In this document: positions 1-64,000 of the stretch, in pieces | How positions within the stretch are numbered: the stretch's first letter is position 1 | How the letters are laid out: the number at the start of each line of letters is the position of its first letter | Sequence record: PP942979.1 | Length of the DNA: 64,000 nt | Reading direction: 5' to 3' (one strand) | The notes under the pieces: model-generated | Told to the model about the DNA's origin: nothing | Database searches by the model: none | What the model saw: the letters and a program-made list of their open reading frames with translations, nothing else | Made by a program: the position numbers and the translations under genes

Positions 1-30
1 CCAAAGATTAAAGAAGCATACCGGACGGCC

Positions 31-1455
31 ATGATGGGTCGTCTGGGTCCTTCTCACTTTAGTTCGGAAGTCACTCGCAAGGCATTCCGCCGCATAACTA
101 AGCTGGTGGAAGTCAAGAGCGAAATAATTGAATGGGACGACTTGCTGGAAGACCCTAACCTGAGTGAGGAGTTCAGGGATAGTCTGCGTGAAGCAGAAGA
201 AACTCCAGCAAAGACCATGAAAGGCTTTGATAAGATCTACGACAGTCTGGAGAAGTATCGCCAGCGTCGTGACATTATGAACCTGGGTAAGATGATTGCC
301 AAAGACTTCGGGGAAGCTGACCCGGAGGAGTTCGACGAGCATGAGTATATGCAGGGTCTGGCTGATAAGCTCGGGCAAGCGCAGCGTGGCACTCGAACGA
401 CTGAGAAGGTTTGGACGTTTGGTGGCAAGAAGTCGAACGCAACAAAGTTAGCGAAGCAGGTAATCACTAACCCGAAAGAAGTGATGTACAAGACTGGCTT
501 CTCAAGCTACGACAAGAAGAACGGCGGCTGGCCGACGACTGGCGTAGTGTTGTTGGCCGGTTCGACGTCTGGCGGTAAGTCTGTGCTGTCAATGAACATC
601 GCAGATCGCATGGCGAAGATGAACGGCATACACTGTTTGAAGGTCACTCTCGAAATGACCGCCGAGCAGGAAATGAAGCGTATGCTGTCCATGATCAGTG
701 GCATCGACTTCTGGAAGATCAAGCAGGGCAAGCTGTCGAAGCGTGAGCAGAAAGAACTGCTGAAAGCTGCGAAGAAGTACGACAAGATCATGAGCAAGTC
801 GAAGGGACGTAACTCGTTCACTTCACCTGAGCGTGGCATGTCGATTGATGACGTTCTGTATATGTCGATTCCGTATGGCGTACACGTAACGTTCATTGAC
901 TACGTTGGTCTGCTTGAAGGTATCGACAACGACAACCAGTGGCGCGAACTGTCCACCGTTGTTCGTAAAGCGAAAGTACACGCGTCTGCTACAGGTCAGC
1001 TTGTTGTTATTCTCTGTCAGTTGGATGACCAGTCTGGTCGTATTCGTTATTCCGGTGGTATGCGTGAACACGCCGACGTGGTATGGGCATGGAACTACTC
1101 TGACCCTGAGATCCGTGAAGGCAAAATCATTCCTGTTCAGGTAATGAAAGCGCGTGATGGTGAACTGTTCGAGATGCCTCTGAAAGACGTGTTTGAGAAA
1201 ATGCGTGTCGAAGATGCTGACGAGGGCACAGAGGTACCGAAGTCGAAAGCCATGTCTGCTGACGATATGGAAGGTGGAGATTCCAAGAAGAAATTCGGAA
1301 AAGGTAATTTCAAGAAGAAAGGCGATAAGATTGAGATTAAGAAGTCTCGTCGTGGTGCTGCTGCGTTCCTTAATTCAGGTAACGATAGCGATGACGATGA
1401 TGACGACGACCTGCCGAAGAAAAAGAAAAAGCGCAAGTCCTATGACGTAGCTTAG
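31..1455 (+). CDS. DnaB-like replicative DNA helicase (probably 5'-truncated by the window edge)
   Basis: Walker A AGSTSGGKS, H2 FIDYVGLL, H3 VILCQL, H4 IRYSGGMREHADVV, KARDG arginine finger; frame is open back to the window start; acidic/basic C-terminal tail. Confidence 0.9.
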   Translation: MMGRLGPSHFSSEVTRKAFRRITKLVEVKSEIIEWDDLLEDPNLSEEFRDSLREAEETPAKTMKGFDKIYDSLEKYRQRRDIMNLGKMIAKDFGEADPEEFDEHEYMQGLADKLGQAQRGTRTTEKVWTFGGKKSNATKLAKQVITNPKEVMYKTGFSSYDKKNGGWPTTGVVLLAGSTSGGKSVLSMNIADRMAKMNGIHCLKVTLEMTAEQEMKRMLSMISGIDFWKIKQGKLSKREQKELLKAAKKYDKIMSKSKGRNSFTSPERGMSIDDVLYMSIPYGVHVTFIDYVGLLEGIDNDNQWRELSTVVRKAKVHASATGQLVVILCQLDDQSGRIRYSGGMREHADVVWAWNYSDPEIREGKIIPVQVMKARDGELFEMPLKDVFEKMRVEDADEGTEVPKSKAMSADDMEGGDSKKKFGKGNFKKKGDKIEIKKSRRGAAAFLNSGNDSDDDDDDDLPKKKKKRKSYDVA

Positions 1456-1463
1456 GAGTCTTC

Positions 1464-1706
1464 ATGGACAATATCGAATGGCTCGTCTTTGATGATGAAG
1501 CCCGTAACAACATAGACAAGGATTATGTCTATCACGTCCGCACCAAGGAGGGTGCGGAGTACAGTGGTATGTACCCGAACGGTAATGGCTTCCACTGTCA
1601 GAGCCCAGGTGAAGGTCGTAGGGCTGATATGAGTGATGTTACTCACTATTCGGTTCAGATGACCTTTGACGATCATGCCGACCAGTTCGTATTCAAACGT
1701 GGGTAA
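1464..1706 (+). CDS. hypothetical protein (80 aa)
   Basis: AGGAG RBS before ATG; directly follows the helicase. Confidence 0.65.
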   Translation: MDNIEWLVFDDEARNNIDKDYVYHVRTKEGAEYSGMYPNGNGFHCQSPGEGRRADMSDVTHYSVQMTFDDHADQFVFKRG

Positions 1707-2502
1707 GCAGTTCGAAGGCCCATACGGACTTGTTGAGTCTGATTCCCTTGTCCCGCGTTGGACGTACCCTGTTAAGCATGGACAGGTACGTCGTGTAGAA
1801 GCGTGGGAACTAGATAAGTTATCAAACACCACAACGCAAGTGCGTATGGTGAATGATATCCATGCGATTCACAGCACGCCAGTAGAGGACTACGATGATG
1901 ACGCACTCGACCTCGACGAAGAAGCCGCAGCGCTCTCAAAAACTGAGTCCCGACTTCTTATCAAGCCTCGACTCAATGAAGTCAGAGCCCGTAAGAACAA
2001 AAACCACGTTGGTCCAGAAAACGTCTTCACCGTCGAAAGTGAAGTAATTGACGGTACGTTGGATAGCGTCGATGAACACGCTAAGACCTTCCGTGACTAT
2101 TTGCTGCATCAGGTATTCAGCCCGATACTTGGGTTTGATATTGCGGCCGGTGAAGTGGAAGCGATCTCGAAAGACTGTCTCAAAACAGACCTAGAGATTG
2201 ATAGCGAGCTTGTGCCTTATATCGAGCGCGTAGGGCTTGCTAACATCATCGGTGTGATGCTCTCAAAGTCTCAATCGGTACCAGAGTCGGTGCGCAGTGA
2301 TGTACTGAAAGACTGGCTGATCAAATCGTTTGACGATGTACGCGCAGAGCATAAGGCGAAGACGGGCACCAACACGTTACGCGCTCAGATACGTCGATTG
2401 ATGCACGGCAATGATGATATGATTGCTAAAGGCGTTGGTATAGGAACAACGCGCGGTTACACTGAACACAGGAAGAAGCAGAACGAGAATGGCCAAGCCT
2501 AA
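1666..2502 (+). CDS. hypothetical protein upstream of the terminase (possible small terminase subunit; start uncertain)
   Basis: 278-codon ORF overlapping the terminase start; the functional guess is positional only. Confidence 0.55.
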   Translation: MTIMPTSSYSNVGKQFEGPYGLVESDSLVPRWTYPVKHGQVRRVEAWELDKLSNTTTQVRMVNDIHAIHSTPVEDYDDDALDLDEEAAALSKTESRLLIKPRLNEVRARKNKNHVGPENVFTVESEVIDGTLDSVDEHAKTFRDYLLHQVFSPILGFDIAAGEVEAISKDCLKTDLEIDSELVPYIERVGLANIIGVMLSKSQSVPESVRSDVLKDWLIKSFDDVRAEHKAKTGTNTLRAQIRRLMHGNDDMIAKGVGIGTTRGYTEHRKKQNENGQA

Positions 2503-5320
2503 AAAGGGCCCAGCTTTCACTATACGTCCAAAACGAATAGCTGCGTTTGATGCGCTGCTTGGTGATGACGTAAACGTGAAAGCCTCCTCTGACGATGAAG
2601 ATTTTCTGTCAGAGAATAGTTCGAGTGCGATTAGCTTTCTCGAAAAGGGCGAGGTCAACATTGTCGATCTCGTTGAAGGCGCTTTAGAACAACGCACACT
2701 TGTGCCGCGTGACTTGAAGTTTGATGACAGTGCAATGCCCAAGGCGAAACACTTCCTTGAGTGGTGTACGAGTCCAGAGTTCTTGAAAGCAGACCCGTAT
2801 CTCGAACAGGCCCTTATTGGCCTTCGTCTATTCGGCGAAATTTGTGTACGCTGTAGTCCTAACTTGCAGTGGATGTACACAGAGAATCATGAGCCACAAG
2901 AAACTACAGCCGCGATTGAGAAGCACCTGCACCTGTTACACAATGGTGTGTGCCCTCATTGCGGCGCTCGTCGTTCTGAGATGATTCGTAACGGTGAGAT
3001 GAACTTCTATAACGAACTGGCGGTGAACGCCGGACAGCGTTGTGTGATAGCGTCAACTCCTGTTCTTACTTCTCGTGGCATCATGCCCATCGGTCACATG
3101 ATGATTGGACACGACAGTCCTGGGTTCCACAAGCCGCAGCGTAACTTCAATGCGCACAACGGTCGTGAGATCAAGAACGTCAGTCAAGTCTATGTGTCTG
3201 ATGAAGCACCCACCAAAGTCGTTACGCTTGCAAACGGCATGTGGATTGAAGCAACTCATGAGCACCCCGTGCGCACTGAGCAGGGCTTCAAGAAAGTGTC
3301 CAAGCTGCGTGGCGGTGAGCGTATTGAGATTAAGCTCGGTACAAACTCGTGGGGCAAGATTCAACGTCCTGTCAGTATCTATGATGCTGGTCTGTCTACC
3401 CGTGAAGAAGCGTTGCGTTATATCTCCGAACGCAGTGTGCCTCTTGGCGAGAAGATGCAGTACGTTACCGAAGACGTTGACGCACTTCAAATGGTGTGGT
3501 CGATTCTTATCAATGCTGGTCACATGCCGCAGATCGTTCACGGTACGCGTATGTGGAGCTTGGTGTATGACTTGACCGAGAAGCCTGAGTGTCGTTCTGT
3601 TCACGTCGAAGTAATGTCCGTTGACGACGGTACTCCTCAGGTAACGTATGATTTGCAGATGGAAGGTCTGCCTCAATTCGTAGCCAGCGGTATGCTGCAT
3701 CATAACAGCGGTAAGTCCGTTGTAGTAGCAATGATCTCGACCTATCTGACGCACAGGCTGCTTATGTCGCAGTCGCCTACAGGCATTCTGAGTATCGACA
3801 ACACAACCGTACTGCACGGTACGTTCGTCGCACTGACACAGAAGCAAGCGGCAGATACACTCTGGACTCCATACTTCAACTACATTATGGGAAGTCCTTG
3901 GTTCCAAGCATACCACGATGTGATTCGCAAACACGAACGCCGTTATGGTATAGAGGTGATGAAGATTCGTGACACGTTCGTTCTGTACGGTCATCGTAAC
4001 TTTGTTATCTACCCTGCTGGACCAGATGGTCGTATTCTTCGTGGTCGAACCCGTGTGCTGGCGGTAATCGACGAAGTGGCGTACTTCGACAACGACGCCC
4101 AATCGAAGAAGATCAAAGTAAGTGCTGGTGCGGTGTATGGTGCACTTGACCGTTCACTTGCAACCGTTCGCGCTAAAGAAAAACGCCAGGTCGAAGCTGG
4201 TTATGATGAAGCGTTCACAGGTTACTTCTGCAACATCAGTAGCCCGGTACACGCCCGTGATAAAATCAACGAACTGCTTCGTATGTCAGTTGGCTCGAAG
4301 ACGCTGCTTGGAATTCACGCTCCTACATGGAAGATGAACCCAGACATGCCGCGTAACTCCGAGTTCCTGCTCGAAGCGTTTCGTCGTGACCCTGTAGGTG
4401 CAGCCCGAGATTATGGAGCTGAGGCACCGTTGTCTGCAAACCCTTTCATCACGCAGCCTACGTTTATCGCAGATGCTATCCGTGCGAAAGGTCGTTCGAT
4501 GTGTACGTATACCCACCACATCATTCGACACAAAGATGGCGAACGCCAGCGTTATGGCAGTCTCGTCAAAGCAGCAACGACAACCAAAGCGTCGATACTT
4601 GCAATTGACGCAGGCTTCTCAAACAACAGCTTCGCACTCGTCACAGGGTCACGCGATGATGCAGGGATTATCAGTGTCGATTGTCTTGTGGAGATCGTAC
4701 CTAAGCCCGGCATACCGCTCAACTATACCCTCATATTTGACGAACTCCTAATTCCGTTGTGCAAAGCGCGTAACGTTCGCGTAATGCTCGCCGACCAGTG
4801 GCAGTCACTCAAGCTGCTGCAAGATGCGAAACTGAAAGTGGATTCAATTGAGGAGTCCGACCAGTATAGCCTGAAATATCAGGACATGTGGACGGTCAAG
4901 ACGATGTTCGAGTCAAACCCAAGTCGTATCAGTCTGCCCCGCATGGTTCATGCAGAGACGATTGCTGACACACTGAAATACGACGGCGACGAATACCCTC
5001 AGTGCTTCGAGAACAAACCAACAGAGCACTTGATCATGCAGTTGCAAACGGTACAAGATACCGGACGCAGCGTAATCAAGAACACAGGTGCAACCGATGA
5101 CCTGTGGCGAGCAATGGCACTCATGGTGTATGGCTTTGAGTGTGGTGAGTATGACGAGTATCTGACGAAAGCCGCAGAGGTGACTGTTAACCGTGACCCG
5201 AATCGCTTGGGCCGCGTAGCACATCGTCTTAACTCAGGCACTGCCGGTAGCTCACGTCCTGCGCTGACAGGAGGTCGAGTTCTTGGTTCTGCTCGTACCC
5301 GAATGATTGGCCGTAAATAA
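2489..5320 (+). CDS. terL: terminase large subunit with intein
   Basis: Walker A AGQR|SGKS split by an intein, Walker B VLAVIDEVAYF, coupling motif NISSP, RNase-H-like nuclease ILAIDAG and C-terminal TDDLWRA; followed by a probable portal. Confidence 0.9.
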   Translation: MAKPKKGPAFTIRPKRIAAFDALLGDDVNVKASSDDEDFLSENSSSAISFLEKGEVNIVDLVEGALEQRTLVPRDLKFDDSAMPKAKHFLEWCTSPEFLKADPYLEQALIGLRLFGEICVRCSPNLQWMYTENHEPQETTAAIEKHLHLLHNGVCPHCGARRSEMIRNGEMNFYNELAVNAGQRCVIASTPVLTSRGIMPIGHMMIGHDSPGFHKPQRNFNAHNGREIKNVSQVYVSDEAPTKVVTLANGMWIEATHEHPVRTEQGFKKVSKLRGGERIEIKLGTNSWGKIQRPVSIYDAGLSTREEALRYISERSVPLGEKMQYVTEDVDALQMVWSILINAGHMPQIVHGTRMWSLVYDLTEKPECRSVHVEVMSVDDGTPQVTYDLQMEGLPQFVASGMLHHNSGKSVVVAMISTYLTHRLLMSQSPTGILSIDNTTVLHGTFVALTQKQAADTLWTPYFNYIMGSPWFQAYHDVIRKHERRYGIEVMKIRDTFVLYGHRNFVIYPAGPDGRILRGRTRVLAVIDEVAYFDNDAQSKKIKVSAGAVYGALDRSLATVRAKEKRQVEAGYDEAFTGYFCNISSPVHARDKINELLRMSVGSKTLLGIHAPTWKMNPDMPRNSEFLLEAFRRDPVGAARDYGAEAPLSANPFITQPTFIADAIRAKGRSMCTYTHHIIRHKDGERQRYGSLVKAATTTKASILAIDAGFSNNSFALVTGSRDDAGIISVDCLVEIVPKPGIPLNYTLIFDELLIPLCKARNVRVMLADQWQSLKLLQDAKLKVDSIEESDQYSLKYQDMWTVKTMFESNPSRISLPRMVHAETIADTLKYDGDEYPQCFENKPTEHLIMQLQTVQDTGRSVIKNTGATDDLWRAMALMVYGFECGEYDEYLTKAAEVTVNRDPNRLGRVAHRLNSGTAGSSRPALTGGRVLGSARTRMIGRK
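3041..3706 (+). mobile_element. mini-intein (222 aa) in the terminase P-loop
   Basis: Starts CVIASTPVLTSRG (block A), block B IEATHEHPV, block F VTYDLQM, ends HHN followed by Ser; removal restores GQRSGKS. Confidence 0.9.
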
Positions 5321-5360
5321 GCTAATTTAGTAGAGTACAGTAATCACAAGGAACAAGATC

Positions 5361-5576
5361 ATGAGCAAGCACTATAACCCGTTGCTAAACAATAACTCTG
5401 TAAAGTCAGAGTCTGGAGCAAACTCTGTGGAGAGCACAAGCGGCGCATTTGTTGTTGCGTCTGCTAACGTCTGTCCTAAGTGTAGCTCTACTACAGTGCC
5501 GACTAAACTGCTTTCCGGTGAGGACGTAATGTTCTGCACCGGTTGCCGCGTAAGTCTCGCAATCCCTTTAGAGTGA
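5361..5576 (+). CDS. small zinc-ribbon protein
   Basis: CPKC-x17-CTGC; AAGGA RBS. Confidence 0.7.
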   Translation: MSKHYNPLLNNNSVKSESGANSVESTSGAFVVASANVCPKCSSTTVPTKLLSGEDVMFCTGCRVSLAIPLE

Positions 5577-5583
5577 GGTAACG

Positions 5584-7524
5584 ATGGGTATTCAGGTTGG
5601 TCGTCGTCAATTGGGCGGCGCACCCTCGGAGCCTGCAAAGAAGAAACAAAATTCTCTCGGCGCAGCCTCCTTACCGCGCGAGATAGGCAAAGCGATCCGC
5701 AGTGAGAGTTCACGTCGTCATACAGACTTCGTATCTCAATCTGCGGGTGGCGCAGGAATGGCTGCTGGTAACATGCAGATTGGTTCTGTACCTCTGGATA
5801 TCGACTTAGAGCCGATGATGGAAGGTATGGACTATGATGCTGACGACCGACAGCTATTCAATGTCTACCGCGATATGTACCACTTCGACCCAATCTGCGG
5901 TTCCTACGTAGACTTGTTCTCAACGCTGCCATTCTCCGACGTGAGTTTCAGTGGTGCGAAGGACAGTGTGCTTGAGCCGTACTACGAAGTGAACGAGCGT
6001 CTGTCACTCACCACCAGCATGCCGAATATCACAACTGATATTCAGGTTACTGGCGCGTTTGTTGGCAGTATGATCTACAACAAAGACCGTAAGAAGTTCA
6101 TCGACCTGATGACGCACCGTTACGACAACATCGACGTAACGCCTCTGCCGTTTATCAGCCAAGACCCGATGTTCGAGCTGCGCATTCCTCAGTACGTGAA
6201 GTCTGCTTTCGCTAAAGAAGGTAAACGTATTGACGCGCTGAAAAAAGAACTCGGCTCTGGTTTCGTTGATAAGTTGATGAACGACGTGACGATGGAACTC
6301 GACCCTATCGGCACAATCTATATTCCGCGTAAGACGTTCAGCTTTGGTGAAGGTATCTCGGTGTTACGCCGTGTGCTGCCAATCTGGCTGATCGAAAAGA
6401 ACCTGTATCGTGGAACGCTGATTGAGTCTGGTCGTCGTCAACGCGGTATCTTACATGCCCAGCTGGGTGATGGTGATCAGTGGGAACCGTCGCAAGAAGA
6501 AATGGACTTTATGACCGACCTTCTTCTGTCTGCGGATAGTGACCCGATTGGATCTATCATCACAACTCGTCTGGGCGTGAACATCAGTGAGTTCCGTCAG
6601 GGCGGTGACTTCTGGAAGATTACGGATATCTGGGACCAGACTGCGCAATTCAAAATGCGCGCGATGGGTATCAGTGAAGCGTTCCTCAGCGGTGAAGCGA
6701 ACTATGACTCAGGCGCTGCTGGCCTGACTATTTTCGTTGAAGCAATGCGAGCGTTCCGTGATCATCTGACGCGTAAAGTCTACTACGAGAAAGTCTTCCC
6801 ACTTATCAGTATGATGAACGGCTTGGCTGTTCAGCGTAACGGTAAGATCATCAAGAAGAACAATCTCATGGAAGGCGGCCTGACCGAAGTAATGTACAAA
6901 CTGAATGACGGTAGCAAACTGTTTATTCCGAACGTGCATTGGTCTAAGCAACTGCGTCCTGACGTTGACCAAGCGATGATGGAAAACTTACGTGCGATGA
7001 CTGAGCTGGGCGTTCCGGTTCCGTTACGTGCTATCGCTGCTGCTGGCGGGTATAACTTCGACCAGATTCTTATGGATCAGGATGAAGACCTCGCAATGCG
7101 TCGTAAGCTGATGGCCTATCGCAAACGTCAGTCTGAAATCGACGCTGAGTTTGCTCCGCCTGAGCCTGGTGCTGGTGGGGATGGTGACAGCTTTAGTTCT
7201 GTCAGTAGCATGTCTGCTGATCGTGACTTACAACGTCGCCGCCGTCACATCGCGGGCATTGGTCTGTCGTCTGCTGTTCTTGGTGGTGAGCAACGTAAGC
7301 TGCTTAACCGTGACTTCGGTGAGCGTTCTGAAATCTTCGAAATCGGTAAGACTGGTAAGAAGAAGCACGTCTTCCGTCAGTCGGTGGCAAACAGCAAAGC
7401 GAATGATGCTATCTGGAAAGCCTCAAAGAACTATGAAGCCAACAAAACGATGCCTCTTGATAACGGCAAGGTATCATTCCAGCCGACTCCTCAGGAGCTT
7501 CGTGCAATGTCGAGACTTCGTTAA
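5584..7524 (+). CDS. portal protein (probable)
   Basis: 646 aa directly after terL; YRDMYHFDPICGSYVDLFS resembles the N-terminal helix of T4 gp20-type portals; size fits. Confidence 0.7.
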   Translation: MGIQVGRRQLGGAPSEPAKKKQNSLGAASLPREIGKAIRSESSRRHTDFVSQSAGGAGMAAGNMQIGSVPLDIDLEPMMEGMDYDADDRQLFNVYRDMYHFDPICGSYVDLFSTLPFSDVSFSGAKDSVLEPYYEVNERLSLTTSMPNITTDIQVTGAFVGSMIYNKDRKKFIDLMTHRYDNIDVTPLPFISQDPMFELRIPQYVKSAFAKEGKRIDALKKELGSGFVDKLMNDVTMELDPIGTIYIPRKTFSFGEGISVLRRVLPIWLIEKNLYRGTLIESGRRQRGILHAQLGDGDQWEPSQEEMDFMTDLLLSADSDPIGSIITTRLGVNISEFRQGGDFWKITDIWDQTAQFKMRAMGISEAFLSGEANYDSGAAGLTIFVEAMRAFRDHLTRKVYYEKVFPLISMMNGLAVQRNGKIIKKNNLMEGGLTEVMYKLNDGSKLFIPNVHWSKQLRPDVDQAMMENLRAMTELGVPVPLRAIAAAGGYNFDQILMDQDEDLAMRRKLMAYRKRQSEIDAEFAPPEPGAGGDGDSFSSVSSMSADRDLQRRRRHIAGIGLSSAVLGGEQRKLLNRDFGERSEIFEIGKTGKKKHVFRQSVANSKANDAIWKASKNYEANKTMPLDNGKVSFQPTPQELRAMSRLR

Positions 7525-7859
7525 TGTACAACGTGTCAACGTGTTCTATTGACGGCGAAGAAAAGGTGGTGGTGTATCGCCACCCTATCTTTACCGATTA
7601 CGGGATAGGCTTGAAGATTGACCGTAGTGGCGAAATGACTTCCGTTCAGTGTAACATTGTTACTGGCTCCATAGACGGACAGTCTAAGCTGGAGGTCATC
7701 ACGGACCACACGGCACCTCTCGAAGTACAGGTGTGGTGTTTTACGTGTATGCTGACTCTGCGGGAATCTGTAAATATGCAGAGCCTATCATTAGATGCCT
7801 TATTCCCAAACAACGGGGGCATCGTATACTACAACCAAAATCAGGAGAGTACATCGTGA
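7524..7859 (+). CDS. hypothetical protein (111 aa)
   Basis: TAATG-coupled to the portal stop. Confidence 0.6.
   Translation: MYNVSTCSIDGEEKVVVYRHPIFTDYGIGLKIDRSGEMTSVQCNIVTGSIDGQSKLEVITDHTAPLEVQVWCFTCMLTLRESVNMQSLSLDALFPNNGGIVYYNQNQESTS
7765..7774 (+). promoter_or_regulatory. AATCTGTAAA motif, copy 1
   Basis: Exact 10-mer about 80 nt upstream of GTG 7856. Confidence 0.5.
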
Positions 7860-8242
7860 GTGGATTATTCCCGCATCGCGTTATCAGTGAGAAAGAAGGT
7901 TTCGTATTCATCGTTCAGCCTGCTGACGATAACGATCCTGATGCCGTGGACGCGGCAAAAGAGGTTGAAGAAGTTCTGAAAGAAGCGTGGCCTACTGCGC
8001 CGTCAGAACTGACTGTCGCTGACGTGACAGACCCCGAAGAAGCCGAACTGATCTACGCTGACGTTGCGCAACTGCTGGAAGAAGCAGAGCGTGAAGAAGC
8101 GAAGCAGATCGTAATCACCAGCATCGTTATCGTTGGCAATCTGGCCATCGTCAACTGTATGCTGACCGGCGAAGATATGGAAGAAGACGACGAAGACGAA
8201 GACGATGATTCCATTGAAGCCGACGAAGAAGAGTTCGATTAA
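7856..8242 (+). CDS. highly acidic hypothetical protein
   Basis: GTG start 7856 with CAGGAG RBS; D/E-rich C-terminus. Confidence 0.7.
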   Translation: MSGLFPHRVISEKEGFVFIVQPADDNDPDAVDAAKEVEEVLKEAWPTAPSELTVADVTDPEEAELIYADVAQLLEEAEREEAKQIVITSIVIVGNLAIVNCMLTGEDMEEDDEDEDDDSIEADEEEFD

Positions 8243-8252
8243 CGTCTGCCGT

Positions 8253-8270
8253 GAGGACCTTCGGGTCCTC
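8253..8270 (+). promoter_or_regulatory. C(UUCG)G hairpin containing the SD, directly before ATG 8271
   Basis: GAGGACC-TTCG-GGTCCTC then ATG; no U-tract. Confidence 0.6.
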
Positions 8271-8405
8271 ATGAATCTCGCAGATACCAACGTTGCTTAT
8301 GCAGCGAAGTTCCTTACCAACAAGACAGACGACGAAGCACGTAGTTTGCTTGCTGCGCTCAAAAATGAGGAAGTAGAATCACTGTACGACTTCTTGGTGA
8401 CGTAA
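8271..8405 (+). CDS. small hypothetical protein (44 aa)
   Basis: MNLADTNVAY...; TAATG-coupled to the next gene. Confidence 0.55.
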   Translation: MNLADTNVAYAAKFLTNKTDDEARSLLAALKNEEVESLYDFLVT

Positions 8406-8902
8406 TGGAAACAACATCATTGGACGAAAGTCCTAATAACGCAAGGCATCGCATCTTTTACAAGCAGCCGAAACGAGTACCTCCCTTCGATACAGCTTTC
8501 GTTCGTTCTTCCAACAAAGAAGGTCTGAAAGTTCTCCTATCGGCTGCTCCTGAACATTGTCAGATTATTTTGTTTACGGACGGTCCCGGCGCTGCTTACG
8601 CCATGAAACGCCTCTTTAAGCGCAACTTCAAACTCTGTTCGCAAGCTCTCCAACTTGACCTAAGAACTCTCACGTTCACAGGTCAGGTCGTTTTTCAGTT
8701 CGTTCGTGGTGGTGCAGTCGTCGATCCACTTTCTCGCTACTTCTGTGCTGGCGAAAGCTATTTGCATGAGCTGGCTCAGACAACGAAGATTGCTCAGGTT
8801 GATACAGATACGATTGATCTATTCTGTTGCGGCCTAGGGTTTCATCGTGCGTTACTTGAGCGTGGTCGAGGCCGTTCTCTCGTATTCGCGGAGGAAGAAT
8901 GA
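8405..8902 (+). CDS. hypothetical protein (165 aa)
   Basis: Coupled overlaps at both ends. Confidence 0.65.
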   Translation: METTSLDESPNNARHRIFYKQPKRVPPFDTAFVRSSNKEGLKVLLSAAPEHCQIILFTDGPGAAYAMKRLFKRNFKLCSQALQLDLRTLTFTGQVVFQFVRGGAVVDPLSRYFCAGESYLHELAQTTKIAQVDTDTIDLFCCGLGFHRALLERGRGRSLVFAEEE

Positions 8903-9927
8903 GTAGATCGTTTGCCAGTATCGGAAGGAATTCCGCACCTGGCTCAGTGCCGAAGATGAAGATCAAGTACGGCAAGCTGCCGATGCTTCACATTGTTGAT
9001 GCGTCGAACTGGATGTGCCGTGCTTACTTCGCTACGCAGAAAAGTCCTACGTATGCAAAAGACGGTACACCTACGTATGGTCTGCGTCAGTTTATGTACA
9101 TGGCGAAAGACCTGATTGACATTGCGGCTAAAGACCCTAATGGCTCCTACATAGCTTTCTGCTTTGACCCAAGCAGTAGCGAAACGTGGCGCTATCGTGC
9201 TCTCCAGCAATGGGCCTCAGAGCACAAGAAGAAATACATCCGACAGGTGTTCAAGAAGTCGAGCGACTACAAGGGCAACCGCGACCGTTCTCTGACCCAA
9301 GAGCTTGGTCCGCAGATGACTCTTGCTCGTGAGATACTGAGCATGGCCGGTTATTACGTTGGGCTGAAACGTCCATACGAATGCGATGATCTTGTCGGTA
9401 CGTTGAGCGACCGCTTTAAGCACGACTATCTGATCAAGCTGTACTCGCGCGATAAAGACTACGTGCAACTTGTTGACCACAAGAACGTGGAGCTTATCAT
9501 GCAGGCGCAGTCGAATGCTCCAGAGCGTCGATTCGATCTCAAAACAGCACAGGGATTCTTTGGTGTTCCGCCTGACCGTGTTGTTGATATGCTCGCTCTT
9601 TCTGGCGATAGCGTCGATAACGTTCCTGGGATTCCTGGGCTTGGCGAGAAGACTTCCGCCGAGCTTATTCGCAAGTGGGGCGGTGCGTTAGGCATACGCG
9701 ATGCTCTGCTCAGTGGTAAGCTGAAATCAAACGCAGGTTGGGCAAAAGCGCTGACCATGCAGATTCCAGCAATGGATATTGAATTGCAAATGGAGCTTGT
9801 AACTATCGACCGCAACGTTCCGACGTTACCTCGTAAACTCGAAGCGTTCGCACCAGGCAGACCTGATATAAAAGCGTTGAAAGCTACTAAGAAACGCTTG
9901 GCTCTGCCTCAACTATTACACGTCTAG
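8899..9927 (+). CDS. 5'-3' exonuclease / flap endonuclease (Pol I N-terminal, T4 RNase H family)
   Basis: IVDASNW..RAYFA, ECDDLVGTL, SRDKDYVQL, H3TH LSGDSVDNVPGIPGLGEKT. Confidence 0.92.
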   Translation: MSRSFASIGRNSAPGSVPKMKIKYGKLPMLHIVDASNWMCRAYFATQKSPTYAKDGTPTYGLRQFMYMAKDLIDIAAKDPNGSYIAFCFDPSSSETWRYRALQQWASEHKKKYIRQVFKKSSDYKGNRDRSLTQELGPQMTLAREILSMAGYYVGLKRPYECDDLVGTLSDRFKHDYLIKLYSRDKDYVQLVDHKNVELIMQAQSNAPERRFDLKTAQGFFGVPPDRVVDMLALSGDSVDNVPGIPGLGEKTSAELIRKWGGALGIRDALLSGKLKSNAGWAKALTMQIPAMDIELQMELVTIDRNVPTLPRKLEAFAPGRPDIKALKATKKRLALPQLLHV

Positions 9928-9938
9928 TAGAGGATAGC

Positions 9939-10481
9939 ATGACGGAAAAGATTACGCAGTTGGAGAAATGGTTTGATGCGTCGAAAGTCGCATTCAAAAT
10001 GGGAACAGTCAATCCTGATGGTGATGCTGCGTTGCTGCTGGCAATTCATAAACGTCTGGTGAAAGAAGCCGAAGAATCGGGTGACGAAAGCACTGTGACC
10101 GCCGCTCGTGTGAGTCTGGAAGAGTTCCTTGCGGACTTGCGCAAAGAGCTTCGCATGTACGATCTGATCTGCCGTCGCTTCAACACCGACCTGTACCCGC
10201 ATATCAAAATCGGTGATGACGTTAAGATCTATGTCGCGCTCATGGCAGAAACTCCAGGTAGCGCAGTGATGGCAATGACGTACCTGTATCTCGCTCGCTG
10301 CTATACGTTGCAAGATATGGTACTGAACTTCCTCCCGAACGGCTTCCCTGCTCACGATGCTCTCGGTCTTACGTGGAGCATTCAGAAAGGGAACAGTTCT
10401 AGCTTCACCGGAAATCTGGTGGATGATATTGAAACTGTAAATAGCCTGTACAATAAGATGTATCACTCGGGAGAGAAGTAA
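9939..10481 (+). CDS. hypothetical protein (180 aa)
   Basis: GAGGA RBS, phage codon usage. Confidence 0.7.
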   Translation: MTEKITQLEKWFDASKVAFKMGTVNPDGDAALLLAIHKRLVKEAEESGDESTVTAARVSLEEFLADLRKELRMYDLICRRFNTDLYPHIKIGDDVKIYVALMAETPGSAVMAMTYLYLARCYTLQDMVLNFLPNGFPAHDALGLTWSIQKGNSSSFTGNLVDDIETVNSLYNKMYHSGEK

Positions 10482-11074
10482 TGGATTTATCTGCAATCGG
10501 TTACGCCCCGAAGCAGTTTCGAGTAATCCCCGTTGAGAAGGGCAATCTCGTTACTGACTTCATTGAAGGTAAGTTTCGCGTTATTGGCGTTGAATGTAAC
10601 GCTCGTGGTGCTTACGGTAGTCCTATCCAAAAGAGTATTGCACGTCGCTTCCCCGAAGTTGTGCGCCACGTCGATTCAATCGACTATGAGCACGAACTGA
10701 CAATCGGTAAGACGCACATGGTACGTGTTAGCACTCGTCATCGTCGCAATCTGTTTGTGGCTAACATGCACATTGCGCGTGGCTTCGGTCTAGGCCTCAA
10801 CGGTTCTGCTGAGGGTTTTCACAAGCCCATCAATCGTTTCAGTGAGAAGTTCCTGACGCGAGCTTTTGAGGACCTGCTGGAGCAGTGTGCAAAAGAAAAC
10901 ATTGCACCAGACAGGCAGATTGCAATCCAACGTTTCTACGGCGGATTAGGCGGGGTTTCGTGGGAAGAAGTATGTGCAGTTCTGGACGCTATCTGCGAGA
11001 AGCACCAGTTCAATATGTACGCCTATCTACCACGCAACTACAACACTAACTTTGTGCGGGGCGTCGCTCAATAA
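10481..11074 (+). CDS. macro-domain protein (T4 Tk.4 / TARG1 / DarG-like)
   Basis: EKGNLV, ECNARGAYGSPIQKSIARRFPE, IAIQRFYGGLGGVSWEEV match macro-domain signatures. Confidence 0.7.
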   Translation: MDLSAIGYAPKQFRVIPVEKGNLVTDFIEGKFRVIGVECNARGAYGSPIQKSIARRFPEVVRHVDSIDYEHELTIGKTHMVRVSTRHRRNLFVANMHIARGFGLGLNGSAEGFHKPINRFSEKFLTRAFEDLLEQCAKENIAPDRQIAIQRFYGGLGGVSWEEVCAVLDAICEKHQFNMYAYLPRNYNTNFVRGVAQ

Positions 11075-11086
11075 CTCTGGGGTGTA

Positions 11087-11431
11087 TTGATGAATACAAT
11101 ACGCGGATTTGATTGGCTCTTTTACGGAGATGGAACCGATAGTGGCCAACACTCAATTTTAAGCGTCGTTGTTGAACAAGCAACGAAATCAGTGCAGGTG
11201 GAAGTGAAGCCAGGAATGGCGGTGCCTGTAATTCAAGCGATTCAGGAAAATGAAGTCCTGTACGCTCAAACGGACGCTGGCCTGTATCGCATTCGCTATA
11301 CTTGTTCGTTCCGTTCACTGGATGCTAACGCATTCCCGAAAGACAAAACAACCTTCCGCTTGAAGCTGATTGCTTGCGATTTTCTGGCGGACGTAACAAC
11401 GCACGATAAGCTGTCGGAGTACGTGCCATGA
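11087..11431 (+). CDS. hypothetical protein (114 aa)
   Basis: ORF in the operon, ATGA overlap with the next gene. Confidence 0.6.
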   Translation: MMNTIRGFDWLFYGDGTDSGQHSILSVVVEQATKSVQVEVKPGMAVPVIQAIQENEVLYAQTDAGLYRIRYTCSFRSLDANAFPKDKTTFRLKLIACDFLADVTTHDKLSEYVP

Positions 11432-12180
11432 TCACTGTACAGAAAATTGAAGCCCGTTTAAAAAGACTGGACTATACTCGGCCCTCACCTTCGCGTGAGA
11501 TGCTTGAGGGACTTATGCAAGACGGGCGCACTCGCATTCTCAAGAAGTCTGAGACTGACTTGTGTGCCGACTCAGATCGCTACTTTGAGTTTTGTCTTTC
11601 ACAGGTCGGCTCTTTCTGTACTGCCGCATACAATGCTGTGGAGATCGGTCTGTCTCTCAACATTCAACCAATCTATATTGCGGCTGCTATCAATCTGCAT
11701 GGCGGCGACTGGCAGTATCGCTTCCTTGAGTTAAAACGTTTCGGCCTGTTAGACCGTGGCGATCATACTGTGTGGCGTTCTGCTGATTCGTGGTTTGGAT
11801 TGGGTGAAGCGCGTCGTCGTTTAGTGCAGGCTGGCGCAACGTCTGAAATCTCTACCGGTCAGTCTATTCTGCGTATGGCTGTGCGCAAAGGCGAGATGGA
11901 AAAGATTCGTATGATTGCAGAAACGAATCCGCATCGCATGATGTCCATTCTCAACATACGCAAAGAGCCTATGTACAATGACCCTCGTACTCTTGCCGCA
12001 AAGAAAGCGCGTGAGAAAGCGAAATCGGATGCTGCGGCTGCTGGTAAGAAGCTGGTAGAGAAAGGTGCGTTCAACGATTTGGGTGGCGTGTTCAATAAAA
12101 CGATCACAAAAGCAGACCCGACACGTCCTCGTACCGCTGATGAATACACAACTGCTGGTGGCAGAAAGTACACCATGTAG
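11428..12180 (+). CDS. hypothetical protein (250 aa)
   Basis: ATGA-coupled; basic C-terminus. Confidence 0.7.
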   Translation: MITVQKIEARLKRLDYTRPSPSREMLEGLMQDGRTRILKKSETDLCADSDRYFEFCLSQVGSFCTAAYNAVEIGLSLNIQPIYIAAAINLHGGDWQYRFLELKRFGLLDRGDHTVWRSADSWFGLGEARRRLVQAGATSEISTGQSILRMAVRKGEMEKIRMIAETNPHRMMSILNIRKEPMYNDPRTLAAKKAREKAKSDAAAAGKKLVEKGAFNDLGGVFNKTITKADPTRPRTADEYTTAGGRKYTM

Positions 12181-12202
12181 GCTACGATTCAAGGAGAAGA
12201 TT

Positions 12203-12580
12203 TTGAAAATCGAATACATAGTTACGCAGATTGAAAAGCTCGTACACAATGAGTACGATACCGTCAATAAATATAGCGGTATGACGGCCAGCGAAATCGC
12301 CAAGACAGAAGGCAAACTTATCTTCATTATGAACAATACATTTGTTCACGATAAGCTCTTGTGTCTGCCTGATGATCATCGTGGAGCTTTTCGTCCTGTA
12401 GAGAATATGGAAACATTGCGCACGGGTCTTCTCGGACATGTGCATAACATGCCTATCTACAGTGACTGGATGCACGAGCCTCATTCGAGAACTGGTGTCA
12501 ACCGGGAGCCTCGGGTAGCTGTTGTTGATCTGGAAACCAACGCAATTTTTCGAATTGACGCAGAGAAATTTGTTTGCTGA
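12203..12580 (+). CDS. hypothetical protein (about 125 aa, TTG start)
   Basis: AAGGAG RBS upstream of TTG 12203. Confidence 0.6.
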   Translation: MKIEYIVTQIEKLVHNEYDTVNKYSGMTASEIAKTEGKLIFIMNNTFVHDKLLCLPDDHRGAFRPVENMETLRTGLLGHVHNMPIYSDWMHEPHSRTGVNREPRVAVVDLETNAIFRIDAEKFVC

Positions 12581-12633
12581 TTTTCTGCGGACGGTAATTT
12601 CGACAGGTCAAAACAAATAACGGAAACATAATC

Positions 12634-13404
12634 ATGAGCAACGTTGATACAACAATGCCTGAAGGTAAGTGGGAGTTCAATGAGCCAGTTGCTGCTGTGT
12701 TTGACAACATGCTGCAAAACTCAATCCCATCTTATGATCGTATGCGTGACCTGACGTATCGTTTAGGTCGTCAGTTTGTTACACCGGGATCGGCCATCGT
12801 TGATTTAGGTGCGAGCCTGGGCCGTGCGATTGAGCCTTTCGCAAGAGAGTTCGGTCAGTATCAGTGGCATCATTGCCCTCACTCGGATGGGCCTGATACA
12901 GAGACTGGTAATCACTACAGCCTGTACGAGATCGCTCCTGCAATGCGTGAGCGTTTGATGACTAACGAGTTGTTGAACAGCGTGAACGCAAAGCTGGAAA
13001 AGGAATCTCTGGTCGATGTAGACACCTTCCGCTTTAGTGGTCAAGTTGATTGCTCACTGATTCTGAGCGTGTTGACTCTCCAGTTCACCCCTATCGAACA
13101 TCGCCAGCATATTCTGGAAAAGGTATATGACTCGCTACAGAAAGGCGGCGCGTTCATCCTGATTGAGAAAGTGCTGGGTGATGACAACTACCTGGACCGT
13201 CTGCTGGTAGATACCTACTATCAGATGAAGGGCGACAACGGCTACTCGCAGGAAAGCATTGCGACGAAACGTAAGTCACTTGAGGGCGTACTCGTTCCAG
13301 TGAAGGCCGCATGGAACGAAGAACTGCTGCGTAAGGCTGGCTTCGACCGCGTAGAGTGCTTCTACCGTGATCTGAACTTCGCAGGTTGGATTGCGATCAA
13401 GTAA
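12634..13404 (+). CDS. cmoA: CmoA-like carboxy-S-adenosyl-L-methionine synthase
   Basis: WEFNEPVAAVFDNMLQNSIPSY, DLGASLG, TLQF, GGAFILIEK, GYSQESIATKRKSLEGV parallel E. coli CmoA ([22 protein letters not shown]...GYSELEISQKRSMLENV); Arg199 equivalent retained (13270-13272). Confidence 0.88.
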   Translation: MSNVDTTMPEGKWEFNEPVAAVFDNMLQNSIPSYDRMRDLTYRLGRQFVTPGSAIVDLGASLGRAIEPFAREFGQYQWHHCPHSDGPDTETGNHYSLYEIAPAMRERLMTNELLNSVNAKLEKESLVDVDTFRFSGQVDCSLILSVLTLQFTPIEHRQHILEKVYDSLQKGGAFILIEKVLGDDNYLDRLLVDTYYQMKGDNGYSQESIATKRKSLEGVLVPVKAAWNEELLRKAGFDRVECFYRDLNFAGWIAIK

Positions 13405-13408
13405 CCGT

Positions 13409-13437
13409 GTGGGTGGCTTCGGCTGCCCACTGCTTTT
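13409..13437 (+). terminator. rho-independent terminator (interrupted U-tract)
   Basis: GTGGGTGGC-TTCG-GCTGCCCAC-TGCTTTT. Confidence 0.6.
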
Positions 13438-13449
13438 GAGGGAACAACC

Positions 13450-14316
13450 ATGGCTAATGTACGCCAAGAACGCTGCGCACGAATGATACGCGAGTCACTA
13501 ATCGCAGAAATAAAAAAGGCTCGCTCTAAACGTCCTTACGTCTTCCTCAGTGGCGGCGTAGATTCAAACTGTATTCTGTTTGCTGCACTGGCTGCTGGCT
13601 GCAAGCCAATCACACTGAGCTTTCATATGGAAGGCGTTAACAGTCGTGACTTCCGTGCGGCACAAGCTATCGCTCAGGAGTTTAATCTTGAGCTAATCGA
13701 AGTCGTTCTTCCCAACAGCTATGAGAAGTTGAAGAAAGATGTGCTGCTCATGGCCAAGCGTTACGCCTGTATTCAGAAGAACGAATTTGAATGTTCATGG
13801 CCGATGCTCTACAGCTTCTTCCACGTTCGCAATCACGCGGCAGAGAATGGCATCAAGAATCCTGTGACGTTTACCGGACAGGGCGCCGACCTGATGTATC
13901 TCAGTAGCAAGAAGGCGAGCATTCACTATAAAGATCGTCCAGACGAATGGCGTAAAGAAGGCCGCGCTAACCCACATCGTACTCAGGGCCGTATCTTACC
14001 TGTGATGGCGCGTGACGCTGGTGTGCGTAACATCAAGCCGTGGGACAGCGAAGAAATCCTGGAAGCGTTTCTCGGCACAAGCTGGGAAGACGTTAACAAG
14101 CCTCGTCAGAAAGAGCCGTCTCGTATGGCTTTCGAAGAAGACTTCAAACGTATTCGCGTATACAACCATCAGAACTTCCAACTCGGTGACACAGGCATCG
14201 CAGAGCATTTTGAAAAGCTGCTGGCCGATCCTGAGATGAATCCTGATCTTAAATACAAAAGCGTCGTCGGTGTTTACGGTGAGCTTGCCCGTAAGTATCA
14301 GGGAATCGAATCATGA
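13450..14316 (+). CDS. asparagine-synthetase-like ATP-dependent amide ligase (synthetase domain only)
   Basis: PP-loop VFLSGGVDS, TGQGADLMY (AsnB SGEGADELF), NFQLGDTG; no N-terminal Ntn glutaminase domain. Confidence 0.8.
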   Translation: MANVRQERCARMIRESLIAEIKKARSKRPYVFLSGGVDSNCILFAALAAGCKPITLSFHMEGVNSRDFRAAQAIAQEFNLELIEVVLPNSYEKLKKDVLLMAKRYACIQKNEFECSWPMLYSFFHVRNHAAENGIKNPVTFTGQGADLMYLSSKKASIHYKDRPDEWRKEGRANPHRTQGRILPVMARDAGVRNIKPWDSEEILEAFLGTSWEDVNKPRQKEPSRMAFEEDFKRIRVYNHQNFQLGDTGIAEHFEKLLADPEMNPDLKYKSVVGVYGELARKYQGIES

Positions 14317-14924
14317 TTCATATCATTGATGGTGGTGTTGGTTGTGATTACGTTTCTGAAAAGCTGCGTGACGCTGGAATCAACTGTCGTACTCATGCGC
14401 CAAACAACCCACGCGTTCGCGCTGCATACGCACCTTACGCCTCGCTGTCCATGGGCTTTAGCGTAGAAGAAATTGAGAAGCATATCGGTAACGTGCTTGG
14501 CACATATCGTGGCCTGTTTCTGATTAGCAGTTACATCGGCTCGCTGGTGGCACGTAGCATGATTGATCAATGCGGCCAAAGCCATAACATCATTTACTGC
14601 GATGACTTCAAGTGCGGTTCTCTGCCTGTCGTTGCTTCTTCTATTTCTGTAAACACCTACAAGAAGCAACGGCAACTCGGACGTATTGCTGGCCGTCTCA
14701 AACACTTTGACTTTGACCACGAATTTATTATTGCTGACAAGGCAGTGCGATTTGCGGCAGGCTCAGAGTTTGATGAACATGAAGCGCGTAGCGAACTGAA
14801 CAACCATGCGAAGTTCCTGTCGAGTCCGTCCATGATTGTTGCAGCACACAAACTCGGTGTGCGTAGCAGCATGTATCATAACTATGCAGGGCTGGTGAAA
14901 GAGTTCATTGAGAATCGCCAGTAG
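14313..14924 (+). CDS. hypothetical protein, weak resemblance to the glutamate racemase (MurI) N-terminal domain
   Basis: MIHIIDGGVG ~ MIGVFDSGVG, APYASLS ~ VPYGTKS; catalytic Cys absent; ATGA-coupled to the amide ligase. Confidence 0.45.
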   Translation: MIHIIDGGVGCDYVSEKLRDAGINCRTHAPNNPRVRAAYAPYASLSMGFSVEEIEKHIGNVLGTYRGLFLISSYIGSLVARSMIDQCGQSHNIIYCDDFKCGSLPVVASSISVNTYKKQRQLGRIAGRLKHFDFDHEFIIADKAVRFAAGSEFDEHEARSELNNHAKFLSSPSMIVAAHKLGVRSSMYHNYAGLVKEFIENRQ

Positions 14925-14942
14925 CAGTAACGAGAGGGCACG

Positions 14943-15206
14943 ATGATTAATCGCTTTCAGTTAAAACGAGTTCCAGTGATTGAAGCCTGTCAGTGGAACG
15001 GAGAGAACGTTGAGGAGATGAATCAGTTTCTCAACGGAGGTGGTTACGTTGTAGGTCGTTATGTCCAGATTGGTGTGACGGACAAACAGGGTAACCCAAC
15101 TCTGGCTAACGTAGCAGTAGGCAACTACGCAGTGAAAGACGAAGACGGCAAGTACGGCGCAATCACCGCATCAGAGTTGATGGACCTTTACGTACTGGCG
15201 GATTGA
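14943..15206 (+). CDS. conserved phage hypothetical protein
   Basis: PVIEACQWNGEN...GNYAVKDEDG pattern common in phage proteins. Confidence 0.7.
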   Translation: MINRFQLKRVPVIEACQWNGENVEEMNQFLNGGGYVVGRYVQIGVTDKQGNPTLANVAVGNYAVKDEDGKYGAITASELMDLYVLAD

Positions 15207-15213
15207 GGAACAC

Positions 15214-15669
15214 ATGAATCTTTTCTCTATTTTAAAACAGCAAGTGAAGAAAGCGCTGTCTACCGAAGCGAACCACGAACCAGAAATTCGTGCTTTGTTT
15301 GACTGGCGTTACTCAGTTGAGATCAAAGGTCAGATGTATATCGTCGGTAAGACAGGAGCAAACACCTGCTTCTATATCGAGCCGGGAACGTCTGAACCTA
15401 TCGCCTGTTACCCCGATGCGTTACTGGACAAGATCGACCAGTGGGGTTCAGGCAAGTACGTGTCGTATGCGATCTACTTCAAACGCTTCGAAAGCCCTGT
15501 TGCTGAGAACATCAAAAGTCTCGAAAAGGCAATGACAGGTAAACCGAAGACGTTTAAGAAAGGTTACTTCATCTGTGGCGTTACGCCGAAAGGCAAGCGC
15601 GTCAAGCTCTATCGTCTTCAACAGGGACTGAGCGGAATGCAGTGGGTAGCAGTGGAACCTAAAAAGTAA
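15214..15669 (+). CDS. hypothetical protein (151 aa)
   Basis: GAGGA RBS. Confidence 0.7.
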   Translation: MNLFSILKQQVKKALSTEANHEPEIRALFDWRYSVEIKGQMYIVGKTGANTCFYIEPGTSEPIACYPDALLDKIDQWGSGKYVSYAIYFKRFESPVAENIKSLEKAMTGKPKTFKKGYFICGVTPKGKRVKLYRLQQGLSGMQWVAVEPKK

Positions 15670-15697
15670 TCACGGACTGTCCGTGTGAGGAGCAAGT

Positions 15698-15991
15698 ATG
15701 ATTAGTGACATTACAGTCGGCTGTATCTATAAGTCACCTAGTGACAGACCATTTATTGTTGACTGCATTGCTGCGCACGGACAGGATTGCTCTCTACCTA
15801 TGGTCGTCTATCGTAATCTTGAAAAGACGTTAGACAAACCGGCAGGTACCGTATGGGTAATCCCTGAGTCGTTGTTCACAATGCAGTTCTCTGAGTATGA
15901 ATGTGGAGAACATCATGAACACAACGAACTTGTATCAGCATCTGGCGTCAAGGGGGTTCGATCCTTCTTTTTATCATTGCTGGGTGAGTGA
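15698..15991 (+). CDS. DUF1653-like protein
   Basis: GCIYKSPSDRPFIV..IAAH..MVVYRNL..VWVIPESLF matches the DUF1653 pattern; GAGGAG RBS. Confidence 0.6.
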   Translation: MISDITVGCIYKSPSDRPFIVDCIAAHGQDCSLPMVVYRNLEKTLDKPAGTVWVIPESLFTMQFSEYECGEHHEHNELVSASGVKGVRSFFLSLLGE

Positions 15992-16431
15992 AACACAAAT
16001 GACCGTACCTCTGTTTGCGTTTGACAGAGCGATGCGTGGTCTACAGGTCTACACACCAGATGCACCAAAGCACGACGCTAACCCGAAAGCGTGTCGTTAC
16101 TTTACGCGAGCATTCGGCGGCAAGCAGTTGGTGTGGGGATCGGAAATTAAACCTGAACGGGTCGACCGTATTCTTAACTGAGTCTGTGTTCAAGGCATGT
16201 GCATTGCATCGTCTTGGACTTAACGCTTGGTCCGTTCTTGGCTCTGATGTTAGTGACCATCTTTATCGTCAGTTGTGTCTTCTTGGTCTTCGGTTCGTTT
16301 GTCTCGGCGATAACGATCCGGCAGGGCAGAAGTTTAGTCAGACGTTTGGGCTAGGCGCTGTCAGTCGTGACCTTGATGAATTGACTGACGAGGAACTTCT
16401 CGACCTAACTCTACCATTCGTAAGGAAGTAA
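15915..16431 (+). pseudogene. Toprim (primase-like) gene split by a +1 frameshift near 16143-16147
   Basis: N-part ...GKQLVWGSE, then a different frame gives LNLNGSTVFLTESVFKA..LGDNDPAG..DLDEL (Toprim E and DxD motifs); the downstream part has no RBS/ATG of its own. Confidence 0.7.
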
Positions 16432-16432
16432 A

Positions 16433-16867
16433 ATGGAAAACAAACATAAGATCATCATTCGCATCTTAGGTGATGTGGGTAGCGGTAAGTCTGCTGCATA
16501 CTGTCGTATTGCTGCGATGCTGAAAGACAGCGGTGCGACGGTCATTCACGCCGACGAGAAAGCGTGGAACATGCTGCAAAACGCAGGTGAAGCCGACCGC
16601 GCGAAAGAAGACCTGTATACCTTCGCGCCTCAGGTTACTCTGGAAGAAGCCTGCATTCGCTCGGACTCGTCAATGTCGAAAAATCAGATCATGCAGTATT
16701 TCGCATACGCACATCTGCCTGCACATCTGCAACGTGTCAGTAAGCCGTTCGCGCTGCTGGCGCAAGAGATGGATCTGTATCTGCCCGACGGCGCTGAGAA
16801 GTCTGCTGGTCTGCGTAAACTTCTCGAAGCGAAAGACTGTGCCGTTCGTGCGGTGATGGCTAAATGA
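16433..16867 (+). CDS. hypothetical protein: N-terminal P-loop plus C-terminal Acb2/Tad1-like helical hairpin
   Basis: GDVGSGKS; YFAYAHLP...LPDGAEKSAGLRKLLEAKDCAVRA. Confidence 0.55.
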   Translation: MENKHKIIIRILGDVGSGKSAAYCRIAAMLKDSGATVIHADEKAWNMLQNAGEADRAKEDLYTFAPQVTLEEACIRSDSSMSKNQIMQYFAYAHLPAHLQRVSKPFALLAQEMDLYLPDGAEKSAGLRKLLEAKDCAVRAVMAK

Positions 16868-17196
16868 CGCTGAACCTTATCTGTCCTCCGATTGATCTGC
16901 GTGAAGCGTGGTACATGCGTCATGACTACACCAACGACCCAATCAACATTCAGAATATCATCTCCGTTAAGGCTGAGAAGTATAGCGCCTATCCTGACGA
17001 AGAAGGTACGCCTGCGATCTTCTTTAATGTTGTAGGCCGCGACAAGCCGTTGATGTGGTTGTTCCCGAAACATCGTTATGGGTTTGAGAAGGCTGTCGAA
17101 CTGCGCGACGCTATACTTGAACAGATAGAGCGTGGTAGCTATTCTCCAGACGTTACAACCACGCAGTATCTTGAGGCATTAAAAACAATCGACTAG
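16864..17196 (+). CDS. hypothetical protein (110 aa)
   Basis: Overlaps the stop of the upstream gene. Confidence 0.65.
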   Translation: MTLNLICPPIDLREAWYMRHDYTNDPINIQNIISVKAEKYSAYPDEEGTPAIFFNVVGRDKPLMWLFPKHRYGFEKAVELRDAILEQIERGSYSPDVTTTQYLEALKTID

Positions 17197-17206
17197 GGAG
17201 GCGATC

Positions 17207-17233
17207 ATGAACGATTGGTTCTACGGCGGTTAA
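17207..17233 (+). CDS. putative 8-aa minigene MNDWFYGG
   Basis: GGGAGG RBS 7 nt before ATG; lies between the upstream stop and the terminator. Confidence 0.35.
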   Translation: MNDWFYGG

Positions 17234-17247
17234 TGTGCAGTAACTCA

Positions 17248-17273
17248 AAGGGTGGCCTAATGGCTGCCCTTTT
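17248..17273 (+). terminator. rho-independent terminator
   Basis: AAGGGTGGCC-TAAT-GGCTGCCCTT-TT. Confidence 0.75.
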
Positions 17274-17395
17274 CTGATCTTAGACAACTAAAATAAGCCA
17301 TTAGGGATAGCGAATAACCGTGCGTAAGGCATATAAAACCATGTGTAGGCAGCGTAGAAACACCACCTTTTTCTTGAGCAGTGGGAAGCGCTTAA

Positions 17396-17405
17396 AATCT
17401 GTAAA
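17396..17405 (+). promoter_or_regulatory. AATCTGTAAA motif, copy 2
   Basis: 20 nt upstream of the dam start, intergenic. Confidence 0.6.
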
Positions 17406-17425
17406 ACAAGAGAAAGGAGAGAAAA

Positions 17426-18268
17426 ATGACAGTAATAAGTCCAATCCGTTATCAGGGCAATAAGCGAAGCCTTATCCCTATCATTCTCGAACACACGCCA
17501 AGCGTACAAGACTGTCCGCGTATGGTTGATGTGTTTGGCGGTAGTGCTACTGTGTGCGCTAACATGCCACAGAAGTTTCGCGTGTACAACGAACTCAGTC
17601 CTCAGGTATTTGAGATCGTTAAGATGCTGGTGGAGCAAGACCCGAAGAAAACTTTAGGTCAAGTTAAGCGACTGGTAAAGCACTGGTGCCTGACAAACAG
17701 CAACGAAGAAAACTACGATGCGTTTCGTACTGTCGTCCAAAAGAAGCGAACGCCTATTCTCCATTACGTGGCGCACCGACATGCACACTCGAACATGCTG
17801 CGCTTTAATCAGCAGGGTATCTACAACGTAGGCTTTGGTGATCGTGGACTGATTGGAAAGTTCGACGAACTGGAAGACGAACTCACTACGTTCCACAGTC
17901 ACATGCAGGGTGTCCACCTGACGAACATGAAGTATGGTAAGTTGTTGAGCCGTCTTGGTAGTCAACTGAACTGCAACACGTTCTGCTATTTCGACCCGCC
18001 GTATCTTGCCTCAGGTGCTATGCAGTATGGAAAGTGGACAGAAGCGAACGAGCGCAATCTACTCGCAGCGCTTGAGCAACTGAATCGCTTAGGTGTGCCG
18101 TGGATGTTGAGCAACGTTACTGAACATCGACACTTCTCAAACGACTTGTTGAAGCGTTGGCTAAAGAAACATGCAACGACTGTGCTCTACCCAAACAAAA
18201 GCTATGCGATGAACAATGGCCAGAGCGGCTCGCATGGTACCGTTGAAATTCTGGCAATGAACTACTGA
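17426..18268 (+). CDS. dam: DNA adenine methyltransferase (T4 Dam family)
   Basis: SPIRYQGNKRSL, VDVFGGSATV, YFDPPY, WMLSN, EILAMNY. Confidence 0.88.
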   Translation: MTVISPIRYQGNKRSLIPIILEHTPSVQDCPRMVDVFGGSATVCANMPQKFRVYNELSPQVFEIVKMLVEQDPKKTLGQVKRLVKHWCLTNSNEENYDAFRTVVQKKRTPILHYVAHRHAHSNMLRFNQQGIYNVGFGDRGLIGKFDELEDELTTFHSHMQGVHLTNMKYGKLLSRLGSQLNCNTFCYFDPPYLASGAMQYGKWTEANERNLLAALEQLNRLGVPWMLSNVTEHRHFSNDLLKRWLKKHATTVLYPNKSYAMNNGQSGSHGTVEILAMNY

Positions 18269-18275
18269 GGTAATC

Positions 18276-18584
18276 ATGGAACCACCAGTCGGTACAAACA
18301 TGAAGTTGTGGAGTATTCTCGGCTCAATCGTTCGTGAGCTTGAGAAGATTAACGCCACTGCTTGGTATTTGTCGAAAGACCCGAAAGATACCTGCGGCGT
18401 TATTTGCTGCGCTATCCCTGATTACACGGACGCCACTCTAATCAAAGAGATTGAGCTGCGTGTCGGTCAGATTGAAGAACGCAAACGCTACATCGCAGGT
18501 CTGCAAAACGGTGAAGCTGGCCATACCTTTGCCTGCGAGCAACGTGCCGACGAACTCTACCAGAAGTATTGTGGTAAGCGTTAA
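18276..18584 (+). CDS. hypothetical protein (102 aa)
   Basis: GAGG RBS. Confidence 0.65.
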   Translation: MEPPVGTNMKLWSILGSIVRELEKINATAWYLSKDPKDTCGVICCAIPDYTDATLIKEIELRVGQIEERKRYIAGLQNGEAGHTFACEQRADELYQKYCGKR

Positions 18585-18592
18585 TCTGTAAA
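18583..18592 (+). promoter_or_regulatory. AATCTGTAAA motif, copy 3
   Basis: Overlaps the upstream stop; 47 nt before ATG 18639. Confidence 0.6.
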
Positions 18593-18638
18593 ACAATAAC
18601 ATAACAACCTTTTGACTACACACTGCAAGGATATAAAA

Positions 18639-19220
18639 ATGAAAGAGTTCCTGTCTAAGTATTTCGATCTGAAGGAGTACGACCGTTGGCCGCTCGCTCT
18701 GCTTTTCGTTGGAGCTGTGTTCGCAATCGCAAGTGACTTCCTGTTTGCCTACGATGCAGTCTGGCCGATGTTCGTCGTCTTCGCGCTGTATACCGTAGCG
18801 GTCATTCTCGATGTGCGCAATATCATGGAGTCAGGCAACACCGCTCCGTCGTGGGGATGGCTGTTGTTCATTCCTGTTTATCTGTGGAAGCGCGACACTC
18901 TTACGCAAAAGAAGAATCGCAACATCTTCTATGCGTGGATGATTCTGTGCATTCTCTCATTCGGCAGTAGTTATCTCGCAATGAACCGCGATAACCACGA
19001 GCTGGTGGAACAGGATGTGTGTAGTGTGCTCGATACGATTGACTCATTGCAGTCCAACAACATCACCTGCGTCCGTGCGTACAACATGGAAGAGCAGTAT
19101 GACGGGTACTGGAAAGGCAGTGCCCATCTATCCAACAACCGCGATGTTAATGTAAGCGCTGATTACAACAAAGATAAAGACAGCGTGTACGTTCAAATTC
19201 ATAGCCTGTTAGGAGAGTAA
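18639..19220 (+). CDS. membrane protein with about 4 TM helices and a soluble C-terminal domain
   Basis: Four hydrophobic segments, then a hydrophilic domain with 2 Cys; AAGGA RBS. Confidence 0.7.
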   Translation: MKEFLSKYFDLKEYDRWPLALLFVGAVFAIASDFLFAYDAVWPMFVVFALYTVAVILDVRNIMESGNTAPSWGWLLFIPVYLWKRDTLTQKKNRNIFYAWMILCILSFGSSYLAMNRDNHELVEQDVCSVLDTIDSLQSNNITCVRAYNMEEQYDGYWKGSAHLSNNRDVNVSADYNKDKDSVYVQIHSLLGE

Positions 19221-19221
19221 C

Positions 19222-19914
19222 GTGGAACAAAATCCCCTCGATATGCCTGTTCATATCGTTAACGGTTTTCAATTCCGAGAAGAATCTGCAAAGCTGATGG
19301 CTTATGCGCTGGACATGAAACGTCTCGGTGCTAACATCGACGCGAACTTCTGGGACACGCGCATTCTCGACGACGACCAGAATATTGACATGATTCAACG
19401 CCTGTCTACTACTGGTCCTGTGATTAATCGTCGTAGTTTCGACCTGTTCGAATCGGCTGACCGCTGCCGCAGAAATGCCGCCGTTGTGTTCGAAGCGCTT
19501 ATCTACGGCTTTGACCTGATGATGCAGGAATTCCGTGAATCGTTCCTAGCGGATGAAGGTGTCTCGCCCTGGATTGATCGCCACGACACAAACATGTTTA
19601 GTCGTGAACTGTTGCAATATCTCACTCGTCCGGCGGAAGAATCTGACCTACTCGATCTGCCAGTCTATCGTCGTCAGGCTGCGGCTCTGTGTGACGTGGA
19701 GCCAGTGCTGCTTACGTTGCGTGTACATAACGAAATTCAGTACGTCTGGAACGGTGAGTGGCGAGCGCTGACGAACGCTCCGATCGAAACACGCCGTCGT
19801 CAATGCGTTAACTGGTATTACAACCACGCATTCACAATCCATCGTCTGCGTCACATGCTGTCGCGCTACCTGTATCACAAATTTCCTGAGCAGTTCGGAG
19901 GCAAAAGTGCGTAA
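19222..19914 (+). CDS. hypothetical protein (230 aa)
   Basis: AGGAG RBS, GTG start. Confidence 0.7.
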   Translation: MEQNPLDMPVHIVNGFQFREESAKLMAYALDMKRLGANIDANFWDTRILDDDQNIDMIQRLSTTGPVINRRSFDLFESADRCRRNAAVVFEALIYGFDLMMQEFRESFLADEGVSPWIDRHDTNMFSRELLQYLTRPAEESDLLDLPVYRRQAAALCDVEPVLLTLRVHNEIQYVWNGEWRALTNAPIETRRRQCVNWYYNHAFTIHRLRHMLSRYLYHKFPEQFGGKSA

Positions 19915-20245
19915 CATCATCGCTGTACTGAAAATGCGTTACATCGAACAACTGCGTGACGGCTACGAAGACGGCCCGATTTTCGATATTGTTTACTTTG
20001 ACGGCGAAGCGAAAGAAGCACCGCATTTTGTGCGTACTCGTATTGCCGATACGCTGTTCCCAAACAGTGTCGAAGATTCCGCTGTTGGTGGTTACGACTA
20101 TTTGGTGCTGAGTGTACGTGACCACGACAACGATGTTGAACTCAAGCCGGGTGACTTTGTTGTGTTCCGTGAAAACAGCAGCTTCACAACTCTTCGTGGT
20201 TTTGATACAGCAGAGGTGATTGATGGAAAACTCCGTCTTAGTTGA
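19907..20245 (+). CDS. hypothetical protein (112 aa)
   Basis: GGAGG RBS, GTG start. Confidence 0.65.
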   Translation: MRNIIAVLKMRYIEQLRDGYEDGPIFDIVYFDGEAKEAPHFVRTRIADTLFPNSVEDSAVGGYDYLVLSVRDHDNDVELKPGDFVVFRENSSFTTLRGFDTAEVIDGKLRLS

Positions 20246-20699
20246 TCTGCGTGGGCGTCTGGTAAAGGCGCTCGGCTTGACTGTGGTGAGCAGCGGCCAG
20301 TCTGCCTGTTACGTTGACCCTGAAGGTAACCCTATGGGTCTGGTACGTGAATGGCGTCCTGAGTCGGCAGAGAATATTCTGCTGGTGATCGAGCGTTACG
20401 GTCTGTGTGTTGAACGTACAGTTGACCCACAACATAAACCACGTCCCGGAGAAGAAGATAAGATTGTGTGGCAGTACAACGTGTGGTCACGCAATCCAAT
20501 CTATCGGACGTTGTCCGTGGATAACTTTGCTCGCAGTCGTGGTGCGCGCATTGTCGGACCCGACTTGAAGACGGCCGTGTTTACGTGGGCAGTGCTTCGA
20601 GCCGAGCGTGTCAAAGAACTGCGTGAGTCTAAAGTGGACGCGAAGCTCTATAACTTCAATGTGCTCCAGGAGAAGGTGTATGTATCACCAGCTGAGTGA
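20220..20699 (+). CDS. hypothetical protein (possibly NinX/DUF2591-like)
   Basis: GAGGTG RBS; LLVIERYGL...GPDLKTAVF pattern. Confidence 0.55.
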   Translation: MMENSVLVDLRGRLVKALGLTVVSSGQSACYVDPEGNPMGLVREWRPESAENILLVIERYGLCVERTVDPQHKPRPGEEDKIVWQYNVWSRNPIYRTLSVDNFARSRGARIVGPDLKTAVFTWAVLRAERVKELRESKVDAKLYNFNVLQEKVYVSPAE

Positions 20700-21090
20700 T
20701 AATCCAAGTTCCGATGAACTACGCCAGTATTATGAGCAGGTCCACAAAGAAGCCGAAGAAATCATGCAGCAGGTGTGGGCGCTTCGCGGTTGGACTGTTC
20801 GCTGGGAATGGCATAACGGTATTTGTGATGATTGCCAGTTCCTGTTTGACGCATCAGGCAAGTGTCTTGGTGAGAAACATGCGGCTATCCCACAAGATGC
20901 AGGCATGGCAGGCAAGATTGACTCACTCAAGCTGTCTGTCTCTCATACCAAGAAATCTGTAAAGATCAGTAACAAGAGCGCTGATAAGCCAGTTGAGGGA
21001 AAAGGTCGTAATCTAAGGCTTGCCTACCTCAACTGGTTGCTCAACATTGAAAAGCAGAAAGCTGAGGAGAAAACGTGCGCTGTCCCTTAA
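20680..21090 (+). CDS. hypothetical protein (136 aa)
   Basis: AGGAG/AAGG RBS before ATG 20680. Confidence 0.65.
   Translation: MYHQLSDNPSSDELRQYYEQVHKEAEEIMQQVWALRGWTVRWEWHNGICDDCQFLFDASGKCLGEKHAAIPQDAGMAGKIDSLKLSVSHTKKSVKISNKSADKPVEGKGRNLRLAYLNWLLNIEKQKAEEKTCAVP
20954..20963 (+). promoter_or_regulatory. AATCTGTAAA motif, copy 4 (intragenic, upstream of dCMP deaminase)
   Basis: Exact 10-mer. Confidence 0.35.
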
Positions 21091-21596
21091 ACGAATTACC
21101 GATGAATCTCGATCAGGCTGAACACATTATGGCTAGTGTGTTTACGCTCGCCGGTTCATCGAAGTCCAAACGTCGTGCCACTGCCGCTATGCTCGTTCAC
21201 TTTCATCATGGCTTCCCGACTGTCATCAGTAGCGGTGTGAACGGTACGCAGCCTGGTGAAAGCAACGTTATGGAGAACGACGACCTAACGCTCTCGCTCG
21301 ACACTGTTATTCATGCTGAGGTGAACTGCCTCAATCGCATGGAAGAATACAGCATGTGGGCTGACGAGAAGGACATCCTGTTCTGTACCGATTCGCCGTG
21401 TCCTAACTGCTTGGCTGATCTCGAAGCCGAAGGCGTTAAGACTGTAGTGTACGCGCGTGAGTATCGTCTGACGGAACATCTCGACGCATCGAAGATCAAG
21501 ATGTTCTGCCTGGACATGAAGTCGGTAGAACTCCGTATGCTTCGCGGCATCGAGCGCATGAAAGAAGTAATCGCAACAACACCAGTGTCTAACTAA
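21075..21596 (+). CDS. dCMP deaminase
   Basis: SSGVNG, HAEVN, SPCPNC zinc motif, VKTVVY. Confidence 0.85.
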   Translation: MRCPLNELPMNLDQAEHIMASVFTLAGSSKSKRRATAAMLVHFHHGFPTVISSGVNGTQPGESNVMENDDLTLSLDTVIHAEVNCLNRMEEYSMWADEKDILFCTDSPCPNCLADLEAEGVKTVVYAREYRLTEHLDASKIKMFCLDMKSVELRMLRGIERMKEVIATTPVSN

Positions 21597-21621
21597 GACC
21601 AATAACTGAGAGGCTCTCAAC

Positions 21622-22398
21622 ATGGAAAACAAATTCGAAACAGGTTTTAAATGCCACCCTCTAACTAAAGAGCAGCAGGACCAAGCGTTCCGCGAGTTCG
21701 ATAGACAGCAACAAAAGTCGCTGGAGCGTCTGGTGCAGATGATTGAATCTGATCCCGTGTTGAGGGCCCAGCACGAAGCGGCTCGTCGTTATGACCATGA
21801 GCAGAAGTTTGGTAGCTTGGACTTCTCTAAACTCGAAGACAGGGTTATGGCTAATGCTGTCATGGGTCGCATGTCTTCACCTAGCAGCAACAGCGAAGAA
21901 CGTGTAGCTGGTACGTTTGAACATTCATCTGGTGTAGTTCGTGGTGTAGTTCAACGCTATCCACGCATGTCCGACAATCTGCCTCGTGATGGTCGCATTA
22001 AAGTTGAAGTAGTACCAGGGAAACGTATGCTGCAAACCGATATTCATCTCGGCGATGTGAAGACAGAAGACCTGTCGCTTGCTATGGCTGCCGTTGCATT
22101 CGGTCTTAGTGGTGAACAGCTTGGCGTCATTCCTGCTCCGGGTGGCGGTCAGTTCGTTGAGCCGGAAACGAAGTTGAGTTACATCGACGAAGCTCCATTT
22201 ATTCCAAATCATCTGCCTCAGCACTACCTGCAATCTGATACAGGCCCAGTGCCTGCGTGTGGTCGTGCTTTGCGTATAGCTCCGAAAGATTCATGGTCTG
22301 CCGAGCGCCGTGACCGTGCTGCGACGTCTGCACCTGCTCGTAAGAAACTCCGTGCCCGTACACGCGCCCAGAAGAAAGCGCGTCGTAAACAACGCTGA
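21622..22398 (+). CDS. hypothetical protein with short PolA-like peptide motifs and an Arg-rich tail
   Basis: DFSKLEDRVMAN, MGRMSS; GAGG RBS. Confidence 0.7.
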   Translation: MENKFETGFKCHPLTKEQQDQAFREFDRQQQKSLERLVQMIESDPVLRAQHEAARRYDHEQKFGSLDFSKLEDRVMANAVMGRMSSPSSNSEERVAGTFEHSSGVVRGVVQRYPRMSDNLPRDGRIKVEVVPGKRMLQTDIHLGDVKTEDLSLAMAAVAFGLSGEQLGVIPAPGGGQFVEPETKLSYIDEAPFIPNHLPQHYLQSDTGPVPACGRALRIAPKDSWSAERRDRAATSAPARKKLRARTRAQKKARRKQR

Positions 22399-22408
22399 GG
22401 TAACAGCA

Positions 22409-22900
22409 ATGAGTAATGAGATTAAACAAGCCTCGATGGAGAGCTACAACGCGCTTGGCCTGCCGAGTGATTTTATGAATCTCGTATCAGACGAAGATGC
22501 CGCAGACTTCGTGGCTAAACTGTCTGACGAGAAACGCCGTAAGCTGACTGTCGGTCTGGCGCTGCTTCATCTGCAAATTCCTGATGCGATTCGTTATGAG
22601 TTGTTGACGAACCACATCGACGAAACTGAGCGTCTGGTTCACAATGCGTTCCAGGACCTGAGCGCTTCGCTGGTAAACAAGCTGTCGCATGAAGGTAGCG
22701 CTGAAACTAAATCAACACTCGGTAGTGTTCGTCTGGCAATGCTGATGAACATTCTGGGCTTTGATGATGCTACTCTTAGTGGCGTCTTGAACGACCCTAT
22801 CCTGACACGCCGCGCAAGCCTTGTTGCTGTGACTGGCTTGAATGAGATGGGTCAGAAAATCCAACAACTGTACGACGAGAAAAACAATGAGCCAACCTAA
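22409..22900 (+). CDS. hypothetical helical protein (163 aa)
   Basis: GAGGT RBS before ATG 22409. Confidence 0.7.
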   Translation: MSNEIKQASMESYNALGLPSDFMNLVSDEDAADFVAKLSDEKRRKLTVGLALLHLQIPDAIRYELLTNHIDETERLVHNAFQDLSASLVNKLSHEGSAETKSTLGSVRLAMLMNILGFDDATLSGVLNDPILTRRASLVAVTGLNEMGQKIQQLYDEKNNEPT

Positions 22901-23030
22901 CGTAGCAACTCAATCAGAAGAAATGGATCTGGATGCAATCCCTGGTCTGGACCCAGATGCAGTAGCACCGAACGGTGTTGATGCAGCAGCATCTGATGAA
23001 GGTTGTGAAGGCGGCGCCTGCAAAATCTAA
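22887..23030 (+). CDS. 47-aa acidic peptide ending in an NrdA-like redox tail (DEGCEGGACKI)
   Basis: C-terminus nearly identical to E. coli NrdA DDGCESGACKI; followed by a terminator. Confidence 0.7.
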   Translation: MSQPNVATQSEEMDLDAIPGLDPDAVAPNGVDAAASDEGCEGGACKI

Positions 23031-23033
23031 TTC

Positions 23034-23056
23034 ATGGGGCCTAGTGCCCCATTTTT
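23034..23056 (+). terminator. rho-independent terminator
   Basis: ATGGGGC-CTAGT-GCCCCAT-TTTT. Confidence 0.75.
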
Positions 23057-23074
23057 CGTTTGAGGATAAAAACG

Positions 23075-23602
23075 ATGCAAACAGCCTATCGCTGCAAACA
23101 CTGCAAGTATGTCCACATCGGCAAAGTGTCCAGTTGTGATTGTCAGGGCAGTAAGAAATTCGAATATACGTTGGTGCAAATCATCGACGTGCCCGAGAAC
23201 GAAGACCAAGTACCTCCGTTCAAAGATCTCAAACACTCTCGCGCTCAACGCTACGTGAACGTTAAAGACGGCACGTATGGTAATGGCATCTATGAACTTC
23301 GTGAGAAGCGTGATGGTGAGCGCTACTGGTGGACGCATCTCGGTACTATGCAGAGCGGGTTCGATAGCACTGATATGCCTTACCAGTTCTGCGAAGACAA
23401 TCGTAAGGCGAATGTTTTACTGGCTGCCGCTGGTCCTGTTATGCTCGAAGCGCTATACATGGCGTATCAGTATTTCCATCTCAAGCGTGAGGTTCAGGGC
23501 AGTTCTATTAAGAACGATAGCCGACTGTCCATCATCGCCGACGCGATTCGTCAGGGTACTGACCTATCTGTGTTCGATACACTTCAAATACCTAAGGAAT
23601 AA
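23075..23602 (+). CDS. hypothetical protein with an N-terminal Cys cluster
   Basis: CKHC...CDC; GAGGA RBS. Confidence 0.65.
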   Translation: MQTAYRCKHCKYVHIGKVSSCDCQGSKKFEYTLVQIIDVPENEDQVPPFKDLKHSRAQRYVNVKDGTYGNGIYELREKRDGERYWWTHLGTMQSGFDSTDMPYQFCEDNRKANVLLAAAGPVMLEALYMAYQYFHLKREVQGSSIKNDSRLSIIADAIRQGTDLSVFDTLQIPKE

Positions 23603-23604
23603 CC

Positions 23605-24240
23605 ATGTTGATTGATGCGTTGAAAGCAATTCCTGCGATCATACTCTGCTATATAGTGTGGCGCTATTTCCTGAACAAGCGTGACCACGATCGTCATCTG
23701 ATTAAGGCGCAAGAGCATTACAATCGTGGCCACCTCGATCGTGGTAACGCCTGGATTCATTTGAAGACGGGTCGTCCTTACACCGTGCTGTGGTTGACCA
23801 ACACGGGTACGTCTAAGGCAGGCTGGGAAATCAACGTCGTATACACGCATGACTTCCAGCAAATATATAGCCGCCCGTTCAGTGAGTTCTGTCACAAGTT
23901 TCATCATATTAGTCGTGGTGAGAATGAACAGCATTTCGAAGCGTTGCTAGTGACTGAGCAGATGCTCAACAATACTGAACTACGTCTTCCTAAGGAAGGT
24001 GAGATTTGGTTTGAAGGTACTGTCCATGCAACACCGCCAGAACTGGTGAAGCAGGGTCATGCACCTCAAGTCGTGTCTCAACGTCGTGCGCACATTGATA
24101 TGGTACTGGCTTTAGGTGAAGCGCATCCAGTCGTCGTATTTACTGTAAATGAAAAGCAGACAGCAATGTTGCTTTCACAGTTCATTTTCATCTATCGCAA
24201 AGAGGTGTCCTTCGATGGAACAACCAGCTCTTGTGTTTAA
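23605..24240 (+). CDS. membrane-anchored protein with a DUF1653-like domain
   Basis: N-terminal TM; WIHLKTGRPYTVL...VVY...IYSRPFSEF. Confidence 0.6.
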   Translation: MLIDALKAIPAIILCYIVWRYFLNKRDHDRHLIKAQEHYNRGHLDRGNAWIHLKTGRPYTVLWLTNTGTSKAGWEINVVYTHDFQQIYSRPFSEFCHKFHHISRGENEQHFEALLVTEQMLNNTELRLPKEGEIWFEGTVHATPPELVKQGHAPQVVSQRRAHIDMVLALGEAHPVVVFTVNEKQTAMLLSQFIFIYRKEVSFDGTTSSCV

Positions 24241-24562
24241 ATACGTGATGTTCGTCCGTACGCGCACCAAAGAGCGTGACGACGGCGTTTACTTGCCTGT
24301 GATATTCCCGACGCATATCATGCACTCTGATATGTCAGACGAAATGCGCGGCTACGGTATCTCCAACGGTTTTCGGGAGAATCGCTATCATCAGCGTATC
24401 GATCCCATCTCGGCTGGCTTTATCAATCTGCGAACGCTTCTATGCTTCGGTGAATCTGAATCTCTGGAACTGAAATCTCGTCCAGAAGATAGCACCATCA
24501 TCGCAGAGTATATGAAGACCCAGGGTAAAGGCGCAGAAGCTCCTCCAGAGGATGATGAATGA
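24215..24562 (+). CDS. conserved phage hypothetical protein
   Basis: VIFP..IMHS..ISAGF..CFGESESLELKSRPED pattern; GAGGTG RBS. Confidence 0.65.
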   Translation: MEQPALVFKYVMFVRTRTKERDDGVYLPVIFPTHIMHSDMSDEMRGYGISNGFRENRYHQRIDPISAGFINLRTLLCFGESESLELKSRPEDSTIIAEYMKTQGKGAEAPPEDDE

Positions 24563-24903
24563 TGGACATTCTGAGATCAATCTGGGCTAGCCCTTTCTGG
24601 GACAGTCCTGCATCTGCATTTGTGCCTACGGCGCTTATTATCGCATTCTTTATCTACACCGAATGGCGTGAGCGTCGTACTCTGCGTCTGTCTCGTAAGG
24701 CATTCGCAGACGGCTGGGACCCGAAGAAGAATACTCTCTTCCGCCACAAGTGGTTCCCATTCATGACTTGTCGTGTGGACTTTTATTCGAATAGCCCGAA
24801 TGATAAGTTCACGCCGTCAGTGTTTGTGCAAAGGAATGGTGGGCGTTATGTAGAGATGCCTGCCTATGTGTTACGTTACCGCTATAATGAGATTAAACAA
24901 TGA
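24559..24903 (+). CDS. hypothetical membrane protein
   Basis: One TM segment; GAGGA RBS. Confidence 0.6.
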   Translation: MMDILRSIWASPFWDSPASAFVPTALIIAFFIYTEWRERRTLRLSRKAFADGWDPKKNTLFRHKWFPFMTCRVDFYSNSPNDKFTPSVFVQRNGGRYVEMPAYVLRYRYNEIKQ

Positions 24904-25241
24904 CACCAGCAATCCGCTTTAACGAGCAGACCTGTGAACTGCTGAAAAAGATCTTCGGCAACAACAAGCCTTTCTTTGTTGTGCGCCGCGACACAATCAT
25001 CGAAAACGATAAGCAGTTCGGTGAGCGTGTGTATCTGGCCAATGGCACGCATGTCATTACCGTGCCTAACGTACAGGGCCTCGATCTCGGAGATAAGCTC
25101 TATCTCGCAGAAGACAGTGAGGTGTACGAGTGGCATCCTCATTTCGACCGCCCCAAATACGAAGCAAGCAACAATCAAAAGGAAGCTCTCGCTTTTGGTC
25201 TTCATCCTATCGTCCATCATAAAGACAGCCGGAACTCTTAA
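24900..25241 (+). CDS. hypothetical protein (113 aa)
   Basis: ATGA overlap. Confidence 0.65.
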   Translation: MTPAIRFNEQTCELLKKIFGNNKPFFVVRRDTIIENDKQFGERVYLANGTHVITVPNVQGLDLGDKLYLAEDSEVYEWHPHFDRPKYEASNNQKEALAFGLHPIVHHKDSRNS

Positions 25242-26344
25242 TGAACAATCAACCTCTCGATCTGCGCGATCCCAATCAGTACGAACTGTATTCTCTGCAT
25301 TGCGTGGATGAACAGTACATCAATCTCGGCAATGCAATTCTGATGCACGGTACTGACGAAACAGATCCCGGTCGTACCGAAGACACGTGGCGCACTCTGA
25401 TCGGTATTGGCTTTCAATTGACCAACACGCTGATCGCTTTCCCTGCGTTGCTATCTGCGCGTAAGAACTGGTTCGCAGCCGTTGATGAAATGTGCTGGAT
25501 GGCTCGCGGTGAAACAAATATCGGCAGTCTCAATTCCAAAATCTGGAACGAGTGGGCGGACGAAGATGGCGAGTGCGGTCCTATCTACGGTCTGATGTGG
25601 CGCATGTGGCCTGATATCAAAACCTTCCCGACTATTGAGTCGATGAAGGAGCGTCAGATTAGCGATGCTGAAATCGAGCGTATCTCCAAAGAGATCAATC
25701 GCATGAAGGCCGCTGGTTACACTGAAACGGAAATGGCTGACGGCCGTGTGTGCTACGAAGGTACAATCGATCAGTTTGCTGATGCTCTGCGTCAGGTAAT
25801 GAATCGCAGTCGCTCACGTCGCATCCGTGTTCAGGCATACAATCCAGCGTATCTCAACATGCAGGGTCTGCCGCCGTGCCACACTGAGTTTGAGTTCAAT
25901 GTGACTAAGCCTACGCTGTATGAAACGGCTCAGATGGAAGCACGTCAGATGGCGCCTGCCGAAGACTCGCTGCACATCACGGTGACCATGCGTTCCAACG
26001 ACACGCTTCTGGGCAGACCGTTCAACATCATCGGCTACAGCGCCATGCACCAAATGATCGCGAAGTGGGCAGGCATGAACGTCGGCAGCTTTACGCTGAA
26101 TACTACCAACACGCATCTGTACACTCACCACTTCGAAGCGTTCAAAAAGCAAAGTGAGCAGTGGGCAGTTCTCGCAGACAACATGAAACGCACTGGCGAA
26201 CCTGTTGTCTATCCTATGCTGGAAATCAGCGACGACATTCTTGGCCTGACTCCGGAAGAGTTGCTTGATAACGCCAATGCTGAATGGTTCCAGCTTCTCG
26301 ATTATGCACCAGCACAGGCAGTCAAAGGACGGGTGACAAAGTGA
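25241..26344 (+). CDS. thyA: thymidylate synthase (ThyA family)
   Basis: DRTGTG-like GRTEDT, IWNEWAD..GPIYG..WR, SRSRR, LPPCH, MRSNDTLLGRPFN, NTHLY. Confidence 0.9.
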   Translation: MNNQPLDLRDPNQYELYSLHCVDEQYINLGNAILMHGTDETDPGRTEDTWRTLIGIGFQLTNTLIAFPALLSARKNWFAAVDEMCWMARGETNIGSLNSKIWNEWADEDGECGPIYGLMWRMWPDIKTFPTIESMKERQISDAEIERISKEINRMKAAGYTETEMADGRVCYEGTIDQFADALRQVMNRSRSRRIRVQAYNPAYLNMQGLPPCHTEFEFNVTKPTLYETAQMEARQMAPAEDSLHITVTMRSNDTLLGRPFNIIGYSAMHQMIAKWAGMNVGSFTLNTTNTHLYTHHFEAFKKQSEQWAVLADNMKRTGEPVVYPMLEISDDILGLTPEELLDNANAEWFQLLDYAPAQAVKGRVTK

Positions 26345-26994
26345 ACAACAACATTCTTCTGATCAAGCGCGTTTCTTCTTACCTGTATGTAGGCTATTGC
26401 GAAAATGCAAGTGACATTCCCCGTCGTGGTGTTGAGATGCTGGACATTGTTGTGCCGAGCCCTGTAAGTGGTGACTCAGACAACATTCTCGATATGAAAG
26501 CGCGTTGCATCTATCATTTGCCACACAACTGTTTCCTGCTGCAACATGTAGATGGTGAGTTCGAGGGCAACGAATACCCGGCGTGGACGAAAAAGCATTG
26601 TCGGGATAACATGGAAATCTTCCAGCGTTCGTCTCATGGCCGTGAGCAGGCAGCGATTGAACTCATGCTGAATGAACTGCGTGATGCGGAAGTTGAGCAT
26701 CCGGAATGGCCGGAAGAAGCAATTCATGCAGGCTCCATTCTCGTGGAAGAAGCGGGTGAGTTGCTGCGCGATTGCGTGTCCTTCGATGAAACAGGTGACG
26801 ATAAGCTGATCGTTAATATGCAGATCGAAGCCGTACAGACAGGTGCAATGGCATTGCGCTTCCTGAAAAATCTGTCCACGTCGCAGAAGCGCACTATCCC
26901 GCATAATGCTCTGCGTACTATCTTAAACTCAGAGATGACTCCGGAAGAGCAACTGGCGGAGATGCGTCGTCTTATCGATCACGGAGTACGCTAA
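26341..26994 (+). CDS. MazG-like (all-alpha NTP pyrophosphohydrolase) domain protein
   Basis: ELRDAEVEHPEWP...ILVEEAGEL...EAVQTGAMALRF; GTG start 26341. Confidence 0.65.
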   Translation: MNNNILLIKRVSSYLYVGYCENASDIPRRGVEMLDIVVPSPVSGDSDNILDMKARCIYHLPHNCFLLQHVDGEFEGNEYPAWTKKHCRDNMEIFQRSSHGREQAAIELMLNELRDAEVEHPEWPEEAIHAGSILVEEAGELLRDCVSFDETGDDKLIVNMQIEAVQTGAMALRFLKNLSTSQKRTIPHNALRTILNSEMTPEEQLAEMRRLIDHGVR

Positions 26995-27926
26995 TGCGTT
27001 TACTAAAGTATATCCCAAGTGCAGGCATCACGCACACGCCACCAGCCGGCGGTGAGTATGTTCGTGATATGGTAATCGACTTTGGCGATCATCCGAAGCC
27101 TGACGTAGGTCACCATGATGAACTCTGTCTGTTCGATCTGCGTCTGACCAATGTGGATGTGTATCACGAACAAGATAGCGTCCACATCTGCCTGCCTGAC
27201 ATGAGCCACATCTACGCCAACTTCGATATGGAGATCTGCCGCTCGCAGGAGTATCAGTTCTGGATGGGTGACAACGCTCATGCTCCTTCTGCTGATGCTA
27301 TCGTTCACGCACATATCGTTAAAGGTCATCTTCCTAATCTGCACAAAGACTTCGATGCGTTTGTCGAATGGCTGTTTGATCGTATGCGTGAAATTCCTCG
27401 TCTCAACATCGATCACATGGTGCTGAAAGGCAAAGGTCAAATGTACGATGCAAATACCAAAAACTCGTATGACCTTTGGGGCATGTTCCGCTACTGGTTG
27501 ATGCTGGGTCGTAATCTGACTATCGGGTATTCGCTCGACAATCAGATAACGCTCAACGATACACACATCTCTGAGAAGGGTGCGCGCTGGTGGTTGATTG
27601 AGCACAACAAACAACTGATGGAAGTCGCGCGTGAGAACGATCTGCTGGCTGCATTCATCACGTTTGGCTCCGATAGCCCTGGCTCTGAGGACGAGTATGC
27701 GTATACGTTCGTTGGCAAAGAAGGCAACTTCATGCGCAGCCACGTAGACGTTAGCGAGTTCATGCACCTCGCTGTTCACGGCCACTTCCCTGAACTGGTC
27801 TGCGATTCGAGCGGCAAGAACTTCAACGTGACGTTTAACTTCGCGCAGTATTTCCCGGAAGAGTATCACGCGTACCAAAACTATCGCGGCGGTGATTACC
27901 ATCGCGCTCTGTCTCGCTTCGTCTGA
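26994..27926 (+). CDS. hypothetical protein (310 aa, His/Asp-rich)
   Basis: TAATG-coupled, phage codon usage. Confidence 0.75.
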   Translation: MRLLKYIPSAGITHTPPAGGEYVRDMVIDFGDHPKPDVGHHDELCLFDLRLTNVDVYHEQDSVHICLPDMSHIYANFDMEICRSQEYQFWMGDNAHAPSADAIVHAHIVKGHLPNLHKDFDAFVEWLFDRMREIPRLNIDHMVLKGKGQMYDANTKNSYDLWGMFRYWLMLGRNLTIGYSLDNQITLNDTHISEKGARWWLIEHNKQLMEVARENDLLAAFITFGSDSPGSEDEYAYTFVGKEGNFMRSHVDVSEFMHLAVHGHFPELVCDSSGKNFNVTFNFAQYFPEEYHAYQNYRGGDYHRALSRFV

Positions 27927-27969
27927 CGGGCTTCGGCCTCCTGTCAGTAATTTGATTGTCTAACAGGAG
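27923..27969 (+). promoter_or_regulatory. alternative hairpin / anti-SD structure upstream of ORF 27977
   Basis: UUCG hairpin 27923-27947; its 3' arm CTCCTGTCAG can alternatively pair 9 of 10 with CTAACAGGAG (SD). Confidence 0.4.
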
Positions 27970-27976
27970 AGCCGAC

Positions 27977-28312
27977 ATGAACTACGATCCAAAGAAAGAT
28001 TTCCACCCGTTTCAATATCTGGGCGCACCTAAAGTCCCGCACACAGGCTTCTTAGGTAATACAGTGAACTTGGTTGAGAACGACGTAAACATCGGCAGCG
28101 ATGAATGCACGTTCGAGTTCACTGTAGCTCAGATGAACGCGATGGACAGAGGTACTGTTACGTTCAGGGCGAAAGACTCTGGCGGTGGTATCGACATTAA
28201 GAAATGCTCAGTCTCAGGTTTGAAAATGGTAATTAAGCTGGACAGAAGGGTGATCGAGTTCGGCAAAGTTCAAGTCGAATGGCAGACTACTCCTCGCCAC
28301 TACTATTACTGA
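27977..28312 (+). CDS. hypothetical beta-rich protein (111 aa)
   Basis: CAGGAG RBS before ATG 27977. Confidence 0.65.
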   Translation: MNYDPKKDFHPFQYLGAPKVPHTGFLGNTVNLVENDVNIGSDECTFEFTVAQMNAMDRGTVTFRAKDSGGGIDIKKCSVSGLKMVIKLDRRVIEFGKVQVEWQTTPRHYYY

Positions 28313-28321
28313 ATCTGTAAA
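28312..28321 (+). promoter_or_regulatory. AATCTGTAAA motif, copy 5
   Basis: 35 nt upstream of the ParB-like gene. Confidence 0.6.
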
Positions 28322-28355
28322 GACAGAGAAAGAGCAACCGATAAGAGATACGACA

Positions 28356-29066
28356 ATGGCAAAAACTGCTATCAAAACAAAGGACGGAAAGAAGAAAAAG
28401 AATGATGGGCTAAAGTTCGAGTTGAATAAACTCAGCTCCGTCAATCAATTAAAAGGCGCAGCGTATAACCCGCGTTTCATTACAGACAGTCGCCTGAAAG
28501 CACTCGAAGGTTCTTTGGGTAGCTTCGGCGACTTGTCTGGTATCGTGTTCAACAACAACATCAAATCTGGTGTGTTGATCTCAGGCCACCAGCGCTTGAA
28601 GTCAATCGAAGGCTGGAAGACTCGTATCGAGGTCCAGAAGTCTGTTGATAAGCACGGCACTATCGGCCTGGGTTATATTCACGCAACGCATCCGAAGAAG
28701 TCTGATAAGGTGATCAGCATTCCTCTGCGTATTGTGAACTGGACCGATAAGAAAGCAGAGTACGCTGCAAACATCGCGGCGAACGCCCACGGCGGTGAAT
28801 TCGATAACAAGAAACTCGCCAAGCTGGTTGAGCAACTCGACCTCAACACAATCAAGCCGCAGTTGCTTGGCCTTGACCCGTTAGAGATTCGCGGTCTGCA
28901 AGCCAAGCTGAAAGTTCAGGCTGTTGTTCAGGACGAGAAACGTGCTGGCAAGACAACTGGCCAGATGAACGGCAGTACCGGTAAGTTCAATGAGTACAAC
29001 CCTGATGATGTGGGTGAAGCTCTGAACTGCACCTGCCCGCGTTGTGGATTCAAGTTCGAGGGATAA
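28356..29066 (+). CDS. ParB/Sulfiredoxin N-terminal domain protein with a C-terminal Zn ribbon
   Basis: AAYNPR, LEGSLGSFG, LISGHQRL, ANIAANAHGGEFD, CTCPRCGFKF. Confidence 0.8.
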   Translation: MAKTAIKTKDGKKKKNDGLKFELNKLSSVNQLKGAAYNPRFITDSRLKALEGSLGSFGDLSGIVFNNNIKSGVLISGHQRLKSIEGWKTRIEVQKSVDKHGTIGLGYIHATHPKKSDKVISIPLRIVNWTDKKAEYAANIAANAHGGEFDNKKLAKLVEQLDLNTIKPQLLGLDPLEIRGLQAKLKVQAVVQDEKRAGKTTGQMNGSTGKFNEYNPDDVGEALNCTCPRCGFKFEG

Positions 29067-29067
29067 T

Positions 29068-31197
29068 ATGATCATCAAGCCGCCTACTATGAAGGAAATC
29101 AACAAGCTGGATAAACCCTGGCGTGGTATGAGTTTCTTCGCAGGTTGCGGTGGGTCTTCGACCGGTCACAAGATGGCCGGTATCGACATTGTGTTGAGCA
29201 ACGAGTTTGTTGACTCAGCACGAGAGTCCTACGAAGCGAACCATCCGACAACTAAAGTGCTGCCTCATGACATTCGCCGCTTAGACCCAGGCAAGCTGTT
29301 GCGCTTCGCTGGTCTGAACAAAGGCGAACTGGATTTACTTGACGGTAGTCCTCCTTGCTTCACCGAAGACACGATCATTCATACAGCAGACGGCATGAAG
29401 TTCATTTCGGACATGAACGTCGGCGATAGAGCAATGACCAGTGTCGGGCAGTATCATCCCGTGTACGACACGATGGTGCGACCTTACGTCGGCACGATGC
29501 ACAAAATCGAAACACTGATCAGTAGCAACAAAGCAACGCCTGAGCACCCGTTCTTTATCAGACGTCCACTTGCGGCGGGCGGTTACTCTGAACCATTCTG
29601 GTGTGATGCTAAAGACGTGCAGGAAGGCGATCTGCTCGGTACACCTCGTGTTACGCCTGACCAGCCTGCTGATGTGTACCACAATCAGATGAATCAATTG
29701 CCGAAGATGATTCGTCAGTGGGTAAGCATTCCTGAGTTCTGGTGGATGGTAGGTCACTGGTGTGATCGTGGTTCAATCGAAACTATCGGTGGCATTGAAG
29801 CAGTTAGCTTCGAGTCGCATACCAGTATTGAAAACGCGATGATTGAGCAGGCGTTTGACGCGCTTAAACTCAGCAGCCTGAATCGCATCGAAACAATGAC
29901 AGCGCAACGTAGAACGTTCCGTACTGTTATTGATGTTGAGCTGGTGCAGTTTCTGCGCCGCTTTATCAGTCACGGCAACAACACGTTCTCTCGTCGTCTG
30001 CCTGCCATGTTGTTCCACATCAATGCGGAACTGAAACAGCAATTCATTCTGGGCTGTGCTGGCATGGATTATGTGACTGCTATGGGCACAGGCATTGCTA
30101 TTACTTCTGCAAGCAAGCGCTTCCTGCTTGAACTGAATTACCTGTGCTGCTCGGCATTCAATCGTCCCCTGTTCGACGGACTGACTTGGGGCGATCTGTA
30201 TTTCGGTAGTTCGTTAACGCCTCGTGAACGTAACAGTGCGCGTGAGCATATCGGCTACCTGTTCTTGCAGGACGAGCACAACTTCTTCCATGAGTTCAGC
30301 AAAGAAGACCCGCATCTCTGGACAGAAGTGATTGAGAACCTCGCGTATCAAGCAACCTGTGACGTCTATAACTTCTCTGTCGAAGTGGACGAGACTTATG
30401 TGGCGAACGGTGTTGTTGTTCACAACTGCAAAGGCTTCTCTACTGCTGGCGTGAAAGAAGAAGGCTGGGGCAAAGAAGTTAAGTACAGTGATAACAAGTA
30501 TCAGCAGGTTGATGACCTGTTCGATCAGTATTGTCGTATGTTGAAAGGCATGATGCCGAAAGTGTTCACTGCGGAAAACGTTAGTGGTCTTGTTAAGGGT
30601 GCCTCGAAAGGTTACTTCCTTGAGATCATGCGAACGTTTGACGAGATTGGCTATTACGTCCGAGCGCCGCTGCTTAATGCTGCATGGCTTGGCGTGCCTC
30701 AGTCTCGTGAGCGTATCATCTTTATGGGTGTGCGCAAAGACGTAGCACACGCTCTCGGCTATAAGAGCAATCAGGCTGCTGTGCCTGATGTAGTGCCGTG
30801 CGATACAATGGCGTTCCTTGCAGATGCCCTGCCTCACATTCAGCGGTATAAGTCCACGAAGAAGGATATCATCACATACCTTCCTGCGATGAACGGACCG
30901 ATGCCGACGATCACTGCGGCTGATGCTATCGCGTATGAGACAGCCCGTTTCTCGTCTGCTGGGTTCGTCGAGGACAACAAAGGTCATCGTCGTAAGTTGA
31001 CCATCGACGAACTGAAAGTTGTTTCCGGCCTGCCGTCAGACTATAAACTGAAAGGCAAGTTTGAAGAACAGTGGGAGCGACTCGGTCGTATCTGTGTTCC
31101 GGCAATGACACAGGCTGCGTCGAAAGCTCTTATCGAACACGTCCTGCTGCCTTATGCTAAGAAGCGTAAGAAGAAGCCTGGCGAAATCTTTAAGTAA
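29068..31197 (+). CDS. C5-cytosine DNA methyltransferase-fold enzyme with intein; candidate cytosine carboxymethyltransferase
   Basis: Motif I FFAGCGG, motif IV GSPP|CKGFS, motif VI AENVSG, motif VIII GVPQSRERIIF, motif IX RKLTIDE; motif X reads LGRICVP instead of xGN(A/S)V. Confidence 0.88.
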   Translation: MIIKPPTMKEINKLDKPWRGMSFFAGCGGSSTGHKMAGIDIVLSNEFVDSARESYEANHPTTKVLPHDIRRLDPGKLLRFAGLNKGELDLLDGSPPCFTEDTIIHTADGMKFISDMNVGDRAMTSVGQYHPVYDTMVRPYVGTMHKIETLISSNKATPEHPFFIRRPLAAGGYSEPFWCDAKDVQEGDLLGTPRVTPDQPADVYHNQMNQLPKMIRQWVSIPEFWWMVGHWCDRGSIETIGGIEAVSFESHTSIENAMIEQAFDALKLSSLNRIETMTAQRRTFRTVIDVELVQFLRRFISHGNNTFSRRLPAMLFHINAELKQQFILGCAGMDYVTAMGTGIAITSASKRFLLELNYLCCSAFNRPLFDGLTWGDLYFGSSLTPRERNSAREHIGYLFLQDEHNFFHEFSKEDPHLWTEVIENLAYQATCDVYNFSVEVDETYVANGVVVHNCKGFSTAGVKEEGWGKEVKYSDNKYQQVDDLFDQYCRMLKGMMPKVFTAENVSGLVKGASKGYFLEIMRTFDEIGYYVRAPLLNAAWLGVPQSRERIIFMGVRKDVAHALGYKSNQAAVPDVVPCDTMAFLADALPHIQRYKSTKKDIITYLPAMNGPMPTITAADAIAYETARFSSAGFVEDNKGHRRKLTIDELKVVSGLPSDYKLKGKFEEQWERLGRICVPAMTQAASKALIEHVLLPYAKKRKKKPGEIFK
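29356..30426 (+). mobile_element. intein (357 aa) with a degenerate LAGLIDADG-type endonuclease region
   Basis: Starts CFTEDT, block B KATPEHPF, block F VYNFSV..DETYVANGVVVHN, +1 residue Cys; EN blocks MVGHWCDRG and FILGCAGMD. Confidence 0.92.
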
Positions 31198-31205
31198 GGG
31201 CGTCT

Positions 31206-31310
31206 ATGTTCTACGTAGGATTGGGTTTGGGTATCGTGATAGGCATTGTCCTTACGCTATTCTGTCTGTGGTTTTTCTTCTTGAAGGACTTCGCGGTATT
31301 CAGGCCGTGA
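31206..31310 (+). CDS. 34-aa single-TM peptide (not in the ORF track)
   Basis: MFYVGLGLGIVIGIVLTLFCLWFFFLKDFAVFRP fills the gap after the MTase. Confidence 0.5.
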   Translation: MFYVGLGLGIVIGIVLTLFCLWFFFLKDFAVFRP

Positions 31311-31343
31311 TACAACAGGACAAGGAAGTTCTGGAGAATTGAA

Positions 31344-31910
31344 ATGTCTTATTGTTTAGTTCGTGCAATGATGGTCGCCCACGTGCAGGACGGCCAACTG
31401 GTTTGTTCTAAGTATAAGATCAAACTCAGTGCGAGTAACTCCACCCAAGTGCATAACTTCATGCACCGCATTTTCTTTGAGTTCAACGGTCGCATCTTAT
31501 TAGAAGATGAACAAGACCGCGACGCTCTGCCTACGCTTAACTATCGCAAGCAAGCTAAAGTTCTCGACGGCACTGGTAGTGTATTCAGTCGCATTACTCA
31601 GCTCGGGCAGCAGCATGGCATCACCTGCCATCTGGTGAACGCGTTTAAGTCGCGGCTGGACGAACTGGCTTACGTGTTCTATCTGGTGCAGCCTACTGGC
31701 GTTGCATGTCAGGTGCTCGATACCGACAAAGAAGAACTCTGGGGCAAGACGCTGCTAGTGGGCGCTGATTCTGATGTTGATTACGCAGGCCGCAACGTTG
31801 TGCCAATCTTCTGCGACGAAAACTGCAATGTTGACGACAAGGTGCTGGGGAACGAACTGTTCTCTCTGTACGACGACACCAGTAAGCTCATGGTGATGGT
31901 CGACAAGTAA
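31344..31910 (+). CDS. hypothetical protein (188 aa)
   Basis: GGAG RBS. Confidence 0.7.
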   Translation: MSYCLVRAMMVAHVQDGQLVCSKYKIKLSASNSTQVHNFMHRIFFEFNGRILLEDEQDRDALPTLNYRKQAKVLDGTGSVFSRITQLGQQHGITCHLVNAFKSRLDELAYVFYLVQPTGVACQVLDTDKEELWGKTLLVGADSDVDYAGRNVVPIFCDENCNVDDKVLGNELFSLYDDTSKLMVMVDK

Positions 31911-31911
31911 A

Positions 31912-32079
31912 ATGATACGCTACCCGATAATATTCATCGCTACATGGATGCTGGTAGCGTACTCATTATCGACACTGGATGTTTCGCCTGTGTGGTGTGA
32001 AAGAGTAGGCATAGTATCTGCCGCCATCATCACTCACATCGAAATCAAATGGCAGCGCTTTATACGAGAACACTCCTGA
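31912..32079 (+). CDS. 55-aa two-TM peptide (not in the ORF track)
   Basis: MIRYPIIFIATWMLVAYSLS...; TGATG-coupled to the next gene. Confidence 0.5.
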   Translation: MIRYPIIFIATWMLVAYSLSTLDVSPVWCERVGIVSAAIITHIEIKWQRFIREHS

Positions 32080-32468
32080 TGGACGAACTCGATAAATTTG
32101 ATCTTGAAATTTTAAACAATTTTGGCTATGAGATCGTTAACGGCTATGTTCGCCAAGTGTATAGTGACGGACAAAGGGAATCGTTAGTCTTTCACCTTAA
32201 CGAGATTCGCCGAGTAGAAATCCAAAACGTGCCAGTCATACGCAAAGACGGATCGTTCGATAGAGGATATCGAATGTATATCACGCTCGCCAGCGCATGG
32301 TACGTCTGGACTGTCCCTCTTCCACCTTCCCGTGAGGACGAGATTCGAGCACTGGTTCAAGCATTTTTAAGAATGCGAGATACTGCGCTTGGATTTGACC
32401 CTGACGTGAAGTACCTTATTCGAGTAGAAACGAAGTCACTCGATAGCTCGCCAGTAGTTAACTGGTAA
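32079..32468 (+). CDS. hypothetical protein (129 aa)
   Basis: TGATG coupling. Confidence 0.6.
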   Translation: MDELDKFDLEILNNFGYEIVNGYVRQVYSDGQRESLVFHLNEIRRVEIQNVPVIRKDGSFDRGYRMYITLASAWYVWTVPLPPSREDEIRALVQAFLRMRDTALGFDPDVKYLIRVETKSLDSSPVVNW

Positions 32469-32525
32469 TCTGAAATGGTGTGCGGCACAAACGTGACTGC
32501 ACCCTCTACCTAAAAGGTATGTACT

Positions 32526-33449
32526 ATGTCTAAGAAACACACGTCTTATACCAGCGCTTTCGCAATCGGTGAAATGGCTGTTCTGTCTCTTGATCGTTTC
32601 GGTCAAAACAAAGTGCCGTATGGCGTTGTTGAAGGCTGCATGATCTATGGCGACCAACGCATGTATCGCGTATCGCTGTTTGTGAACGATGGTCCTGCTA
32701 ATCAACCGTCAGCATTTCTGCATCAAGGTCGCCCTGTTGATGGCTTCCTTGCAGATGATCTGAAAGCTATCACCGACTATCAGTATGCAGACCACATCGG
32801 GCACATCGGTCGTTTCGAAGATCCGAAGCACGAAGTGATTGGCGACTCTAAGTTCAAAGTCGGCCAGCTGGTGGAGGTTGATGTTGACCTCGAACGCGAA
32901 GGCGAGTACGACAAGTTCAACATCCCTGTGATGATTACGGGTGTGCGCTATGAAGAAGGCAAGATTTTGTACGACGTAAGCATTCAACGTGCGTACTACG
33001 AAGACGGCCGTATTACTGGTGGTCGTTTGGTGCGCGATACTCTCACCAATATTGATAGCGTCTTCATCAAACCTGCCGGCGGCTGGCCTGAGACTGTTGT
33101 TAATCTCGAAGGCGATAACGGTCAGTCTGTTATTGTGAAGGGTGGTTCTGTCACAATCAATAGTCCTAAGATCACGCTGGACGGCGAGGAGCTGAATGTT
33201 CTCACGGCAGATACGGCGCCTGAAGAAGAAAAAGTTCTGCTCCTCAATGATCTGTTTGACGCTGCATACGAGGCACACCTCAATGGTGTGTCGTGTGGTG
33301 AAAACAACAAGGAGGCGGCGCGTAACTTCCTTGCTCAGTATATTCGTGAACAAGATAAGCTGCTGCAAAAATTCCGCGCTGTCGGTTCTGCGACTGGCCG
33401 TATCTCTGGTCGTGTAGAAAATACGAGCGCTAAACCTCGCTCAGAGTAA
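32526..33449 (+). CDS. hypothetical protein with two SH3/KOW-like repeats and a C-terminal PolA-like TGRIS peptide
   Basis: FAIGEMAV / FKVGQLV repeats; GSATGRISG. Confidence 0.7.
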   Translation: MSKKHTSYTSAFAIGEMAVLSLDRFGQNKVPYGVVEGCMIYGDQRMYRVSLFVNDGPANQPSAFLHQGRPVDGFLADDLKAITDYQYADHIGHIGRFEDPKHEVIGDSKFKVGQLVEVDVDLEREGEYDKFNIPVMITGVRYEEGKILYDVSIQRAYYEDGRITGGRLVRDTLTNIDSVFIKPAGGWPETVVNLEGDNGQSVIVKGGSVTINSPKITLDGEELNVLTADTAPEEEKVLLLNDLFDAAYEAHLNGVSCGENNKEAARNFLAQYIREQDKLLQKFRAVGSATGRISGRVENTSAKPRSE

Positions 33450-33455
33450 CTAATG

Positions 33456-33480
33456 TGGGTGGCTTCGGCCGCCCATTTTT
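33456..33480 (+). terminator. rho-independent terminator
   Basis: TGGGTGGC-TTCG-GCCGCCCA-TTTTT. Confidence 0.8.
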
Positions 33481-33488
33481 GTATCTAT

Positions 33489-33498
33489 AATCTGTAAA
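33489..33498 (+). promoter_or_regulatory. AATCTGTAAA motif, copy 6
   Basis: Immediately after the terminator, 20 nt before ATG 33518. Confidence 0.65.
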
Positions 33499-33517
33499 TA
33501 TCAGACAGGAGGGTAAC

Positions 33518-33877
33518 ATGGATAAAGATAAACTTAGTGTCAGAGAGTTGACCGACTATGTTGTCAAACGCGTTAATGAAAATGCCAGTGCGACTCTGAC
33601 TGACATTGATGAAGATGCGTGGCGTAGTCATGCGCGTGATGTGGTTGAGGGTGTCATGCGTTCATGTGCCGAGCGTCCTGAGATGGGTGTTCGTGTTGTA
33701 TGTGACGACTCAAACAATCCTCAATACAACATCGACAATAACATTCTGTCCATTGATGTGATTATCAATGACCCGACAGTCCTTCGTAAACTTCGCATAG
33801 GAAACGACAATGCTAAAACGTCTGTTTGCGTTCTTGTTCAGAAAGAAGAAAACGCTACCGATCAAAAAGACCTTTGA
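33518..33877 (+). CDS. hypothetical protein (119 aa)
   Basis: AGGAGG RBS. Confidence 0.7.
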   Translation: MDKDKLSVRELTDYVVKRVNENASATLTDIDEDAWRSHARDVVEGVMRSCAERPEMGVRVVCDDSNNPQYNIDNNILSIDVIINDPTVLRKLRIGNDNAKTSVCVLVQKEENATDQKDL

Positions 33878-34295
33878 GCAAAAGCTCGATAGTCTAAGCG
33901 ATCAGATTCGTCAGGACGACGAACATCTGCGCCGTGTATTGCACACTGGTCATCAGCCTGTGCGCAAGAAAGAGCGCGTCACTGTTACAGTAGAGCCGCC
34001 AAAGAAACGCTATCAGACTACACCGACGCCTATGCCTGAGCGCAAGAACTTCAATGGGCAGCCTCGTCGTGGCATGACAGTCAATCAGGCGTCTTCCAGT
34101 CGTGCTCAGACAGACGATTTAATGCTGGCGGTGATGATGCAGCAGACCTACGTTGCACCCACACCAAGTCGTTCGCACGATGATAGCTGTCGCGTAGACC
34201 ATACGCCAAGCTATCGTCACAGCGATCCTGACCCAAGCCCGTCCTACGAGGGCGGTTCTGATTCTGGTTACAGCGGAGGTAGTGGTTGTGATTAA
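33810..34295 (+). CDS. hypothetical protein with a Ser/Gly/Asp low-complexity tail
   Basis: AGGA RBS; ends SDSGYSGGSGCD. Confidence 0.6.
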   Translation: MLKRLFAFLFRKKKTLPIKKTFEQKLDSLSDQIRQDDEHLRRVLHTGHQPVRKKERVTVTVEPPKKRYQTTPTPMPERKNFNGQPRRGMTVNQASSSRAQTDDLMLAVMMQQTYVAPTPSRSHDDSCRVDHTPSYRHSDPDPSPSYEGGSDSGYSGGSGCD

Positions 34296-34629
34296 ACGTC
34301 TAATGAACTGGATAGGCTTGATGCTTATCTCAGACGCAAACAAGCGTAAGCTCCGTCAACACGAAGCAATGATGCGCGCCTGTACCGATGTATACGATTG
34401 GTGCGGTGCTGACTTGCCTCAGACGGCAGAAGCTGTTGAGTACGTTCGCACACGCGCATTAGGTTATGAGAACCGATTGAACGTCCACAACGGTAAAATC
34501 ATGACGCCATACGAAGCGCACACCGGCATCAGCAACTGGCGTGACGCTATGCGCCGTAAGTATCTGCATAGCGAAGTGAACTTTGATGGACAGACGTTCT
34601 CTGCACCAAAGAGCGAATCTGTAAACTAA
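34282..34629 (+). CDS. hypothetical protein (115 aa)
   Basis: GGAGGT RBS. Confidence 0.6.
   Translation: MVVIKRLMNWIGLMLISDANKRKLRQHEAMMRACTDVYDWCGADLPQTAEAVEYVRTRALGYENRLNVHNGKIMTPYEAHTGISNWRDAMRRKYLHSEVNFDGQTFSAPKSESVN
34616..34625 (+). promoter_or_regulatory. AATCTGTAAA motif, copy 7
   Basis: 34 nt before ATG 34659. Confidence 0.6.
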
Positions 34630-34658
34630 GAACACGAACAACATATACCGAGAAAAAT

Positions 34659-35123
34659 ATGGAACGTAACTCAGACGAAAAGATTGTGGTACTGGACGTA
34701 GATGTGTACCGCACCCTCGTACAATACGCAGAATGCGGTGAACGCGACTGCGGGTCTAACTTCTTTGGAAAATCCGTGAAAGAACTCGAAAAACATGCAC
34801 GGCACTTTAATCCACATCTACGCGCACCGTTTGAGCAGATGTTGACTAACGAGCGCTTGGGTAAAGCTGAACGTCGTCGGCTGGTGAAGAAAGCACGTCG
34901 CCTTAGTTCGCAGCGTGAGCCTGTACGCTTCCTCGTTGACCACCAGCACAAGGTAATCTATCCGATTATCATCACTGGTGTGTCGTCTGACAATCAACTG
35001 CGTTTGAAGTATCACGCACTGTCTGACGGCTGGGATTCGGCTGCTATGGTTGATCGCATCTTCGAAACACCAGAAGAGTTGCCTCAGTCCTATCGTATGC
35101 TCAAGGAAGGGGAGAACGTCTGA
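34659..35123 (+). CDS. hypothetical protein (154 aa)
   Basis: Follows the motif; TGATG-coupled to the next gene. Confidence 0.65.
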   Translation: MERNSDEKIVVLDVDVYRTLVQYAECGERDCGSNFFGKSVKELEKHARHFNPHLRAPFEQMLTNERLGKAERRRLVKKARRLSSQREPVRFLVDHQHKVIYPIIITGVSSDNQLRLKYHALSDGWDSAAMVDRIFETPEELPQSYRMLKEGENV

Positions 35124-35524
35124 TGAAAGCACTGTCTATTCGTCAACCTTGGGCTTGGCTGATTACCAAAGGTCACAAGAAGATTGAGAACCGTACGTGG
35201 GACACAAAGAAACGCGGACGCTTTCTCATTCATGCGAGTTCGAAACGTCCTAGTGACGACGACATGCGTGTGGCCAAAGAGATCTGCGACGGCCTGAACA
35301 TCAAGCTGCCTGAGAAGCATGAGTTCGAGCTGGGAGCTATCGTGGGCTATGCTACTCTGTGTGGTACGACAACGCAATCTGACGACCCGTTCTTCTTTGG
35401 TCCTGTTGGTCTGCAACTGAAAGACTGTCGCGCCACCGAGCCTGTTCGTTGCAAAGGCGCTCTCAGTTTCTTTAACACACCGTACTGTGTCGTAGGCGGT
35501 AAAGTGATTCAGCCACCGCGATGA
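35123..35524 (+). CDS. ASCH domain protein
   Basis: MKALSIRQPWAWLI..GHKKIENRTW...GRFLIHAS. Confidence 0.85.
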   Translation: MKALSIRQPWAWLITKGHKKIENRTWDTKKRGRFLIHASSKRPSDDDMRVAKEICDGLNIKLPEKHEFELGAIVGYATLCGTTTQSDDPFFFGPVGLQLKDCRATEPVRCKGALSFFNTPYCVVGGKVIQPPR

Positions 35525-35736
35525 GGCCCATACTGGTTGTTCATGGAGGCAAAGTTCTGCCCGCTCAACTGGTAAATGAAGATCGTAAAGACGTGTACTT
35601 TGTTCGGCACATGACGATCAGAGGACAAAACGTGTACGTCGCAGGATTGGCACCAGTTGCTACTGTTGTGTTTCTCTATGGCTACTCGCCTACTGTTGAT
35701 GACTATGAAGTTGTAAAACAGATGCGAGGCAAGTAA
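35521..35736 (+). CDS. hypothetical protein (71 aa)
   Basis: ATGA overlap; ends before a terminator. Confidence 0.6.
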   Translation: MRPILVVHGGKVLPAQLVNEDRKDVYFVRHMTIRGQNVYVAGLAPVATVVFLYGYSPTVDDYEVVKQMRGK

Positions 35737-35739
35737 ATC

Positions 35740-35765
35740 AAGGGTGGCCTAACGGCTGCCCTTTT
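35740..35765 (+). terminator. rho-independent terminator
   Basis: AAGGGTGGCC-TAAC-GGCTGCCCTT-TT, near-identical to 17248. Confidence 0.75.
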
Positions 35766-35782
35766 CGCGTTTAAGGAGCGTT

Positions 35783-36187
35783 ATGTTACCGTTTGCACCT
35801 AAGACCCGCGTAGTCAGTATGCGTAACGGCAATAAGGACTACGATGTTCGTATTGATCGTGAGACTAAGTGGGGTAACAAGTTCTATATGACCAAAGAGA
35901 CTGTGGCCGAACGTGACCGTGTGTGCGATGAACATGAGATAGACCTGTGGTTAAAAATCTACAGCGGTGAGATACGCATAGGTCATTTGCTTGAACTCTA
36001 TGGTAAACGTCTTGGCTGTTGGTGTAGCCCAAAGCGTTGTCACGGAGATGCGTTAGCTAGAGCGGCGGAATGGGCGTACAATGCAAACTGTAAATGGGAA
36101 CGTATAAAAGCCACTTACAGGAAGCGTCGTCGTGCAGCAAACAAAGCCAATAGCAAGAAAGGTAGGAAGAAAGTTTCTCGGAAGTAG
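35783..36187 (+). CDS. DUF4326 domain protein
   Basis: VRIDRETKWGNKF, LYGKRLGCWCSPKRCHGDAL. Confidence 0.8.
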   Translation: MLPFAPKTRVVSMRNGNKDYDVRIDRETKWGNKFYMTKETVAERDRVCDEHEIDLWLKIYSGEIRIGHLLELYGKRLGCWCSPKRCHGDALARAAEWAYNANCKWERIKATYRKRRRAANKANSKKGRKKVSRK

Positions 36188-36194
36188 CCCGTCG

Positions 36195-36686
36195 ATGAAG
36201 GCTATGAATTGGGAAGTGTATATCAGTGCATTCAGCGGCAGAGCTTACGGCCAGTTCGCTGTTGCATGGGGCGCTTCTCACATGGTGATTCATACACTCG
36301 ATGTTACCGAGTGTGTACGCAATAACTGCGACCAGTTATACATCGACAAACTGGACAAGATCATTGATTGCCTAAATGCGTTCAATGGTCTGCTTGGTAC
36401 GACCAACATCGGTCATTGTCGAGAGTGGCTGAATCCTATTGAGACAGGCGCTACAGGCAGTGTGGCGTTCTGTCACTACGTCACTGACAAAGAAGCCAAC
36501 ATCTATTTCGAGCTGGCCTCATGCACCGAGAAGATTCGCTTCTACCCAGCACCAGCAGGCAAGCATAAGCTGCGTAATCTGAAAACCAGCCTTGTTCGTT
36601 TAGAGCAGGAGTTGGTCAAACACAGACAGGCTATGCTTGATACCATGAGTGTGGTCAACGAAACACGCGCTATGCTAAATCTGTAA
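36195..36686 (+). CDS. hypothetical protein (163 aa)
   Basis: ORF filling the gap; start approximate. Confidence 0.6.
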   Translation: MKAMNWEVYISAFSGRAYGQFAVAWGASHMVIHTLDVTECVRNNCDQLYIDKLDKIIDCLNAFNGLLGTTNIGHCREWLNPIETGATGSVAFCHYVTDKEANIYFELASCTEKIRFYPAPAGKHKLRNLKTSLVRLEQELVKHRQAMLDTMSVVNETRAMLNL

Positions 36687-36687
36687 A
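36678..36687 (+). promoter_or_regulatory. AATCTGTAAA motif, copy 8
   Basis: Overlaps the Asn-Leu-stop of the upstream gene; 41 nt before the next start. Confidence 0.6.
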
Positions 36688-36727
36688 TATAGCGTATACC
36701 ACATATACCTAGAATAAGGAACTTGGC

Positions 36728-37060
36728 ATGGCCATGACTCAAACGCAGTACGCTCTTTCTAAGGTGGCAGAAGAAGCTACCGAGATCGCAAAAGAGTGCC
36801 ACAAGATCATGCACTTCGGGTTTAACTCATTTGACCCGAATGACCCAAAGCGCGTTAAGAACATTGACCGCCTGATTGCTGAACTGCATGATCTCGAAGG
36901 CGCTCTCCTGTTTCTGCGGGATAACTCAGGCGGTGAGTTCGAGTTTATCCCTGATACCTGCACTGCGTTGGCTAAGTATGATAAGATTGCACGGCACATG
37001 GGCTACGCGATTGAGTCTGGTAATGTTGAACCTTTCGATTTAGAAGACGAGGATGAATAA
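36728..37060 (+). CDS. MazG-like nucleotide pyrophosphohydrolase-fold protein
   Basis: VAEEATEIAKECHKIMHFG...NIDRLIAELHDL. Confidence 0.55.
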   Translation: MAMTQTQYALSKVAEEATEIAKECHKIMHFGFNSFDPNDPKRVKNIDRLIAELHDLEGALLFLRDNSGGEFEFIPDTCTALAKYDKIARHMGYAIESGNVEPFDLEDEDE

Positions 37061-37575
37061 TGAGTTACTCTTTCGTTGTTGAGTGGAACATCCGCTTAAA
37101 GGCCGATACGCCTAAAGAAGTTATGAGCATGTTGAAAGCGTGGCACAAGCACCCGCATCGCTTCGACGCGTTTTTGAATCTCGGTGTTGACGTTAGTGCA
37201 GCATTGGGTTGTGGTCTGGATTCAATAGCAGGTATTTACTACGAGAGTAACTTCATTCACGGCTCCGGCGTCGTGCCGTATATCCGCACCTGCGCCAACT
37301 TCACGCGACGTAGCTCAGGCACGGATCGTCTGGTAGGTTTCATCAACTGGTTGGAGCCGTATATCGATCATCGTGATGAAGTCATCGGCATCGTTCGTGG
37401 CGAAGATGATCTCTACTGCTATGACGATACGCGTGGTTATGGCTTCGGTCTTATTCCTGAGCCGCCTCCAAGCAAAACGTTCTACGAAATTCGTATCATC
37501 AACAACCGCGCACAAATCGAATATAAGCGTGGTGATCTTCATAACCTTTATCCGTGGGTATCTTATGCTTACTAA
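37060..37575 (+). CDS. hypothetical protein (171 aa)
   Basis: TAATG coupling. Confidence 0.65.
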   Translation: MSYSFVVEWNIRLKADTPKEVMSMLKAWHKHPHRFDAFLNLGVDVSAALGCGLDSIAGIYYESNFIHGSGVVPYIRTCANFTRRSSGTDRLVGFINWLEPYIDHRDEVIGIVRGEDDLYCYDDTRGYGFGLIPEPPPSKTFYEIRIINNRAQIEYKRGDLHNLYPWVSYAY

Positions 37576-38239
37576 CATTGCTCGTCTCGTTGCTACACAG
37601 GCACACTCTGGTCAGGTACGCAAGTACAATAACGAACCGTACATCAACCACCCGCTGCGTGTTGCACAGTGGCTGTCTCAGTTTAACGTTGGTGAACTGA
37701 TCGAAGCAGGCGCAATCTGTCACGATGTTCTCGAAGATACCGACGTCGGCTATAGCGCTTTGGAACTCACTGTCGGTACACCTGTTGCTGACCTCGTTCG
37801 GGAAGTTACTAACGGCGTCTATCCGGCAGGCACTTCTCGCGTTCAGAAGTACTGGGGTAATATCTCCAAGCTACTGACCTCCAGTCATCAGGCGCAAACG
37901 CTCAAGTGCGGTGACGTGTATGACAACTGCAAAGACGTGTACGATCTGGACCCGTCGTATGCAGCGCGTTACATCGCCGAGAAGTTCTTCCTCGTGCGTC
38001 TGTTCACTCGCGCTCAGTCTGACGTGCGTAATGCAACGTTAAACCTGCTGTCGTCTGTCTATAACGGCATGTCCGACGGACACCGCATCTACTGTCTGGA
38101 CTACATGCAGCAGCTCGAACGTGAGTGTCCGGACGAACTGTTGATTCACTTCCACAACGCGCTGGTAGAAGCCAACGAACACAATGGCTGTACTCTGCGT
38201 ATCGGAGATGCGTATGGAACTGAAACTGCCGCCGTTTAA
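37565..38239 (+). CDS. RelA/SpoT-type HD hydrolase (Mesh1 / small alarmone hydrolase-like)
   Basis: AHSGQVRKYNNEPYINHPLRV, CHDVLEDT, LVREVT, LKCGDVYDN. Confidence 0.82.
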   Translation: MLTNIARLVATQAHSGQVRKYNNEPYINHPLRVAQWLSQFNVGELIEAGAICHDVLEDTDVGYSALELTVGTPVADLVREVTNGVYPAGTSRVQKYWGNISKLLTSSHQAQTLKCGDVYDNCKDVYDLDPSYAARYIAEKFFLVRLFTRAQSDVRNATLNLLSSVYNGMSDGHRIYCLDYMQQLERECPDELLIHFHNALVEANEHNGCTLRIGDAYGTETAAV

Positions 38240-38588
38240 AACTCGCAGCGTACTGGTAGAGAACATGGAAGTTCGAAACAAACACGCCACAGCCGTTGTT
38301 GCCGTTAGTGAAACAAGCTGGTGGGGTTATCGCAAACGTAACCTGCGCGTTGCAATGAAGTGCGACAAGATCACTCGTAAGGAGATCGAGTGGTCAGCGC
38401 TGGTCAAATGGGATGATGGCTATATTGTTGCTCCCATCTGCGAAGACAGCGACGTCCTTACAGTCGCAAACAACACACTCCGCGATATGCGCAACATGAA
38501 CTTGCAGCGTTACGAGCAACTGCTTGCGCATCGCCTGACCATTCACATGAGGAAACATCATGGCCGCACATGCAGTTTATCTGTTTGA
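38214..38588 (+). CDS. hypothetical protein (124 aa)
   Basis: GGAG RBS. Confidence 0.6.
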   Translation: MELKLPPFKTRSVLVENMEVRNKHATAVVAVSETSWWGYRKRNLRVAMKCDKITRKEIEWSALVKWDDGYIVAPICEDSDVLTVANNTLRDMRNMNLQRYEQLLAHRLTIHMRKHHGRTCSLSV

Positions 38589-38943
38589 GAACGTGGAAGA
38601 TGAAGTTGCTTTCACCGAACGCCGCTTTCATAAAAGCATTCTTTTCATGAAGGGCATCAATAAAAACTTGCCTATGGTGGAAGAAAGCAAAGAAGTAACG
38701 TTCGCCGTATACGAAGTGGGTGACACCAAAACGTATGCTGCAACTGTCGGTCAGCCTATTCCTGAAAATCTGCGTCTGGCACTGAACCTCGAACCGGTTC
38801 GTGTGTGGCGTCTGATTCGCCGTAAAGACGATGTGTTCTTTGTCGGTGAAAACTCAGAAGCTATCGTTGCAGATAGCGTGGTGCCTATGGAGATTCGTGT
38901 TGAAGGAGCACAGGATGCAGAACGTTGCTGGTCACGCGCTTGA
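38560..38943 (+). CDS. hypothetical protein (127 aa)
   Basis: GAGGA RBS. Confidence 0.65.
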   Translation: MAAHAVYLFENVEDEVAFTERRFHKSILFMKGINKNLPMVEESKEVTFAVYEVGDTKTYAATVGQPIPENLRLALNLEPVRVWRLIRRKDDVFFVGENSEAIVADSVVPMEIRVEGAQDAERCWSRA

Positions 38944-39571
38944 ACTAACAGCGAAGGACGTTGAGGCTTATTGGCGGGGACGTGCGTATATTGAAGCGGC
39001 TCGTATTGCGCACAACCATCAGGAAGACCCGACTGCGTACACTCTGACCTTTCAGCTCATTGAGCCGTATCTTCCTCAAGGCTGGGAAGTTGTCAACCCA
39101 ATACGTGAGCAGCACGAAGGTGAATTGCCTGATGCCGTGTTTGAGCCAGGTGAAACCCTTGAGCCGCGATTCGTCGTCATGCTTGCGTTGATGATCGATA
39201 GCGATAAAACTCAGGTGGGCGGCAAAACAATTAAATCTATGGCGCATCTGTCTTCTGTTGCGCGTGACAAACGAATCGTGTTGGTGCTTAACGGTCACGA
39301 CACAGCACTTGCTCGGCATCTTGCGCTTGAAGCTGGGTACGAAGTGAGTGAGGCCGGTCTGATTGATATGGCCAAAGCTATCGGCGATAAAGCTATGCGT
39401 CGTGCGGAACACACAGGCTTCTTTGAACTCGACACTCCACGCGAGCGCAAAGAGCGTGACCCGAATCTCGACGCTGTACGGCACAAGCACAATCGTGTTG
39501 GACGCCACTCAGGCAATCAACGATTTAATGCTAAGCCGCAACGTCAGAATTTCAAAGGCCGTGGCCGATGA
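38915..39571 (+). CDS. hypothetical protein with a basic C-terminal tail
   Basis: AAGGAG RBS before ATG 38915. Confidence 0.7.
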   Translation: MQNVAGHALELTAKDVEAYWRGRAYIEAARIAHNHQEDPTAYTLTFQLIEPYLPQGWEVVNPIREQHEGELPDAVFEPGETLEPRFVVMLALMIDSDKTQVGGKTIKSMAHLSSVARDKRIVLVLNGHDTALARHLALEAGYEVSEAGLIDMAKAIGDKAMRRAEHTGFFELDTPRERKERDPNLDAVRHKHNRVGRHSGNQRFNAKPQRQNFKGRGR

Positions 39572-39909
39572 AAAACGAAACATATGCGATTGAGTATGTG
39601 GACAACGTACCACTGCGCGTCCATGTCTTTCGGCCAGAGGCAAGCCCTGAGCAGAGTGATTATCAGGCTCTGGTAAGCATTGACGCGTTCGATAAGCGTA
39701 TGTGCCTTGCCTGCAAGAAAGACCCAGCAGTTCGTCGCTTCTGGCTTCAACGTAAGCACGAATGGGAACATCTCGTGGAGTCTGATCGACGCATGATGCG
39801 TTTGAGAATGTCTCCTACATTCATCAATCTTCCAAAGCAGATACACGAAGACCTCTGGACGTTCTACCGTGAAGTCGGCTGGGACTATAAAAGCAAACGA
39901 TTCATTTGA
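39568..39909 (+). CDS. hypothetical protein (113 aa)
   Basis: ATGA overlap. Confidence 0.65.
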   Translation: MKNETYAIEYVDNVPLRVHVFRPEASPEQSDYQALVSIDAFDKRMCLACKKDPAVRRFWLQRKHEWEHLVESDRRMMRLRMSPTFINLPKQIHEDLWTFYREVGWDYKSKRFI

Positions 39910-40065
39910 CCAAAAATCCACTATCTCTGCCGCTGTCTGCTGTTTGCATTCTTGCGGTATCGACGCGCACGGGAGTCTTTCTCGATGTGCTTAATAATGA
40001 AAAGACACCAGCAGGCCAATGTATCAGTCGTGTTGTAGATGCTGTCCTTGCTGAGGGGAGTTCTT

Positions 40066-40413
40066 ATGGACTTGAAAGACTGGTTGATCACAACGGAGAC
40101 AATCGTCCACAAGATGGTTGTTGACCCCGTTGAAGGTACGGCTGCTGGGCTAGTCGAAACTGTTTACTACGGACCGAAACGTCTTGGTCGTCGTCGCATT
40201 CAGGGCATTAGTCGTTCGTGCATCTGCCACGATATTTATCGTCGTCAGGCAGTTTGGATGGACGTCAACGGCATGGACGAACTACTGCCAAAGTACAACA
40301 CGGCCAAGTCATTGTGTCGTAGACTACGCACAGAAATCAATAAACTCGTAGCAGAGGGTAAAGTAAATGGTGAGTCCATTAGCAAAAATCAACATCGGCA
40401 GCCCATTGCCTGA
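40066..40413 (+). CDS. hypothetical protein (115 aa)
   Basis: GGGGAG RBS before ATG 40066. Confidence 0.6.
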   Translation: MDLKDWLITTETIVHKMVVDPVEGTAAGLVETVYYGPKRLGRRRIQGISRSCICHDIYRRQAVWMDVNGMDELLPKYNTAKSLCRRLRTEINKLVAEGKVNGESISKNQHRQPIA

Positions 40414-41092
40414 TAGCGGCGATCTGATCTACAAACAGATTCTTGATGGTAGCATTGAGATTCTGGACAGCACACTCGATCTGCATCGGCAGAGCAATGT
40501 GGTGCTGCGTAACACCAAAGAGCTGGGTATTGATATACTCAATGGCGTCTGGACTTATACTCCTAAGTACACGTATGAAAACAGACACCCTCTGGCGTAT
40601 ACGTTCGGTCAAATGATGGCTGATCCAAACAGCACATATCAGGACCTGGCGAAGGAGCTTACAACCAAAGCGGAGCAAGATATGTTCTACGCGCCGCTGC
40701 GCAAGCTCCGTGCGTTCATAATCAACCATGATACAGTTACGGGTAAAACTGATTTGCGTATGCCGGACGCGTGGATCGTAAACATCGACGCTGCGCTGAC
40801 AATGCGTGACTTCATGGGCGTAGTTGAAGGCTACGTTCAATCTAAGCAGCGTCAGGAAGTTGCGGATGTTGTCTTTGAGAAGTATTACGCCACAGGCGAA
40901 AGTACAAAGAACTCCAAGGCGCGCCTGTTGTTCAGTGGTGGTACGTTAGTTATGGTCGACCCGGATCGCCATACAGCTGGGACTGCCAATATGTTCGATA
41001 TGACGCCAATCTTCAAGTTCGTGTCGCGTCCGTGGAATCACGGCCTGACGCAGAATCATCTCCGTACCTATCGCAAGTTAGTAAATCTGTAA
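40367..41092 (+). CDS. hypothetical protein (241 aa)
   Basis: GAGGG RBS. Confidence 0.7.
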   Translation: MVSPLAKINIGSPLPDSGDLIYKQILDGSIEILDSTLDLHRQSNVVLRNTKELGIDILNGVWTYTPKYTYENRHPLAYTFGQMMADPNSTYQDLAKELTTKAEQDMFYAPLRKLRAFIINHDTVTGKTDLRMPDAWIVNIDAALTMRDFMGVVEGYVQSKQRQEVADVVFEKYYATGESTKNSKARLLFSGGTLVMVDPDRHTAGTANMFDMTPIFKFVSRPWNHGLTQNHLRTYRKLVNL

Positions 41093-41093
41093 A
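41084..41093 (+). promoter_or_regulatory. AATCTGTAAA motif, copy 9
   Basis: Overlaps the Asn-Leu-stop; precedes an AT-rich leader of ORF 41159. Confidence 0.6.
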
Positions 41094-41158
41094 TACTAAC
41101 TGCTAAAGTTACTCTATCTTATTCAGACTATCTTTCAACTAACATAAGGAAACAGAGC

Positions 41159-41872
41159 ATGGCTCCTAAAGAACGTGCGGGTGTTGTGGACAATTCTGCC
41201 AAATCAGCTAAATCAGCTAAATCTGGTGGTGCGGGTAATCGTGTTACTGCTCCGATCTACAACGGTACCCAAACTTCTGCGCATGTAGCATCTGCTGCGG
41301 CTGCTGGCAACAGCCAGGTAGCTGGTGTATCTCTCGCTGCGCAAATCTACAGCCGCGCCGACAGTCTGCGTTACGCCACTTCTGAGTTATCTGAAACGTT
41401 GCAGCGCCTGGGCCTGTACGAACCGGCTCCTTCGAAAGGCGAAGATCTGGCAAGCGCTGCCCACGATAACGTGCTTCGTGTTATCAACGAAGAACTCAAC
41501 GGCGCGATGCGTTTCGCCAACAACGTTCTGTTCTCGTCTGTTCACGGCGACGATGAAGAAGAAATCGGCGAAGACTGCGACACTGAAAAAGAAACCCAGG
41601 GCGCTATTCATAAAACGCAGTTCGGCCGCAGTATTTACGGTGACGCACAGGCAGCCATCTCGCGTCTGCTGAGTATTCAGAGCCTGGCCAATCGTGTCAA
41701 TCTGTCTCTGGTCGGCGTTGAAGGTCCTGCTGACTGCCGTGCTGCTCAGGTGAACGATAGCGTTCATGGCTGCCTGTGCAATCTGGCCGATCACATCGAC
41801 GACACCGTCACTACTCTGCATCGCGTTAATGCAGACCTGATGACCAACCTGTTGGGAGTTAACGGGCAATGA
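41159..41872 (+). CDS. Ala-rich helical hypothetical protein
   Basis: AAGGA RBS; strongly biased codons. Confidence 0.75.
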   Translation: MAPKERAGVVDNSAKSAKSAKSGGAGNRVTAPIYNGTQTSAHVASAAAAGNSQVAGVSLAAQIYSRADSLRYATSELSETLQRLGLYEPAPSKGEDLASAAHDNVLRVINEELNGAMRFANNVLFSSVHGDDEEEIGEDCDTEKETQGAIHKTQFGRSIYGDAQAAISRLLSIQSLANRVNLSLVGVEGPADCRAAQVNDSVHGCLCNLADHIDDTVTTLHRVNADLMTNLLGVNGQ

Positions 41873-42864
41873 TCGACTTCAAATCTGTTAAGTTTGACGA
41901 AGACCGTAAGCCGTACATCGTTGAACGCGGCGCTAAGGGTAAGTTCCAGCGTCGTTATCTGACTGACGCAGAACAGCAGGAGCACAAAGAGTGGGACGCC
42001 AAGCGTGTTAGCAAACTGAACGCAGCCGCTGTTCGTCCGGCTCGTGGCCAGACTGAATCTTTCCAGCACGTCGATACTGTCGGTACTGATCGTGCCTCAG
42101 CACGTAACTCTACTCTGCGTACTGGCTACGGTTTAGCTGACGGTCCTACCGGTCCTGTTGGTCCGGGACCATGTCCTGTCGGCGCTGACCCTCTGATTCC
42201 ATATTCTCTGGAAAGTGGCTCTGAGCAGGACGTCCCGGTCGGCCAGCGCGTAGCTCGTCGCTCTGTTAACCTGATGGACAGCATTGCGCATCTGACGCTG
42301 GCTCTGTATGAGTTCGGCGCTATCGACAATGCGTGTGTTGCTGATGTTCGTTCGCGCGTCATGGACCTTGCAGAAGGTCTTCATGAAGACGAAGACTGTA
42401 TGCGCATTCAGGCAGAAGACGAGCTGGTGGAGCCTTACTACTACGTTAAGTCTATGGCTGCGCTGCTGCACGGTTCGTATACTCAGTCACGTACTCAGGC
42501 TCCGTTGAAAGTTGTTGGCTATCATGCTGCTCCGGTTATTACTCTGACGCAGTACCTGATGGGTCTTGTCTTCCCTGAAGGCGATATGGCACGTCGTGCT
42601 CAGACCGGTAACCTGCTGCGTCGCGGTGACGAATCCGTGCGTGATCTGGCGCTGGACATTATGACCGTGTACAACAACATTCAGGCTGACATTAGCGAAG
42701 CTGGTATTCGTCTGCTGGGTGAGATGCCGGAAGAAATCGGCGGGTTGAATGTAGGTCTGGGTGAGCTGGCGTCTCTGGACGTCGTTCGCGCCGTTGACGA
42801 AATGCTGGAGTATCTGGTGATTCGTATTGACGGCCTGACGCAGATGCTGCGCGACCAGCTGTAA
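41869..42864 (+). CDS. helical hypothetical protein (331 aa)
   Basis: ATGA overlap; strongly biased codons. Confidence 0.75.
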   Translation: MIDFKSVKFDEDRKPYIVERGAKGKFQRRYLTDAEQQEHKEWDAKRVSKLNAAAVRPARGQTESFQHVDTVGTDRASARNSTLRTGYGLADGPTGPVGPGPCPVGADPLIPYSLESGSEQDVPVGQRVARRSVNLMDSIAHLTLALYEFGAIDNACVADVRSRVMDLAEGLHEDEDCMRIQAEDELVEPYYYVKSMAALLHGSYTQSRTQAPLKVVGYHAAPVITLTQYLMGLVFPEGDMARRAQTGNLLRRGDESVRDLALDIMTVYNNIQADISEAGIRLLGEMPEEIGGLNVGLGELASLDVVRAVDEMLEYLVIRIDGLTQMLRDQL

Positions 42865-42879
42865 TCTGCTGTAGAAAGC

Positions 42880-42916
42880 AAAAAGGGCGGCCCTCGTGAT
42901 TGAGAGTCGCCCTTTT
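42880..42916. terminator. bidirectional terminator between the converging + and - gene blocks
   Basis: AAAAGGGCGG...TCGCCCTTTT with A/T tracts on both sides. Confidence 0.75.
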
Positions 42917-42919
42917 CCG

Positions 42920-43384
42920 TTATAGCGCTAAACCTATGCCGATAGCTGCTGCAATGCGTGTCAACCACAATTGAAAATCCGCAGACTTCTGATCTTCAAT
43001 ACGTGCCTTACGCTCTGCTGCCAAATCATCGGATAGTCCATTCGCTCTCACCTCTTCGGCTTGAGCCAAACGCAATAGCTTGTTGCGTTCATCAATGGTC
43101 AGATTGAGCACATCGAGTAACTTGTTTCGTTCCTCGGTGCGGTCTTTCCCTGCCTGATACAGATTAATCAAATCAACCATTCCCTTGTTATCAAGCACTG
43201 CAACCTTCTTGTCTTCTACCACTTTGATAGTGACAGTAGGCTTGGCAGGAACGGCTTCCTTTTCCCACTCAACTTTGTTGATCTGCTGAATATCTTGCAT
43301 GGTTGTTTTCTTGGCTGCATCAATCCCAGACAACGAACTGCAACCAGTCACTAGCAAGCACAGGAGTAACGTGATTATTTTCAT
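42920..43384 (-). CDS. outer-membrane lipoprotein spanin (o- or u-spanin-like)
   Basis: Lipobox LLVTG-C, coiled coil, hydrophobic C-terminus LWLTRIAAAIGIGLAL; in the lysis cassette. Confidence 0.7.
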   Translation of the reverse strand: MKIITLLLCLLVTGCSSLSGIDAAKKTTMQDIQQINKVEWEKEAVPAKPTVTIKVVEDKKVAVLDNKGMVDLINLYQAGKDRTEERNKLLDVLNLTIDERNKLLRLAQAEEVRANGLSDDLAAERKARIEDQKSADFQLWLTRIAAAIGIGLAL

Positions 43385-43677
43385 AGCTTATTGTACCTGT
43401 CCACCAGCTCGTCCATGCTGTCATCTTTACTTGGAGGCTTAACGTCAGTCTCAGGCTTCCGCGTATTCAGATCTTTCACCGCATCGTTAACAGTCTTGCT
43501 GTCTTGGACTTGGTTCTCGATTGCTGCCTCACGCGTATTGTCAGCGGCTTTCTGCTCACCTGTAGTAGTCGATGGGCTTGCCTTTGGGCGACGGAACAAC
43601 AGCGCCGTTACGACGAGCACAACAACAGATGCGAAAACCTTCCAGTATTTCATAAACACTTCAATAGCCTTAGACAT
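43381..43677 (-). CDS. inner-membrane spanin-like protein
   Basis: N-terminal TM (VFASVVVLVVTALLF) followed by RRPK and a hydrophilic domain; 4-nt overlap with the lipoprotein gene. Confidence 0.65.
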   Translation of the reverse strand: MSKAIEVFMKYWKVFASVVVLVVTALLFRRPKASPSTTTGEQKAADNTREAAIENQVQDSKTVNDAVKDLNTRKPETDVKPPSKDDSMDELVDRYNKL

Positions 43678-43691
43678 AATCACGCTCTCCA

Positions 43692-43997
43692 CTATTCTTT
43701 ATCTGTCTCCTGCTTCTCTGCTTTAGTCGTCTGCATGTTGACAAGGTTCTCAACAGTAAACGCAAGGGAGAAGTAGGTAAGATGGTCGGTCTGACCATTC
43801 ATCAGCAAGCCAATGAACATACCGGTAGACACGAACACTGCGGCGACGGAGGAGATTGGATTCAGCGTCCAGTACTCCTTCCAGTTTAAGCCTTCTCGCT
43901 TAGTCTTGACCACGTAGTTCATCAAGACACCGCCGACGTATGAAAGAAAGAAGGCTACGATTTGGATTGTCGGCATTTGTGATATTACATCACCCAT
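43692..43997 (-). CDS. holin-like membrane protein (2-3 TM)
   Basis: About 101 aa, hydrophobic segments, charged C-terminus KAEKQETDKE; upstream of the spanins. Confidence 0.6.
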   Translation of the reverse strand: MGDVISQMPTIQIVAFFLSYVGGVLMNYVVKTKREGLNWKEYWTLNPISSVAAVFVSTGMFIGLLMNGQTDHLTYFSLAFTVENLVNMQTTKAEKQETDKE

Positions 43998-44019
43998 GTT
44001 GCAATACTCCCTATTAGAC

Positions 44020-44048
44020 AAAAGAAAGGGAGAGCCGAAGCCCTCCCT
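44020..44048 (-). terminator. rho-independent terminator
   Basis: On the - strand GGGAGGGC-TTCG-GCTCTCCC-TTTCTTTT. Confidence 0.7.
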
Positions 44049-44053
44049 ATAGA

Positions 44054-44293
44054 TCAAAGCTGCTCAGAGGTGATCTGACCATCTTGATACAGTTCGCGCT
44101 TACGCGCTTTCCACGTTGAAGAAAGTTCAGAGAAGAACTCTCTCGCACGATCATCGTCAAGCTCAAACGGTTGCTGTACGCCATACTTAGCGCACAGGCC
44201 ATTGAACGTTGCATTGTACTCGGTCTGCAAAAGCGATTTGTCTGCGCTCTCGCTGATATACTGCTTGGCCGACATGGCTACTGTTAGTTGCAT
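44054..44293 (-). CDS. small hypothetical protein (possible head-associated protein)
   Basis: EYNATF...KYGV..P.ELDDD..REFF pattern seen in T4-like head proteins; weak. Confidence 0.55.
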   Translation of the reverse strand: MQLTVAMSAKQYISESADKSLLQTEYNATFNGLCAKYGVQQPFELDDDRAREFFSELSSTWKARKRELYQDGQITSEQL

Positions 44294-44328
44294 GATACCA
44301 TCCTCTTATTATCTACTCGCATAAATTA

Positions 44329-44928
44329 TCATGCGAATTTCAAAACGAGGTCGTTCACGATAACAGCCTTAGACTGGTCGGTAGGCGTTGTGTTATTTGC
44401 ATACACTTTACCCCCAACCAGGCGTAAGTCTGCATTCGACACCTCGCTGCCAACACTACACACAGCAAGAAATGCAGCGCCTGCATCGTTGTTGCCTGTC
44501 TGCAAGTTGATCGTGTTTGAGTACGCACCGACAACAATACACCAAGTAGGCGTAGCGTCTTTCAGGAAATAACTCGAACGGTTATCGCTGTACGAGACAG
44601 CAAGGCGCATGTTCATCGCAGACGCAAGCAGCACAGGCACGTTATTGGCAAGCAGTGATATAGCAGCCTTGTTGCCTGTAACACCACCAACATAGTCAGC
44701 AACGCGGGCATTCAACAGAGGCCCGATGCGCGTGTACACTGCGCTGTTGCCTGCCAATTGAGTAGCCTCGGCAAGCAGTGCCTGTACTTCTGCTTTAGTA
44801 GGCATCGTGCCTGTATAAAACAGAATTGAGTTGGTAGTTGTGGTGAACGAGGTAGGGACCGCGCCCCCAACAAGACCGTTGTACGCACTACGCATCATCG
44901 CATTCGCTGTAGCAGGAAGCATTCTCAT
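44329..44928 (-). CDS. virion structural protein, paralog family A (short form)
   Basis: ILFYTGTMP, ATPTWC, VGSEVSNADLRLVGG shared with paralogs. Confidence 0.7.
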   Translation of the reverse strand: MRMLPATANAMMRSAYNGLVGGAVPTSFTTTTNSILFYTGTMPTKAEVQALLAEATQLAGNSAVYTRIGPLLNARVADYVGGVTGNKAAISLLANNVPVLLASAMNMRLAVSYSDNRSSYFLKDATPTWCIVVGAYSNTINLQTGNNDAGAAFLAVCSVGSEVSNADLRLVGGKVYANNTTPTDQSKAVIVNDLVLKFA

Positions 44929-45839
44929 TACGCACCCTCCACAAAGTTGTCAGCTATACGAATGGTCAGATCAGAAACAGCCATCATGCCATACTCACCA
45001 ATAGAAGTCGTACCCAGTGTAATATCTGTGCCTACATCCAGCACCATGCCGAAGTAGTCCTCAGTTGTAGAGCCTAGGTAGGCTTGAGTTGTACTCGGCA
45101 CACTTCCCGTCAGTGGTACAAGCACAACGTGCGTCAGAGCAGCAACAACAAAGTCACTGCCTTTCTCGACATACGGAGTGAATGACAACTGGTTCGTAGT
45201 AGACGTACCGTTCATGCTCAAGCGTAACTTACGCGCCAGAATATTCAGACCATCATTCATGCCTGTAGTGACAGTGATACGCGTCCAGGCCAGAGTTGTC
45301 GGGTCTTGGTACTCAAGGCGAATGTTACCGGCATTGATTACGTTCGCATTTGGAATAAAGAACGAACGGAAGCGTAGAGTACGGCCGTAGTCGTATTCCA
45401 CTGTATCGTTCGCGTCCCACGCAGGAGCAACACCGACAGCTACGTCAGAGCAAGCAGCAACGTTGGCAAGCACCTGTTGTGGTGTCTTGCTCCATCCGGC
45501 GCTTGGCGTATAACGAGAATATTCAGGAAACACAGCATACGTCTGAATAGGCTGTTTGGTAATGGGGTCGATTGTAACACGACCCTGACCGTAGCCGCCA
45601 ATCGGCATAAGACTGCGTGCCTTGCTGTACTGACGGCATAAGATACCGTTAGCATCGGCGACCTGAGTCTGGTACTTGATCTCCACGGCAGCACGAGACG
45701 AAGCGACAAGGTCAACCAACGTCTTAGGAACGTTGTTGCTACTACCGTTTCGAAAGAACGCTGCCCAGCCACTTGCGTTTGTAGAAGTGCCTACAGTTTG
45801 CAGTAGCTGGTAGAGCGCTTGTTTTTCAGAGACTAACAT
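44928..45839 (-). CDS. virion structural protein, family A long form with a discoidin-like insert
   Basis: VEYDYG..RLEYQ..W..ARKLRL insert; C-terminal VGTDITL. Confidence 0.65.
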   Translation of the reverse strand: MLVSEKQALYQLLQTVGTSTNASGWAAFFRNGSSNNVPKTLVDLVASSRAAVEIKYQTQVADANGILCRQYSKARSLMPIGGYGQGRVTIDPITKQPIQTYAVFPEYSRYTPSAGWSKTPQQVLANVAACSDVAVGVAPAWDANDTVEYDYGRTLRFRSFFIPNANVINAGNIRLEYQDPTTLAWTRITVTTGMNDGLNILARKLRLSMNGTSTTNQLSFTPYVEKGSDFVVAALTHVVLVPLTGSVPSTTQAYLGSTTEDYFGMVLDVGTDITLGTTSIGEYGMMAVSDLTIRIADNFVEGA

Positions 45840-45848
45840 AATGCCTCC

Positions 45849-46382
45849 TTAGAGTTTGATACGCATATCAGCGACACGCAGAGGCTGACCAGCAACAACA
45901 GCACCGCCCAGGATTTTCATATCAGCAGTAGAGTTCTCGTCACCAACAGTACCGACGATGCAGTTATACAGGTTAGTGCCTGTAGTAAAGCCTGACCACG
46001 TATCAATGGTCGTACCCGCAGAACACTGACGCATCATGAACCACGTAGGCGTACCAGAAGCAGCGATGTTGAAAACGTTAGGCTGGCTGCTCAGTGGCAG
46101 ATTCAGTACGTTGTTATCGTAGTCCATGGTAGGAGTGAACGTACCAAGAGATACGTTGCCTAAGAAGTTTGCTGTGGTTGCGAATGCAGAAATGGCAGCG
46201 GCCGACCACGTAGTTTGAGTGCTCGCAGTCGTCAACAGAGCCTGTAGTTGTTCATCAGTTGGCGGAGTACCTGAGAACAAAGCAAGGTGAGTCAAGTTGC
46301 CGCCAACAGATGCACCCGGCAGCATACGAGTGCAGATAGCAATCTGAGACTGTAGTGTGTTGTAGGCTTTAGAAACGCGCAT
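45849..46382 (-). CDS. virion structural protein, family A (short form)
   Basis: LALFSGTPP, GTPTWF, VGTVGDENSTADMKILGG. Confidence 0.7.
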   Translation of the reverse strand: MRVSKAYNTLQSQIAICTRMLPGASVGGNLTHLALFSGTPPTDEQLQALLTTASTQTTWSAAAISAFATTANFLGNVSLGTFTPTMDYDNNVLNLPLSSQPNVFNIAASGTPTWFMMRQCSAGTTIDTWSGFTTGTNLYNCIVGTVGDENSTADMKILGGAVVAGQPLRVADMRIKL

Positions 46383-46383
46383 G

Positions 46384-47448
46384 TTAGTATACCTCAGTTG
46401 CGACAGGTTTATAAGTTACAGTGAACGAGCTAATAGCCTGTTCCTGCGCAGGGTAAACAGTGGCGTCGTTAATAACGAGGTCGTAGTTCGCTGCCTGTTT
46501 CAGATCGTCAGTGATAGATACGCCATAGTGCGCAAAGTAACGACCAAATGATATAGCCGCCAGATTGACGGAGAAGGATGGTGTTGTCCACACAGCTCCG
46601 TAGGCGAAAGGTACCATGACGGCGTGCTGAATCTTGCCCAAAACACGCGGCGAAGTACCAGAAGCATAATCACCGTAGAAGTGCAGAGCGAATACACCGA
46701 CGCCGTTAGGGAATGGGTTTGCCGCAGCTTTCGATACGATGCGGAAGCGACGGGCCTGAACAGTAGCTGGAAGCTGGAAGAACTTCTCTGAGTTCAGGGC
46801 AGTAGCAGGCAGATTAACAGACAGGTTAGTGACGTCTACCCACGAACTGCCTTGCTGCATCTGTAAGAACAATGCAGTGGCTGCGCTGTTGATAAACAGG
46901 TTATTCGAGCTGTCTGTTTGCGTAAATCCAGCGAGAGAGTTGATAACCACTTCGGCGCCAAAGTCATACTCAGCAAACGTCCAGGAACCATCAGCATTGG
47001 CCTGCTTCACTGCCGGAATAGAAGCGGTCTTAGCCAGTGCAGCACAAGAGGTCAGCGTTGCGTTTTGAGTAGACGCACAGCGATGGGCCATGATAGTGGC
47101 AAAGATAACATCCAGCTGGGAACCGAACTGAGACAGGTTACCTACTAGATCTTGGTAGACCGTGCTGTATGTGGCGAACGTCACTTTTGGCAGTACGCGC
47201 TTGCCGCGATAACCCTGAACTGTAGTCCACGCAGGAGCAGGAGATACCTGATAATTGGAGACAGTTGTTGGAAGGGCCTGATGTTGGGAGTTACCAAGTT
47301 GAGTCTGCAAGAACGCACGGCTGCTTACCATGTTGTTCAGAACGGTTTGCAGATCGTAGTTCAACGTGGCGGGAAGATTCCCTTCCATAAATGCGCCGAA
47401 CACTACTAGAGGAGTGTTCTGATAAATCGGTAGAATTTTCATATTCAT
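46384..47448 (-). CDS. virion structural protein, family A long form with a discoidin-like insert
   Basis: FAEYDFGAEV..SWVDV..LPATVQARRFRIV; ITDDLK tail. Confidence 0.7.
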   Translation of the reverse strand: MNMKILPIYQNTPLVVFGAFMEGNLPATLNYDLQTVLNNMVSSRAFLQTQLGNSQHQALPTTVSNYQVSPAPAWTTVQGYRGKRVLPKVTFATYSTVYQDLVGNLSQFGSQLDVIFATIMAHRCASTQNATLTSCAALAKTASIPAVKQANADGSWTFAEYDFGAEVVINSLAGFTQTDSSNNLFINSAATALFLQMQQGSSWVDVTNLSVNLPATALNSEKFFQLPATVQARRFRIVSKAAANPFPNGVGVFALHFYGDYASGTSPRVLGKIQHAVMVPFAYGAVWTTPSFSVNLAAISFGRYFAHYGVSITDDLKQAANYDLVINDATVYPAQEQAISSFTVTYKPVATEVY

Positions 47449-47479
47449 GCCCTTGGTTTAAAGACAGTTCAAATTAATG

Positions 47480-47504
47480 ACGTGGCAGCCGAAGCCACCA
47501 CGTA
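47480..47504 (-). terminator. hairpin of the GGTGGC-TTCG-GCTGCC family (weak U-tract)
   Basis: ACGTGGTGGC-TTCG-GCTGCCACGT on the - strand. Confidence 0.5.
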
Positions 47505-47508
47505 AGTA

Positions 47509-48033
47509 TTACAGTTGAATGGTAAGATCAAGGAAGCGATAAGCCTGACCCGTCTTAATCGTACCGCCAATGAACTGTAGTTCCGCATCAGACCCTTGAT
47601 CGCCGACAGTGCCTATCCAGAAAGGACCAGCTATCGCAGTATTGTATGCAAAGCCGGCCCACGAGGCCACAGTGTTCGAAGTAATGCTACGCGCAACATA
47701 GAACGTAGGCGTGCCGTCAGCCTCTCCGGTCAATGTCGAAGATAAACCCCCAAACGGCAAAGTCACTGTACGAGCGACCGCATTAACTATGGGCGTCATT
47801 GGAGGGCAAGCCATATCTCCGAGATAGTTTGTTTGGAGCAGACCGAGATTTGATACAACGCTTGCCCAGTTGAGCACACTACCTACACCACCATGAGGCA
47901 TCAAGTCCAGCGCTTTGCTGATCTTAGGTGCAGTGCCTTTGAATAACGCTATGTGCAAAAGCCCGTTGGAGATCTGAACCGCAGGAAACGCAGCATTCAT
48001 CTGAGCAAGCGAAAGACCTTTATTGCTAATCAT
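47509..48033 (-). CDS. virion structural protein, family A (short form)
   Basis: IALFKGTAP, GTPTFY, IGTVGDQGSDAELQFIGG. Confidence 0.7.
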   Translation of the reverse strand: MISNKGLSLAQMNAAFPAVQISNGLLHIALFKGTAPKISKALDLMPHGGVGSVLNWASVVSNLGLLQTNYLGDMACPPMTPIVNAVARTVTLPFGGLSSTLTGEADGTPTFYVARSITSNTVASWAGFAYNTAIAGPFWIGTVGDQGSDAELQFIGGTIKTGQAYRFLDLTIQL

Positions 48034-49106
48034 ACGCCCCTCCCAACGAGTGCATCTTGCTTAATACGGAACGTCGGCACAGGTGCTTCACCGAACGTTA
48101 TGCTGTAGCTTGTGTCCGGCATAACGATATCCGTACTGGCACCTAACTTGAGATCGTCAGTGACAGTAAGGTGTGTCATTCCAAAGTAACGACCGGCAAC
48201 AGTCGCAGCAACCGCAGGAAGATTGAAGTTCCACGGCGTACTGTTTGCGTAGCTCGCATTCGCCATCAGGTTCAGTATAGACATATGCTTGTACTTACCT
48301 AATGTGCGTGGCTTCGTTCCTGTATAGTTGCCGTAGAACTGCAAGCTAAACGGATAGTGCCCTGTAGTAGACCATGGCCATGCTACTGTTTTGTTGATCA
48401 GACGCCACTTCTGCGCTTTAATTGTCGCAGGTAGGCTGTAGGCAACAGGCGAGTAGTTGCTGGTGGTACGAACGTTTGCGTAAATATCTACAGCATCAGT
48501 CCAGACATCCCCGATAAGAGCTTGCAGCACAGTGCCTTGAGTACCGAGAGGCATAAGTGAAGCAACACCGGCACCTATGTTCACACCAACAAGTCCTTTA
48601 AGTTCCATCTCAGCGCCGAAGTCATACTCGGCCATCAGCCAGTTACCTGCCTCGGTAAGACTGTATTGAGGACTCAGATAGTTGCCTGTGTTTACTGAGA
48701 ACTGCGTCTGCGTCGTGCCCATCTTGTGCGCGAGAATGGTAACAGCCACGCTCTCATTGTACGCATTGACGGTAGTGGCGAAACGCGCATCAAGCGCAGG
48801 CAGTCGTACCTTAGGCACGATTCGCATCAACGCATTAATAGCGGCACCGTAGCCCAAAGAGCCGCTAAACTCTACCCACGCAGGATAGAAGTTCGTGCTG
48901 AGAAACGTCGATGCAGTTACTGGGTTGAACTGCCAACGAAACGGCGCAGTGCTTGCAGGCTGCTTTTGAAACAAGCGAATGGCAATAGCATCGTTGAAGG
49001 TGCTATGAATACCACGCTCACCATTTGCAGGCACATCGGTGTCATACAACAGACCCAGCGAGAACACCGAAGCAATGTTCGCCGCTTGGTACGGGAAAAG
49101 TTCCAT
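48030..49106 (-). CDS. virion structural protein, family A long form with a discoidin-like insert
   Basis: MAEYDFGAEM..VWTDA..LPATIKAQKWRLI; VTDDLK tail; closest paralog of 46384. Confidence 0.7.
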   Translation of the reverse strand: MELFPYQAANIASVFSLGLLYDTDVPANGERGIHSTFNDAIAIRLFQKQPASTAPFRWQFNPVTASTFLSTNFYPAWVEFSGSLGYGAAINALMRIVPKVRLPALDARFATTVNAYNESVAVTILAHKMGTTQTQFSVNTGNYLSPQYSLTEAGNWLMAEYDFGAEMELKGLVGVNIGAGVASLMPLGTQGTVLQALIGDVWTDAVDIYANVRTTSNYSPVAYSLPATIKAQKWRLINKTVAWPWSTTGHYPFSLQFYGNYTGTKPRTLGKYKHMSILNLMANASYANSTPWNFNLPAVAATVAGRYFGMTHLTVTDDLKLGASTDIVMPDTSYSITFGEAPVPTFRIKQDALVGRGV

Positions 49107-49115
49107 AGCGCGTCC

Positions 49116-49697
49116 TTAGCTGAATGTGATGTTGTTAAGAATGATAGTGCCATTCAGATTGAACGTACCATCGTTATTGTCCGTGAGAGACGCACCCATA
49201 GCAATCAGATCCTGAGCTGTGAACTCAACAACCGTAGCAACTCCAACAGTTGCAGGAGCGAGTGTAGTGGTGGTCTGACTAATGAACAGATACATGCGAT
49301 TGAAAGGCTTCGCATAGGAGAAGCGACCAAGCAGACTATTCAGGTCAAACATGCGCTTACCATTGCCTGCGTTGACAACACGCAAAGTACCTGTCGAGGC
49401 ATAAGCAGTGTCCATCACGCATCCTGGAACGTTAGCTGCCAGATAAGTACGCAGAGAGTTCAGGCTAAACAGAGCTTGCGCTTGGTTAGTCCAGGTGTTA
49501 TCAGGCACCGCATCTCCTGAGGAGAACACAATCGCGGCAGCAGGCTCAGCAGAGACATGCGTACCACCAGCTTGCATCGCATTTGCCGCATTGTATGCAG
49601 TGACTGAGCTAGGCAGCCACGGAGCTTCAACAACAGCAGCCGCAGATGAACCCAAAACATCGCCACGCATATTGAGCATCGCTTTAGAGATATACAT
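49116..49697 (-). CDS. putative virion structural protein (divergent family A short form)
   Basis: Position in the array, IVFSSGDAVP, Ala/Thr/Asn-rich. Confidence 0.55.
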   Translation of the reverse strand: MYISKAMLNMRGDVLGSSAAAVVEAPWLPSSVTAYNAANAMQAGGTHVSAEPAAAIVFSSGDAVPDNTWTNQAQALFSLNSLRTYLAANVPGCVMDTAYASTGTLRVVNAGNGKRMFDLNSLLGRFSYAKPFNRMYLFISQTTTTLAPATVGVATVVEFTAQDLIAMGASLTDNNDGTFNLNGTIILNNITFS

Positions 49698-50599
49698 CAG
49701 CTACTCCTTTGAGTGAAGCGAAGTTTGGGGCAGTACATCATGTTCTTCTGATTAGGATAAACCTGATCAGTCAACTTGAATGGACCCTGCGTACCGACAG
49801 CACCGGCAGTAAACATGATGTTGTCAGAGTAATCAGTATCGCCATGCGTGAACGTATTGCAGTGTGCAAGAGCCGCCCACGAAGGAGAGGTCACGGCGCT
49901 GGCTGATGGCGTGTCTACAGAACTAAGCAGAATACGCATAGCAGTAACAGAGGTCGCAGTAGAACTTTTATAGCGGTAGCGCTTAGACGCAACAGGTGCA
50001 GATAAAGCCAGACACGTAGAGTCACCAGCAATAGCAGCCGCGTTGCCCAACGATACTTCCTGCCCCTGATCATCAACAGCAACAAGGGAGAAGATAGAGT
50101 TAGGAGTTGTGTTGTACTTAACGTGCGTCACAGTCACCGGAGTGTCGAACTCAAAGTCAATATCAACTCCTCCCATACGCGCAGCAGGTACGTTGCCGCT
50201 ACCTGATCCCATAATCAACGTGACGTCGCGATCAGTAATGCCTGAACGAGTGATACGGTGAGGCATAAGCTGAGATACCACAGTAGCAGCAGTACCAACG
50301 GGCCCATAGTACGATACCCCTTTGGGGATGTACTGAGATTGGAGAGCAAGTGCAATCACGTTGCCGTTCTCAATTCCAGTAATAGGGTTTCGCACAAAGC
50401 CGATTGCCTGATTGTACATATCGGCGAGTGACTTATTGTTGAAGGCTGCATCAAAGCCTTCTTTTGACGTAGGCAGCTTGCCACTAAACGCAAACAGATT
50501 CCAGCCTGCCCCTGCATTAGGGTCATTGAGCATGGTTGCGTTATTCGCGTTTGTGCCAACAACGGACTGCGCCATGATGCGTGTGTTAATGATCTTCAT
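49697..50599 (-). CDS. virion structural protein, family A long form
   Basis: LFAFSGKLP, IDFEFDTPV..ASKRYRY insert, AGAVGTQG tail. Confidence 0.65.
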   Translation of the reverse strand: MKIINTRIMAQSVVGTNANNATMLNDPNAGAGWNLFAFSGKLPTSKEGFDAAFNNKSLADMYNQAIGFVRNPITGIENGNVIALALQSQYIPKGVSYYGPVGTAATVVSQLMPHRITRSGITDRDVTLIMGSGSGNVPAARMGGVDIDFEFDTPVTVTHVKYNTTPNSIFSLVAVDDQGQEVSLGNAAAIAGDSTCLALSAPVASKRYRYKSSTATSVTAMRILLSSVDTPSASAVTSPSWAALAHCNTFTHGDTDYSDNIMFTAGAVGTQGPFKLTDQVYPNQKNMMYCPKLRFTQRSS

Positions 50600-51054
50600 T
50601 AGCTCACCACCGGTGCAACAGATTTATTATTCGCTTTCGTGTCAGACAGATCGAGCGTAGGAACAGACACACGGAACACAATGTTGTCGTACAGAGGTTC
50701 AATCGTCTGATCTGTTACGAACGCACCACTGACAAGAGGAGCATCCACACGAGGTGCTGCTGGGTTCGACACGAAAGTACGTGGCGTAAACTTCGACTGT
50801 ACCTGAGTAGCAGCAGGACCGTTGAGAACAATCTGGTCTGCGTCAGATACGCGCTGGTTAAGAATCTGCGTCCACGTATAGATAGGCAGGTAAGCAGACA
50901 GAGAAGACGTAACACGTTCCTGAGAGAATGCGGAAACTTTCTCGTTGGTCGTCGGCTTCACAGGCTGAGATGCAGTGCTTATCTCAAGCTGAGACATAAC
51001 GAACACGTAGTCAGCAAAGAGATCTGGGTCATACGCAATAACTGGTACGAACAT
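50599..51054 (-). CDS. putative virion structural protein (151 aa)
   Basis: TAATG-coupled within the array. Confidence 0.55.
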   Translation of the reverse strand: MFVPVIAYDPDLFADYVFVMSQLEISTASQPVKPTTNEKVSAFSQERVTSSLSAYLPIYTWTQILNQRVSDADQIVLNGPAATQVQSKFTPRTFVSNPAAPRVDAPLVSGAFVTDQTIEPLYDNIVFRVSVPTLDLSDTKANNKSVAPVVS

Positions 51055-52139
51055 TAGTAGACTCCTTGACGAATGCTGTAGTGATCGATGATGGCCGTGC
51101 AGGAAGCAGATGCACCAGAACCGTAACCACCAGTAACAGTGAACGCAGCGCTGTTGGACATTTTCATCACGTACACAAAGGTATCAACCTGAGTGCCGTC
51201 AATGTAGATAGTGTGCGTACCAGTAACTGCATCATACACGTACTTGAAGCGAACAGGCACGGTAGTTTTTAACGCAGCATACGGAGCCATATCACGCACG
51301 ACTTTCGTTGTACCGCTATCGCCAACGTTGTTGCGCACTACAAAGGCTTTCTCTGTGGTGCGGTCAAACGCTAAGATGCTGCGGTTGGTCAGAGTCGAAT
51401 AGTAACGCAAAGGCTGCCATTCAGCAAAGTCCGTGTCTGACGTTTGGGCATAGTCACACTCAATGGTGAATGACTTGCTTACGTCAACGATGTTGCTGTT
51501 ATTGTATTGCAGCACACCGGTGGTACCCATGTTGATACCATTAGCCACAAGCTTAACGTCACCAGACATGCCATATTGGTTGCCGATGTAATCAAAGAAC
51601 GAACCAGTATTAAACGCATTGGCATCGAACGCAGTTACTTCATTTCCCGGCAGCCACGTAGCGAGCGAGTTCTCAACCCACATGTTGGCAAGAGGAATGT
51701 TAAACGACAGGATAGAAATCTGCGTCTTATATCCGTTCGGGTCGTACTTAACGTTCAGGTCAGGATAGAGCAGAGTCACATCCGTTCCTACGGTCAAGCA
51801 CACAGGCAGAATGCCGCCGAGAATTAAATGCGTAGGTACACCCTCAGCCGTAGCAGTAAGAGCACAGTCAGACACTGTAATCTTCTTACGGTCGATTGTG
51901 CGGACGCAGTTTGTGCCTTTAGCGATCACAGTGCAGATGCCAGTAGAAGCAGCAAGCGCCGCGTCAAACATATAACCTGCACCAGTCTGAGGCTGGAAGT
52001 TCAGGCACTTGTTTAAGTCTGCTTCGACGTAACCTGCATTCAGCTTAACCAAGTAGCAAGACTTATCGTCCGCAGTTGATTGAGCAAACAGACGCGCTAA
52101 CTGAGGCACAGCAGAAGTACCAAAGAGCTTGTAATCCAT
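51054..52139 (-). CDS. virion protein: family A-like N-terminus plus a C-terminal concanavalin/LamG-like domain
   Basis: GVPTHL..LTVGTDVTL; then FTIECD..KYVYD..TIYIDG..IIDHYSI; GAGGT RBS before ATG 52139. Confidence 0.6.
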   Translation of the reverse strand: MDYKLFGTSAVPQLARLFAQSTADDKSCYLVKLNAGYVEADLNKCLNFQPQTGAGYMFDAALAASTGICTVIAKGTNCVRTIDRKKITVSDCALTATAEGVPTHLILGGILPVCLTVGTDVTLLYPDLNVKYDPNGYKTQISILSFNIPLANMWVENSLATWLPGNEVTAFDANAFNTGSFFDYIGNQYGMSGDVKLVANGINMGTTGVLQYNNSNIVDVSKSFTIECDYAQTSDTDFAEWQPLRYYSTLTNRSILAFDRTTEKAFVVRNNVGDSGTTKVVRDMAPYAALKTTVPVRFKYVYDAVTGTHTIYIDGTQVDTFVYVMKMSNSAAFTVTGGYGSGASASCTAIIDHYSIRQGVY

Positions 52140-52140
52140 G

Positions 52141-53097
52141 TTATACCTCGGTAGACAGACGAAGCTGGGCAACCGCAGCGAACTCACCTGGGCCGAGAGA
52201 TGTGGTCATCAACTCGATAGGCTTGCCGCTACCTATAGCACCAACTTCACAGGCAAAGTAAGTAGGAATGTAGTTACCGTTAGCAAGAGCACCGTAGTTA
52301 GTGTCCTGAATAAGAACCATAGCCCACTTAATTGATTTGTATGCAGCGTTACGGCCAACATCAGAAGCAGTAACAGGCAGCACACGACGAGTACCAGAGG
52401 TCTGAATGAAACGGTAGCGCTTAGACTGCGGAATAGCGGTAGCAATCACGTTACCTTCTTGGTTCGCAGCAATTGACCACGAAACAGCAGTGCCTAAGAT
52501 ACCCAGCTCGTCGATAGGTGCAATCGTGCCAGCACACGCAGAGCTAATGTCACCAACATCAGACAACACGCCGTCAATAGTAACAGCGAAGTCATACGTC
52601 AGGTCAGTAGACGACAGATGGATTCCCGGCATAAGTGCGTCATGCGGAACACCTGCGTAATCCCACGGGCGATAGCCAGCAGGACCGATACCCCACAGTG
52701 CTTTGTTACCTGCGTCGTTACTCGTAAGATATGCAGTGTTAATCTGCACCGCGGCAGCACCGTTGTACCCGACAGGACGCGCCTTTGACGGGTAGTGGAT
52801 GGTTGCACCGTTCTTGATCTCATACACATGACCAGAACGCGCTTTCCATCCTTCCTGTTGATCTAAGAGAGGCAACAGACCTTCAGTTGTAGGACGAAGC
52901 ACAAGACGCGTAGCAGCAACTGCGTTATCGAACAGGTTGCGCATGTCATACAGGTGCTGAGAGAAGTTACCCTGAGCGGCCAAGTCAGTATCGAAGAAGA
53001 ACACGTTAACGGTCTGCCCGTTAGACAGGTTCGACGCCCAACCTGAACCCAAGTTGAGCACACTGAACGGCAGTAAGTTGTGTCCTAAGATGCGCAT
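52141..53097 (-). CDS. virion structural protein, family A long form
   Basis: QSKRYRFI insert; IKWAMV..CEVGAIGSGKPIEL tail. Confidence 0.65.
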   Translation of the reverse strand: MRILGHNLLPFSVLNLGSGWASNLSNGQTVNVFFFDTDLAAQGNFSQHLYDMRNLFDNAVAATRLVLRPTTEGLLPLLDQQEGWKARSGHVYEIKNGATIHYPSKARPVGYNGAAAVQINTAYLTSNDAGNKALWGIGPAGYRPWDYAGVPHDALMPGIHLSSTDLTYDFAVTIDGVLSDVGDISSACAGTIAPIDELGILGTAVSWSIAANQEGNVIATAIPQSKRYRFIQTSGTRRVLPVTASDVGRNAAYKSIKWAMVLIQDTNYGALANGNYIPTYFACEVGAIGSGKPIELMTTSLGPGEFAAVAQLRLSTEV

Positions 53098-53594
53098 TAG
53101 AACTCCTTAGAGTCTTTAATAACGGTGGCGAGGAACTTACCGTTACGCAGGTTAGATGACGACAGAATCAAGTCGGCACCTGAACCCGCACCACCGATAG
53201 TCAGAATCAGGAAGCCACCATAAGGCGTGCTTGCAATATCTTTGTTGAAGACAATCACGTTGTACGTGTTCAACAAGTCGGCGATAGAGCCAGCAAATGT
53301 GCCTTGCAGTGTAGCGCTCAGACGGAACTTATATTTGTTATCAGAGCCATGAATCCAGCGCACAGGGTTAACGGTAACAGAAGTCAGATCAAGCACCGCA
53401 GTTGCACCGATAGCTGTCTGCACTGTAGTGCCATCGGCAACAACAATGTTTGCAGGGTCTGGTACTTTAGCGAGGCAGATTGTCTTCTGCATATTTGACA
53501 GGCCGTACTTCAACGGAGGATCAGTAGCTGGACGTTTGCCTGCATCTGGAATCACAATACCGTTGGCGACCAAAGGGAACGAAACTATTTCCAT
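53097..53594 (-). CDS. virion structural protein, family A short form
   Basis: LTIGGAGSGADLILSS tail. Confidence 0.6.
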   Translation of the reverse strand: MEIVSFPLVANGIVIPDAGKRPATDPPLKYGLSNMQKTICLAKVPDPANIVVADGTTVQTAIGATAVLDLTSVTVNPVRWIHGSDNKYKFRLSATLQGTFAGSIADLLNTYNVIVFNKDIASTPYGGFLILTIGGAGSGADLILSSSNLRNGKFLATVIKDSKEF

Positions 53595-53662
53595 TTTGTA
53601 TCTCCAGTTAACTCGCTATAAATTACTGACAAGTCGAATCGCATAGGAAGTCAAAACTTGTC

Positions 53663-54715
53663 TTACATCAAAAACCGTCGCTTTATCACCACAGCGTCGT
53701 AGGCATTCAATGTTGCAGCAGGCACTTCATTGGGATTTATGTCTGAGGCCGCATTGAAATCAACACCCGCTTTGGATAGAACAACGTACACTGGAGCGTC
53801 ACGCTCGAATGCTATCGGCATCGCTCCCCACTTTAGTGCATAGGCAGGAGTATCGTCATGGGTGCCTTGTCCGAAGTATGCCCCGTCAGGCTCTGAGGCA
53901 GAACTGCCGAGAGAACCCGCTGAATACGACGTGGTGTAAGACCAGCCTCCACCGGAGAAGTAGTACGAGCCATAAGTTGATGAACTGAATGGTTGAAACA
54001 GTCTCGGGAAGATCGTATCAGGGAAGGTACTCTGATTGTACGGAGAACCCGCATACAACGAACTCAGAGTCTGCACGTTAATCGTTACGGTGGCTATATC
54101 GGCAGTTACATTCAACGCAGTGATTCCCACGTTTTGCAGATAAGAAGATCCTGTCCGTGTCCATCGCCCTATGCCACTACCCCCGCCTCCAGTGATAGTA
54201 CCTCCATCACTTGAAGTCACACTGGCAGATGTTTTAGGGACAGAGTAAAGAGACTTCGTAAACGCTGAGCCGTCGAATGCAGGCAGAACCATATCAGAAT
54301 AAGCGGGTACGCTAGGACTTCCGTTACCGTACGAATCCAGCAGACTGCCTGTACCTTCCTGAGCTGTACCGATGCCAGAGTCTAACGTACCTATAGCATA
54401 GTAACGACGGAACATGTCAATAGCGCTGACAACGCGATTACCACCAGTCTGAGAAAACCCAGACTTACGGACAGAAGGCACGTAGTTATAGAATAGGCGA
54501 TTACCTTTCCAGCCAGCACCACGAACGCATTGCATTTCATTCTGAGCATTAACAAGAGCGCAGAAGGAGCGAGACTTATTGATCTTGTCAATCATCTCAG
54601 GATAAGACGACTTACTTGTTGGAGGCTCAACATCATCAGAGAAAAGGAACATGCGACGACGAGCCGTCTCAATCTTCTTCTCTAAGATTTGCGCTCCGTT
54701 TGAAATGAAAAGCAT
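53663..54715 (-). CDS. putative virion/fibre protein (Ser/Gly/Tyr-rich, divergent family A)
   Basis: AAGGAG RBS; MFLFSDD N-terminus; similar size and architecture to its neighbours. Confidence 0.55.
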   Translation of the reverse strand: MLFISNGAQILEKKIETARRRMFLFSDDVEPPTSKSSYPEMIDKINKSRSFCALVNAQNEMQCVRGAGWKGNRLFYNYVPSVRKSGFSQTGGNRVVSAIDMFRRYYAIGTLDSGIGTAQEGTGSLLDSYGNGSPSVPAYSDMVLPAFDGSAFTKSLYSVPKTSASVTSSDGGTITGGGGSGIGRWTRTGSSYLQNVGITALNVTADIATVTINVQTLSSLYAGSPYNQSTFPDTIFPRLFQPFSSSTYGSYYFSGGGWSYTTSYSAGSLGSSASEPDGAYFGQGTHDDTPAYALKWGAMPIAFERDAPVYVVLSKAGVDFNAASDINPNEVPAATLNAYDAVVIKRRFLM

Positions 54716-54744
54716 AACCACTCCTTAGCAAAACTTTATTCGGT

Positions 54745-55785
54745 TCACATAAGATAAAGTGTCTTGGAACCGAAAGGGTTTTCAGCTTCGATGCTCAATA
54801 CTGCAACATCACCAGTGTCCGCGGGTGCGGTCTGTATAATGTCTTGGCCGATCTTGGCACGAAGCATATACCCTTGACCATTGCACTTGAACATCATCAT
54901 GCAAGAAGTCAGAGTTACGGCAGGCGTGTTTGTCTTGCCAGTAACCGCAGTGCGCATAGAAAATGCGTCTGCACCACGAGTGTAACCACTAACACCATTT
55001 GAGGTGGTCGGGGCTTCCCACGCAGTGAACTGATTTAGCCCACTGTAGCTGTAGCGTTTGCCTACAGGTCGAATGAACGTAATGTGAGGAGCATTCGCAT
55101 CCCGATAGATAGAAGGAATGATCTGCACAGGAGAGGAGGTAGTCTGGATGTATGAGTAAGATTGAGCGCCGGTCTCTGCTCTTGTTGAGAGGTCAAGAGA
55201 AGCATTCATAAACCCAGCATCATAACCACTGTACGTTCCCCAAAAGCTGTCAACATTTCGAGCGTACTGATTGCCTGCCTTAGAACTGTATGATTCAATC
55301 TGAGCGGACTGTCTCATGTTCTCAGGAAAGACGAGCATACACGACGAAGGCCAATAGTACCCTGTCTCGCATGTGTCTCGACTCACACCGTTCCAGCCGT
55401 TAAACACGGGGTTGCCGTTAGACCACTGCTGGCCATTGCCCTCCGCCGTGTCGTATACACATAAGTAACGCTCGGCAACAGCTTTATACGTCTGCACTGC
55501 CGTATAGCTATTGTGAGGCGCAGCGTTGCCTGAGATAAGATTGGCGCTACGTGCTGGGTAGAAGTAGTTGTCCTTAACACCACTCATAGGACTCAAGGTA
55601 ATCTGGTCGCCCCGTGTGTCTGAGCTATTACCCCAAGCACGAACAGACTGCACCTTTGAGATGTAGTGTTCTTCGTCCAAATGAGCGTCAGATATATCCG
55701 TCTGATCGTCAAAGTAAAGCGCACGATGTACTGCCAGCTTGGCTATCGTGTTCGCCTTGTTATTGTGGTACGTTGCGTATAGCAT
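54745..55785 (-). CDS. putative virion/fibre protein (divergent family A)
   Basis: AAGGA RBS; AKIGQDII tail. Confidence 0.55.
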   Translation of the reverse strand: MLYATYHNNKANTIAKLAVHRALYFDDQTDISDAHLDEEHYISKVQSVRAWGNSSDTRGDQITLSPMSGVKDNYFYPARSANLISGNAAPHNSYTAVQTYKAVAERYLCVYDTAEGNGQQWSNGNPVFNGWNGVSRDTCETGYYWPSSCMLVFPENMRQSAQIESYSSKAGNQYARNVDSFWGTYSGYDAGFMNASLDLSTRAETGAQSYSYIQTTSSPVQIIPSIYRDANAPHITFIRPVGKRYSYSGLNQFTAWEAPTTSNGVSGYTRGADAFSMRTAVTGKTNTPAVTLTSCMMMFKCNGQGYMLRAKIGQDIIQTAPADTGDVAVLSIEAENPFGSKTLYLM

Positions 55786-55822
55786 AAACTGTCCTTAAGC
55801 CCTAATGTGTGGCTTGCTAAAA

Positions 55823-55845
55823 ACACCGCCTGATGCGGTCACGCC
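55823..55845 (-). terminator. rho-independent terminator
   Basis: ACCGC-ATCAG-GCGGT-GTTTTT on the - strand. Confidence 0.55.
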
Positions 55846-55864
55846 CATGAGGATTATTGTTCGC

Positions 55865-56794
55865 TTACACGCTTATCACTTCTTCAAATGGCAACTCTAT
55901 CCGTGACATGCTAATCGTTGGAGTATTCCCAGACTGCTGCGTCGAAGCCGTGTAGTCTTTCGATTGCTCCGGCTTGAACAGCTTAACTTCATTTCCCCAC
56001 AGCATTGGGATAACACAGTACGACAGATCGACACCCGACTCAGGAACACCGATAGCCGCAGTTGGAACCGTCGGCAGTACAGTGCCAGATTTGTAGGGCA
56101 ACTGAAATCTACTGTTACCTGAGATAACCACATGTCCACACCATAACAGTAACACCGAGCCAGTATCAGCATTGATGTTGTTGTAGACAGGACGGGTTGT
56201 AGGGCTAGAGTCAGATTCGTGTTGAGATACTGTCGGGCTGACAAACACGTCCGTTGTTGTGCGCAACAGAGCTATGCCTTGCGTCATGATTCCGCCGTAC
56301 GAAGTGGACTGCCCTCGTGCAATATCTGAATACATTTGAGGCAGTACCCAGTTAGCGTTAGGTATAGGTGAATTACCAACACGACTAGGAATCAGACTCG
56401 CAATGGTTCCGTTTGTAATCCACGGCTTACCCGCAGTGGACATGGTAAACGGAGTAACACTGTCATTTCCTACAAGCCCTTCGTTCTGACCGTTGCATCG
56501 ACCACTAGCATTGAAGCCAGTAGGTATAGGCAACATAGTCTGAGCGAATGCGGCCTCAGATTTGAAGTCAGGGATAGCGCCTAAGTTTGATATGCGTGTG
56601 AGTTTTAATTGACTGCTTGTACCTACCATTACAGGCGTCAGCTTCACCTGATTGTTGTCAACGATGGTCTCCACGTGAGTTCGTGCGTTACGCATATAGT
56701 CCATGATGCCTGCAACAGTCATCGTAGAAAATGGACGCTCGGAAAACATCGCATAGAGTCTAATATCTTTCCTCTTTGGTATGACGAGTTGCAT
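55865..56794 (-). CDS. putative virion/fibre protein (divergent family A)
   Basis: AAGGA RBS before ATG 56794. Confidence 0.55.
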   Translation of the reverse strand: MQLVIPKRKDIRLYAMFSERPFSTMTVAGIMDYMRNARTHVETIVDNNQVKLTPVMVGTSSQLKLTRISNLGAIPDFKSEAAFAQTMLPIPTGFNASGRCNGQNEGLVGNDSVTPFTMSTAGKPWITNGTIASLIPSRVGNSPIPNANWVLPQMYSDIARGQSTSYGGIMTQGIALLRTTTDVFVSPTVSQHESDSSPTTRPVYNNINADTGSVLLLWCGHVVISGNSRFQLPYKSGTVLPTVPTAAIGVPESGVDLSYCVIPMLWGNEVKLFKPEQSKDYTASTQQSGNTPTISMSRIELPFEEVISV

Positions 56795-56860
56795 ACAATA
56801 TCCTTGATAAAGAACTTGTCTTTGCGGACATATGCAAAAACAGAGCAAACTCTGATAAAA

Positions 56861-56893
56861 GGTAAAAGGGCCCGTACCATTACGATACAGGCC
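56861..56893 (-). terminator. rho-independent terminator
   Basis: GGCCTGTATC-GTAAT-GGTACGGGCC-CTTTT on the - strand. Confidence 0.65.
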
Positions 56894-56900
56894 ATTTCAG

Positions 56901-57482
56901 TTACACCAGCAGACGACCTGCGATAGTGATTGCTACACCATTGAGAGTGGTGTCAGCAGTGTCTGGTGCAACAACACGAAGCTGATCTCCGGCAACCAGA
57001 ATGATCTCTTGGTCCAGATAGGCAGCAAGAGGAGCAAACACACCAGTCTTAGAGCCAGCGCCAAACGTAACAGTACCGAGCTGAATAACAGCTTGGGTGG
57101 CACTGTCATAAGCACTTACTTTGAATACAGCCTGAGCCGTAGCAGCAACATCAGCAACAGCCATAGAGCCGACAAAGTTTTTGATGATCGCAGTAGTACG
57201 CACAGATAGGTAACGAGCGATCTCTTGTCCACCAGCGTAGCGCTTGAGAACACTCATACCCACGTCATATGGATTTACAGACTGTAGCTGGTTGACCCAC
57301 TTGGTGCGCACGGCAGAGTAGACATACAGGCCAGGCTGATTTGCGCCAGACACAGCAGTCAAGTTCCACACACGACCATTAGCTGGGTTAGCTGGGAATG
57401 TTGGACCAGACGAGTTTGGGTCGCCCGGCACACGAACGATCTGCGCGTTTTCACCTGCGAGTTGAATACCAAAAGCGTACAT
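56901..57482 (-). CDS. virion structural protein (beta-sandwich fibre component)
   Basis: FPANPANGRVW..GLYVY; LGTVTFGAG..AGDQLRVVAPDTAD pattern of phage virion proteins. Confidence 0.65.
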   Translation of the reverse strand: MYAFGIQLAGENAQIVRVPGDPNSSGPTFPANPANGRVWNLTAVSGANQPGLYVYSAVRTKWVNQLQSVNPYDVGMSVLKRYAGGQEIARYLSVRTTAIIKNFVGSMAVADVAATAQAVFKVSAYDSATQAVIQLGTVTFGAGSKTGVFAPLAAYLDQEIILVAGDQLRVVAPDTADTTLNGVAITIAGRLLV

Positions 57483-57493
57483 ATTTTTTCTCC

Positions 57494-57715
57494 TTAGGCG
57501 ATTCGCACATGTCCCGTAACAGCATACGGGAATGTTACTTTGACCGTGTTCTTATCAACAATGATAACGTCGAGTGGCAGCACTTGATGGAGTTTACCAT
57601 CAGGCATGTTCACGCAAGTAGTCACTGCGACTTCACGGCCGAAGTTGTGCGTAATCGCCCATTCAGCGGCAGCCTCTTCCTGTAGGAAGGTGCGCCCCAT
57701 TGAATAGTTGATCAT
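57494..57715 (-). CDS. single W-x-I-T-H-N-x-G domain protein (family B)
   Basis: WAITHNFGREV..PLDV..NTVKVTF..GHVRI. Confidence 0.65.
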   Translation of the reverse strand: MINYSMGRTFLQEEAAAEWAITHNFGREVAVTTCVNMPDGKLHQVLPLDVIIVDKNTVKVTFPYAVTGHVRIA

Positions 57716-57728
57716 AGAGACCTCGTTA

Positions 57729-58661
57729 TTACAGATTATAGAGTGCCGCGGGTCTGCGAACTAGAGAAACGGTGTCTGCGAAACTGCCTTGATAGACATT
57801 GCCTGGAACCATGTCGCTAGGAACTGTGAAGTCGTTTGCATCCAATAGATACATCAGAAGATCGTTTGTACCTGTGGAGACAACAACAGCAGCCCAAGAC
57901 AGATTCACAGATTCATCGGTTGAAGCAGTGATCGGCAGACTTGCAGTACGTTTGTCCGTAGGTCCACTTGTGACATTCGGGTAGCTTGTCGTTCTAGTCG
58001 CATTGTTAAACGTAATGCCCCGCAGAGTTTTTGTGCTTACTGTAACACCTGCATTTATGCTATAGTATTGATACCTACCGCTAAAGTTTTCGTAGGTTTG
58101 CCCAAAAGCAGCAGGCTGTGCGTTTGATGCGTCAAAGTGGCTGACTGCATTCATGGCCATAGTGGTGTATGTAGGATAAGAGCTTGCATAGAAGAAGGAT
58201 GTTACTCCCACTGTGGGTATCGAGACACGAACACTTATATCCAAAGCGCGAACGGCATCAGGAACTAGATAGATCGCGCTTGGTGTATTAGCACCGAAAG
58301 TAACTCCATAACCACCAGCCCAAGAGGGTCCAATGTCAGTCAAGAATGCACTGGACCCTCTGCGCGTGGACTCCTTCTTACCGCCCTCCATTGGAATAGC
58401 GGTCAGAGAGAACAGATCGTTTGAACTGAAATCCACATCACCTGACATGTATGACATTTTAGTTAGGTAGTACGTGCTACCCAATCGACCTCTGATTGGG
58501 TTAAGCCGAAATGTTCTCCCTGACATATCGTACACTGTAGTGCGGGCCTCTCCTTGCTTCGCTCTCCAGTCAGCAAGAGACCTAATGTCCTTTGTCGTTG
58601 TTTCATCGAAAAACGATGCGTATCGCAGAACATTATCAGTAGACAGGAGTGCCATCTGCAT
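57729..58661 (-). CDS. putative virion/fibre protein (divergent family A)
   Basis: Thr/Ser-rich, LSWAAVV tail, position in the array. Confidence 0.55.
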   Translation of the reverse strand: MQMALLSTDNVLRYASFFDETTTKDIRSLADWRAKQGEARTTVYDMSGRTFRLNPIRGRLGSTYYLTKMSYMSGDVDFSSNDLFSLTAIPMEGGKKESTRRGSSAFLTDIGPSWAGGYGVTFGANTPSAIYLVPDAVRALDISVRVSIPTVGVTSFFYASSYPTYTTMAMNAVSHFDASNAQPAAFGQTYENFSGRYQYYSINAGVTVSTKTLRGITFNNATRTTSYPNVTSGPTDKRTASLPITASTDESVNLSWAAVVVSTGTNDLLMYLLDANDFTVPSDMVPGNVYQGSFADTVSLVRRPAALYNL

Positions 58662-58673
58662 ATGCCACCTACC

Positions 58674-59270
58674 TTAGTACAGGATGACCGTACCAGATTG
58701 CGGCGTATCGAACGTGATAGTGAGCTGGCTGGTGCTGTCGTGTACGATAGACTTCGGCTGTACTTCTTTGCTGCCCTGATAGATACGAACAGCAGGGTTA
58801 TAGCCTAGGTTATGTACAACAACCCACTGCGCTTCATCGGTGAAGGTAGCGGTGAATGCGACGGTAGGAGTAGGCAGACCGTTTTCAACACCAGACAGCA
58901 ACACGGCAGTACCGGCAACTGGCTCAGGGAACAGAACCACCGTAGTGTTCGCATCCTGAGAGTGAATGGAGGAAGGCTGAACAACGTCACCATTTTCATC
59001 GTAGCATTGTACGATTGGCGTAGCGGTGTTCATGTTGTGCGTAATCTCCCAGCGAGAAGACGCGGAAGGTTTTGAGTAACGGTACATCGTCATCTGTTGA
59101 GTCAGAGGTACCCAAACAGGCACATCGCCAAGTTCGACGCACAGCATCAAACGCTTATCCATAAGAATGGCCATGCCTGGCTTAGGGTCAGCAGGCCAGT
59201 CGGTAGCAACGTCGAACACGAAGTTCTTAATTGAGCCGAACGTTAAGTCGAGCGTCCCGAGGACTTTCAT
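58674..59270 (-). CDS. virion protein with two family B domains
   Basis: WEITHNMN..VQPSSI and WVVVHNLG..VQPKSI; CAGGAG RBS before ATG 59270. Confidence 0.7.
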   Translation of the reverse strand: MKVLGTLDLTFGSIKNFVFDVATDWPADPKPGMAILMDKRLMLCVELGDVPVWVPLTQQMTMYRYSKPSASSRWEITHNMNTATPIVQCYDENGDVVQPSSIHSQDANTTVVLFPEPVAGTAVLLSGVENGLPTPTVAFTATFTDEAQWVVVHNLGYNPAVRIYQGSKEVQPKSIVHDSTSQLTITFDTPQSGTVILY

Positions 59271-59289
59271 AAATCTTCTCCTGAAAGGT

Positions 59290-59317
59290 AAAAAGGGCAG
59301 GCAGATGCCCACCCTTT
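59290..59317 (-). terminator. rho-independent terminator
   Basis: AAAGGGTGGGC-ATCT-GCCTGCCCTTTTT on the - strand. Confidence 0.75.
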
Positions 59318-59337
59318 CATTATGCTACTGAATCGAA

Positions 59338-60960
59338 TTACGCTTCTGGTTCAACGTAGGCGTTAGTACCAGTTACGAATGCGATTGCGACTTTCTTCGC
59401 AGTAGTCAGCTCGACGCGCAGGCTGTTTGCGTCAATGAACACGACTTCATCAGGGATGATTTGATAGCCGGTATCATCAACAACGGTAACAGTACCGTAC
59501 TTCACACCAGCGTTGTGCGTGAAGGTATGCGCAGTTGCAGCAGCGTCACCGCCAGCAGTTTTATCGTACTGGTACAGTTTAGCAGCAGCGCCGCCAGCAG
59601 AGCTGGAGATAGCATCGTCAACATATTTCTTGTTGACAGCAGACTCGTCGGTCAGCGGGTCGGTGCCAGTGATGGTCAGCGCAGCAACTTCACCACCAGT
59701 AGCGTCGATGAAGCCGCCAGCAGTTTTAACCGCAGCAACGTCAACGATGATTTTGCTGTTGGTAGTGTCCTGTTTCAGGCCGGTACCCAGGGCAGCAGCA
59801 GCGATCTGCTCGTAACCCACACCGCCGTCAGCAACTGCGATACCGTCTACAGTGCGAGACAGAGTAGTGCCATCCAGTTTAACGCGAGTAGAACCAGCGT
59901 TATCTTCCAGACCACCAGCAGCATCCAGCTTCGCAGTAACAGCGTTAGAACTGATCTGAATACCAGCACCAACTTTAACGTTAACGACGTTGCCAGATTT
60001 TTCCAGACCATCACCAGCGTTGAACTCAGAAGCACCGCCGAAGGTAGTCCACACAGTACCGTCAAAGCGACGATACTCTTTGATCGCTTTAACCCAGGTC
60101 ACTGCACCGCCAGCTTCGCTGTCAGTCGGGTCGAATACGATTACGAACTTGGTGCCGTCGTAACGCACGATCATGTTGTCAACCAGATCAGTGATAGAAC
60201 CGAAGTTCGGGTTGATCTGATCAGCAGCCAGAATGATGTACTGCTTGCCAGCTACCAGCTCTGGGTCGAGAGTACCATCTTCCTGAATCGCGTCGGAGTC
60301 GTGCAGCCAGTCGATACCAGCAACGGCGTTGTCAATATCGATCTTACGAGCAGCGTCGTTCGGGTTAGCAGGAGCGGCCAGGTTAGCAACGGTATGACCG
60401 TTAGCGTCGAGGTCACCAGAGAGCTGGCCGTTAGCTGAGTCCAGCTTGCCTGTCAGACCAGTTTCAACAGTACCGACTTTACCGTCCAGTGCAGTGATCT
60501 GAGACTGAATGTTAGAAGTCGCGCCAGACACATAGCCCAGCTCGGTAGCAGTTACGTTGCTGGTAGCCAGTTCGTTATCAGCACCAGCGATAACAACACC
60601 GTTTTCAGTCAGGCCAGTGATTTTGTCTTGCTTGGTAGCAGCAACGGTTTCGACGTGTTTCTTAGAAACAGCAGCGTTGTCGCCAGAAGCAGACTGGTCA
60701 GGACCAGACAGCAGAAGGTCAGCAGTCATCGGCACAGAGCCGTCAGCCAGAACAGCACCTTCTAAGGAGCCGCCACCGCCGCCGAAATCTTTGATTTCAG
60801 TACCGTCGAAGTATTTGTACTTCGCATCAGTGCTGTTATACCAGATACGCGCAGTTTGCGCAGCAACCAGATCGCCTACAGCCGGGTCGGCGGTCAAAAC
60901 TTCTGGACGGAAGTTCTTAATCTGACCGCTGAGCATCAGTTCAATATTACCAGTACGCAT
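59338..60960 (-). CDS. major fibre-like virion protein (neck motifs, beta-spiral-like repeats, C-terminal family B domain)
   Basis: NLAAPANPNDAARKIDID, AVNKKYVDD; AGDGLEKSGNVVNVKVGAGIQ repeats; highly biased codons. Confidence 0.7.
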   Translation of the reverse strand: MRTGNIELMLSGQIKNFRPEVLTADPAVGDLVAAQTARIWYNSTDAKYKYFDGTEIKDFGGGGGSLEGAVLADGSVPMTADLLLSGPDQSASGDNAAVSKKHVETVAATKQDKITGLTENGVVIAGADNELATSNVTATELGYVSGATSNIQSQITALDGKVGTVETGLTGKLDSANGQLSGDLDANGHTVANLAAPANPNDAARKIDIDNAVAGIDWLHDSDAIQEDGTLDPELVAGKQYIILAADQINPNFGSITDLVDNMIVRYDGTKFVIVFDPTDSEAGGAVTWVKAIKEYRRFDGTVWTTFGGASEFNAGDGLEKSGNVVNVKVGAGIQISSNAVTAKLDAAGGLEDNAGSTRVKLDGTTLSRTVDGIAVADGGVGYEQIAAAALGTGLKQDTTNSKIIVDVAAVKTAGGFIDATGGEVAALTITGTDPLTDESAVNKKYVDDAISSSAGGAAAKLYQYDKTAGGDAAATAHTFTHNAGVKYGTVTVVDDTGYQIIPDEVVFIDANSLRVELTTAKKVAIAFVTGTNAYVEPEA

Positions 60961-60984
60961 TATCTTTCTCCTGAGTGCGTGGGA

Positions 60985-61728
60985 TTAGAAGAAGTTACTC
61001 TCGCAATCATCAAGGCTACAACGCAGCGCTTGGTATGCAGAGATTCTTTCTTCCGTTAAATTGATATATTTATCATCAATATTGTACTTCACTCGAATAG
61101 GCACATCGTACCCATCAAGCAAGCCGTGACGTTGGTAGACTTCAAGGCGAAGTACGGGTGAGCTGACCTGAGCACGTTCCATAATGTTCAGATCAATCTT
61201 GTCGGCGTAGATGAACGGGCGTTCTCTCTTACACAAGATGTAATCTATCTCATGCAAATTAAAGAGTGTGAAATTCATATAGCCAATAATAAACTCGGCA
61301 ATGAGTTTAAATGACTCGCTCATGTCCGACCGAAACTGTTGTGTGAGAATCTGATCGACGTGTGGCTTGACTGCCATACGCATCTCATACCAGCTCTCAC
61401 AAAACAGTGCGGGGAAATCCTCAGGGTGGTGGGCCATAAGACCCAACACGTCTTTTTCCGTATCTGCGAAAGAGTTTAAAATGTCAGTGGCATCAATATC
61501 CGTCTCGACGCCACGGCCAGTTGAAATGAATCGACGCTCAATGTCTCTCAACCAAGACTCTGATGCAGATAGGTATTGAAGCAGTGTTTCTCGTGCGGCA
61601 GCCGTGAACTCATGCCTGTTAGAGTCTAAGACTTCCCCAAGCATAAAGGCTTTCGCTTTGTAGAAATCACTATAGCGTTCGGCAGTGAATCGTCTGAACC
61701 CTATGTTATTCTTCAAATAGCCCATCAT
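60985..61728 (-). CDS. hypothetical protein (247 aa)
   Basis: ATGA overlap, GAGGG RBS. Confidence 0.65.
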   Translation of the reverse strand: MMGYLKNNIGFRRFTAERYSDFYKAKAFMLGEVLDSNRHEFTAAARETLLQYLSASESWLRDIERRFISTGRGVETDIDATDILNSFADTEKDVLGLMAHHPEDFPALFCESWYEMRMAVKPHVDQILTQQFRSDMSESFKLIAEFIIGYMNFTLFNLHEIDYILCKRERPFIYADKIDLNIMERAQVSSPVLRLEVYQRHGLLDGYDVPIRVKYNIDDKYINLTEERISAYQALRCSLDDCESNFF

Positions 61729-62243
61729 CGCAATGCCCTCAAATCATTCAACTCCGAGTTGCCTTGAGCATTCGGAGTTGTATAAAGAGAACTGGATATG
61801 CTCTGCAAACGCAGACCGAGCTTCTCAAGTTCCTGTTGGCTCCCACCTAACTTCTCAAGCACTTCGCGCATAAGCTCGACGGAAACTTGATGGTCCTGGG
61901 ATTGTTGAGAGATGATTCGTTCGAAGCGCTGCATAGCACGGAGAACGGAATTCAATCCCTCTTTCATATCCAAATTATCCACTGGCGCAGAGTCAGAGAT
62001 TGATTGAAGCATCCTCATCATCTGCGCCAGGTCAGCTTGCAGTACGTCGCTGTCGGGGTTGACAACGGTGGCAGCCGCTTCCAGTTCTGCGTTCCGCTCC
62101 TTCAATTGTTCCAGTTCTTCAAGCTGGGGCAGTATCTTCCACCAAACATAGGCACCGCCTAGGATTAGTAGAACAACAGAGAAGACAGTCGCATAGTTGG
62201 ACGCAAGCAACTTGTATAAAATATCCGCCCACATTATATTCAA
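61725..62243 (-). CDS. membrane-anchored coiled-coil protein
   Basis: N-terminal TM followed by heptad-rich helices. Confidence 0.65.
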   Translation of the reverse strand: MNIMWADILYKLLASNYATVFSVVLLILGGAYVWWKILPQLEELEQLKERNAELEAAATVVNPDSDVLQADLAQMMRMLQSISDSAPVDNLDMKEGLNSVLRAMQRFERIISQQSQDHQVSVELMREVLEKLGGSQQELEKLGLRLQSISSSLYTTPNAQGNSELNDLRALR

Positions 62244-62524
62244 CCCTTACAGGTGTTATCGTTCAGATCAACAATAATCCTCTCGGCACCTGGTTCGTTT
62301 ACGTCAGTGGTTTTGTACGTGTGCGCCATCCGAGGCTTGAACTCTAAGCAACTCTGTCCATAACGTCCATCGACAACACAAATGGCAGACAAGCAGCTCA
62401 CATCTTCCTTGAGTATCAAGTTTTCAGGAGATTCGTTGGCACTCCTAACAGCAGTGATCACGAAACCAACCACAGCGAGGGAAATGGCAACAGTAATCGC
62501 AATCCTAAGTCGCTTGGCTTGCAT
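62240..62524 (-). CDS. small membrane-anchored or secreted Cys-containing protein
   Basis: N-terminal TM/signal, four Cys; GAGGT RBS. Confidence 0.6.
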   Translation of the reverse strand: MQAKRLRIAITVAISLAVVGFVITAVRSANESPENLILKEDVSCLSAICVVDGRYGQSCLEFKPRMAHTYKTTDVNEPGAERIIVDLNDNTCKG

Positions 62525-62588
62525 TTCGGGTTATACCTCATGATCCTTTTATCTGCTTGAAATTAGCGAACCACTCGCATCTAGGAGG

Positions 62589-63614
62589 TTATTCCTCCAA
62601 GACACCACTAATTTCCGCAAACATGTTCTTGTAGACCAAAGAACCATCCAGCTTGTCTAGGCGTTCAGGAAGAACGTATAGCTTAGGTGAAGTACGCATG
62701 TTCACCCAAGTTTTCTCATTACGATCAAGTCCACCAAGTATCGGAACAATGACCATACTGAGGTTTCTATTCGCTCTAACAAAGCCAATGTCAATATGCT
62801 TCCTGTTAATGCTTATGAACAGCTTGTTGATTGCGTCCAAACCAACAGGCCTATTGAATTCCGTATCGCTAACTGTATTGACCAAGCTAATGAGAATACC
62901 CCTGTCTCTGCTTTCTATATCAAACAAATCAGACTTCAAATCAGCAACGGTCGATGCGGAGAAGTAGGAGACGTCATGCCCATAGTCTTTGAGACAAGCA
63001 CCAAGCGCACGGGCTGATTCAATATGTGCTATGTTGTCGTCTCGCAGAATGTAAACTGGAGCGTCGGCCTGATACGTTCTCTGAGTCATTAGGTTGATAA
63101 GATCGCAAGAGGGCTTGCCAACAGCGGCCAAGCCCTTATTCGCAATGTAAAACTTGTCGCGGTACACATCGTACACGTTTGGTGGCATGTACTTCATGTA
63201 ATCGTCGTCCAGACTAAGTATCATGCGAGGCTTAGTGAGCTGAACGACGAGTTGCATACTACGAAGCGAGGCTCTGTATTCCGTGTCAGACAGCACACGA
63301 CTTATAGGAAGATACTGCACAACCACGAATCGGTCATCAATAGAATCGACAACCGACCGTATTAACGTACTGCCTAGCGTTGGCCCAGCAGAGAATTGGG
63401 TAACGATCATTAAGCCGTTTTCAACTAAGCCTTTCGACTCAGATAGCGTCATGCCGTTACCCGTCTGCTTTACCGCGCGCTCCCACGTTATTGAGGGTTC
63501 GTCTCGCTGATCGGCATGTACATTAACTGCGCCACCCCAGAGACAGGCTCCAAGAAGGTAAGCAGCAACACGTTGTCTGGATCGGCTTCTGCTGGATTGA
63601 CCGTGTCCGGCCAT
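62589..63614 (-). CDS. secreted protein with a periplasmic-binding-protein-like (ABC substrate-binding / sensor) fold
   Basis: GAGGAG RBS; Sec-like signal RSRQRVAAYLLGACLWGGAVNVHA; KPRMILSLDDD and ILISLV patterns; fold call is tentative. Confidence 0.55.
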   Translation of the reverse strand: MAGHGQSSRSRSRQRVAAYLLGACLWGGAVNVHADQRDEPSITWERAVKQTGNGMTLSESKGLVENGLMIVTQFSAGPTLGSTLIRSVVDSIDDRFVVVQYLPISRVLSDTEYRASLRSMQLVVQLTKPRMILSLDDDYMKYMPPNVYDVYRDKFYIANKGLAAVGKPSCDLINLMTQRTYQADAPVYILRDDNIAHIESARALGACLKDYGHDVSYFSASTVADLKSDLFDIESRDRGILISLVNTVSDTEFNRPVGLDAINKLFISINRKHIDIGFVRANRNLSMVIVPILGGLDRNEKTWVNMRTSPKLYVLPERLDKLDGSLVYKNMFAEISGVLEE

Positions 63615-64000
63615 AGCACTTCTCCTCTCTCGTCAGTGACGTAAGGAATGCCGGAGCCCTTGCCCAATCCATGACGCAAAGCCCATACGGTGTCGGCATT
63701 CTCCTGCACGAACACTAACCCTTTAACTGTTGCTTCATCTGTAGCCTGTTCCAGAATCTCAACACGCGCACTAAGAAGCTGAGTGTCAGACTGGATGGTA
63801 CGAATCGCAGCAAGGTTAGAGTTAACGCGCTGGTTCATGTTGTTAAACATGGTGAAGAACGAGTTGTTCATCGAAGTGCGAACGCCGTCCGTATAGGACT
63901 TAGGAATCAGTTCATCGTTGTCGTAGACGGTGACGCCTGAGCGCACGAGAACTTTACCGGTAAGACGTCCACCACTTGCGCTGATAATCTGAGGCGCAGG
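63488..64000 (-). CDS. virion protein fragment with a C-terminal family B domain (5'-truncated by the window edge)
   Basis: Frame open to the window end; LIPKSYTD neck motif, coiled coil, WALRHGLG..LWPDTV..LTFLEPVSG. Confidence 0.7.
   Translation of the reverse strand, partial: PAPQIISASGGRLTGKVLVRSGVTVYDNDELIPKSYTDGVRTSMNNSFFTMFNNMNQRVNSNLAAIRTIQSDTQLLSARVEILEQATDEATVKGLVFVQENADTVWALRHGLGKGSGIPYVTDERGEVLWPDTVNPAEADPDNVLLLTFLEPVSGVAQLMYMPISETNPQ

Follow-up and report, generated by a model that had tools for sequence, protein, structure and literature searches.

Erwinia phage phB78 probably encodes a CmoA/CmoX/CmoY-type pathway for cytosine hypermodification, with an intein at the catalytic cysteine of CmoX

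The genome of Erwinia phage phB78 very probably encodes its own copy of the CmoA/CmoX/CmoY pathway, in which a carboxymethyl group is placed on a DNA cytosine and then turned into an amide. The phage (Alexandravirus) is a jumbo myovirus that infects an enterobacterial plant pathogen, and the window analyzed here, a stretch of 64,000 nucleotides, is the first 64 kb of its 262-kb genome (PP942979.1). A first-pass annotation had proposed that a CmoA homologue makes carboxy-SAM (Cx-SAM), that a C5-methyltransferase (C5-MTase) with an Arg in motif X carboxymethylates cytosine, and that an AsnB-type ligase amidates the product. The three open reading frames are all present where it placed them (Table 1), and the proposed chemistry appears to match the pathway characterized experimentally in Synechococcus phage S-B43 (Yang et al., Nat Commun 2025, PMC12783734; SpCmoX structure 8YF3), a reading supported by the significant homology of all three phB78 proteins to characterized enzymes and by the diagnostic residues that they keep. 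The annotation had also noted, correctly, that a similar phage chemistry had been reported. As both this chemistry and the ParB association are already published (PMC12783734), phB78 adds a further member to a known kind.

Table 1. Positions in the window of the putative hypermodification genes and of residues discussed in the text
Feature	Coordinates	Strand	Basis
CmoA homologue (carboxy-SAM synthase), 256 aa	12634..13404	+	PDB 4GEK, TIGR00740 and SpCmoA matches
CmoA Arg213 codon, equivalent of E. coli CmoA Arg199	13270..13272	+	Alignment with E. coli CmoA
CmoY-like AMP-forming amide ligase, AsnB synthetase domain only, 288 aa	13450..14316	+	Pfam, SpCmoY homology, AF2/Foldseek
Ligase PP-loop ATP pyrophosphatase motif LSGGVDS, aa 33-39	13546..13566	+	Read off translation
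Ligase Arg225 codon, candidate specificity residue (inference only)	14122..14124	+	Alignment of ligase types
ParB-like protein with C-terminal CxxC...CxxC zinc-ribbon-like tail, immediately upstream of CmoX	28356..29066	+	PHROG 620, PaBG gp310
CmoX precursor, C5-cytosine carboxymethyltransferase homologue with intein, 709 aa	29068..31197	+	8YF3, Pfam, extein identities
N-extein, aa 1-96, motif I FAGCGGSS to GSPP	29068..29355	+	Sequence reading, alignment
Intein, 357 aa (aa 97-453): Cys1, block B TPEH, C-terminal VVHN	29356..30426	+	Gap in intein-less homologues
C-extein, aa 454-709: catalytic Cys of motif IV (PPC-KGFSTAG), then ENV, QSRER, target recognition region, motif X	30427..31197	+	Sequence, alignment
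Cys454 codon, intein +1 nucleophile and catalytic Cys in one (SpCmoX C98)	30427..30429	+	Alignment
Arg674 codon in LGRICVP, SpCmoX Arg350 equivalent replacing motif X Asn	31087..31089	+	Alignment; R350 role from PMC12783734

The CmoA homologue matched E. coli CmoA (4GEK; E 2.4e-29, ~34% identity), the biochemically validated SpCmoA (E 5e-26, 28% identity) and PHROG 4752 (E 1.3e-81). Its best and sole NCBIfam matches were TIGR00740 (CmoA), with E 2.9e-41 and 141.7 bits, below the curated equivalog cut-off of 193.3 bits, and PRK15451, with E 4.3e-30 and 105 bits, below the curated cut-off of 285 bits. The equivalent of Arg199, which the first-pass annotation had pointed out, is retained: in the alignment R213 (TKRKSLEG) stands opposite R199 of the E. 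coli enzyme (QKRSMLEN), the numbering of the latter being verified against the MG1655 gene. At this position phB78 CmoA has the E. coli-type KR, whereas a MAFFT alignment places a Glu there in SpCmoA.

Carboxy-SAM for tRNA is already produced by the host, so another purpose for the phage CmoA is conceivable in principle. The genes might be functionally unrelated, with CmoA boosting host tRNA cmo5U, the MTase making 5mC in the ordinary way and the ligase doing some other job; the GenBank name of the CmoA homologue ('tRNA methyltransferase'), the presence of CmoB in the host and the 16 kb separating the genes in phB78 would all agree with this. We regard such a scenario as highly improbable, given that CmoX carries an Arg where SAM-dependent C5-MTases keep Asn, that SpCmoX accepts only Cx-SAM (PMC12783734), that the genes have an all-or-none distribution with contiguous homologues elsewhere, and that the phage lacks CmoB. 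The last point had been made for the window and extends to the complete phB78 genome record, in which no CmoB homologue was found, nor was one found in any phage record save one small Salmonella fragment.

Co-occurrence in other phages had been named beforehand as a test of a shared pathway, and the genes were found to travel together. CmoA, CmoX, the ligase and the ParB-like protein occur jointly in 53 records of related phages (48 Erwinia, 2 Dickeya AD1, 1 Yersinia and 2 PaBG), while the likewise related phages JA11, JA13, JA29 and JA33 have none of the four genes, though their DNA polymerase is 49% identical (the comparison with this group also draws on Day et al. 2018, Table 5). The gene order in phB78, with cmoA-ligase and ParB-cmoX as two pairs 16 kb apart, is specific to its lineage. 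PaBG has the contiguous order ParB, CmoX, CmoA, 150-aa ORF, ligase, and a metagenomic contig reads ParB, ParB, CmoX (ERIGR), ligase, CmoA. Among 80 IMG/VR loci with relatives of the phB78 ligase, CmoA lay within 10 kb in 76 and CmoX in 65; the motif X residue of these 65 CmoX proteins was Arg in 63 and Asn in none, with no call for the remaining 2.

CmoX was readily recognized as a C5-MTase homologue (Pfam DNA_methylase, E 6.5e-38). The best solved relative was SpCmoX (8YF3, E 2.9e-55, three stretches spanning both exteins), compared with E 2.8e-16 for M.HaeIII. Over the exteins, identity is 38% with SpCmoX and 48.5% with PaBG gp309. The unusual motif X reported in the first-pass annotation lies exactly at the codon it had named, and alignment bears out its correspondence to the motif X Asn: R674 in ERLGRICVP aligns with SpCmoX R350 in ERVGRMVPP. 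Likewise, phB78 Cys454 aligns with the catalytic C98 of the SpCmoX SPPC motif (S95-C98), and the two motifs that supply the cytosine-contacting active-site Glu and Arg, ENV (E503, N504 and V505) and RxR (R547, E548 and R549), are invariant in the alignment. The target recognition region aligns poorly with that of SpCmoX, and with only 38% identity between the enzymes the target motif is not transferable from one to the other.

The intein seen in the first-pass annotation is real. It is inserted directly before the catalytic Cys of CmoX and forms an exact, clean gap in the intein-less homologues from PaBG and S-B43. It has the features of a class 1 intein, starting with CFTEDT, containing TPEH and ending in VVHN followed by the +1 Cys, and matched Intein_splicing (E 6.7e-8) and Hint_2 (E 3.9e-5) in Pfam, both below the gathering score. 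The N-extein ends in GSPP and the C-extein starts with Cys454, so that splicing would yield the sequence GSPPCKGFSTAG. The central domain of the intein aligns with the LAGLIDADG-bearing region of the intein from Escherichia jumbo phage A4 (Asteriusvirus), with motifs that look degenerate by eye, and Pfam gave no match to an endonuclease family. In A4 an ordinary C5-MTase has an intein at the same site before the motif IV Cys, with the same architecture of C1, HN and +1 Cys; that enzyme, unlike phB78 CmoX, has a canonical motif X with Asn (LGNGWT), and the two inteins are only ~24% identical.

A catalytic motif split by 357 residues, together with the sub-threshold Pfam scores of the insert, could indicate a decaying remnant in which the interrupted MTase is never made in active form. 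This seems very unlikely, since no stop codon interrupts the frame within the intein and the splicing residues have been kept. Every Erwinia, Dickeya AD1 and Yersinia relative has the intein, and Cys1, TPEH, HN and the +1 Cys persist even in relatives whose inteins are down to 34-37% identity, as against 71-77% for the C-exteins. Diverged inteins with intact splicing residues beside conserved C-exteins are the pattern expected of a spliced gene under selection.

The ligase, as the first-pass annotation had recognized, is an AsnB-type PP-loop enzyme devoid of a glutaminase domain. It matched Pfam Asn_synthase (E 8.3e-9) and the characterized glycine ligase SpCmoY (35% identity, E 7e-39), and residues S34, G36 and D38 of the LSGGVDS motif are invariant across all ligase types aligned. 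Neither a Pfam search nor comparison of the AF2 model (pLDDT 92.6) revealed a glutaminase domain; Foldseek aligned the model to beta-lactam synthetase, carbapenam synthetase and AsnB through their synthetase halves alone (TM 0.69-0.75, scored on the query), and the top matches covered the whole query and only ~43% of each target. The phB78 type, PaBG, SpCmoY and the metagenomic relatives all have Arg at position 225, where the AD1-type ligase has Thr and the Y3-type ligase Asn. An Arg that phB78 has in common with SpCmoY but that other ligase types do not retain would fit the carboxylate of an amino-acid substrate.

Two products had been put forward for this enzyme, 5-carbamoylmethylcytosine and a conjugate with an amine or amino acid. 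The first would arise if the same pathway used free ammonia, which is usable by AsnB-type synthetase domains; the phB78 ligase has the AsnB fold. This outcome is less likely because the ligase lacks a glutaminase domain and resembles a glycine ligase. In the survey of PMC12783734 the ligases assigned to ammonia carry a glutamine-hydrolyzing domain, whereas SpCmoY, without such a domain, uses glycine. We therefore regard ammonia as an unlikely substrate, and a conjugate with an alpha-amino acid, for instance glycine, as the best guess. Glycine is a tentative choice, since identity to SpCmoY is only 35% and close relatives of phB78 have very different ligases.

The ligase cassette is in fact swapped among close relatives of phB78, which hints at different final bases. 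Four arrangements were seen: ligase A alone; DUF1611 with ligase B; a 420-aa protein with DUF1611, an alanine-racemase-like protein and ligase B; and ligase C with a 2OG-Fe(II) oxygenase. It is conceivable, though we put it forward tentatively, that the ligase slot beside cmoA is a diversification hot spot, that the cytosine adduct of phB78 differs from the published 5-glycyl-carboxymethylcytosine, and that the final base differs from one to another of the otherwise syntenic Erwinia and Dickeya jumbo phages. D-amino acids or hydroxylation might occur in some of these bases. If true, a single carboxymethyl handle would underlie a natural combinatorial series in these phages.

Of the two additional partners suggested in the first-pass annotation, one found support and the other did not. 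The ParB-like protein matched PHROG 620 'ParB-like partition protein' (E 5.7e-32) and PaBG gp310 (43% identity, E 3e-50), and gave no Pfam match even at E <= 1, PF02195 included. Its position directly upstream of CmoX is conserved in relatives, and its phage distribution is identical to that of CmoA, CmoX and the ligase. Association of CmoX with a partner containing the PF02195 ParB/Srx domain has been described (PMC12783734). The MurI-like partner most likely refers to the ORF at 14313-14924, for which no support as an Asp/Glu racemase was obtained. The ORF had no Pfam, NCBIfam or PHROG match, a profile of 13 homologues found nothing in the PDB at E <= 10, and the AF2 model was unusable (pLDDT 41.9). 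It is moreover absent from PaBG, Snuvirus and Yoloswag, all three of which have the module.

The combined results suggest a model for cytosine hypermodification in phB78. Judging from its homology and retained Arg, CmoA would convert SAM and host prephenate into carboxy-SAM. The CmoX precursor would splice out its intein, as its intact and conserved splicing residues lead us to infer, joining GSPP to CKGFSTAG and rebuilding the catalytic PPC. By analogy with the SpCmoX crystal structure, Cys454 of the mature enzyme would then attack C6 of cytosine while Arg674 grips the carboxylate of the cofactor, and the carboxymethyl group of carboxy-SAM would be transferred to C5 to give 5-carboxymethylcytosine. 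The ligase would adenylate the new carboxylate with ATP and couple it to an amine, probably an alpha-amino acid such as glycine, to form the amide. Modification is placed after DNA replication, with the ParB-like protein as a constant partner of the module. The benefit likely lies in shielding the phage genome from restriction by the host and from similar nucleases, in analogy to the published system, where 5cxmC protects against HhaI in vitro (PMC12783734).

The cofactor proposed for phB78 is the same as in the E. coli CmoA/CmoB pathway to tRNA cmo5U, and Arg199 is common to both CmoAs. In E. coli, CmoB is the acceptor enzyme and works on U34 of tRNA; phB78 lacks CmoB, and its CmoA is instead partnered by a homologue of DNA C5-MTases. 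A basic residue in place of the motif X Asn is also found in M.MpeI N374K, an engineered enzyme in which, according to the passage of PMC12783734 that deals with it, the substitution enables carboxy-SAM use; this variant has Lys and targets CG, while phB78 CmoX has Arg, and M.MpeI (4DKJ) is a weak match to it (E 8.2e-5). Outside the Erwinia/Dickeya/Yersinia group the closest homologues are the uncharacterized gp306-gp310 of Pseudomonas phage PaBG, with identities of 48.5% for CmoX, ~47% for CmoA, 45% for the ligase and 43% for ParB. The PaBG genes are contiguous, with a 150-aa ORF between cmoA and the ligase and no intein in CmoX, in contrast to the split, intein-containing arrangement of phB78. 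The characterized S-B43 system and phB78 have in common the three enzyme families, the SPPC Cys, the Arg at SpCmoX position 350, a glutaminase-less PP-loop ligase and the lack of CmoB, and the ParB-domain partner noted for the published system (PMC12783734) has a likely counterpart in the ParB-like gene of phB78. The enzymes of the two phages are nevertheless only 28-38% identical, and where S-B43 has adjacent cmo genes and a CmoX without intein, phB78 has its genes split by 16 kb and an intein at the catalytic Cys.

The first-pass annotation had proposed that three genes of Erwinia phage phB78, encoding a CmoA homologue, a C5-methyltransferase with an arginine in motif X and an amide ligase, together carboxymethylate cytosine and then amidate the product. 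All three ORFs are present as described (see the table), and the inferred chemistry is supported by its agreement with a pathway established in Synechococcus phage S-B43 (Yang et al., Nat Commun, Dec 2025, PMC12783734). There, CmoA makes Cx-SAM, CmoX forms 5-carboxymethylcytosine at GC sites, and the AsnB-like CmoY uses ATP to ligate glycine, the glycyl amide being present in virion DNA. Arg350 of CmoX binds the cofactor carboxylate, and the wild-type enzyme accepts Cx-SAM only. The same study collected 5,615 candidate CmoX sequences with SPPC and R350 as the criterion, many of them associated with CmoA, AMP-forming ligases and ParBc-domain proteins.

Features of the phB78 window, and contents of the ligase cassette slot in phB78 and its relatives (loci of relatives carry L numbers; ligase A, phB78 type; B, AD1 type; C, Y3 type)
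Feature	Phage	Position	Strand	Evidence
Terminase large subunit, 943 aa	phB78	2489-5320	+	weak Intein_splicing match, aa 227-406, E 1.7e-4
CmoA homologue	phB78	12634-13404	+	E. coli CmoA 4GEK match, E 2.4e-29
AsnB-type ligase (A)	phB78	13450-14316	+	PP-loop LSGGVDS; Pfam Asn_synthase, E 8.3e-9
203-aa protein	phB78	14313-14924	+	conserved 3' of the variable ligase cassette, 40 phage records
Dam-family adenine methyltransferase	phB78	17426-18268	+	TIGR00571, E 3.5e-30, just under cut-off
Thymidylate synthase homologue, 367 aa	phB78	25241-26344	+	above TIGR03284 cut-off
C5-methyltransferase (CmoX)	phB78	29068-31197	+	Pfam, E 6.5e-38
Intein, aa 97-453 of CmoX	phB78	29356-30426	+	single clean gap in intein-less homologues
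Cassette: ligase A alone	phB78, pEa_SNUABM_30/39/2/35/36/5
Cassette: DUF1611 protein + ligase B	AD1, Alexandra	L004 4016-5933 (AD1)
Cassette: 420-aa protein + DUF1611 protein + alanine-racemase-like protein + ligase B	pEa_SNUABM_23	L005 1234-5331
Cassette: 420-aa protein + DUF1611 protein + ligase B	pEa_SNUABM_7	L008 1328-4507
Cassette: ligase C + 2OG-Fe(II) oxygenase	Y3	L006 1438-3233

The sole NCBIfam matches of the CmoA homologue are two CmoA equivalog models, each under its curated cut-off (TIGR00740: 141.7 versus 193.3 bits). Its R213 aligns with R199 of E. coli CmoA (numbering verified on the MG1655 gene), the residue that the first-pass annotation had described as retained, and no CmoB homologue was found in the phB78 genome record; that annotation had noted none in the window. 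In the MAFFT alignments (A5 and A7), the S-B43 enzyme (SpCmoA, L003 4083-4775) has Glu in the Arg199 column and an Arg four residues further on, whereas the E. coli-type KR is retained in the CmoA of phB78 and of Pseudomonas phage PaBG. SpCmoA is biochemically active (PMC12783734); some phage CmoAs may do without Arg199, unless the alignments are shifted at this point.

For CmoX, the best solved relative by far is the SpCmoX crystal structure (8YF3, E 2.9e-55; M.HaeIII, 2.8e-16). The motif X arginine is encoded at 31087-31089, where it had been placed, and this residue, R674, aligns with SpCmoX R350, as does the SPPC cysteine with C98; the recognition region aligns poorly with that of SpCmoX. 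The intein begins with Cys, contains block B TPEH, has VVHN at its end and is followed by Cys454. Intein-less homologues read GSPP-CKSFSTSG (PaBG gp309) and GSPP-CSAFSVAG (SpCmoX) across the site, and the predicted spliced junction of the phB78 protein is GSPPCKGFSTAG, so that the catalytic Cys of the enzyme would double as the +1 nucleophile of the intein. With the intein at this cysteine, CmoX activity is predicted to depend on protein splicing. The site is occupied in every Erwinia record, in Dickeya phage AD1 and in Yersinia phage fHe-Yen9-02. In Yen9-02 and Yoloswag the intein shares 34-37% identity with that of phB78 as against 71-77% for the exteins, with the splicing residues retained throughout; this much faster divergence under conserved splicing residues argues for CmoX being made as a spliced, functional protein. 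The intein, which had been put forward as a distinctive feature, is thus real, but it is not specific to CmoX, because E. coli jumbo phage A4 (355 kb; L013 1270-3165) carries one at the matching position before the catalytic Cys of an ordinary C5-methyltransferase (motif X LGNGWT, with the canonical Asn). LAGLIDADG motifs are clearer in the A4 intein than in that of phB78.

The AlphaFold2 model of the ligase (pLDDT 92.6) can be superposed from end to end on the synthetase half of each of three enzymes, beta-lactam synthetase, carbapenam synthetase and AsnB, with TM-scores of 0.69-0.75 on the query and about 0.43 on the targets. Judged by this model, the protein is therefore an AsnB-type adenylating domain devoid of a glutaminase domain, as originally proposed. 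With 35% identity, SpCmoY is nearer to the phB78 ligase than are the ligases of closely related phages: AD1 and Alexandra share 83-84% identity with phB78 in CmoA and 91-96% in the CmoX C-extein, but just about 25% in the ligase. Between cmoA and the conserved 203-aa gene, phages that are otherwise syntenic carry different cassettes, and the three ligase types found there are 25-35% identical to one another; the 420-aa protein of two of the cassettes is unassigned. Type B ligases have Thr, and type C ligases Asn, at the position of Arg225, which is conserved in type A, in PaBG, in SpCmoY and in relatives from metagenomes; Arg225 is possibly a carboxylate-binding or specificity residue.

Although CmoX lies some 16 kb from the cmoA-ligase pair in phB78, gene distribution indicates a single system. 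In PaBG, the ParB-like gp310, CmoX gp309, CmoA gp308, a 150-aa ORF and ligase gp306 stand side by side, and a metagenomic contig, identified by its ligase homologue (38% identity), has the order ParB, ParB, CmoX (ERIGR), ligase, CmoA, the last 43% identical to phB78 CmoA. Within the phages collected, 53 records (48 Erwinia, 2 Dickeya AD1, 1 Yersinia, 2 PaBG) have a ligase and a ParB-like protein together with CmoA and the CmoX C-extein, bearing out the expectation that the three enzymes co-occur in related phages. Dickeya jumbo phages JA11, JA13, JA29 and JA33 have none of the four module genes, though their DNA polymerase is 49% identical; Day et al. (2018) listed the module genes, with no interpretation, as common to AD1 and Y3 and absent from JA11. 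Among 80 IMG/VR loci with relatives of the phB78 ligase, CmoA lies within 10 kb in 76 and a C5-methyltransferase in 65, with Arg as the motif X residue in 63 of these, Asn in none and no call in two. All but one of the eight loci of at least 15 kb lacking a nearby C5-methyltransferase are of the Erwinia-jumbo type, and the exception (L057) has no CmoA either; the 16-kb split is therefore a trait of this lineage.

The ParB-like partner of CmoX is supported by PHROG 620 (E 5.7e-32) and by 43% identity to PaBG gp310, with no match in a Pfam search, and such an association with the pathway is already published. The suggested MurI-like partner did not hold up. Its most likely counterpart, the 203-aa protein, is the sole product of the neighbouring ORFs with a racemase-like N-terminus by eye, for which family, profile and fold searches gave no support; its AlphaFold2 model is poor, its homologues are confined to this phage group, and the gene is missing from several phages that carry the module, so that its distribution does not follow it. 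PaBG gp305, of equal length, is not a significant match (17% identity). The 146-aa ORF 5' of cmoA (12140-12580) has no similarity to PaBG gp307, is variable among relatives and is not part of the module.

phB78 is an Alexandravirus member (PP942979.1; 261,824 bp; isolation host Erwinia amylovora), whose record agrees with bases 12634-14924 of the window at 100% identity and with unchanged numbering, and the module genes sit in a plus-strand block for replication and nucleotide metabolism, with DNA polymerase, a Dam-family methylase, dCMP deaminase and a thymidylate synthase homologue. The Dam-family enzyme probably places 6mA in phB78 DNA alongside the cytosine modification. A hydroxymethylase role was considered for the ThyA-like gene, but its dUMP-type Asn (PFNI), catalytic Cys (PPCH) and TIGR03284 score point to a thymidylate synthase, one that contains large insertions when compared with enzymes of solved structure; the last 61 nt of the gene are shared with the following ORF (26284-26994). 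Besides CmoX, the terminase large subunit encoded in the window probably also has an intein, in agreement with the remark in the PaBG paper that terminases of this phage group contain inteins. Three GenBank names on plus-strand ORFs look weakly founded: 'O-acetyl-ADP-ribose deacetylase' (10481-11074; no Pfam match at E 1e-3), and 'DNA ligase' (5361-5576, 71 aa) and 'DNA primase' (15999-16181, 60 aa), both far below the size of such enzymes.

No earlier mention of the pathway turned up in the literature searched on PaBG, AD1 and jumbo phages, Day et al. listing the genes merely as shared accessory genes; no other paper tying CmoA to jumbo phages was found, and Erwinia, jumbo phages, PaBG and inteins are unmentioned in the text and supplementary text of PMC12783734. 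The identity of the amide and the cassette diversity among sister phages are worth pursuing; near-identical phages with exchanged ligase cassettes offer a ready panel for asking which amines are attached and which residues select them. The DNA of these jumbo phages, some of them considered for fire-blight biocontrol, is predicted to resist some restriction enzymes and to give unusual results in nanopore assays and in methylation assays based on bisulfite or enzymes. Because, the CmoA model scores aside, every sequence-level hallmark of the S-B43 pathway is found in phB78, its system is, on sequence grounds, a further instance of a known pathway, and its DNA very probably carries a carboxymethylcytosine-derived amide. 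Carboxymethylcytosine hypermodification would thereby reach beyond cyanophages, to jumbo phages of Erwinia, Dickeya, Yersinia and Pseudomonas that can be cultured.

Follow-up and report, generated by a model that had tools for sequence, protein, structure and literature searches.

A stand-alone AsnB-type ligase of Erwinia phage phB78 as the probable last enzyme of a cytosine hypermodification pathway

A three-enzyme system for the hypermodification of cytosine has been described for Synechococcus phage S-B43 (Yang et al., Nat Commun 2025, December 2025; PMC12783734). In this system CmoA produces carboxy-SAM, and CmoX, a C5-methyltransferase homologue whose hallmarks are an SPPC motif and an Arg350 replacing the motif-X Asn, puts a carboxymethyl group on C5 of those DNA cytosines that lie in GC sites, giving 5cxmC (PMC12783734). 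The third enzyme, SpCmoY, is a glutaminase-less asparagine-synthetase homologue that uses ATP and glycine to convert 5cxmC-DNA to 5gcxmC; ligation of glycine was demonstrated with dsDNA in vitro, on expression in E. coli and for the DNA of virions (PMC12783734). The same study found ParBc domains beside CmoX, a glutaminase domain in the second-largest ligase cluster, and certain ligase clusters with distinct pocket residues, whose amines are not known (PMC12783734).

Here we analysed a window of 64,000 nt, the opening 64 kb of the 261.8-kb genome of the jumbo phage phB78 of Erwinia (genus Alexandravirus); the window is 100% identical to record PP942979.1, with equal coordinates. At its centre of interest is a gene that the record names 'putative asparagine synthase' and that we identify as a homologue of CmoY. 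The system as such is already published (PMC12783734); what phB78 adds to it is a dispersed layout, a CmoX interrupted by an intein, and a ligase of an uncharacterised clade.

The gene at 13450–14316 and the CmoY family

The gene and the motifs of its product are located as follows.

13450..14316, + strand: CmoY homologue, a putative stand-alone AsnB-type PP-loop ATP-dependent amide ligase (288 aa, ATG start; assigned by Pfam, homology and fold)
13549..13566, + strand: PP-loop SGGVDS, the ATP pyrophosphatase motif (aa 34–39)
13876..13890, + strand: GQGAD motif (aa 143–147; Gly143 and Asp147 conserved, Gln144 at the position of AsnB Glu348 by hhalign and column counts)
14095..14124, + strand: NKPRQKEPSR motif with the invariant Lys221

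The preliminary description of this DNA had recognized an AsnB synthetase domain standing alone, with its SGGVDS and GxGAD motifs intact and without a glutaminase. Both motifs are indeed intact, and the open frame, hhalign and a scan of the whole genome agree that the domain stands alone. The protein matches Pfam Asn_synthase (PF00733) over aa 25–173 with an E-value of 8e-9, which is over the cut-off, and a family profile aligned with hhalign pairs aa 11–235 of phB78 CmoY with residues 210–444 of E. coli AsnB, i.e. with the synthetase domain only (probability 95.7%). The open frame reaches about 15 codons further upstream (303 aa in all) to an in-frame stop that is the stop codon of cmoA; since this extension is too short and ends at cmoA, the missing glutaminase is genuine and not the consequence of a mis-called start. 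That cmoY is a real gene and more than a chance ORF is seen from its AF2 model (pLDDT 93), from the large family to which it belongs, and from indel-free, intact copies in contigs assembled from independent runs on plant material, soil and wastewater. Identical pieces are also contained in one RNA-library run, as an assembled contig that documents presence only and is not proof of transcription.

A Foldseek search with the model returned beta-lactam synthetase, carbapenam synthetase, AsnB and human ASNS as the top matches, all over the whole length and with TMq values of 0.67–0.74, and searching the PDB by sequence with the phB78 protein alone gave insignificant matches only (E 0.4–0.8). In the remote structure and representative searches the CmoY of phage S-B05 was left out of the input. 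The best structural matches, beta-lactam and carbapenam synthetase (PDB 1MC1, 1Q19), are AsnB-family enzymes that adenylate a carboxylate without glutamine; unlike the phB78 protein they keep a vestigial N-terminal domain, and they close an intramolecular amide (lactam) on small molecules. E. coli AsnB (PDB 1CT9) has in common with phB78 CmoY the C-terminal synthetase fold (TMq 0.70), the PP-loop, an aligned Lys in its EKxxLR motif and, as we would predict for the phage enzyme, acyl-adenylate chemistry. It differs in possessing an Ntn glutaminase, in carrying Glu348 where phB78 has Gln, and in overall sequence (~16–23% identity); also, its substrate is aspartate, whereas that of phB78 CmoY would be a DNA base, going by SpCmoY.

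An exhaustive profile search yielded 1908 family representatives at the 50% identity level (E<=1e-3), 319 of them at E<=1e-30, and nearly all of these representatives are stand-alone proteins of 260–300 aa. Two CmoY proteins among the best 150 representatives (P0089 and P0128) have a weak UDG-superfamily domain at the C-terminus. By tblastn of the phage collection, CmoY homologues are present in 58 records; CmoA is carried by 70, and these are mostly the same phages. Across 166 family sequences the invariant positions are S34, G36, D38, S39, D67, K110, E114, G143, D147, R168, P218 and K221; the four PP-loop residues among them are conserved in 96–98% of the sequences and Lys221 in all 166. K110 and E114, together with C115, are family-specific invariants and have no counterpart in AsnB. 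By contrast to such fixed positions, the one equivalent to AsnB Glu348 is hypervariable family-wide (Gln in phB78, His in the Yersinia and PaBG proteins, Ile in S-B05), which might reflect a tuning of the nucleophile site to different amines.

Two basic stretches, KKARSKR (aa 22–28) and KPRQKEPSR (aa 217–225), had previously been taken for surface patches that suit a nucleic-acid substrate. The latter is in fact the best-conserved motif of the family, and as its Lys221 aligns with the Lys of the AsnB motif EKhiLRecF it is an active-site motif rather than a generic basic patch, while KKARSKR shows no conservation across the family. What stands of the argument is the basic character of the phB78 protein (pI 8.95) and of the family as a whole (median 8.96); however, the characterised SpCmoY is acidic (pI 5.8), so that basicity is not required.

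phB78 CmoY shares 35% identity with S-B05 CmoY over 240 aa (E 7e-39); S-B05 is the sister phage of S-B43, and the CmoY proteins of the two give equal tblastn scores. Like phB78 CmoY, SpCmoY (UniProt A0A514ABJ0) consists of a stand-alone AsnB-type domain of ~270–290 aa with the PP-loop and the invariant Lys, and in both phages the gene lies adjacent to that for CmoA, with CmoX encoded in the same genome. The two ligases nevertheless belong to separate clades: a FastTree phylogeny of 166 members places phB78 CmoY in a strongly supported clade of 10 members with the Yersinia phage proteins, adjoining the PaBG group and far from the SpCmoY clade (the deep branches of the tree are uncertain). The two differ at positions conserved within each clade, for example Q179, D247 and Y276 in phB78, which correspond to Gly, a gap and a variable residue, respectively, in the SpCmoY clade. 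Given the separate clade and these clade-specific residues, glycine cannot be assumed as the amine of the phB78 enzyme. The glutaminase-bearing CmoY-like ligases of the A0A7T0Q3R0 cluster (PMC12783734) resemble phB78 CmoY in their synthetase domain and their association with CmoA and CmoX, but keep the N-terminal glutamine-hydrolysing domain that the phB78 protein is without.

Pathway partners in phB78 and in other genomes

The remaining parts of a Cmo pathway are encoded on the same strand within the window.

12634..13404, + strand: CmoA homologue, putative carboxy-SAM synthase (256 aa; TIGR00740 3e-41, PRK15451 4e-30, phrog_4752 1e-81)
13409..13430, + strand: G+C-rich hairpin between cmoA and cmoY with a 9 bp stem and a UUCG loop, followed by a weak T tract and then a GAGG ribosome-binding site (consensus match only)
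28356..29066, + strand: ParB-like (ParBc) protein immediately upstream of CmoX (phrog_620 6e-32)
29068..31197, + strand: CmoX homologue, putative DNA cytosine C5-carboxymethyltransferase (709-aa precursor; PF00145 6e-38 in two pieces)
29356..30426, + strand: intein of 357 aa within CmoX (Pfam Intein_splicing/Hint_2 and an alignment gap; begins with CFTEDT and ends with VVVHN, followed by Cys)

The position of the ligase gene next to cmoA, as originally noted, is borne out by a CmoA homologue that ends 45 bp upstream. Its match to TIGR00740 is under the equivalog cut-off, and it is 28% identical (E 5e-26) to the CmoA of S-B05, the orthologue of the characterised S-B43 enzyme. The hairpin between the two genes may serve as a partial terminator or as an RNA-stability element.

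Scanned with Pfam, the complete phB78 record has a single C5-methyltransferase, the CmoX homologue at 29068–31197. Its motif X carries Arg674 (nt 31087–31089) in place of the usual Asn, and in an alignment with S-B05 CmoX and PaBG Dcm the phB78 ERLGR stands opposite the ERVGR of S-B05, with the Arg at position 350 by count. The intein sits exactly between Pro96 of the SPP and the catalytic Cys, and its predicted splicing would restore GSPPC; because it lies right before the catalytic residue, splicing is expected to be needed for CmoX activity. The same intein-split open frame of 723 aa is found in Dickeya phage AD1, and the Yersinia phage and metagenomic contig L027 each have a similar one. 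While the S-B43 genes are contiguous, those of phB78 are dispersed, with cmoX not adjacent to cmoY but 15 kb away. The ParB-like protein encoded directly upstream of CmoX is 43% identical to the product of a ParB-like gene beside the CmoX of PaBG. In the 262-kb phB78 genome we found no gene for CmoB, TGT/DpdA, a class-II (GATase_7) or class-I GATase, or a second Asn_synthase. These absences exclude cmo5U formation on tRNA, a pathway via deazaguanine and a glutaminase partner encoded by the phage. The suggestion that a partner protein supplies the amine finds no counterpart among the glutaminases for which the genome was scanned.

The association of the three enzymes recurs in other phages, in varying order: Dcm-CmoA-ORF-AsnS in the Pseudomonas jumbo phage PaBG, and CmoA-AsnS-Dcm in Synechococcus phages S-B05 and S-B43 and likewise in Staphylococcus phage vB-SscS-F1. 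In Yersinia phage fHe-Yen9-02 the genes for CmoA and an AsnS-like protein are adjacent, and an intein-split C5-methyltransferase lies ~13 kb off. Among nine metagenomic contigs that were reached via homologues of CmoY or of the 151-aa ORF described below, a C5-methyltransferase with ER.GR, CmoA and CmoY are each present in eight. In addition, the best 150 of the 1908 representatives include four natural fusions (P0024, P0032, P0063 and P0154; 608–701 aa) of an N-terminal C5-methyltransferase, i.e. CmoX, to a C-terminal CmoY; all of them have SPPC and the motif-X Arg, in the form ER.GR in three cases and ERLAR in one. These fusions, together with the linkage on contigs, provide independent support for a DNA substrate.

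Two metagenomic contigs depart from this pattern. On L020 (4300–7751), the genes around that for the CmoY homologue P0013 encode a class-V aminotransferase, a PALP-like protein and a protein weakly similar to thymidylate synthase, and no C5-methyltransferase is found on this 7.8-kb contig, which may represent a different pyrimidine hypermodification route. On L026 (98–4980), an arginase-family gene, CmoX, a short DUF1611 gene and CmoA occur and CmoY was not detected; this hints at other ways to decorate 5cxmC or to supply amines.

Proposed function and competing readings

On the combined evidence of homology, fold, motif conservation, the presence of all pathway parts, linkage and natural fusions, phB78 CmoY is probably the last enzyme of a three-enzyme cytosine hypermodification pathway that acts on the phage's own DNA. 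We infer its activity, substrate and role from analogy with the chemistry of the AsnB family and from the SpCmoY experiments. CmoA (12634–13404) would convert SAM and prephenate to carboxy-SAM, and CmoX (29068–31197), active once its intein is spliced out, would transfer the carboxymethyl group to C5 of DNA cytosine. CmoY would then bind ATP at the PP-loop and adenylate the carboxylate of 5-carboxymethylcytosine, and attack of a small free amine on the acyl-adenylate would give an amide-linked base adduct with release of AMP and PPi. Since CmoY has no glutaminase domain and phB78 no gene for one, the cell pool would provide the amine, be it glycine or another amino acid, as in S-B43, or an amine of another kind. 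The modification would probably serve to protect the phage DNA against host nucleases. The initial proposal of carboxymethylated DNA as the substrate, with an amine other than glutamine-derived ammonia, is supported by what has been demonstrated for the homologue SpCmoY and by the other pathway parts present in phB78. Points that weigh against it are the distance of 15 kb to cmoX, the dependence of CmoX on splicing, and the separate clade of the ligase; also, a literature search found no paper that reports modified DNA in Alexandravirus phages.

Glycine is a possible amine for the phB78 enzyme, and free ammonia would be the main alternative to it: the same enzyme class would act on the same DNA substrate, with the product being 5-carbamoylmethylcytosine. 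AsnB-type synthetase domains are able to use free ammonia, and the phB78 cassette, unlike those of its relatives, comes without an accessory amine-making enzyme, both of which favour this reading. A plain amide is also plausible in some phages given the glutaminase domain in the second-largest ligase cluster of the published set (PMC12783734). However, the sole characterised member without a glutaminase, SpCmoY, uses glycine, and the hypervariable position held by Gln in phB78 looks more like amine tuning than like a conserved ammonia site, so that we regard free ammonia as rather unlikely.

The other readings concern the substrate or the enzyme class itself. In bacteria CmoA belongs to a tRNA pathway, in which CmoB is the tRNA carboxymethyltransferase, and databases name the phage gene 'tRNA methyltransferase'; CmoA and CmoY might accordingly be thought to act on RNA, by amidation of a carboxymethyl(oxy)uridine in tRNA of the host or the phage. 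This is very improbable, as phB78 is devoid of CmoB but encodes a homologue of DNA C5-methyltransferases that carries the Cx-SAM-binding Arg, CmoY occurs naturally fused to such DNA methyltransferases, and SpCmoY works on dsDNA. That the gene is an auxiliary metabolic gene for a true ammonia-dependent asparagine synthetase, as the Pfam Asn_synthase match and the GenBank product names would have it, we judge even less credible: the protein scores 29.9 bits against the asparagine synthetase equivalog TIGR01536, far from the cut-off of 267.1, AsnB Glu348 is replaced, the invariant residues K110, E114 and C115 are foreign to AsnB, and the strict linkage is with CmoA and CmoX and not with amino-acid metabolism. 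The least probable reading of all is a QueC-like enzyme of the 7-deazaguanine DNA modification pathway, to which only weak matches point (Pfam QueC, 2e-5, and phrog_1550, QueC, 3e-11). These are confined to the PP-loop region, the QueC equivalog TIGR00364 gives 22.8 bits with a cut-off of 150.3, the genome has no TGT/DpdA, and the whole-length fold is AsnB-type, not QueC.

With phB78 CmoY read as a DNA hypermodification ligase, the names 'asparagine synthase' and 'tRNA methyltransferase' borne by the corresponding genes in about 50 jumbo phages of Erwinia and Dickeya, in PaBG and in further phages would be mis-annotations of parts of a DNA hypermodification system. Modified DNA bears on host range, on resistance to restriction and CRISPR and on sequencing, and with respect to phage therapy, some Alexandravirus phages are under study for phage cocktails against fire blight.

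Ligase exchange among related jumbo phages and the downstream reading frames

Two reading frames downstream of cmoY enter the comparison with related phages.

14313..14924, + strand: 203-aa ORF, whose ATG overlaps the stop codon of cmoY (ATGA)
15214..15669, + strand: 151-aa protein, unannotated, recurrent inside or beside Cmo clusters by the context of its homologues

Between phB78 and Dickeya phage AD1 (L002, 2710–5409) the flanking genes are 75–97% and CmoA 83% identical, and the ligases only 25% (E 2e-29). The AD1 ligase, which we call type B, has a PP-loop that reads SSGLDG and groups with the SpCmoY clade in the FastTree phylogeny. This type-B AsnS-like protein, shared by AD1, Alexandra and most pEa_SNUABM phages, belongs to the same family as the phB78 ligase (type A) and occupies the same slot between CmoA and the 203-aa ORF. 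It comes with DUF1611, whereas type A stands alone: in AD1 an additional DUF1611 gene lies ahead of the ligase, and in pEa_SNUABM_1 (L024, 435–5312) DUF1611 is joined by a PLP protein of the alanine-racemase fold (Ala_racemase_N) and a 420-aa protein of unknown function. A third type of ligase (type C), followed by a 2OG-Fe(II) oxygenase, is found in Yoloswag (L015, 3089–5676) and Sen-NF; outside Alexandravirus, it takes up this slot in Erwinia jumbo phages related to the genus (Yoloswag). Judged by these comparisons, it is the ligase alone that is non-orthologously replaced within Alexandravirus, the putative handle-making genes being constant and the decorating cassette exchanged. At this one slot, related jumbo phages of Erwinia, Dickeya and Yersinia appear to have at least three non-orthologous ligase cassettes for the decoration of the 5cxmC handle and, if this is true, ligase swapping would diversify the adduct in an arms race. 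CmoA of phB78 is 85% identical to that of Yersinia phage fHe-Yen9-02 (L005), while the flanking genes are 28–59% identical, which suggests either that the module is strongly constrained or that it was exchanged recently.

Neither Pfam nor PHROG has a family for the 151-aa ORF, its profile found no match in the PDB or the Atlas, and the published description of the system does not mention it (PMC12783734). A homologue is located between CmoA and CmoY in PaBG, and homologues directly beside CmoA are found on seven metagenomic contigs of six distinct lineages (26–35% identity), two of which were reached through a CmoY homologue and five through homologues of the ORF itself; the loci examined of S-B05, Staphylococcus phage F1 and Sen-NF do not contain it. 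Its context makes the 151-aa protein a candidate fourth component of the Cmo system. The swapped cassettes and this conserved candidate partner point to further chemistry beyond that of the 2025 paper. It is conceivable, and we put it forward tentatively as one joint proposal, that the phB78/Yersinia clade attaches an amine other than glycine, giving an undescribed hypermodification, that Alexandravirus keeps the 5cxmC handle and swaps the ligase cassette, and that the 151-aa protein is the fourth component.

A different ORF of the Yersinia phage had been considered as a glutamate racemase from a motif resemblance seen by eye, and Pfam gave no support for this. The 203-aa ORF of phB78 has no Pfam or PHROG family and a poor AF2 model (pLDDT 42), and the Atlas yields weak alpha/beta-hydrolase leads only. 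By tblastn it is restricted to Alexandravirus-like phages and a distant Yersinia homologue, and an ORF of 203 aa downstream of CmoY in PaBG has no detectable homology to it. It was considered as a CmoY-specific partner; however, it is 84% identical in AD1 despite the swapped CmoY, which argues against such a role.

Follow-up and report, generated by a model that had tools for sequence, protein, structure and literature searches.

The window analysed here, a stretch of 64,000 nucleotides, corresponds to positions 1–64,000 of the genome of Erwinia phage phB78 (PP942979.1), with identical coordinates. phB78 is a jumbo phage of 261,824 bp belonging to the genus Alexandravirus, and its host is Erwinia amylovora. 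The features with which we are concerned are as follows.

21102–21596, + strand: dCMP deaminase (annotation and Pfam).
21622–22398: gene A, 258 aa, of no family and specific to Alexandravirus.
22409–22900, + strand: gene B (SHZ78_034), 163 aa, with homologues only in Alexandravirus-like phages.
22887–23030, + strand: SHZ78_035, 47 aa plus stop, annotated as a hypothetical protein; the detached NrdA-type redox tail discussed below.
22938–22961, + strand: IPGLDPDA motif of SHZ78_035 (residues 18–25), conserved across one large subfamily and not present in the NrdA tails of hosts.
22995–23027, + strand: last 11 codons of SHZ78_035, DEGCEGGACKI, with C-x4-C spacing (by comparison with the NrdA tail).
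23004–23006 and 23019–23021, + strand: codons of Cys40 and Cys45, the counterparts of NrdA C754 and C759.
23034–23062, + strand: terminator-like hairpin (23034–23052; seven pairs, five of them G-C) and T-run, starting 4 nt after the stop codon.
25241–26344, + strand: thymidylate synthase (annotation).

SHZ78_035 lies two genes past the dCMP deaminase and five genes ahead of the thymidylate synthase. Its start is overlapped for 14 nt, in a different frame, by the end of gene B, so that translational coupling of the two is possible judging from the layout of the frames. A preliminary description of this DNA had placed the ORF at 22887–23030, with a terminator behind it and genes for dCMP deaminase and thymidylate synthase nearby; its coordinates coincide exactly with the annotated CDS, both enzymes are present, and a terminator-like hairpin with a T-run does follow the stop codon. 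A terminator is also annotated directly 3′ of the homologue in Klebsiella phage Miami. An alternative start at 22842, which would give a protein of 62 aa, is unlikely because the homologues begin at MSQP or MSE. Searches of Pfam, PHROGs, NCBIfam and the ESM Atlas returned nothing for genes A and B. The predicted structure of the gene B product consists of helices only, nine in number (pLDDT 67), and its fold has no match in the PDB; the C-terminal tail of gene A is strongly basic, being rich in Arg and Lys.

The product of SHZ78_035 is small (4.7 kDa) and acidic (pI 4.05), with 10 Asp and Glu residues against a single basic residue, a Lys. An AlphaFold2 model computed with the family alignment is without secondary structure (mean pLDDT 57, pTM 0.17), which is consistent with a peptide that is disordered as the native NrdA tail is. 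Both the composition and the model are those of the flexible acidic segment found in the alpha tail of class Ia ribonucleotide reductases (RNRs), and the early characterization of the ORF as a 47-aa acidic, unstructured peptide holds.

The C-terminus is what ties this peptide to RNR. The 3′ end of E. coli K-12 nrdA, read from the genome, encodes a protein ending in DDGCESGACKI, to which the end of SHZ78_035 is identical at nine of 11 positions at the exact C-terminus (pairwise BLASTP E 6e-6), bearing out the near-identity that had been claimed. As in class Ia tails, a C-x4-C pair falls within the last eight residues, at the extreme C-terminus, in the context GCE[S/G]GACKI, and a comparison of the family profile with the NrdA tail gave an hhalign probability of 94% (E 1e-7). 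The same profile matches the window at 22881–23027 (E 6.4e-21). Among 80 nrdA loci of Enterobacterales, DDGCESGACKI is the NrdA end in 66, including those of the Erwinia species sampled, and DDGCEGGACKI in nine (Brenneria, Pectobacterium and others), the rest being close variants; the phB78 variant CEGGACKI is thus itself a natural NrdA end in Brenneria and Pectobacterium. Homologues in other phages can be closer still: an AD1-type homologue is identical to the E. coli NrdA tail at 10 of 10 positions (BLASTP E 3e-6), and the phiEaH2 homologue has exactly the ending of Rosenbergiella NrdA. When used in tblastn, the AD1-type peptide also matches the C-termini of annotated NrdA proteins in RNR-encoding phages.

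Statistically supported likeness to NrdA is confined to the last 10–14 residues. Further upstream, a resemblance of an ‘RDG’ in AD1-type peptides to NrdA residues 735–737 was missed by both BLASTP and hhalign and is suggestive only. As a control for chance, among 1141 stop-to-stop frames of at least 30 aa in the window, two end in C-x4-C-x-x, where 1.4 are expected, and SHZ78_035 is the only one of the 1141 that fits the strict terminal motif. A phmmer search with the peptide against PDB chains gave only chance matches, although this method cannot score an 11-residue terminal match. At the DNA level the ORF showed no similarity to E. coli genomes, and there is thus no sign of recent capture. 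Taken together, the sequence comparisons support the interpretation of SHZ78_035 as a free-standing copy of the NrdA redox tail.

Free-standing homologues occur at the syntenic place in all Alexandraviruses. Further homologues are found in Yoloswagvirus, Salmondvirus (JA11), Serratia phage PCH45, Miamivirus, Seoulvirus (SPN3US gp234), Erskinevirus (phiEaH2), Machinavirus, Derbicusvirus and Salmonella phage SA002. Members of the family are 36–167 aa long, mostly small free ORFs with a few fusions, and are spread over at least 10 jumbo-phage lineages and some smaller phages. An exhaustive profile search of 1.84 billion representatives gave 19 matches, of which 17 are small proteins of 39–120 aa, all ending in C-x-[G/S]-G-[A/G]-C-K-[I/L]; the other two, of 3,065 and 271 aa, matched internally and in several stretches and were left out of this description. 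Two of the 17 sit two to four genes from a thymidylate synthase gene. Another is a 40-aa member on SU10-like podophage contigs (Logan), which carry the SU10 portal and adaptor, a family A DNA polymerase and a Hint intein-type domain within a protein of 677 aa. The family thus extends beyond jumbo phages. A tblastn search with this 40-aa member returned no match, the query probably having been masked as low complexity. The family matches three PHROGs of unknown function (phrog_24014, E 1.4e-17; phrog_14561, E 4.7e-14; phrog_38753, E 9.9e-9) and has no model in Pfam or NCBIfam, and our literature search found no description of a free-standing RNR tail.

Conservation within the family centres on the redox motif. 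When 18 members representing at least 10 phage lineages are aligned, only the two Cys and one Gly are invariant, with the terminal Ile nearly so; conservation of the Cys pair, which the preliminary description had proposed as a check, is therefore complete among these members. Across 17 members, between two and four synonymous codons are in use at each conserved position of the tail, which shows that the peptide is under selection at the protein level. Between Alexandravirus and the other genera the peptide retains 50–68% identity, as against 27–30% for thymidylate synthase, and the remaining flanking genes are unrecognisable by BLASTP. Some positions of the tail do vary: the residue after the first Cys may be E, T, A, P or D, the penultimate Lys is replaced by Glu in PCH45 and by Met in JA11, and the Yoloswag tail has C-x2-C spacing, as in eukaryotic R1. 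In many members the N-terminal half carries an acidic amphipathic stretch (the equivalent in the window is 22914–22961), of the form D-x-D-x-L-x-N-hydrophobic-x-hydrophobic in PCH45, Miami and SA002, which resembles the C-terminal tail of E. coli NrdB (DTDDLSNFQL at its end, as read from the genome). Judging from this resemblance, the stretch could anchor the peptide in the NrdB-tail groove of NrdA.

The tail is also found at the end of longer proteins. It sits on a 163-aa protein in SA002 and on a 146-aa protein, gp34, in Yoloswag, and more generally on mutually unrelated proteins of 140–360 aa, the IMG/VR cases being 263–360 aa long and including one (L178) with the Pfam domain Phage_gp49_66 (the N4 gp49/Sf6 gp66 family). 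Neither Yoloswag gp34 nor the SA002 protein is a fusion of gene B with the peptide, there being no significant similarity to gene B. Two other identities for the free peptide were considered. It is not a thioredoxin-fold redoxin (thioredoxin, glutaredoxin or NrdH), as it has no Pfam match, no predicted fold and C-x4-C in place of C-x-x-C; nor does it look like a RiPP precursor, its neighbours having no recognisable enzyme domains and not being conserved between lineages.

The surroundings of the peptide gene vary among lineages within a common theme. In SPN3US, phiEaH2 and the Machina-type and Derbicus-type phages it lies three to six genes past thyA and directly before a MazG-like gene, and in JA11 and Yoloswag it adjoins dCMP deaminase and thyA. 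Thymidylate synthase recurs at about 1–5 kb from the peptide in most jumbo-phage lineages, and among 48 IMG/VR loci, those of the jumbo subfamilies have thyA, a dCMP deaminase gene or a MazG-like gene 0.06–5 kb away on the same strand. The placement of SHZ78_035 in a nucleotide-metabolism block is therefore supported. A conserved three-gene cassette (proteins of about 258 and 160 aa followed by the peptide) was considered and rejected: the sizes recur, but the upstream genes are not homologous, those of Alexandravirus being unrelated to those of the SPN3US/phiEaH2/Machina group and of Derbicusvirus. The phage thymidylate synthases themselves are long, at 367 aa in phB78 and 338–405 aa in its relatives, bacterial thymidylate synthase being about 264 aa.

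phB78 encodes no RNR of any class, as searches with PF02867 (large subunit, classes I and II), PF00268 (class I small subunit) and PF13597 (class III) were all negative. That no RNR catalytic domain is attached to the ORF had been seen from the start, and there is none elsewhere in the genome either. This disposes of two earlier suggestions, that the peptide might be a shuttle for a phage RNR and that a tail-less phage NrdA might be sought elsewhere in the same genome. In the genomes checked we likewise found no thioredoxin or glutaredoxin gene, the candidates being weak, sub-threshold matches in nonsense antisense frames that we rejected, and no flavoprotein of the thioredoxin reductase type. 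With neither an RNR nor a redoxin in phB78, any RNR or redoxin partner of the peptide must be the host's. The proposal of a redox shuttle for RNR, or of a decoy of thioredoxin, glutaredoxin or RNR, thus survives in part: the copied tail, the conserved Cys pair and the nucleotide-metabolism setting stand, while a phage RNR as its target falls away.

The same association extends beyond phB78. PF02867 was absent from all 19 named peptide-carrying phages tested, SPN3US included, and from all 16 further IMG/VR contigs with detached or fused tails, nine of which are at least 90% complete; the positive control, the phiKZ RNR, was found at 238.6 bits. The RNR large subunit is therefore missing from 35 of the 35 genomes that carry a detached tail, a count to be read with the caveat that the lineages are not independent and that many phages have no RNR anyway. 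Conversely, phiKZ has an RNR with an attached tail (ending GCAGGSCTL) and no free peptide. A scan of IMG/VR at the DNA level for the tail motif followed by a stop codon returned 80 loci, which we classified. At about 26 of these the tail ends a genuine phage NrdA, full-length or split; at about 42 it closes a short, free ORF and nothing in the locus matches NrdA, some of these ORFs forming new subfamilies (contigs of roughly 45, 60, 110–195 and 300 kb); and at a few it ends unrelated proteins of 140–360 aa. The split nrdA loci (L127, L129, L151, L154, L164 and L171) encode the protein in two or three separate pieces, with breaks near residues 295/296 and 439/440 in E. coli numbering, and the last piece ends in the tail motif. 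The peptide was not detected by profile in Ea35-70 and RisingSun, two RNR-less Erwinia jumbo phages, although the profile gave one match in each of five known carriers; the peptide is therefore not obligatory for RNR-less jumbo phages. That detached tails were found only in phage genomes lacking RNR suggests an undescribed action on the host's supply of DNA precursors.

What this action might be can be considered in light of how RNR works. The Cys pair of the RNR tail is itself re-reduced by thioredoxin or glutaredoxin, steady-state turnover of E. coli RNR is limited by re-reduction, and in yeast R1 the tail of one protomer reduces its neighbour. In class I RNRs the disordered C-terminal cysteine pair re-reduces the active site (PMC9669993). 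An RNR C-terminal domain that has been separated from its enzyme is able to engage the large subunit in trans (PMC3618301). When gp305, the RNR of phiKZ, is knocked down, plaques are strongly reduced (PMC12571901); flux through RNR is thus important for nucleus-forming jumbo phages with an enzyme of their own, and the nucleotide enzymes of these phages work in the cytoplasm (PMC12908238). phB78, having no RNR, must rely on that of its host for the de novo supply of deoxyribonucleotides.

We tentatively propose, at somewhat less than an even chance, that the peptide is a mobile dithiol arm that joins host thioredoxin or glutaredoxin to the re-reduction of NrdA and so sustains host RNR or raises its activity. 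Host thioredoxin 1 or glutaredoxin 1 would reduce the C-x4-C end of the peptide as it does the native NrdA tail; the free dithiol would then exchange with the oxidised active-site pair C225/C462 of host NrdA, or with its oxidised native tail; and this extra, untethered route for re-reduction would sustain or raise dNDP output during phage DNA synthesis. All of these binding and electron-transfer steps, together with the sign of the effect (sustaining versus inhibiting), are ones that we infer. In a reducing cytoplasm a conserved dithiol would presumably matter only through exchange with an oxidised partner, for which, given this motif, host NrdA would be the natural choice. Because both cysteines are retained, reversible redox cycling is favoured over a dead-end trap, and we favour a sustaining role over that of a decoy or inhibitor.

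Several observations temper this proposal. The native tail is tethered and so present at high local concentration, and a free peptide may add little unless it is anchored; candidate anchors, on sequence grounds, are the IPGLDP motif and the acidic D-x-L-x-N-hydrophobic stretch. A fuller version, in which the peptide acts as a diffusible ‘portable swinging arm’ and makes the re-reduction of host RNR intermolecular instead of intramolecular, perhaps anchored on NrdA by the NrdB-tail-like motif, we regard as rather doubtful. The peptide is also not obligatory, as Ea35-70 and RisingSun attest, and its penultimate Lys and Cys spacing vary. Finally, restriction to RNR-less genomes is equally expected of an inhibitor that would poison the phage's own RNR, and hence separates neither a shuttle nor an inhibitor from the other.

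That inhibitor deserves consideration in its own right. A free tail might compete with the native NrdA tail for thioredoxin or glutaredoxin, or for the active-site channel of NrdA, and so throttle host RNR, for example in order to stop host replication or to re-route reducing power; yeast Sml1 and the C-terminal domain of Neurospora UN-24 would be the models for such an action. The peptide does share a recognition element with the native substrate tail. In yeast, growth is inhibited by the complex that a detached RNR C-terminal domain makes with Rnr1 (PMC3618301). That RNR-encoding phages lack the peptide is also what one would expect if it could poison an RNR bearing the same tail. Yet RNR-less phages of 40–320 kb would starve their own replication if the sole de novo source of dNDPs were blocked, a free peptide competes poorly with a tail that is tethered, and a stable trap would be favoured by loss of the resolving cysteine, whereas both Cys are invariant; we therefore think a decoy unlikely. 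An action that bypasses RNR altogether seems to us similarly improbable, namely that the tail is a docking handle for thioredoxin or glutaredoxin and serves some other partner, be it gene B, the phage thymidylate synthase, the domains to which the tail is fused or a non-RNR host protein. The 14-nt overlap with gene B, the recurrence of the peptide gene beside thyA and the conserved IPGLDP motif, which is absent from NrdA, would fit such a partner, as would the attachment of the tail to unrelated proteins (in SA002, in Yoloswag gp34 and in IMG/VR, including the N4 gp49/Sf6 gp66-family domain). But these fusion partners also differ from one another, the upstream neighbours are not homologous between phage lineages, gene B is all-helical with no fold match, and we found no phage enzyme with a known requirement for a dithiol reductant.

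The peptide could, alternatively, have no function at all and be what a deletion of the catalytic body spared of an ancestral phage nrdA, namely its 3′ end. It is common for phage nrdA genes to bear the same tail, restriction to RNR-less genomes would follow trivially, and the place of the peptide in many lineages is that of nrdA after thyA in T4-type genomes. We nevertheless consider a neutral relic highly improbable, since the ORF is intact with its own start in at least 10 lineages whose flanks have diverged past recognition by BLAST, its tail residues have been kept through synonymous changes, and between Alexandravirus and other genera it is better conserved than thyA. A relic by origin that was later retained for a function is possible. 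As to its origin, the tail may have been captured from a host nrdA or may descend from an nrdA that an ancestral phage possessed.

DNA precursors are made de novo by RNR alone, and the way in which a tethered two-cysteine tail re-reduces the enzyme is found in textbooks; should the peptide act in trans, the tail arm would be a portable module. Such an arm would mean that the phage controls the host's DNA-precursor factory directly, up or down, and would account for the means by which large RNR-less phages secure or manipulate their dNTP supply. It would represent a new class of host-takeover factor, made from a disordered fragment of the target enzyme, and would offer both a natural reagent for dissecting RNR re-reduction and a peptide route to modulating bacterial RNR. 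The family concerned is widespread, in many jumbo-phage lineages and in smaller phages, and is unnamed in Pfam and NCBIfam.

Among known systems, the alpha tail of class Ia RNR (E. coli NrdA C754/C759) is the closest, sharing with the phage peptide the end motif G-C-E-[S/G]-G-A-C-K-I, the C-x4-C spacing and the acidic disordered context. The class Ia tail, however, is joined to the RNR body, whereas the phage peptide is not continuous with a catalytic barrel (Pfam PF02867), is the product of its own gene in phages that lack RNR, and has conserved N-terminal motifs (IPGLDP or the acidic amphipathic stretch) that are absent from NrdA. RNR genes in pieces are known from phages, as in the split nrdA of Aeromonas phage Aeh1, and NrdA of this type, including that of the split IMG/VR loci, resembles our case in being made as separate polypeptides, the last of which (at the IMG/VR loci) bears the same tail. 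There, all catalytic pieces are present and adjacent and the last piece includes barrel sequence, while the detached-tail phages have the tail only and no body in the genome.

Other comparisons concern the mode of action. The PA incompatibility domain of Neurospora UN-24, the C-terminal 135 aa of an RNR large subunit, is a detached region that acts in trans on an RNR large subunit (PMC3618301). It is eukaryotic and much longer, its toxicity is allele-specific, and it has no sequence relation to the phage peptide. Yeast Sml1 is a small disordered inhibitor of RNR that acts at the R1 tail and re-reduction step, but it shows no sequence similarity to the peptide, needs no Cys pair and is a cellular checkpoint regulator. 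Phage-encoded redoxins for RNR, such as the T4 thioredoxin NrdC and NrdH, are alike in representing a phage investment in the reductive half-reaction of RNR. These are folded, thioredoxin-fold proteins that serve a phage RNR, whereas the peptide of phB78 and its relatives is an unfolded arm from the substrate side, carried by phages with neither RNR nor redoxins of their own.

Follow-up and report, generated by a model that had tools for sequence, protein, structure and literature searches.

A predicted CmoX-type DNA cytosine carboxymethyltransferase with an intein directly before its catalytic cysteine in Erwinia phage phB78

Erwinia phage phB78 (Alexandravirus, record PP942979.1) carries a gene annotated as a putative DNA-cytosine methyltransferase at 29068-31197 of the window, by which we mean the whole stretch analysed, nucleotides 1-64000 of the record. 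The genes and motifs that we assign here lie on the + strand. The question this locus raises is whether the enzyme transfers a methyl group at all. A preliminary description noticed an arginine in motif X in place of an asparagine, took it as diagnostic of a switch of cofactor to carboxy-SAM (Cx-SAM), and linked it to a distant cmoA gene. We believe that 29068-31197 encodes the intein-containing precursor of a CmoX-family DNA cytosine C5-carboxymethyltransferase, and judging from its sequence we give this reading a probability of roughly 0.8. The interpretation as a cofactor switch is supported, and Cx-SAM activity of the phB78 enzyme would follow by homology to SpCmoX.

SpCmoX, from Synechococcus phage S-B43 (PDB 8YF3), was described by Yang et al. 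(Nat Commun, Dec 2025, PMC12783734). CmoX enzymes put a carboxymethyl rather than a methyl group on DNA cytosine, and wild-type SpCmoX accepts Cx-SAM only (PMC12783734). In the SpCmoX-Cx-SAM structure at 1.9 A, R350 replaces N304 of HhaI and contacts the carboxylate of the cofactor, which is the role proposed earlier for a positive side chain here (PMC12783734). Using the Arg to mine more such enzymes has also been done already: Yang et al. collected 5,615 Arg-bearing CmoX candidates with criteria that include SPPC and an Arg at R350 (PMC12783734). The Arg-for-Asn marker was thus published with a crystal structure in December 2025, so the earlier idea was right and is no longer new. The phB78 enzyme is an uncharacterised member of the CmoX family and supports what was already known; it does not open a new question. 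The new details are the 357-aa intein directly before the catalytic Cys, the 15.7 kb between cmoA and cmoX, and two positions that co-vary with the Arg.

The enzyme and its motif X arginine

The ORF encodes 709 aa from the annotated ATG at 29068. There is an in-frame GTG upstream at 29044, while the ATG has GAGGG upstream of it and orthologs begin M-(I/L/V)-IKPP. A C5-cytosine methyltransferase domain is recognized by PF00145 (E 6.5e-38) and, above cut-off, by TIGR00675 (E 2.4e-34). All the catalytic motifs of the C5-methyltransferases can be found in the ORF, divided between two exteins. The N-extein (96 aa, 29068-29355) holds motif I (FAGCGG, 29137-29154), motif II (NEF), motif III (DI) and the SPP of motif IV. 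The C-extein (256 aa, 30427-31197) holds the catalytic Cys (TGC, 30427-30429), ENV (30574-30582), QSRER (30700-30714), the target-recognition region and motifs IX-X. We aligned the family in two sets. The first, A1 (MAFFT), includes the S-B05 protein, which is identical to the chain in 8YF3. ENV and Q-R-R are invariant in both A1 and A2, and in A1 so are SPPC, RxR and the equivalents of SpCmoX F25, E47, F48 and D69. The phB78 protein keeps the ENV Glu and the RxR Arg, which contact the target cytosine, as well as the four residues that contact the adenine and ribose.

Among PDB entries 8YF3 is the best sequence match of the phB78 protein, with E 1.4e-32 versus 3e-11 for M.HaeIII. An AlphaFold2 (AF2) model of the nearest homolog without an intein, which is 71% identical to the C-extein, has a pLDDT of 93, and a fold search with this model again returned 8YF3 as the top PDB match (E 1.7e-28, TM 0.73-0.77), followed by HaeIII and HhaI. 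The phB78 enzyme shares its fold, catalytic Cys mechanism and motif order with M.HhaI, M.HaeIII and E. coli Dcm. However, these have Asn (QFGNSV) and Gln (PCQ) where phB78 has Arg and Lys, and phB78 has in addition a GWGK..YS loop after motif IV. The likeness to SpCmoX extends to the fold, the motifs, the Arg at R350, SPPC/ENV/RxR, the cofactor contacts and the presence of CmoA and a CmoY-type ligase in the genome. Identity over the C-extein is about 30-33%, and the phB78 enzyme differs in its intein and in its gene arrangement. Its target-recognition region does not align to SpCmoX, so the GC specificity of SpCmoX is not transferable to phB78.

Motif X, LGRICVPA, is at 31081-31104 (CTC GGT CGT ATC TGT GTT CCG GCA), with the Arg codon CGT at 31087-31089. 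The motif is real and in frame with the ORF, but these coordinates span eight codons where the label they were first given, LGRICVP, has seven residues. That the Arg replaces the motif X Asn is confirmed by the sequence, by A1 and by two independent alignments. A phmmer search of the PDB pairs ERLGRICVPAM with ERVGRMVPPLM of 8YF3, which makes the Arg R350, and an hhalign comparison of a profile of 99 homologs with E. coli Dcm puts the G-R of the family on the G-N of QFGNSV. Of the 120 best homologs from a collection of 5.8 billion proteins, 116 have the Arg in this column, as do 72 of 80 IMG/VR loci. Its occurrence at the motif X Asn position in the phB78 enzyme is not chance as judged by these sequences. 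Both the SPPC and the Arg at the R350/HhaI N304 position used by Yang et al. are present in the phB78 protein.

The nearest relatives lacking the Arg have the canonical motif, ERLGNSVPP. The Asn had been called near-invariant, but phage enzymes vary more at this position. It is Leu in the Melnitz enzyme and Met in enzymes of Flavobacterium, Parabacteroides, Cellulophaga and Rhodobacteraceae phages, all of them without cmoA. We had considered these last four groups as Arg-type enzymes without cmoA in complete phage genomes and rejected them, the position being Met. A Staphylococcus phage SPbeta-like genome has an HhaI-like enzyme adjacent to cmoA that appears to have Gly at the N304 position, so the Arg may not be necessary for the use of Cx-SAM. 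We conclude that the motif X Arg is a good yet not unique marker.

As a diagnostic the Arg is also not alone, because two more positions co-vary with it. The first is the residue after the catalytic Cys, Lys in phB78 (30430-30432; PPC-K versus the canonical PC-Q). Arg-type relatives have A, S, K or C here in 184 of 191 cases, Q in 2 and a gap in 5; all 12 non-Arg relatives have Q, V or D. The second, corresponding to Ser126 of SpCmoX, is a Ser (AGT, 30487-30489) of the GWGK..YS loop. It occurs in 190 of the 191 Arg-type relatives, while all 12 others lack it (E, H, D, L or a gap). The phB78 protein has both.

These positions raise the possibility that Cx-SAM is used but that a network of the post-Cys residue, the loop Ser and the Arg sets the choice of cofactor, which would make the Arg by itself an incomplete diagnostic in both directions. 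This would refine our explanation and does not exclude it. The co-variation is almost perfect across 203 sequences and all the non-Arg lineages, of which there are up to four. SpCmoX R350N is inactive on both cofactors rather than reverting to SAM (PMC12783734), and the apparent Gly of the cmoA-adjacent Staphylococcus phage enzyme points the same way. Against this, a single N-to-K change is enough for Cx-SAM activity in M.MpeI and M.MedI, and with at most four lineages the co-variation could be phylogenetic hitch-hiking. We hold the network to be possible and rather doubtful. The engineered enzymes, M.MpeI N374K and M.MedI N377K, in which N-to-K confers or boosts carboxymethylation, resemble phB78 in having a positive side chain at the motif X Asn, and the mutants make 5-carboxymethylcytosine dependent on Cx-SAM. 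They differ in that the Lys is a laboratory change in canonical CpG methyltransferases, whereas phB78 belongs to a natural clade with Arg and two co-varying positions.

The distant cmoA gene and the choice of cofactor

The distant cmoA gene on which the preliminary description relied is real. It lies at 12634-13404, about 15.7 kb upstream of cmoX, and encodes a 256-aa homolog of the carboxy-SAM synthase CmoA. The homolog matches TIGR00740 (E 2.9e-41) and PHROG 4752 (E 1.3e-81) and is 43% identical to its PaBG homolog. Its alignment with E. coli CmoA 4GEK is end to end, covering residues 11-256 (E 2.4e-29, 32% identity). Its scores are below the equivalog cut-offs, at 141.7 versus 193.3 bits for TIGR00740 and 105 versus 285 for NF011995; by sequence we consider it a divergent phage branch. 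Even the active SpCmoA-type protein of S-B05 is only ~30% identical to E. coli CmoA. The phB78 protein has the SAM-binding D-x-G-x-S-x-G motif and the K198-R199 pair of E. coli CmoA and differs from it by an insertion of ~15-20 residues after motif I. We dropped Arg199 as a functional criterion; it is present in phB78 and PaBG and absent from the active-type protein of S-B05.

The separation of the two genes is unusual, 15.7 kb versus a median of 19 nt in 67 relatives. In the 80 IMG/VR loci cmoA is within 10 kb of 67 of 72 Arg-type genes and of none of the 8 Asn/Gln-type genes (Fisher p=4e-8, a value inflated by relatedness, since there are 1-4 independent lineages and the non-Arg relatives fall into no more than four clusters). 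Well-supported branches of the tree force one change between Arg and non-Arg, and the best tree has at most four. With one to at most four independent pairs, a phylogenetically corrected test of co-occurrence has no statistical power. As to the proposed check of whether GR and GK variants follow cmoA, GR does correlate with it within these few lineages, and Lys does not occur at motif X in any of the 200 natural relatives compared. The collection of phage genomes agrees with the link, since the records with cmoA and those with a close cmoX coincide, 48 and 48 for Erwinia. Both genes are also found in AD1, Yersinia phage fHe-Yen9-02, PaBG and Synechococcus phages. The syntenic Dickeya phage JA11 lacks CmoA, CmoY, ParB and CmoX altogether, which is weak evidence alone because 17 of the 35 window proteins compared have no match in JA11 (chance roughly 0.06).

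Among named orthologs that lack the intein, the closest is gp309, a 'DNA cytosine methylase' of Pseudomonas phage PaBG (Baikalvirus), with 47% identity across the C-extein. Like phB78 it has ERLGR, a ParB-like gene upstream, CmoA, a 150-aa ORF and an Asn-synthase-like ligase, and it is also uncharacterised. Unlike phB78 it has these genes in one contiguous block (ParB, CmoX, CmoA, the 150-aa ORF, ligase), so that its cmoX directly adjoins cmoA, which supports the link between the Arg and cmoA.

It could be argued that the enzyme is an ordinary methyltransferase that makes 5-methylcytosine from SAM. The Arg would then be a substitution peculiar to the lineage, either neutral or in contact with DNA, and cmoA would have another role, for example in modifying host tRNA or in depleting SAM, the latter of which the CmoX paper raises as a possible side role of CmoA. 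All the classical motifs are in place, cmoA is 15.7 kb away rather than adjacent, and the motif X Asn does vary to Met and Leu in phage enzymes without cmoA. But the characterised Arg-type homolog accepts Cx-SAM only (PMC12783734), cmoA follows the Arg-type and not the non-Arg relatives in the IMG/VR loci, the two genes adjoin in PaBG, and the phB78 protein has both of the other residues of the Arg-type signature. No cmoB is present in any phage genome of the collection to use Cx-SAM on tRNA, which places the phage cmoA outside any phage tRNA cmo5U pathway. We find the SAM-dependent reading improbable.

Directly after cmoA, at 13450-14316, is a 288-aa homolog of the CmoY-type ATP-dependent amide ligases with the SGGVDS PP-loop and without a glutaminase domain. 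It matches Asn_synthase PF00733 (E 8e-9), is 42.5% identical to its PaBG homolog, and is 35% identical (E 7e-39) to the ligase of S-B05, whose gene sits between cmoA and a cmoX with a product identical to SpCmoX. In phB78 this ligase gene shares the distance of cmoA from cmoX, and the gene immediately upstream of cmoX is instead a ParB-like one (28356-29066; PHROG 620, E 5.7e-32). The ParB-cmoX pair recurs in PaBG, Yoloswag and fHe-Yen9-02, and ParBc neighbors are found on many CmoX contigs (Yang et al., PMC12783734). A 151-aa protein at 15214-15669 is 34% identical (E 6e-23) to the PaBG ORF between cmoA and the ligase gene and has a homolog in fHe-Yen9-02. It has no Pfam or PDB match, and by its conservation we tentatively suggest that it may be an accessory to the CmoA-CmoY module. 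The 203-aa ORF after the ligase gene (14313-14924) was considered as a conserved partner or a split glutaminase and dropped. It does not resemble the same-sized PaBG ORF (E 0.08), has no Pfam or PHROG match and lacks the initial Cys of an Ntn glutaminase, though it does have a homolog in fHe-Yen9-02.

The intein

The intein is 357 aa long (CFTEDT...VVHN, 29356-30426). It interrupts the protein between SPP and the catalytic Cys, which is therefore also the +1 residue of the intein. The precursor reads GSPP before the intein and CKGFS after it. The SPPC string occurs in the precursor already. The features of a class 1 intein are present. There are Hint_2, Intein_splicing and C-terminal TIGR01443 matches, with the Pfam scores below their gathering cut-offs. 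Five phages share Cys1, TPEH as the block B TxxH, the terminal HN and the +1 Cys, and A1 has an empty site exactly at SPP|C in the PaBG and SpCmoX orthologs. From these conserved residues we infer that the protein would splice to SPPC. For some 200 residues in the center of the intein neither Pfam nor the PDB gives a match, and no homing-endonuclease domain is recognized. An AF2 model of the intein from a 3-sequence alignment reached a pLDDT of 34 and its fold is not interpretable. A literature search for inteins in C5-methyltransferases returned nothing relevant.

The insertion parts SPP from the catalytic Cys, so an unspliced precursor cannot be active, and with no homing-endonuclease domain recognized and the similarity to known Hint domains this weak it might be suspected that the intein splices not at all or too poorly, leaving a non-functional gene and an Arg without a present role; this is the least likely of the alternatives, since the ORF is intact in at least 48 genomes of Erwinia, Dickeya and Yersinia phages and the combination of conserved exteins (74-81% identical), drifting inteins (38-40%) and invariant Cys1, TPEH, HN and +1 Cys is what one would expect where an intein splices and its host gene is under selection.

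Proposed pathway and its meaning

By analogy to SpCmoX and its relatives a pathway can be proposed for the carboxymethyltransferase we favor. The CmoA homolog would make carboxy-SAM from SAM and prephenate. Protein splicing would restore SPPC, the Cys would attack C6 of the cytosine, and the C5 carbanion would take the carboxymethyl group from carboxy-SAM, with the guanidinium of the Arg holding the carboxylate of the cofactor where canonical enzymes place Asn. The CmoY-type ligase homolog would probably then turn 5-carboxymethylcytosine (5cxmC) into an amide. The modification presumably shields the phage DNA from host restriction.

The published system may not describe this branch in full. 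In S-B43 the modification is a glycine adduct of 5cxmC. The part of the supplementary text of the CmoX paper available to us does not mention Erwinia, PaBG or the specificity residues of the ligase, and a search of the available papers brought up nothing on modified DNA for Alexandravirus, Y3, AD1 or PaBG. We speculate that the Alexandravirus/PaBG branch may differ in three ways jointly, although we would sooner bet against the full combination. The intein at the catalytic Cys would gate the enzyme so that carboxymethylation starts after splicing. The branch's own CmoY homolog and 151-aa partner would give an amide of 5cxmC other than the glycine adduct. The three-position signature (PC-x, the loop Ser and the Arg) would set the cofactor and would have reverted to SAM in the few lineages that lost cmoA.

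If our reading is true, about fifty sequenced jumbo phages have DNA with 5-carboxymethylcytosine or its amide. Among them are phages of Erwinia amylovora and Dickeya under consideration for biocontrol, one Yersinia phage and Pseudomonas phage PaBG. This would affect restriction sensitivity, host range, genome sequencing and cloning, and how nanopore signals are read. A modification so far shown in one cyanophage would also be extended to enterobacterial phages on easily handled hosts. Enzyme engineers and intein biologists may find possible interest in the intein at a catalytic Cys, in the split gene arrangement, and in the co-varying positions together with natural Asn-type relatives without cmoA.

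The motif-X arginine and the published CmoX system

The window matches nt 1-64000 of Erwinia phage phB78 (PP942979.1), an Alexandravirus jumbo phage with a 261.8-kb genome: the methyltransferase ORF (29044-31197), cmoA and the portal gene are each 100% identical to that record and lie at equal positions in it. The methyltransferase ORF ends at 31197 and begins at GTG 29044 by ORF calling, or at ATG 29068, the GenBank start; GAGGG precedes this ATG and the same Met starts the orthologs. The product is a C5-cytosine DNA methyltransferase (PF00145, E 6.5e-38; TIGR00675, E 2.4e-34). Positions 31081-31104 read CTC GGT CGT ATC TGT GTT CCG GCA, which translates as LGRICVPA, and the CGT at 31087-31089 encodes Arg in frame with the ORF. 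The preliminary description placed this Arg at the motif-X Asn, and three lines of evidence agree that it lies there. The top PDB sequence match of the C-terminal 256 residues is 8YF3, the phage carboxymethyltransferase SpCmoX (E 1.4e-32; M.HaeIII is second at 3e-11), and that alignment pairs ERLGRICVPAM with ERVGRMVPPLM, the Arg being residue 350. When MAFFT aligns the window protein to its counterparts in PaBG, Yoloswag and S-B05, G-R is invariant; the S-B05 counterpart is identical in sequence to the 8YF3 chain. In hhalign, a profile of 99 homologs puts the family G-R on the G-N of QFGNSV in E. coli Dcm. In the closest relatives that lack the Arg, the canonical motif ERLGNSVPP stands here. 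The closest homolog without an intein shares 71% identity with the C-extein; the best PDB fold match of its AF2 model (pLDDT 93) is 8YF3 (E 1.7e-28, TM 0.73-0.77), followed by HaeIII and HhaI.

CmoX was reported by Yang et al. (Nat Commun, 7 Dec 2025, PMC12783734); the structure was out in September 2025. SpCmoX of phage S-B43 forms 5-carboxymethylcytosine and accepts carboxy-SAM as its sole cofactor, which is produced by the phage CmoA (PMC12783734). R350, in place of HhaI N304, touches the carboxymethyl group of the cofactor, and R350N has no activity with either cofactor (PMC12783734). CmoY, an Asn-synthetase-like ligase, attaches glycine to the carboxymethylated product (PMC12783734). Engineered N-to-K changes at the motif-X Asn turn M.MpeI and M.MedI into carboxymethyltransferases. 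The idea that the Arg meets the carboxylate of carboxy-SAM and ties the enzyme to cmoA is supported, and is essentially the published interpretation. The principle that a motif-X Arg marks carboxy-SAM use is therefore not new. Its proposed use for mining has also been published: viral data yielded 5,615 candidates with SPPC and R350, accompanied by CmoA in 4,257 cases, the ligase in 2,251 and a ParBc protein in 1,660 (PMC12783734). The main text of that paper says nothing about Erwinia, about jumbo phages or about inteins, and we found no experimental evidence of DNA modification in the literature on phB78's phage group.

Does the arginine travel with cmoA?

In a collection of 5.8 billion proteins, the C-extein's 120 best homologs carry Arg (116) or Asn (4) at the motif-X position. 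Scanning IMG/VR with an alignment of these homologs gave 80 loci with flanks of up to 10 kb. A CmoA homolog lies within the locus in 67 of the 72 that are Arg-type, at a median of 19 nt and a maximum of 1,463 nt from cmoX, and in 0 of the 8 that are non-Arg (Asn or Gln). The association has a Fisher p of 4.4e-8 (1.5e-5 when only loci with 3 kb or more downstream are counted), for loci that are not independent. A tree places the non-Arg genes within the Arg-type ones, in no more than four clusters, and its well-supported branches require only a single change. The comparison of motif-X variants with cmoA presence, suggested in the preliminary description, thus comes out as expected but amounts to only 1-4 independent events, too few to give a phylogenetic sign test any power.

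Of the five Arg-type loci lacking cmoA, two are Alexandravirus-like contigs in which cmoA lies outside the flank, two others have short flanks, and one is unexplained. This last (L036, IMG/VR 3300045945_000018) has almost 10 kb downstream with no CmoA homolog; since only 906 nt are available upstream, its cmoA may be off the contig.

CmoA homologs occur in 70 records of the phage genome collection, and the counts of close CmoX agree (48 and 48 for Erwinia). CmoA, CmoY, ParB and CmoX are jointly absent from the syntenic Dickeya phage JA11; since half of the genes tested have no match there, this evidence is weak. Alcaligenes phage Afa-NA1 (PV550095.1) has a CmoA homolog 61% identical to that of the window and a related portal protein; no C5-methyltransferase was found within 8 kb on either side of the CmoA homolog. 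This record is only 78 kb, though it looks like a jumbo-phage relative. No cmoB was found in phage records save a 3.4-kb one labelled Salmonella phage, which matches cmoA too, so the phage cmoA stands without a phage tRNA enzyme partner.

Other residues and perhaps other solutions

The Arg was put forward as the single diagnostic residue. It does track cmoA, but it is not the only co-varying feature and may not be the only solution. Across 203 sequences two more positions co-vary with it. Directly after the catalytic Cys, Arg-type enzymes have A/S/K/C and the others Q/V/D, and the Ser of the GWGK..YS loop (SpCmoX Ser126) is present in 190/191 Arg-type and 0/12 non-Arg sequences. At every one of these positions the window protein is of the Arg-type, and the main text of PMC12783734 does not mention the two additional ones. 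Twelve non-Arg enzymes sit inside the CmoX clade (loci L019, L021, L025, L039, L049, L057, L070 and L077; proteins P0050, P0051, P0071 and P0091). They are Asn-type, with one Gln-type; their PC is followed by Q, V or D, the loop Ser is missing and no cmoA lies nearby. Such enzymes resemble natural reversions to SAM use or ancestral remnants.

Staphylococcus phage SPbeta-like (KT429160.1) has cmoA followed directly by an HhaI-like C5-methyltransferase (L092:7983-9682; E 3e-26 to HhaI). Its motif X, ...VVGGVIN, has an apparent Gly at the HhaI N304 position, read by eye beyond the end of the HMMER alignment. This enzyme may represent another way of using carboxy-SAM, one that does without the Arg, in a Gram-positive phage. 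Met occupies the motif-X Asn position (IGMSVPP) in C5-methyltransferases of Flavobacterium, Parabacteroides, Rhodobacteraceae and Cellulophaga phages, and Leu in that of phage Melnitz (L085:1204-2268, L086:1225-2274, L087:1213-2205, L088:1210-2286, L089:1204-2418); cmoA is absent from all of these genomes.

The intein and the divided module

What is specific to this locus is an intein at the catalytic Cys, a 15.7-kb split of the module, a conserved 151-aa ORF and the extra co-varying positions. The intein (29356-30426, 357 aa), matched by Hint and intein C-terminal models, lies between SPP and the catalytic Cys and accounts for an ORF twice the usual length. Its position makes the catalytic nucleophile the +1 residue, and the precursor would be inactive until splicing. 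The exact site is empty in PaBG and SpCmoX and occupied in Erwinia, Dickeya and Yersinia jumbo phages. Cys1, TPEH, the terminal HN and the +1 Cys are kept in phB78, two IMG/VR relatives, Yoloswag and Yersinia phage fHe-Yen9-02, with the inteins 38-40% identical versus 74-81% for the exteins. No endonuclease domain was recognised in the intein, whose central ~200 residues match no known endonuclease.

The CmoA homolog is at 12634-13404 (TIGR00740, E 2.9e-41, under the equivalog cut-off; E. coli CmoA 4GEK, E 2.4e-29; PHROG 4752). At 13450-14316 is a PP-loop Asn-synthase-like protein, a homolog of the CmoY-type ligase, 35% identical (E 7e-39) to the S-B05 ligase, whose gene sits between cmoA and a gene identical to SpCmoX. 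A ParB-like protein, recognised by sequence similarity, is encoded immediately 5' of cmoX (28356-29066). In phB78 15.7 kb separate cmoX from cmoA and cmoY, whereas in Pseudomonas phage PaBG the orthologs form a single block of ParB, CmoX, CmoA, a 150-aa ORF and the ligase. The 151-aa ORF at 15214-15669 (PHROG 23597) is a homolog of this PaBG ORF between cmoA and the ligase gene (E 6e-23) and possibly serves the modification module as an accessory. Another homolog is in fHe-Yen9-02 and none is in JA11.

A thymidylate-synthase homolog at 25241-26344 has 367 aa, ~100 aa over the Pfam domain length with the surplus within the match, and a JA11 counterpart at 54% identity; it may be a plain ThyA or else a pyrimidine hydroxymethylase. 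The GenBank labels 'DNA ligase' at 5361-5576 (71 aa) and 'DNA primase' at 15999-16181 (60 aa) look unreliable since these ORFs are far too short for such enzymes. A D12-class N6-adenine DNA methyltransferase is encoded at 17426-18268 (PF02086, E 2.5e-23); with this enzyme besides cmoX, phB78 probably has two or more kinds of base modification in its DNA.
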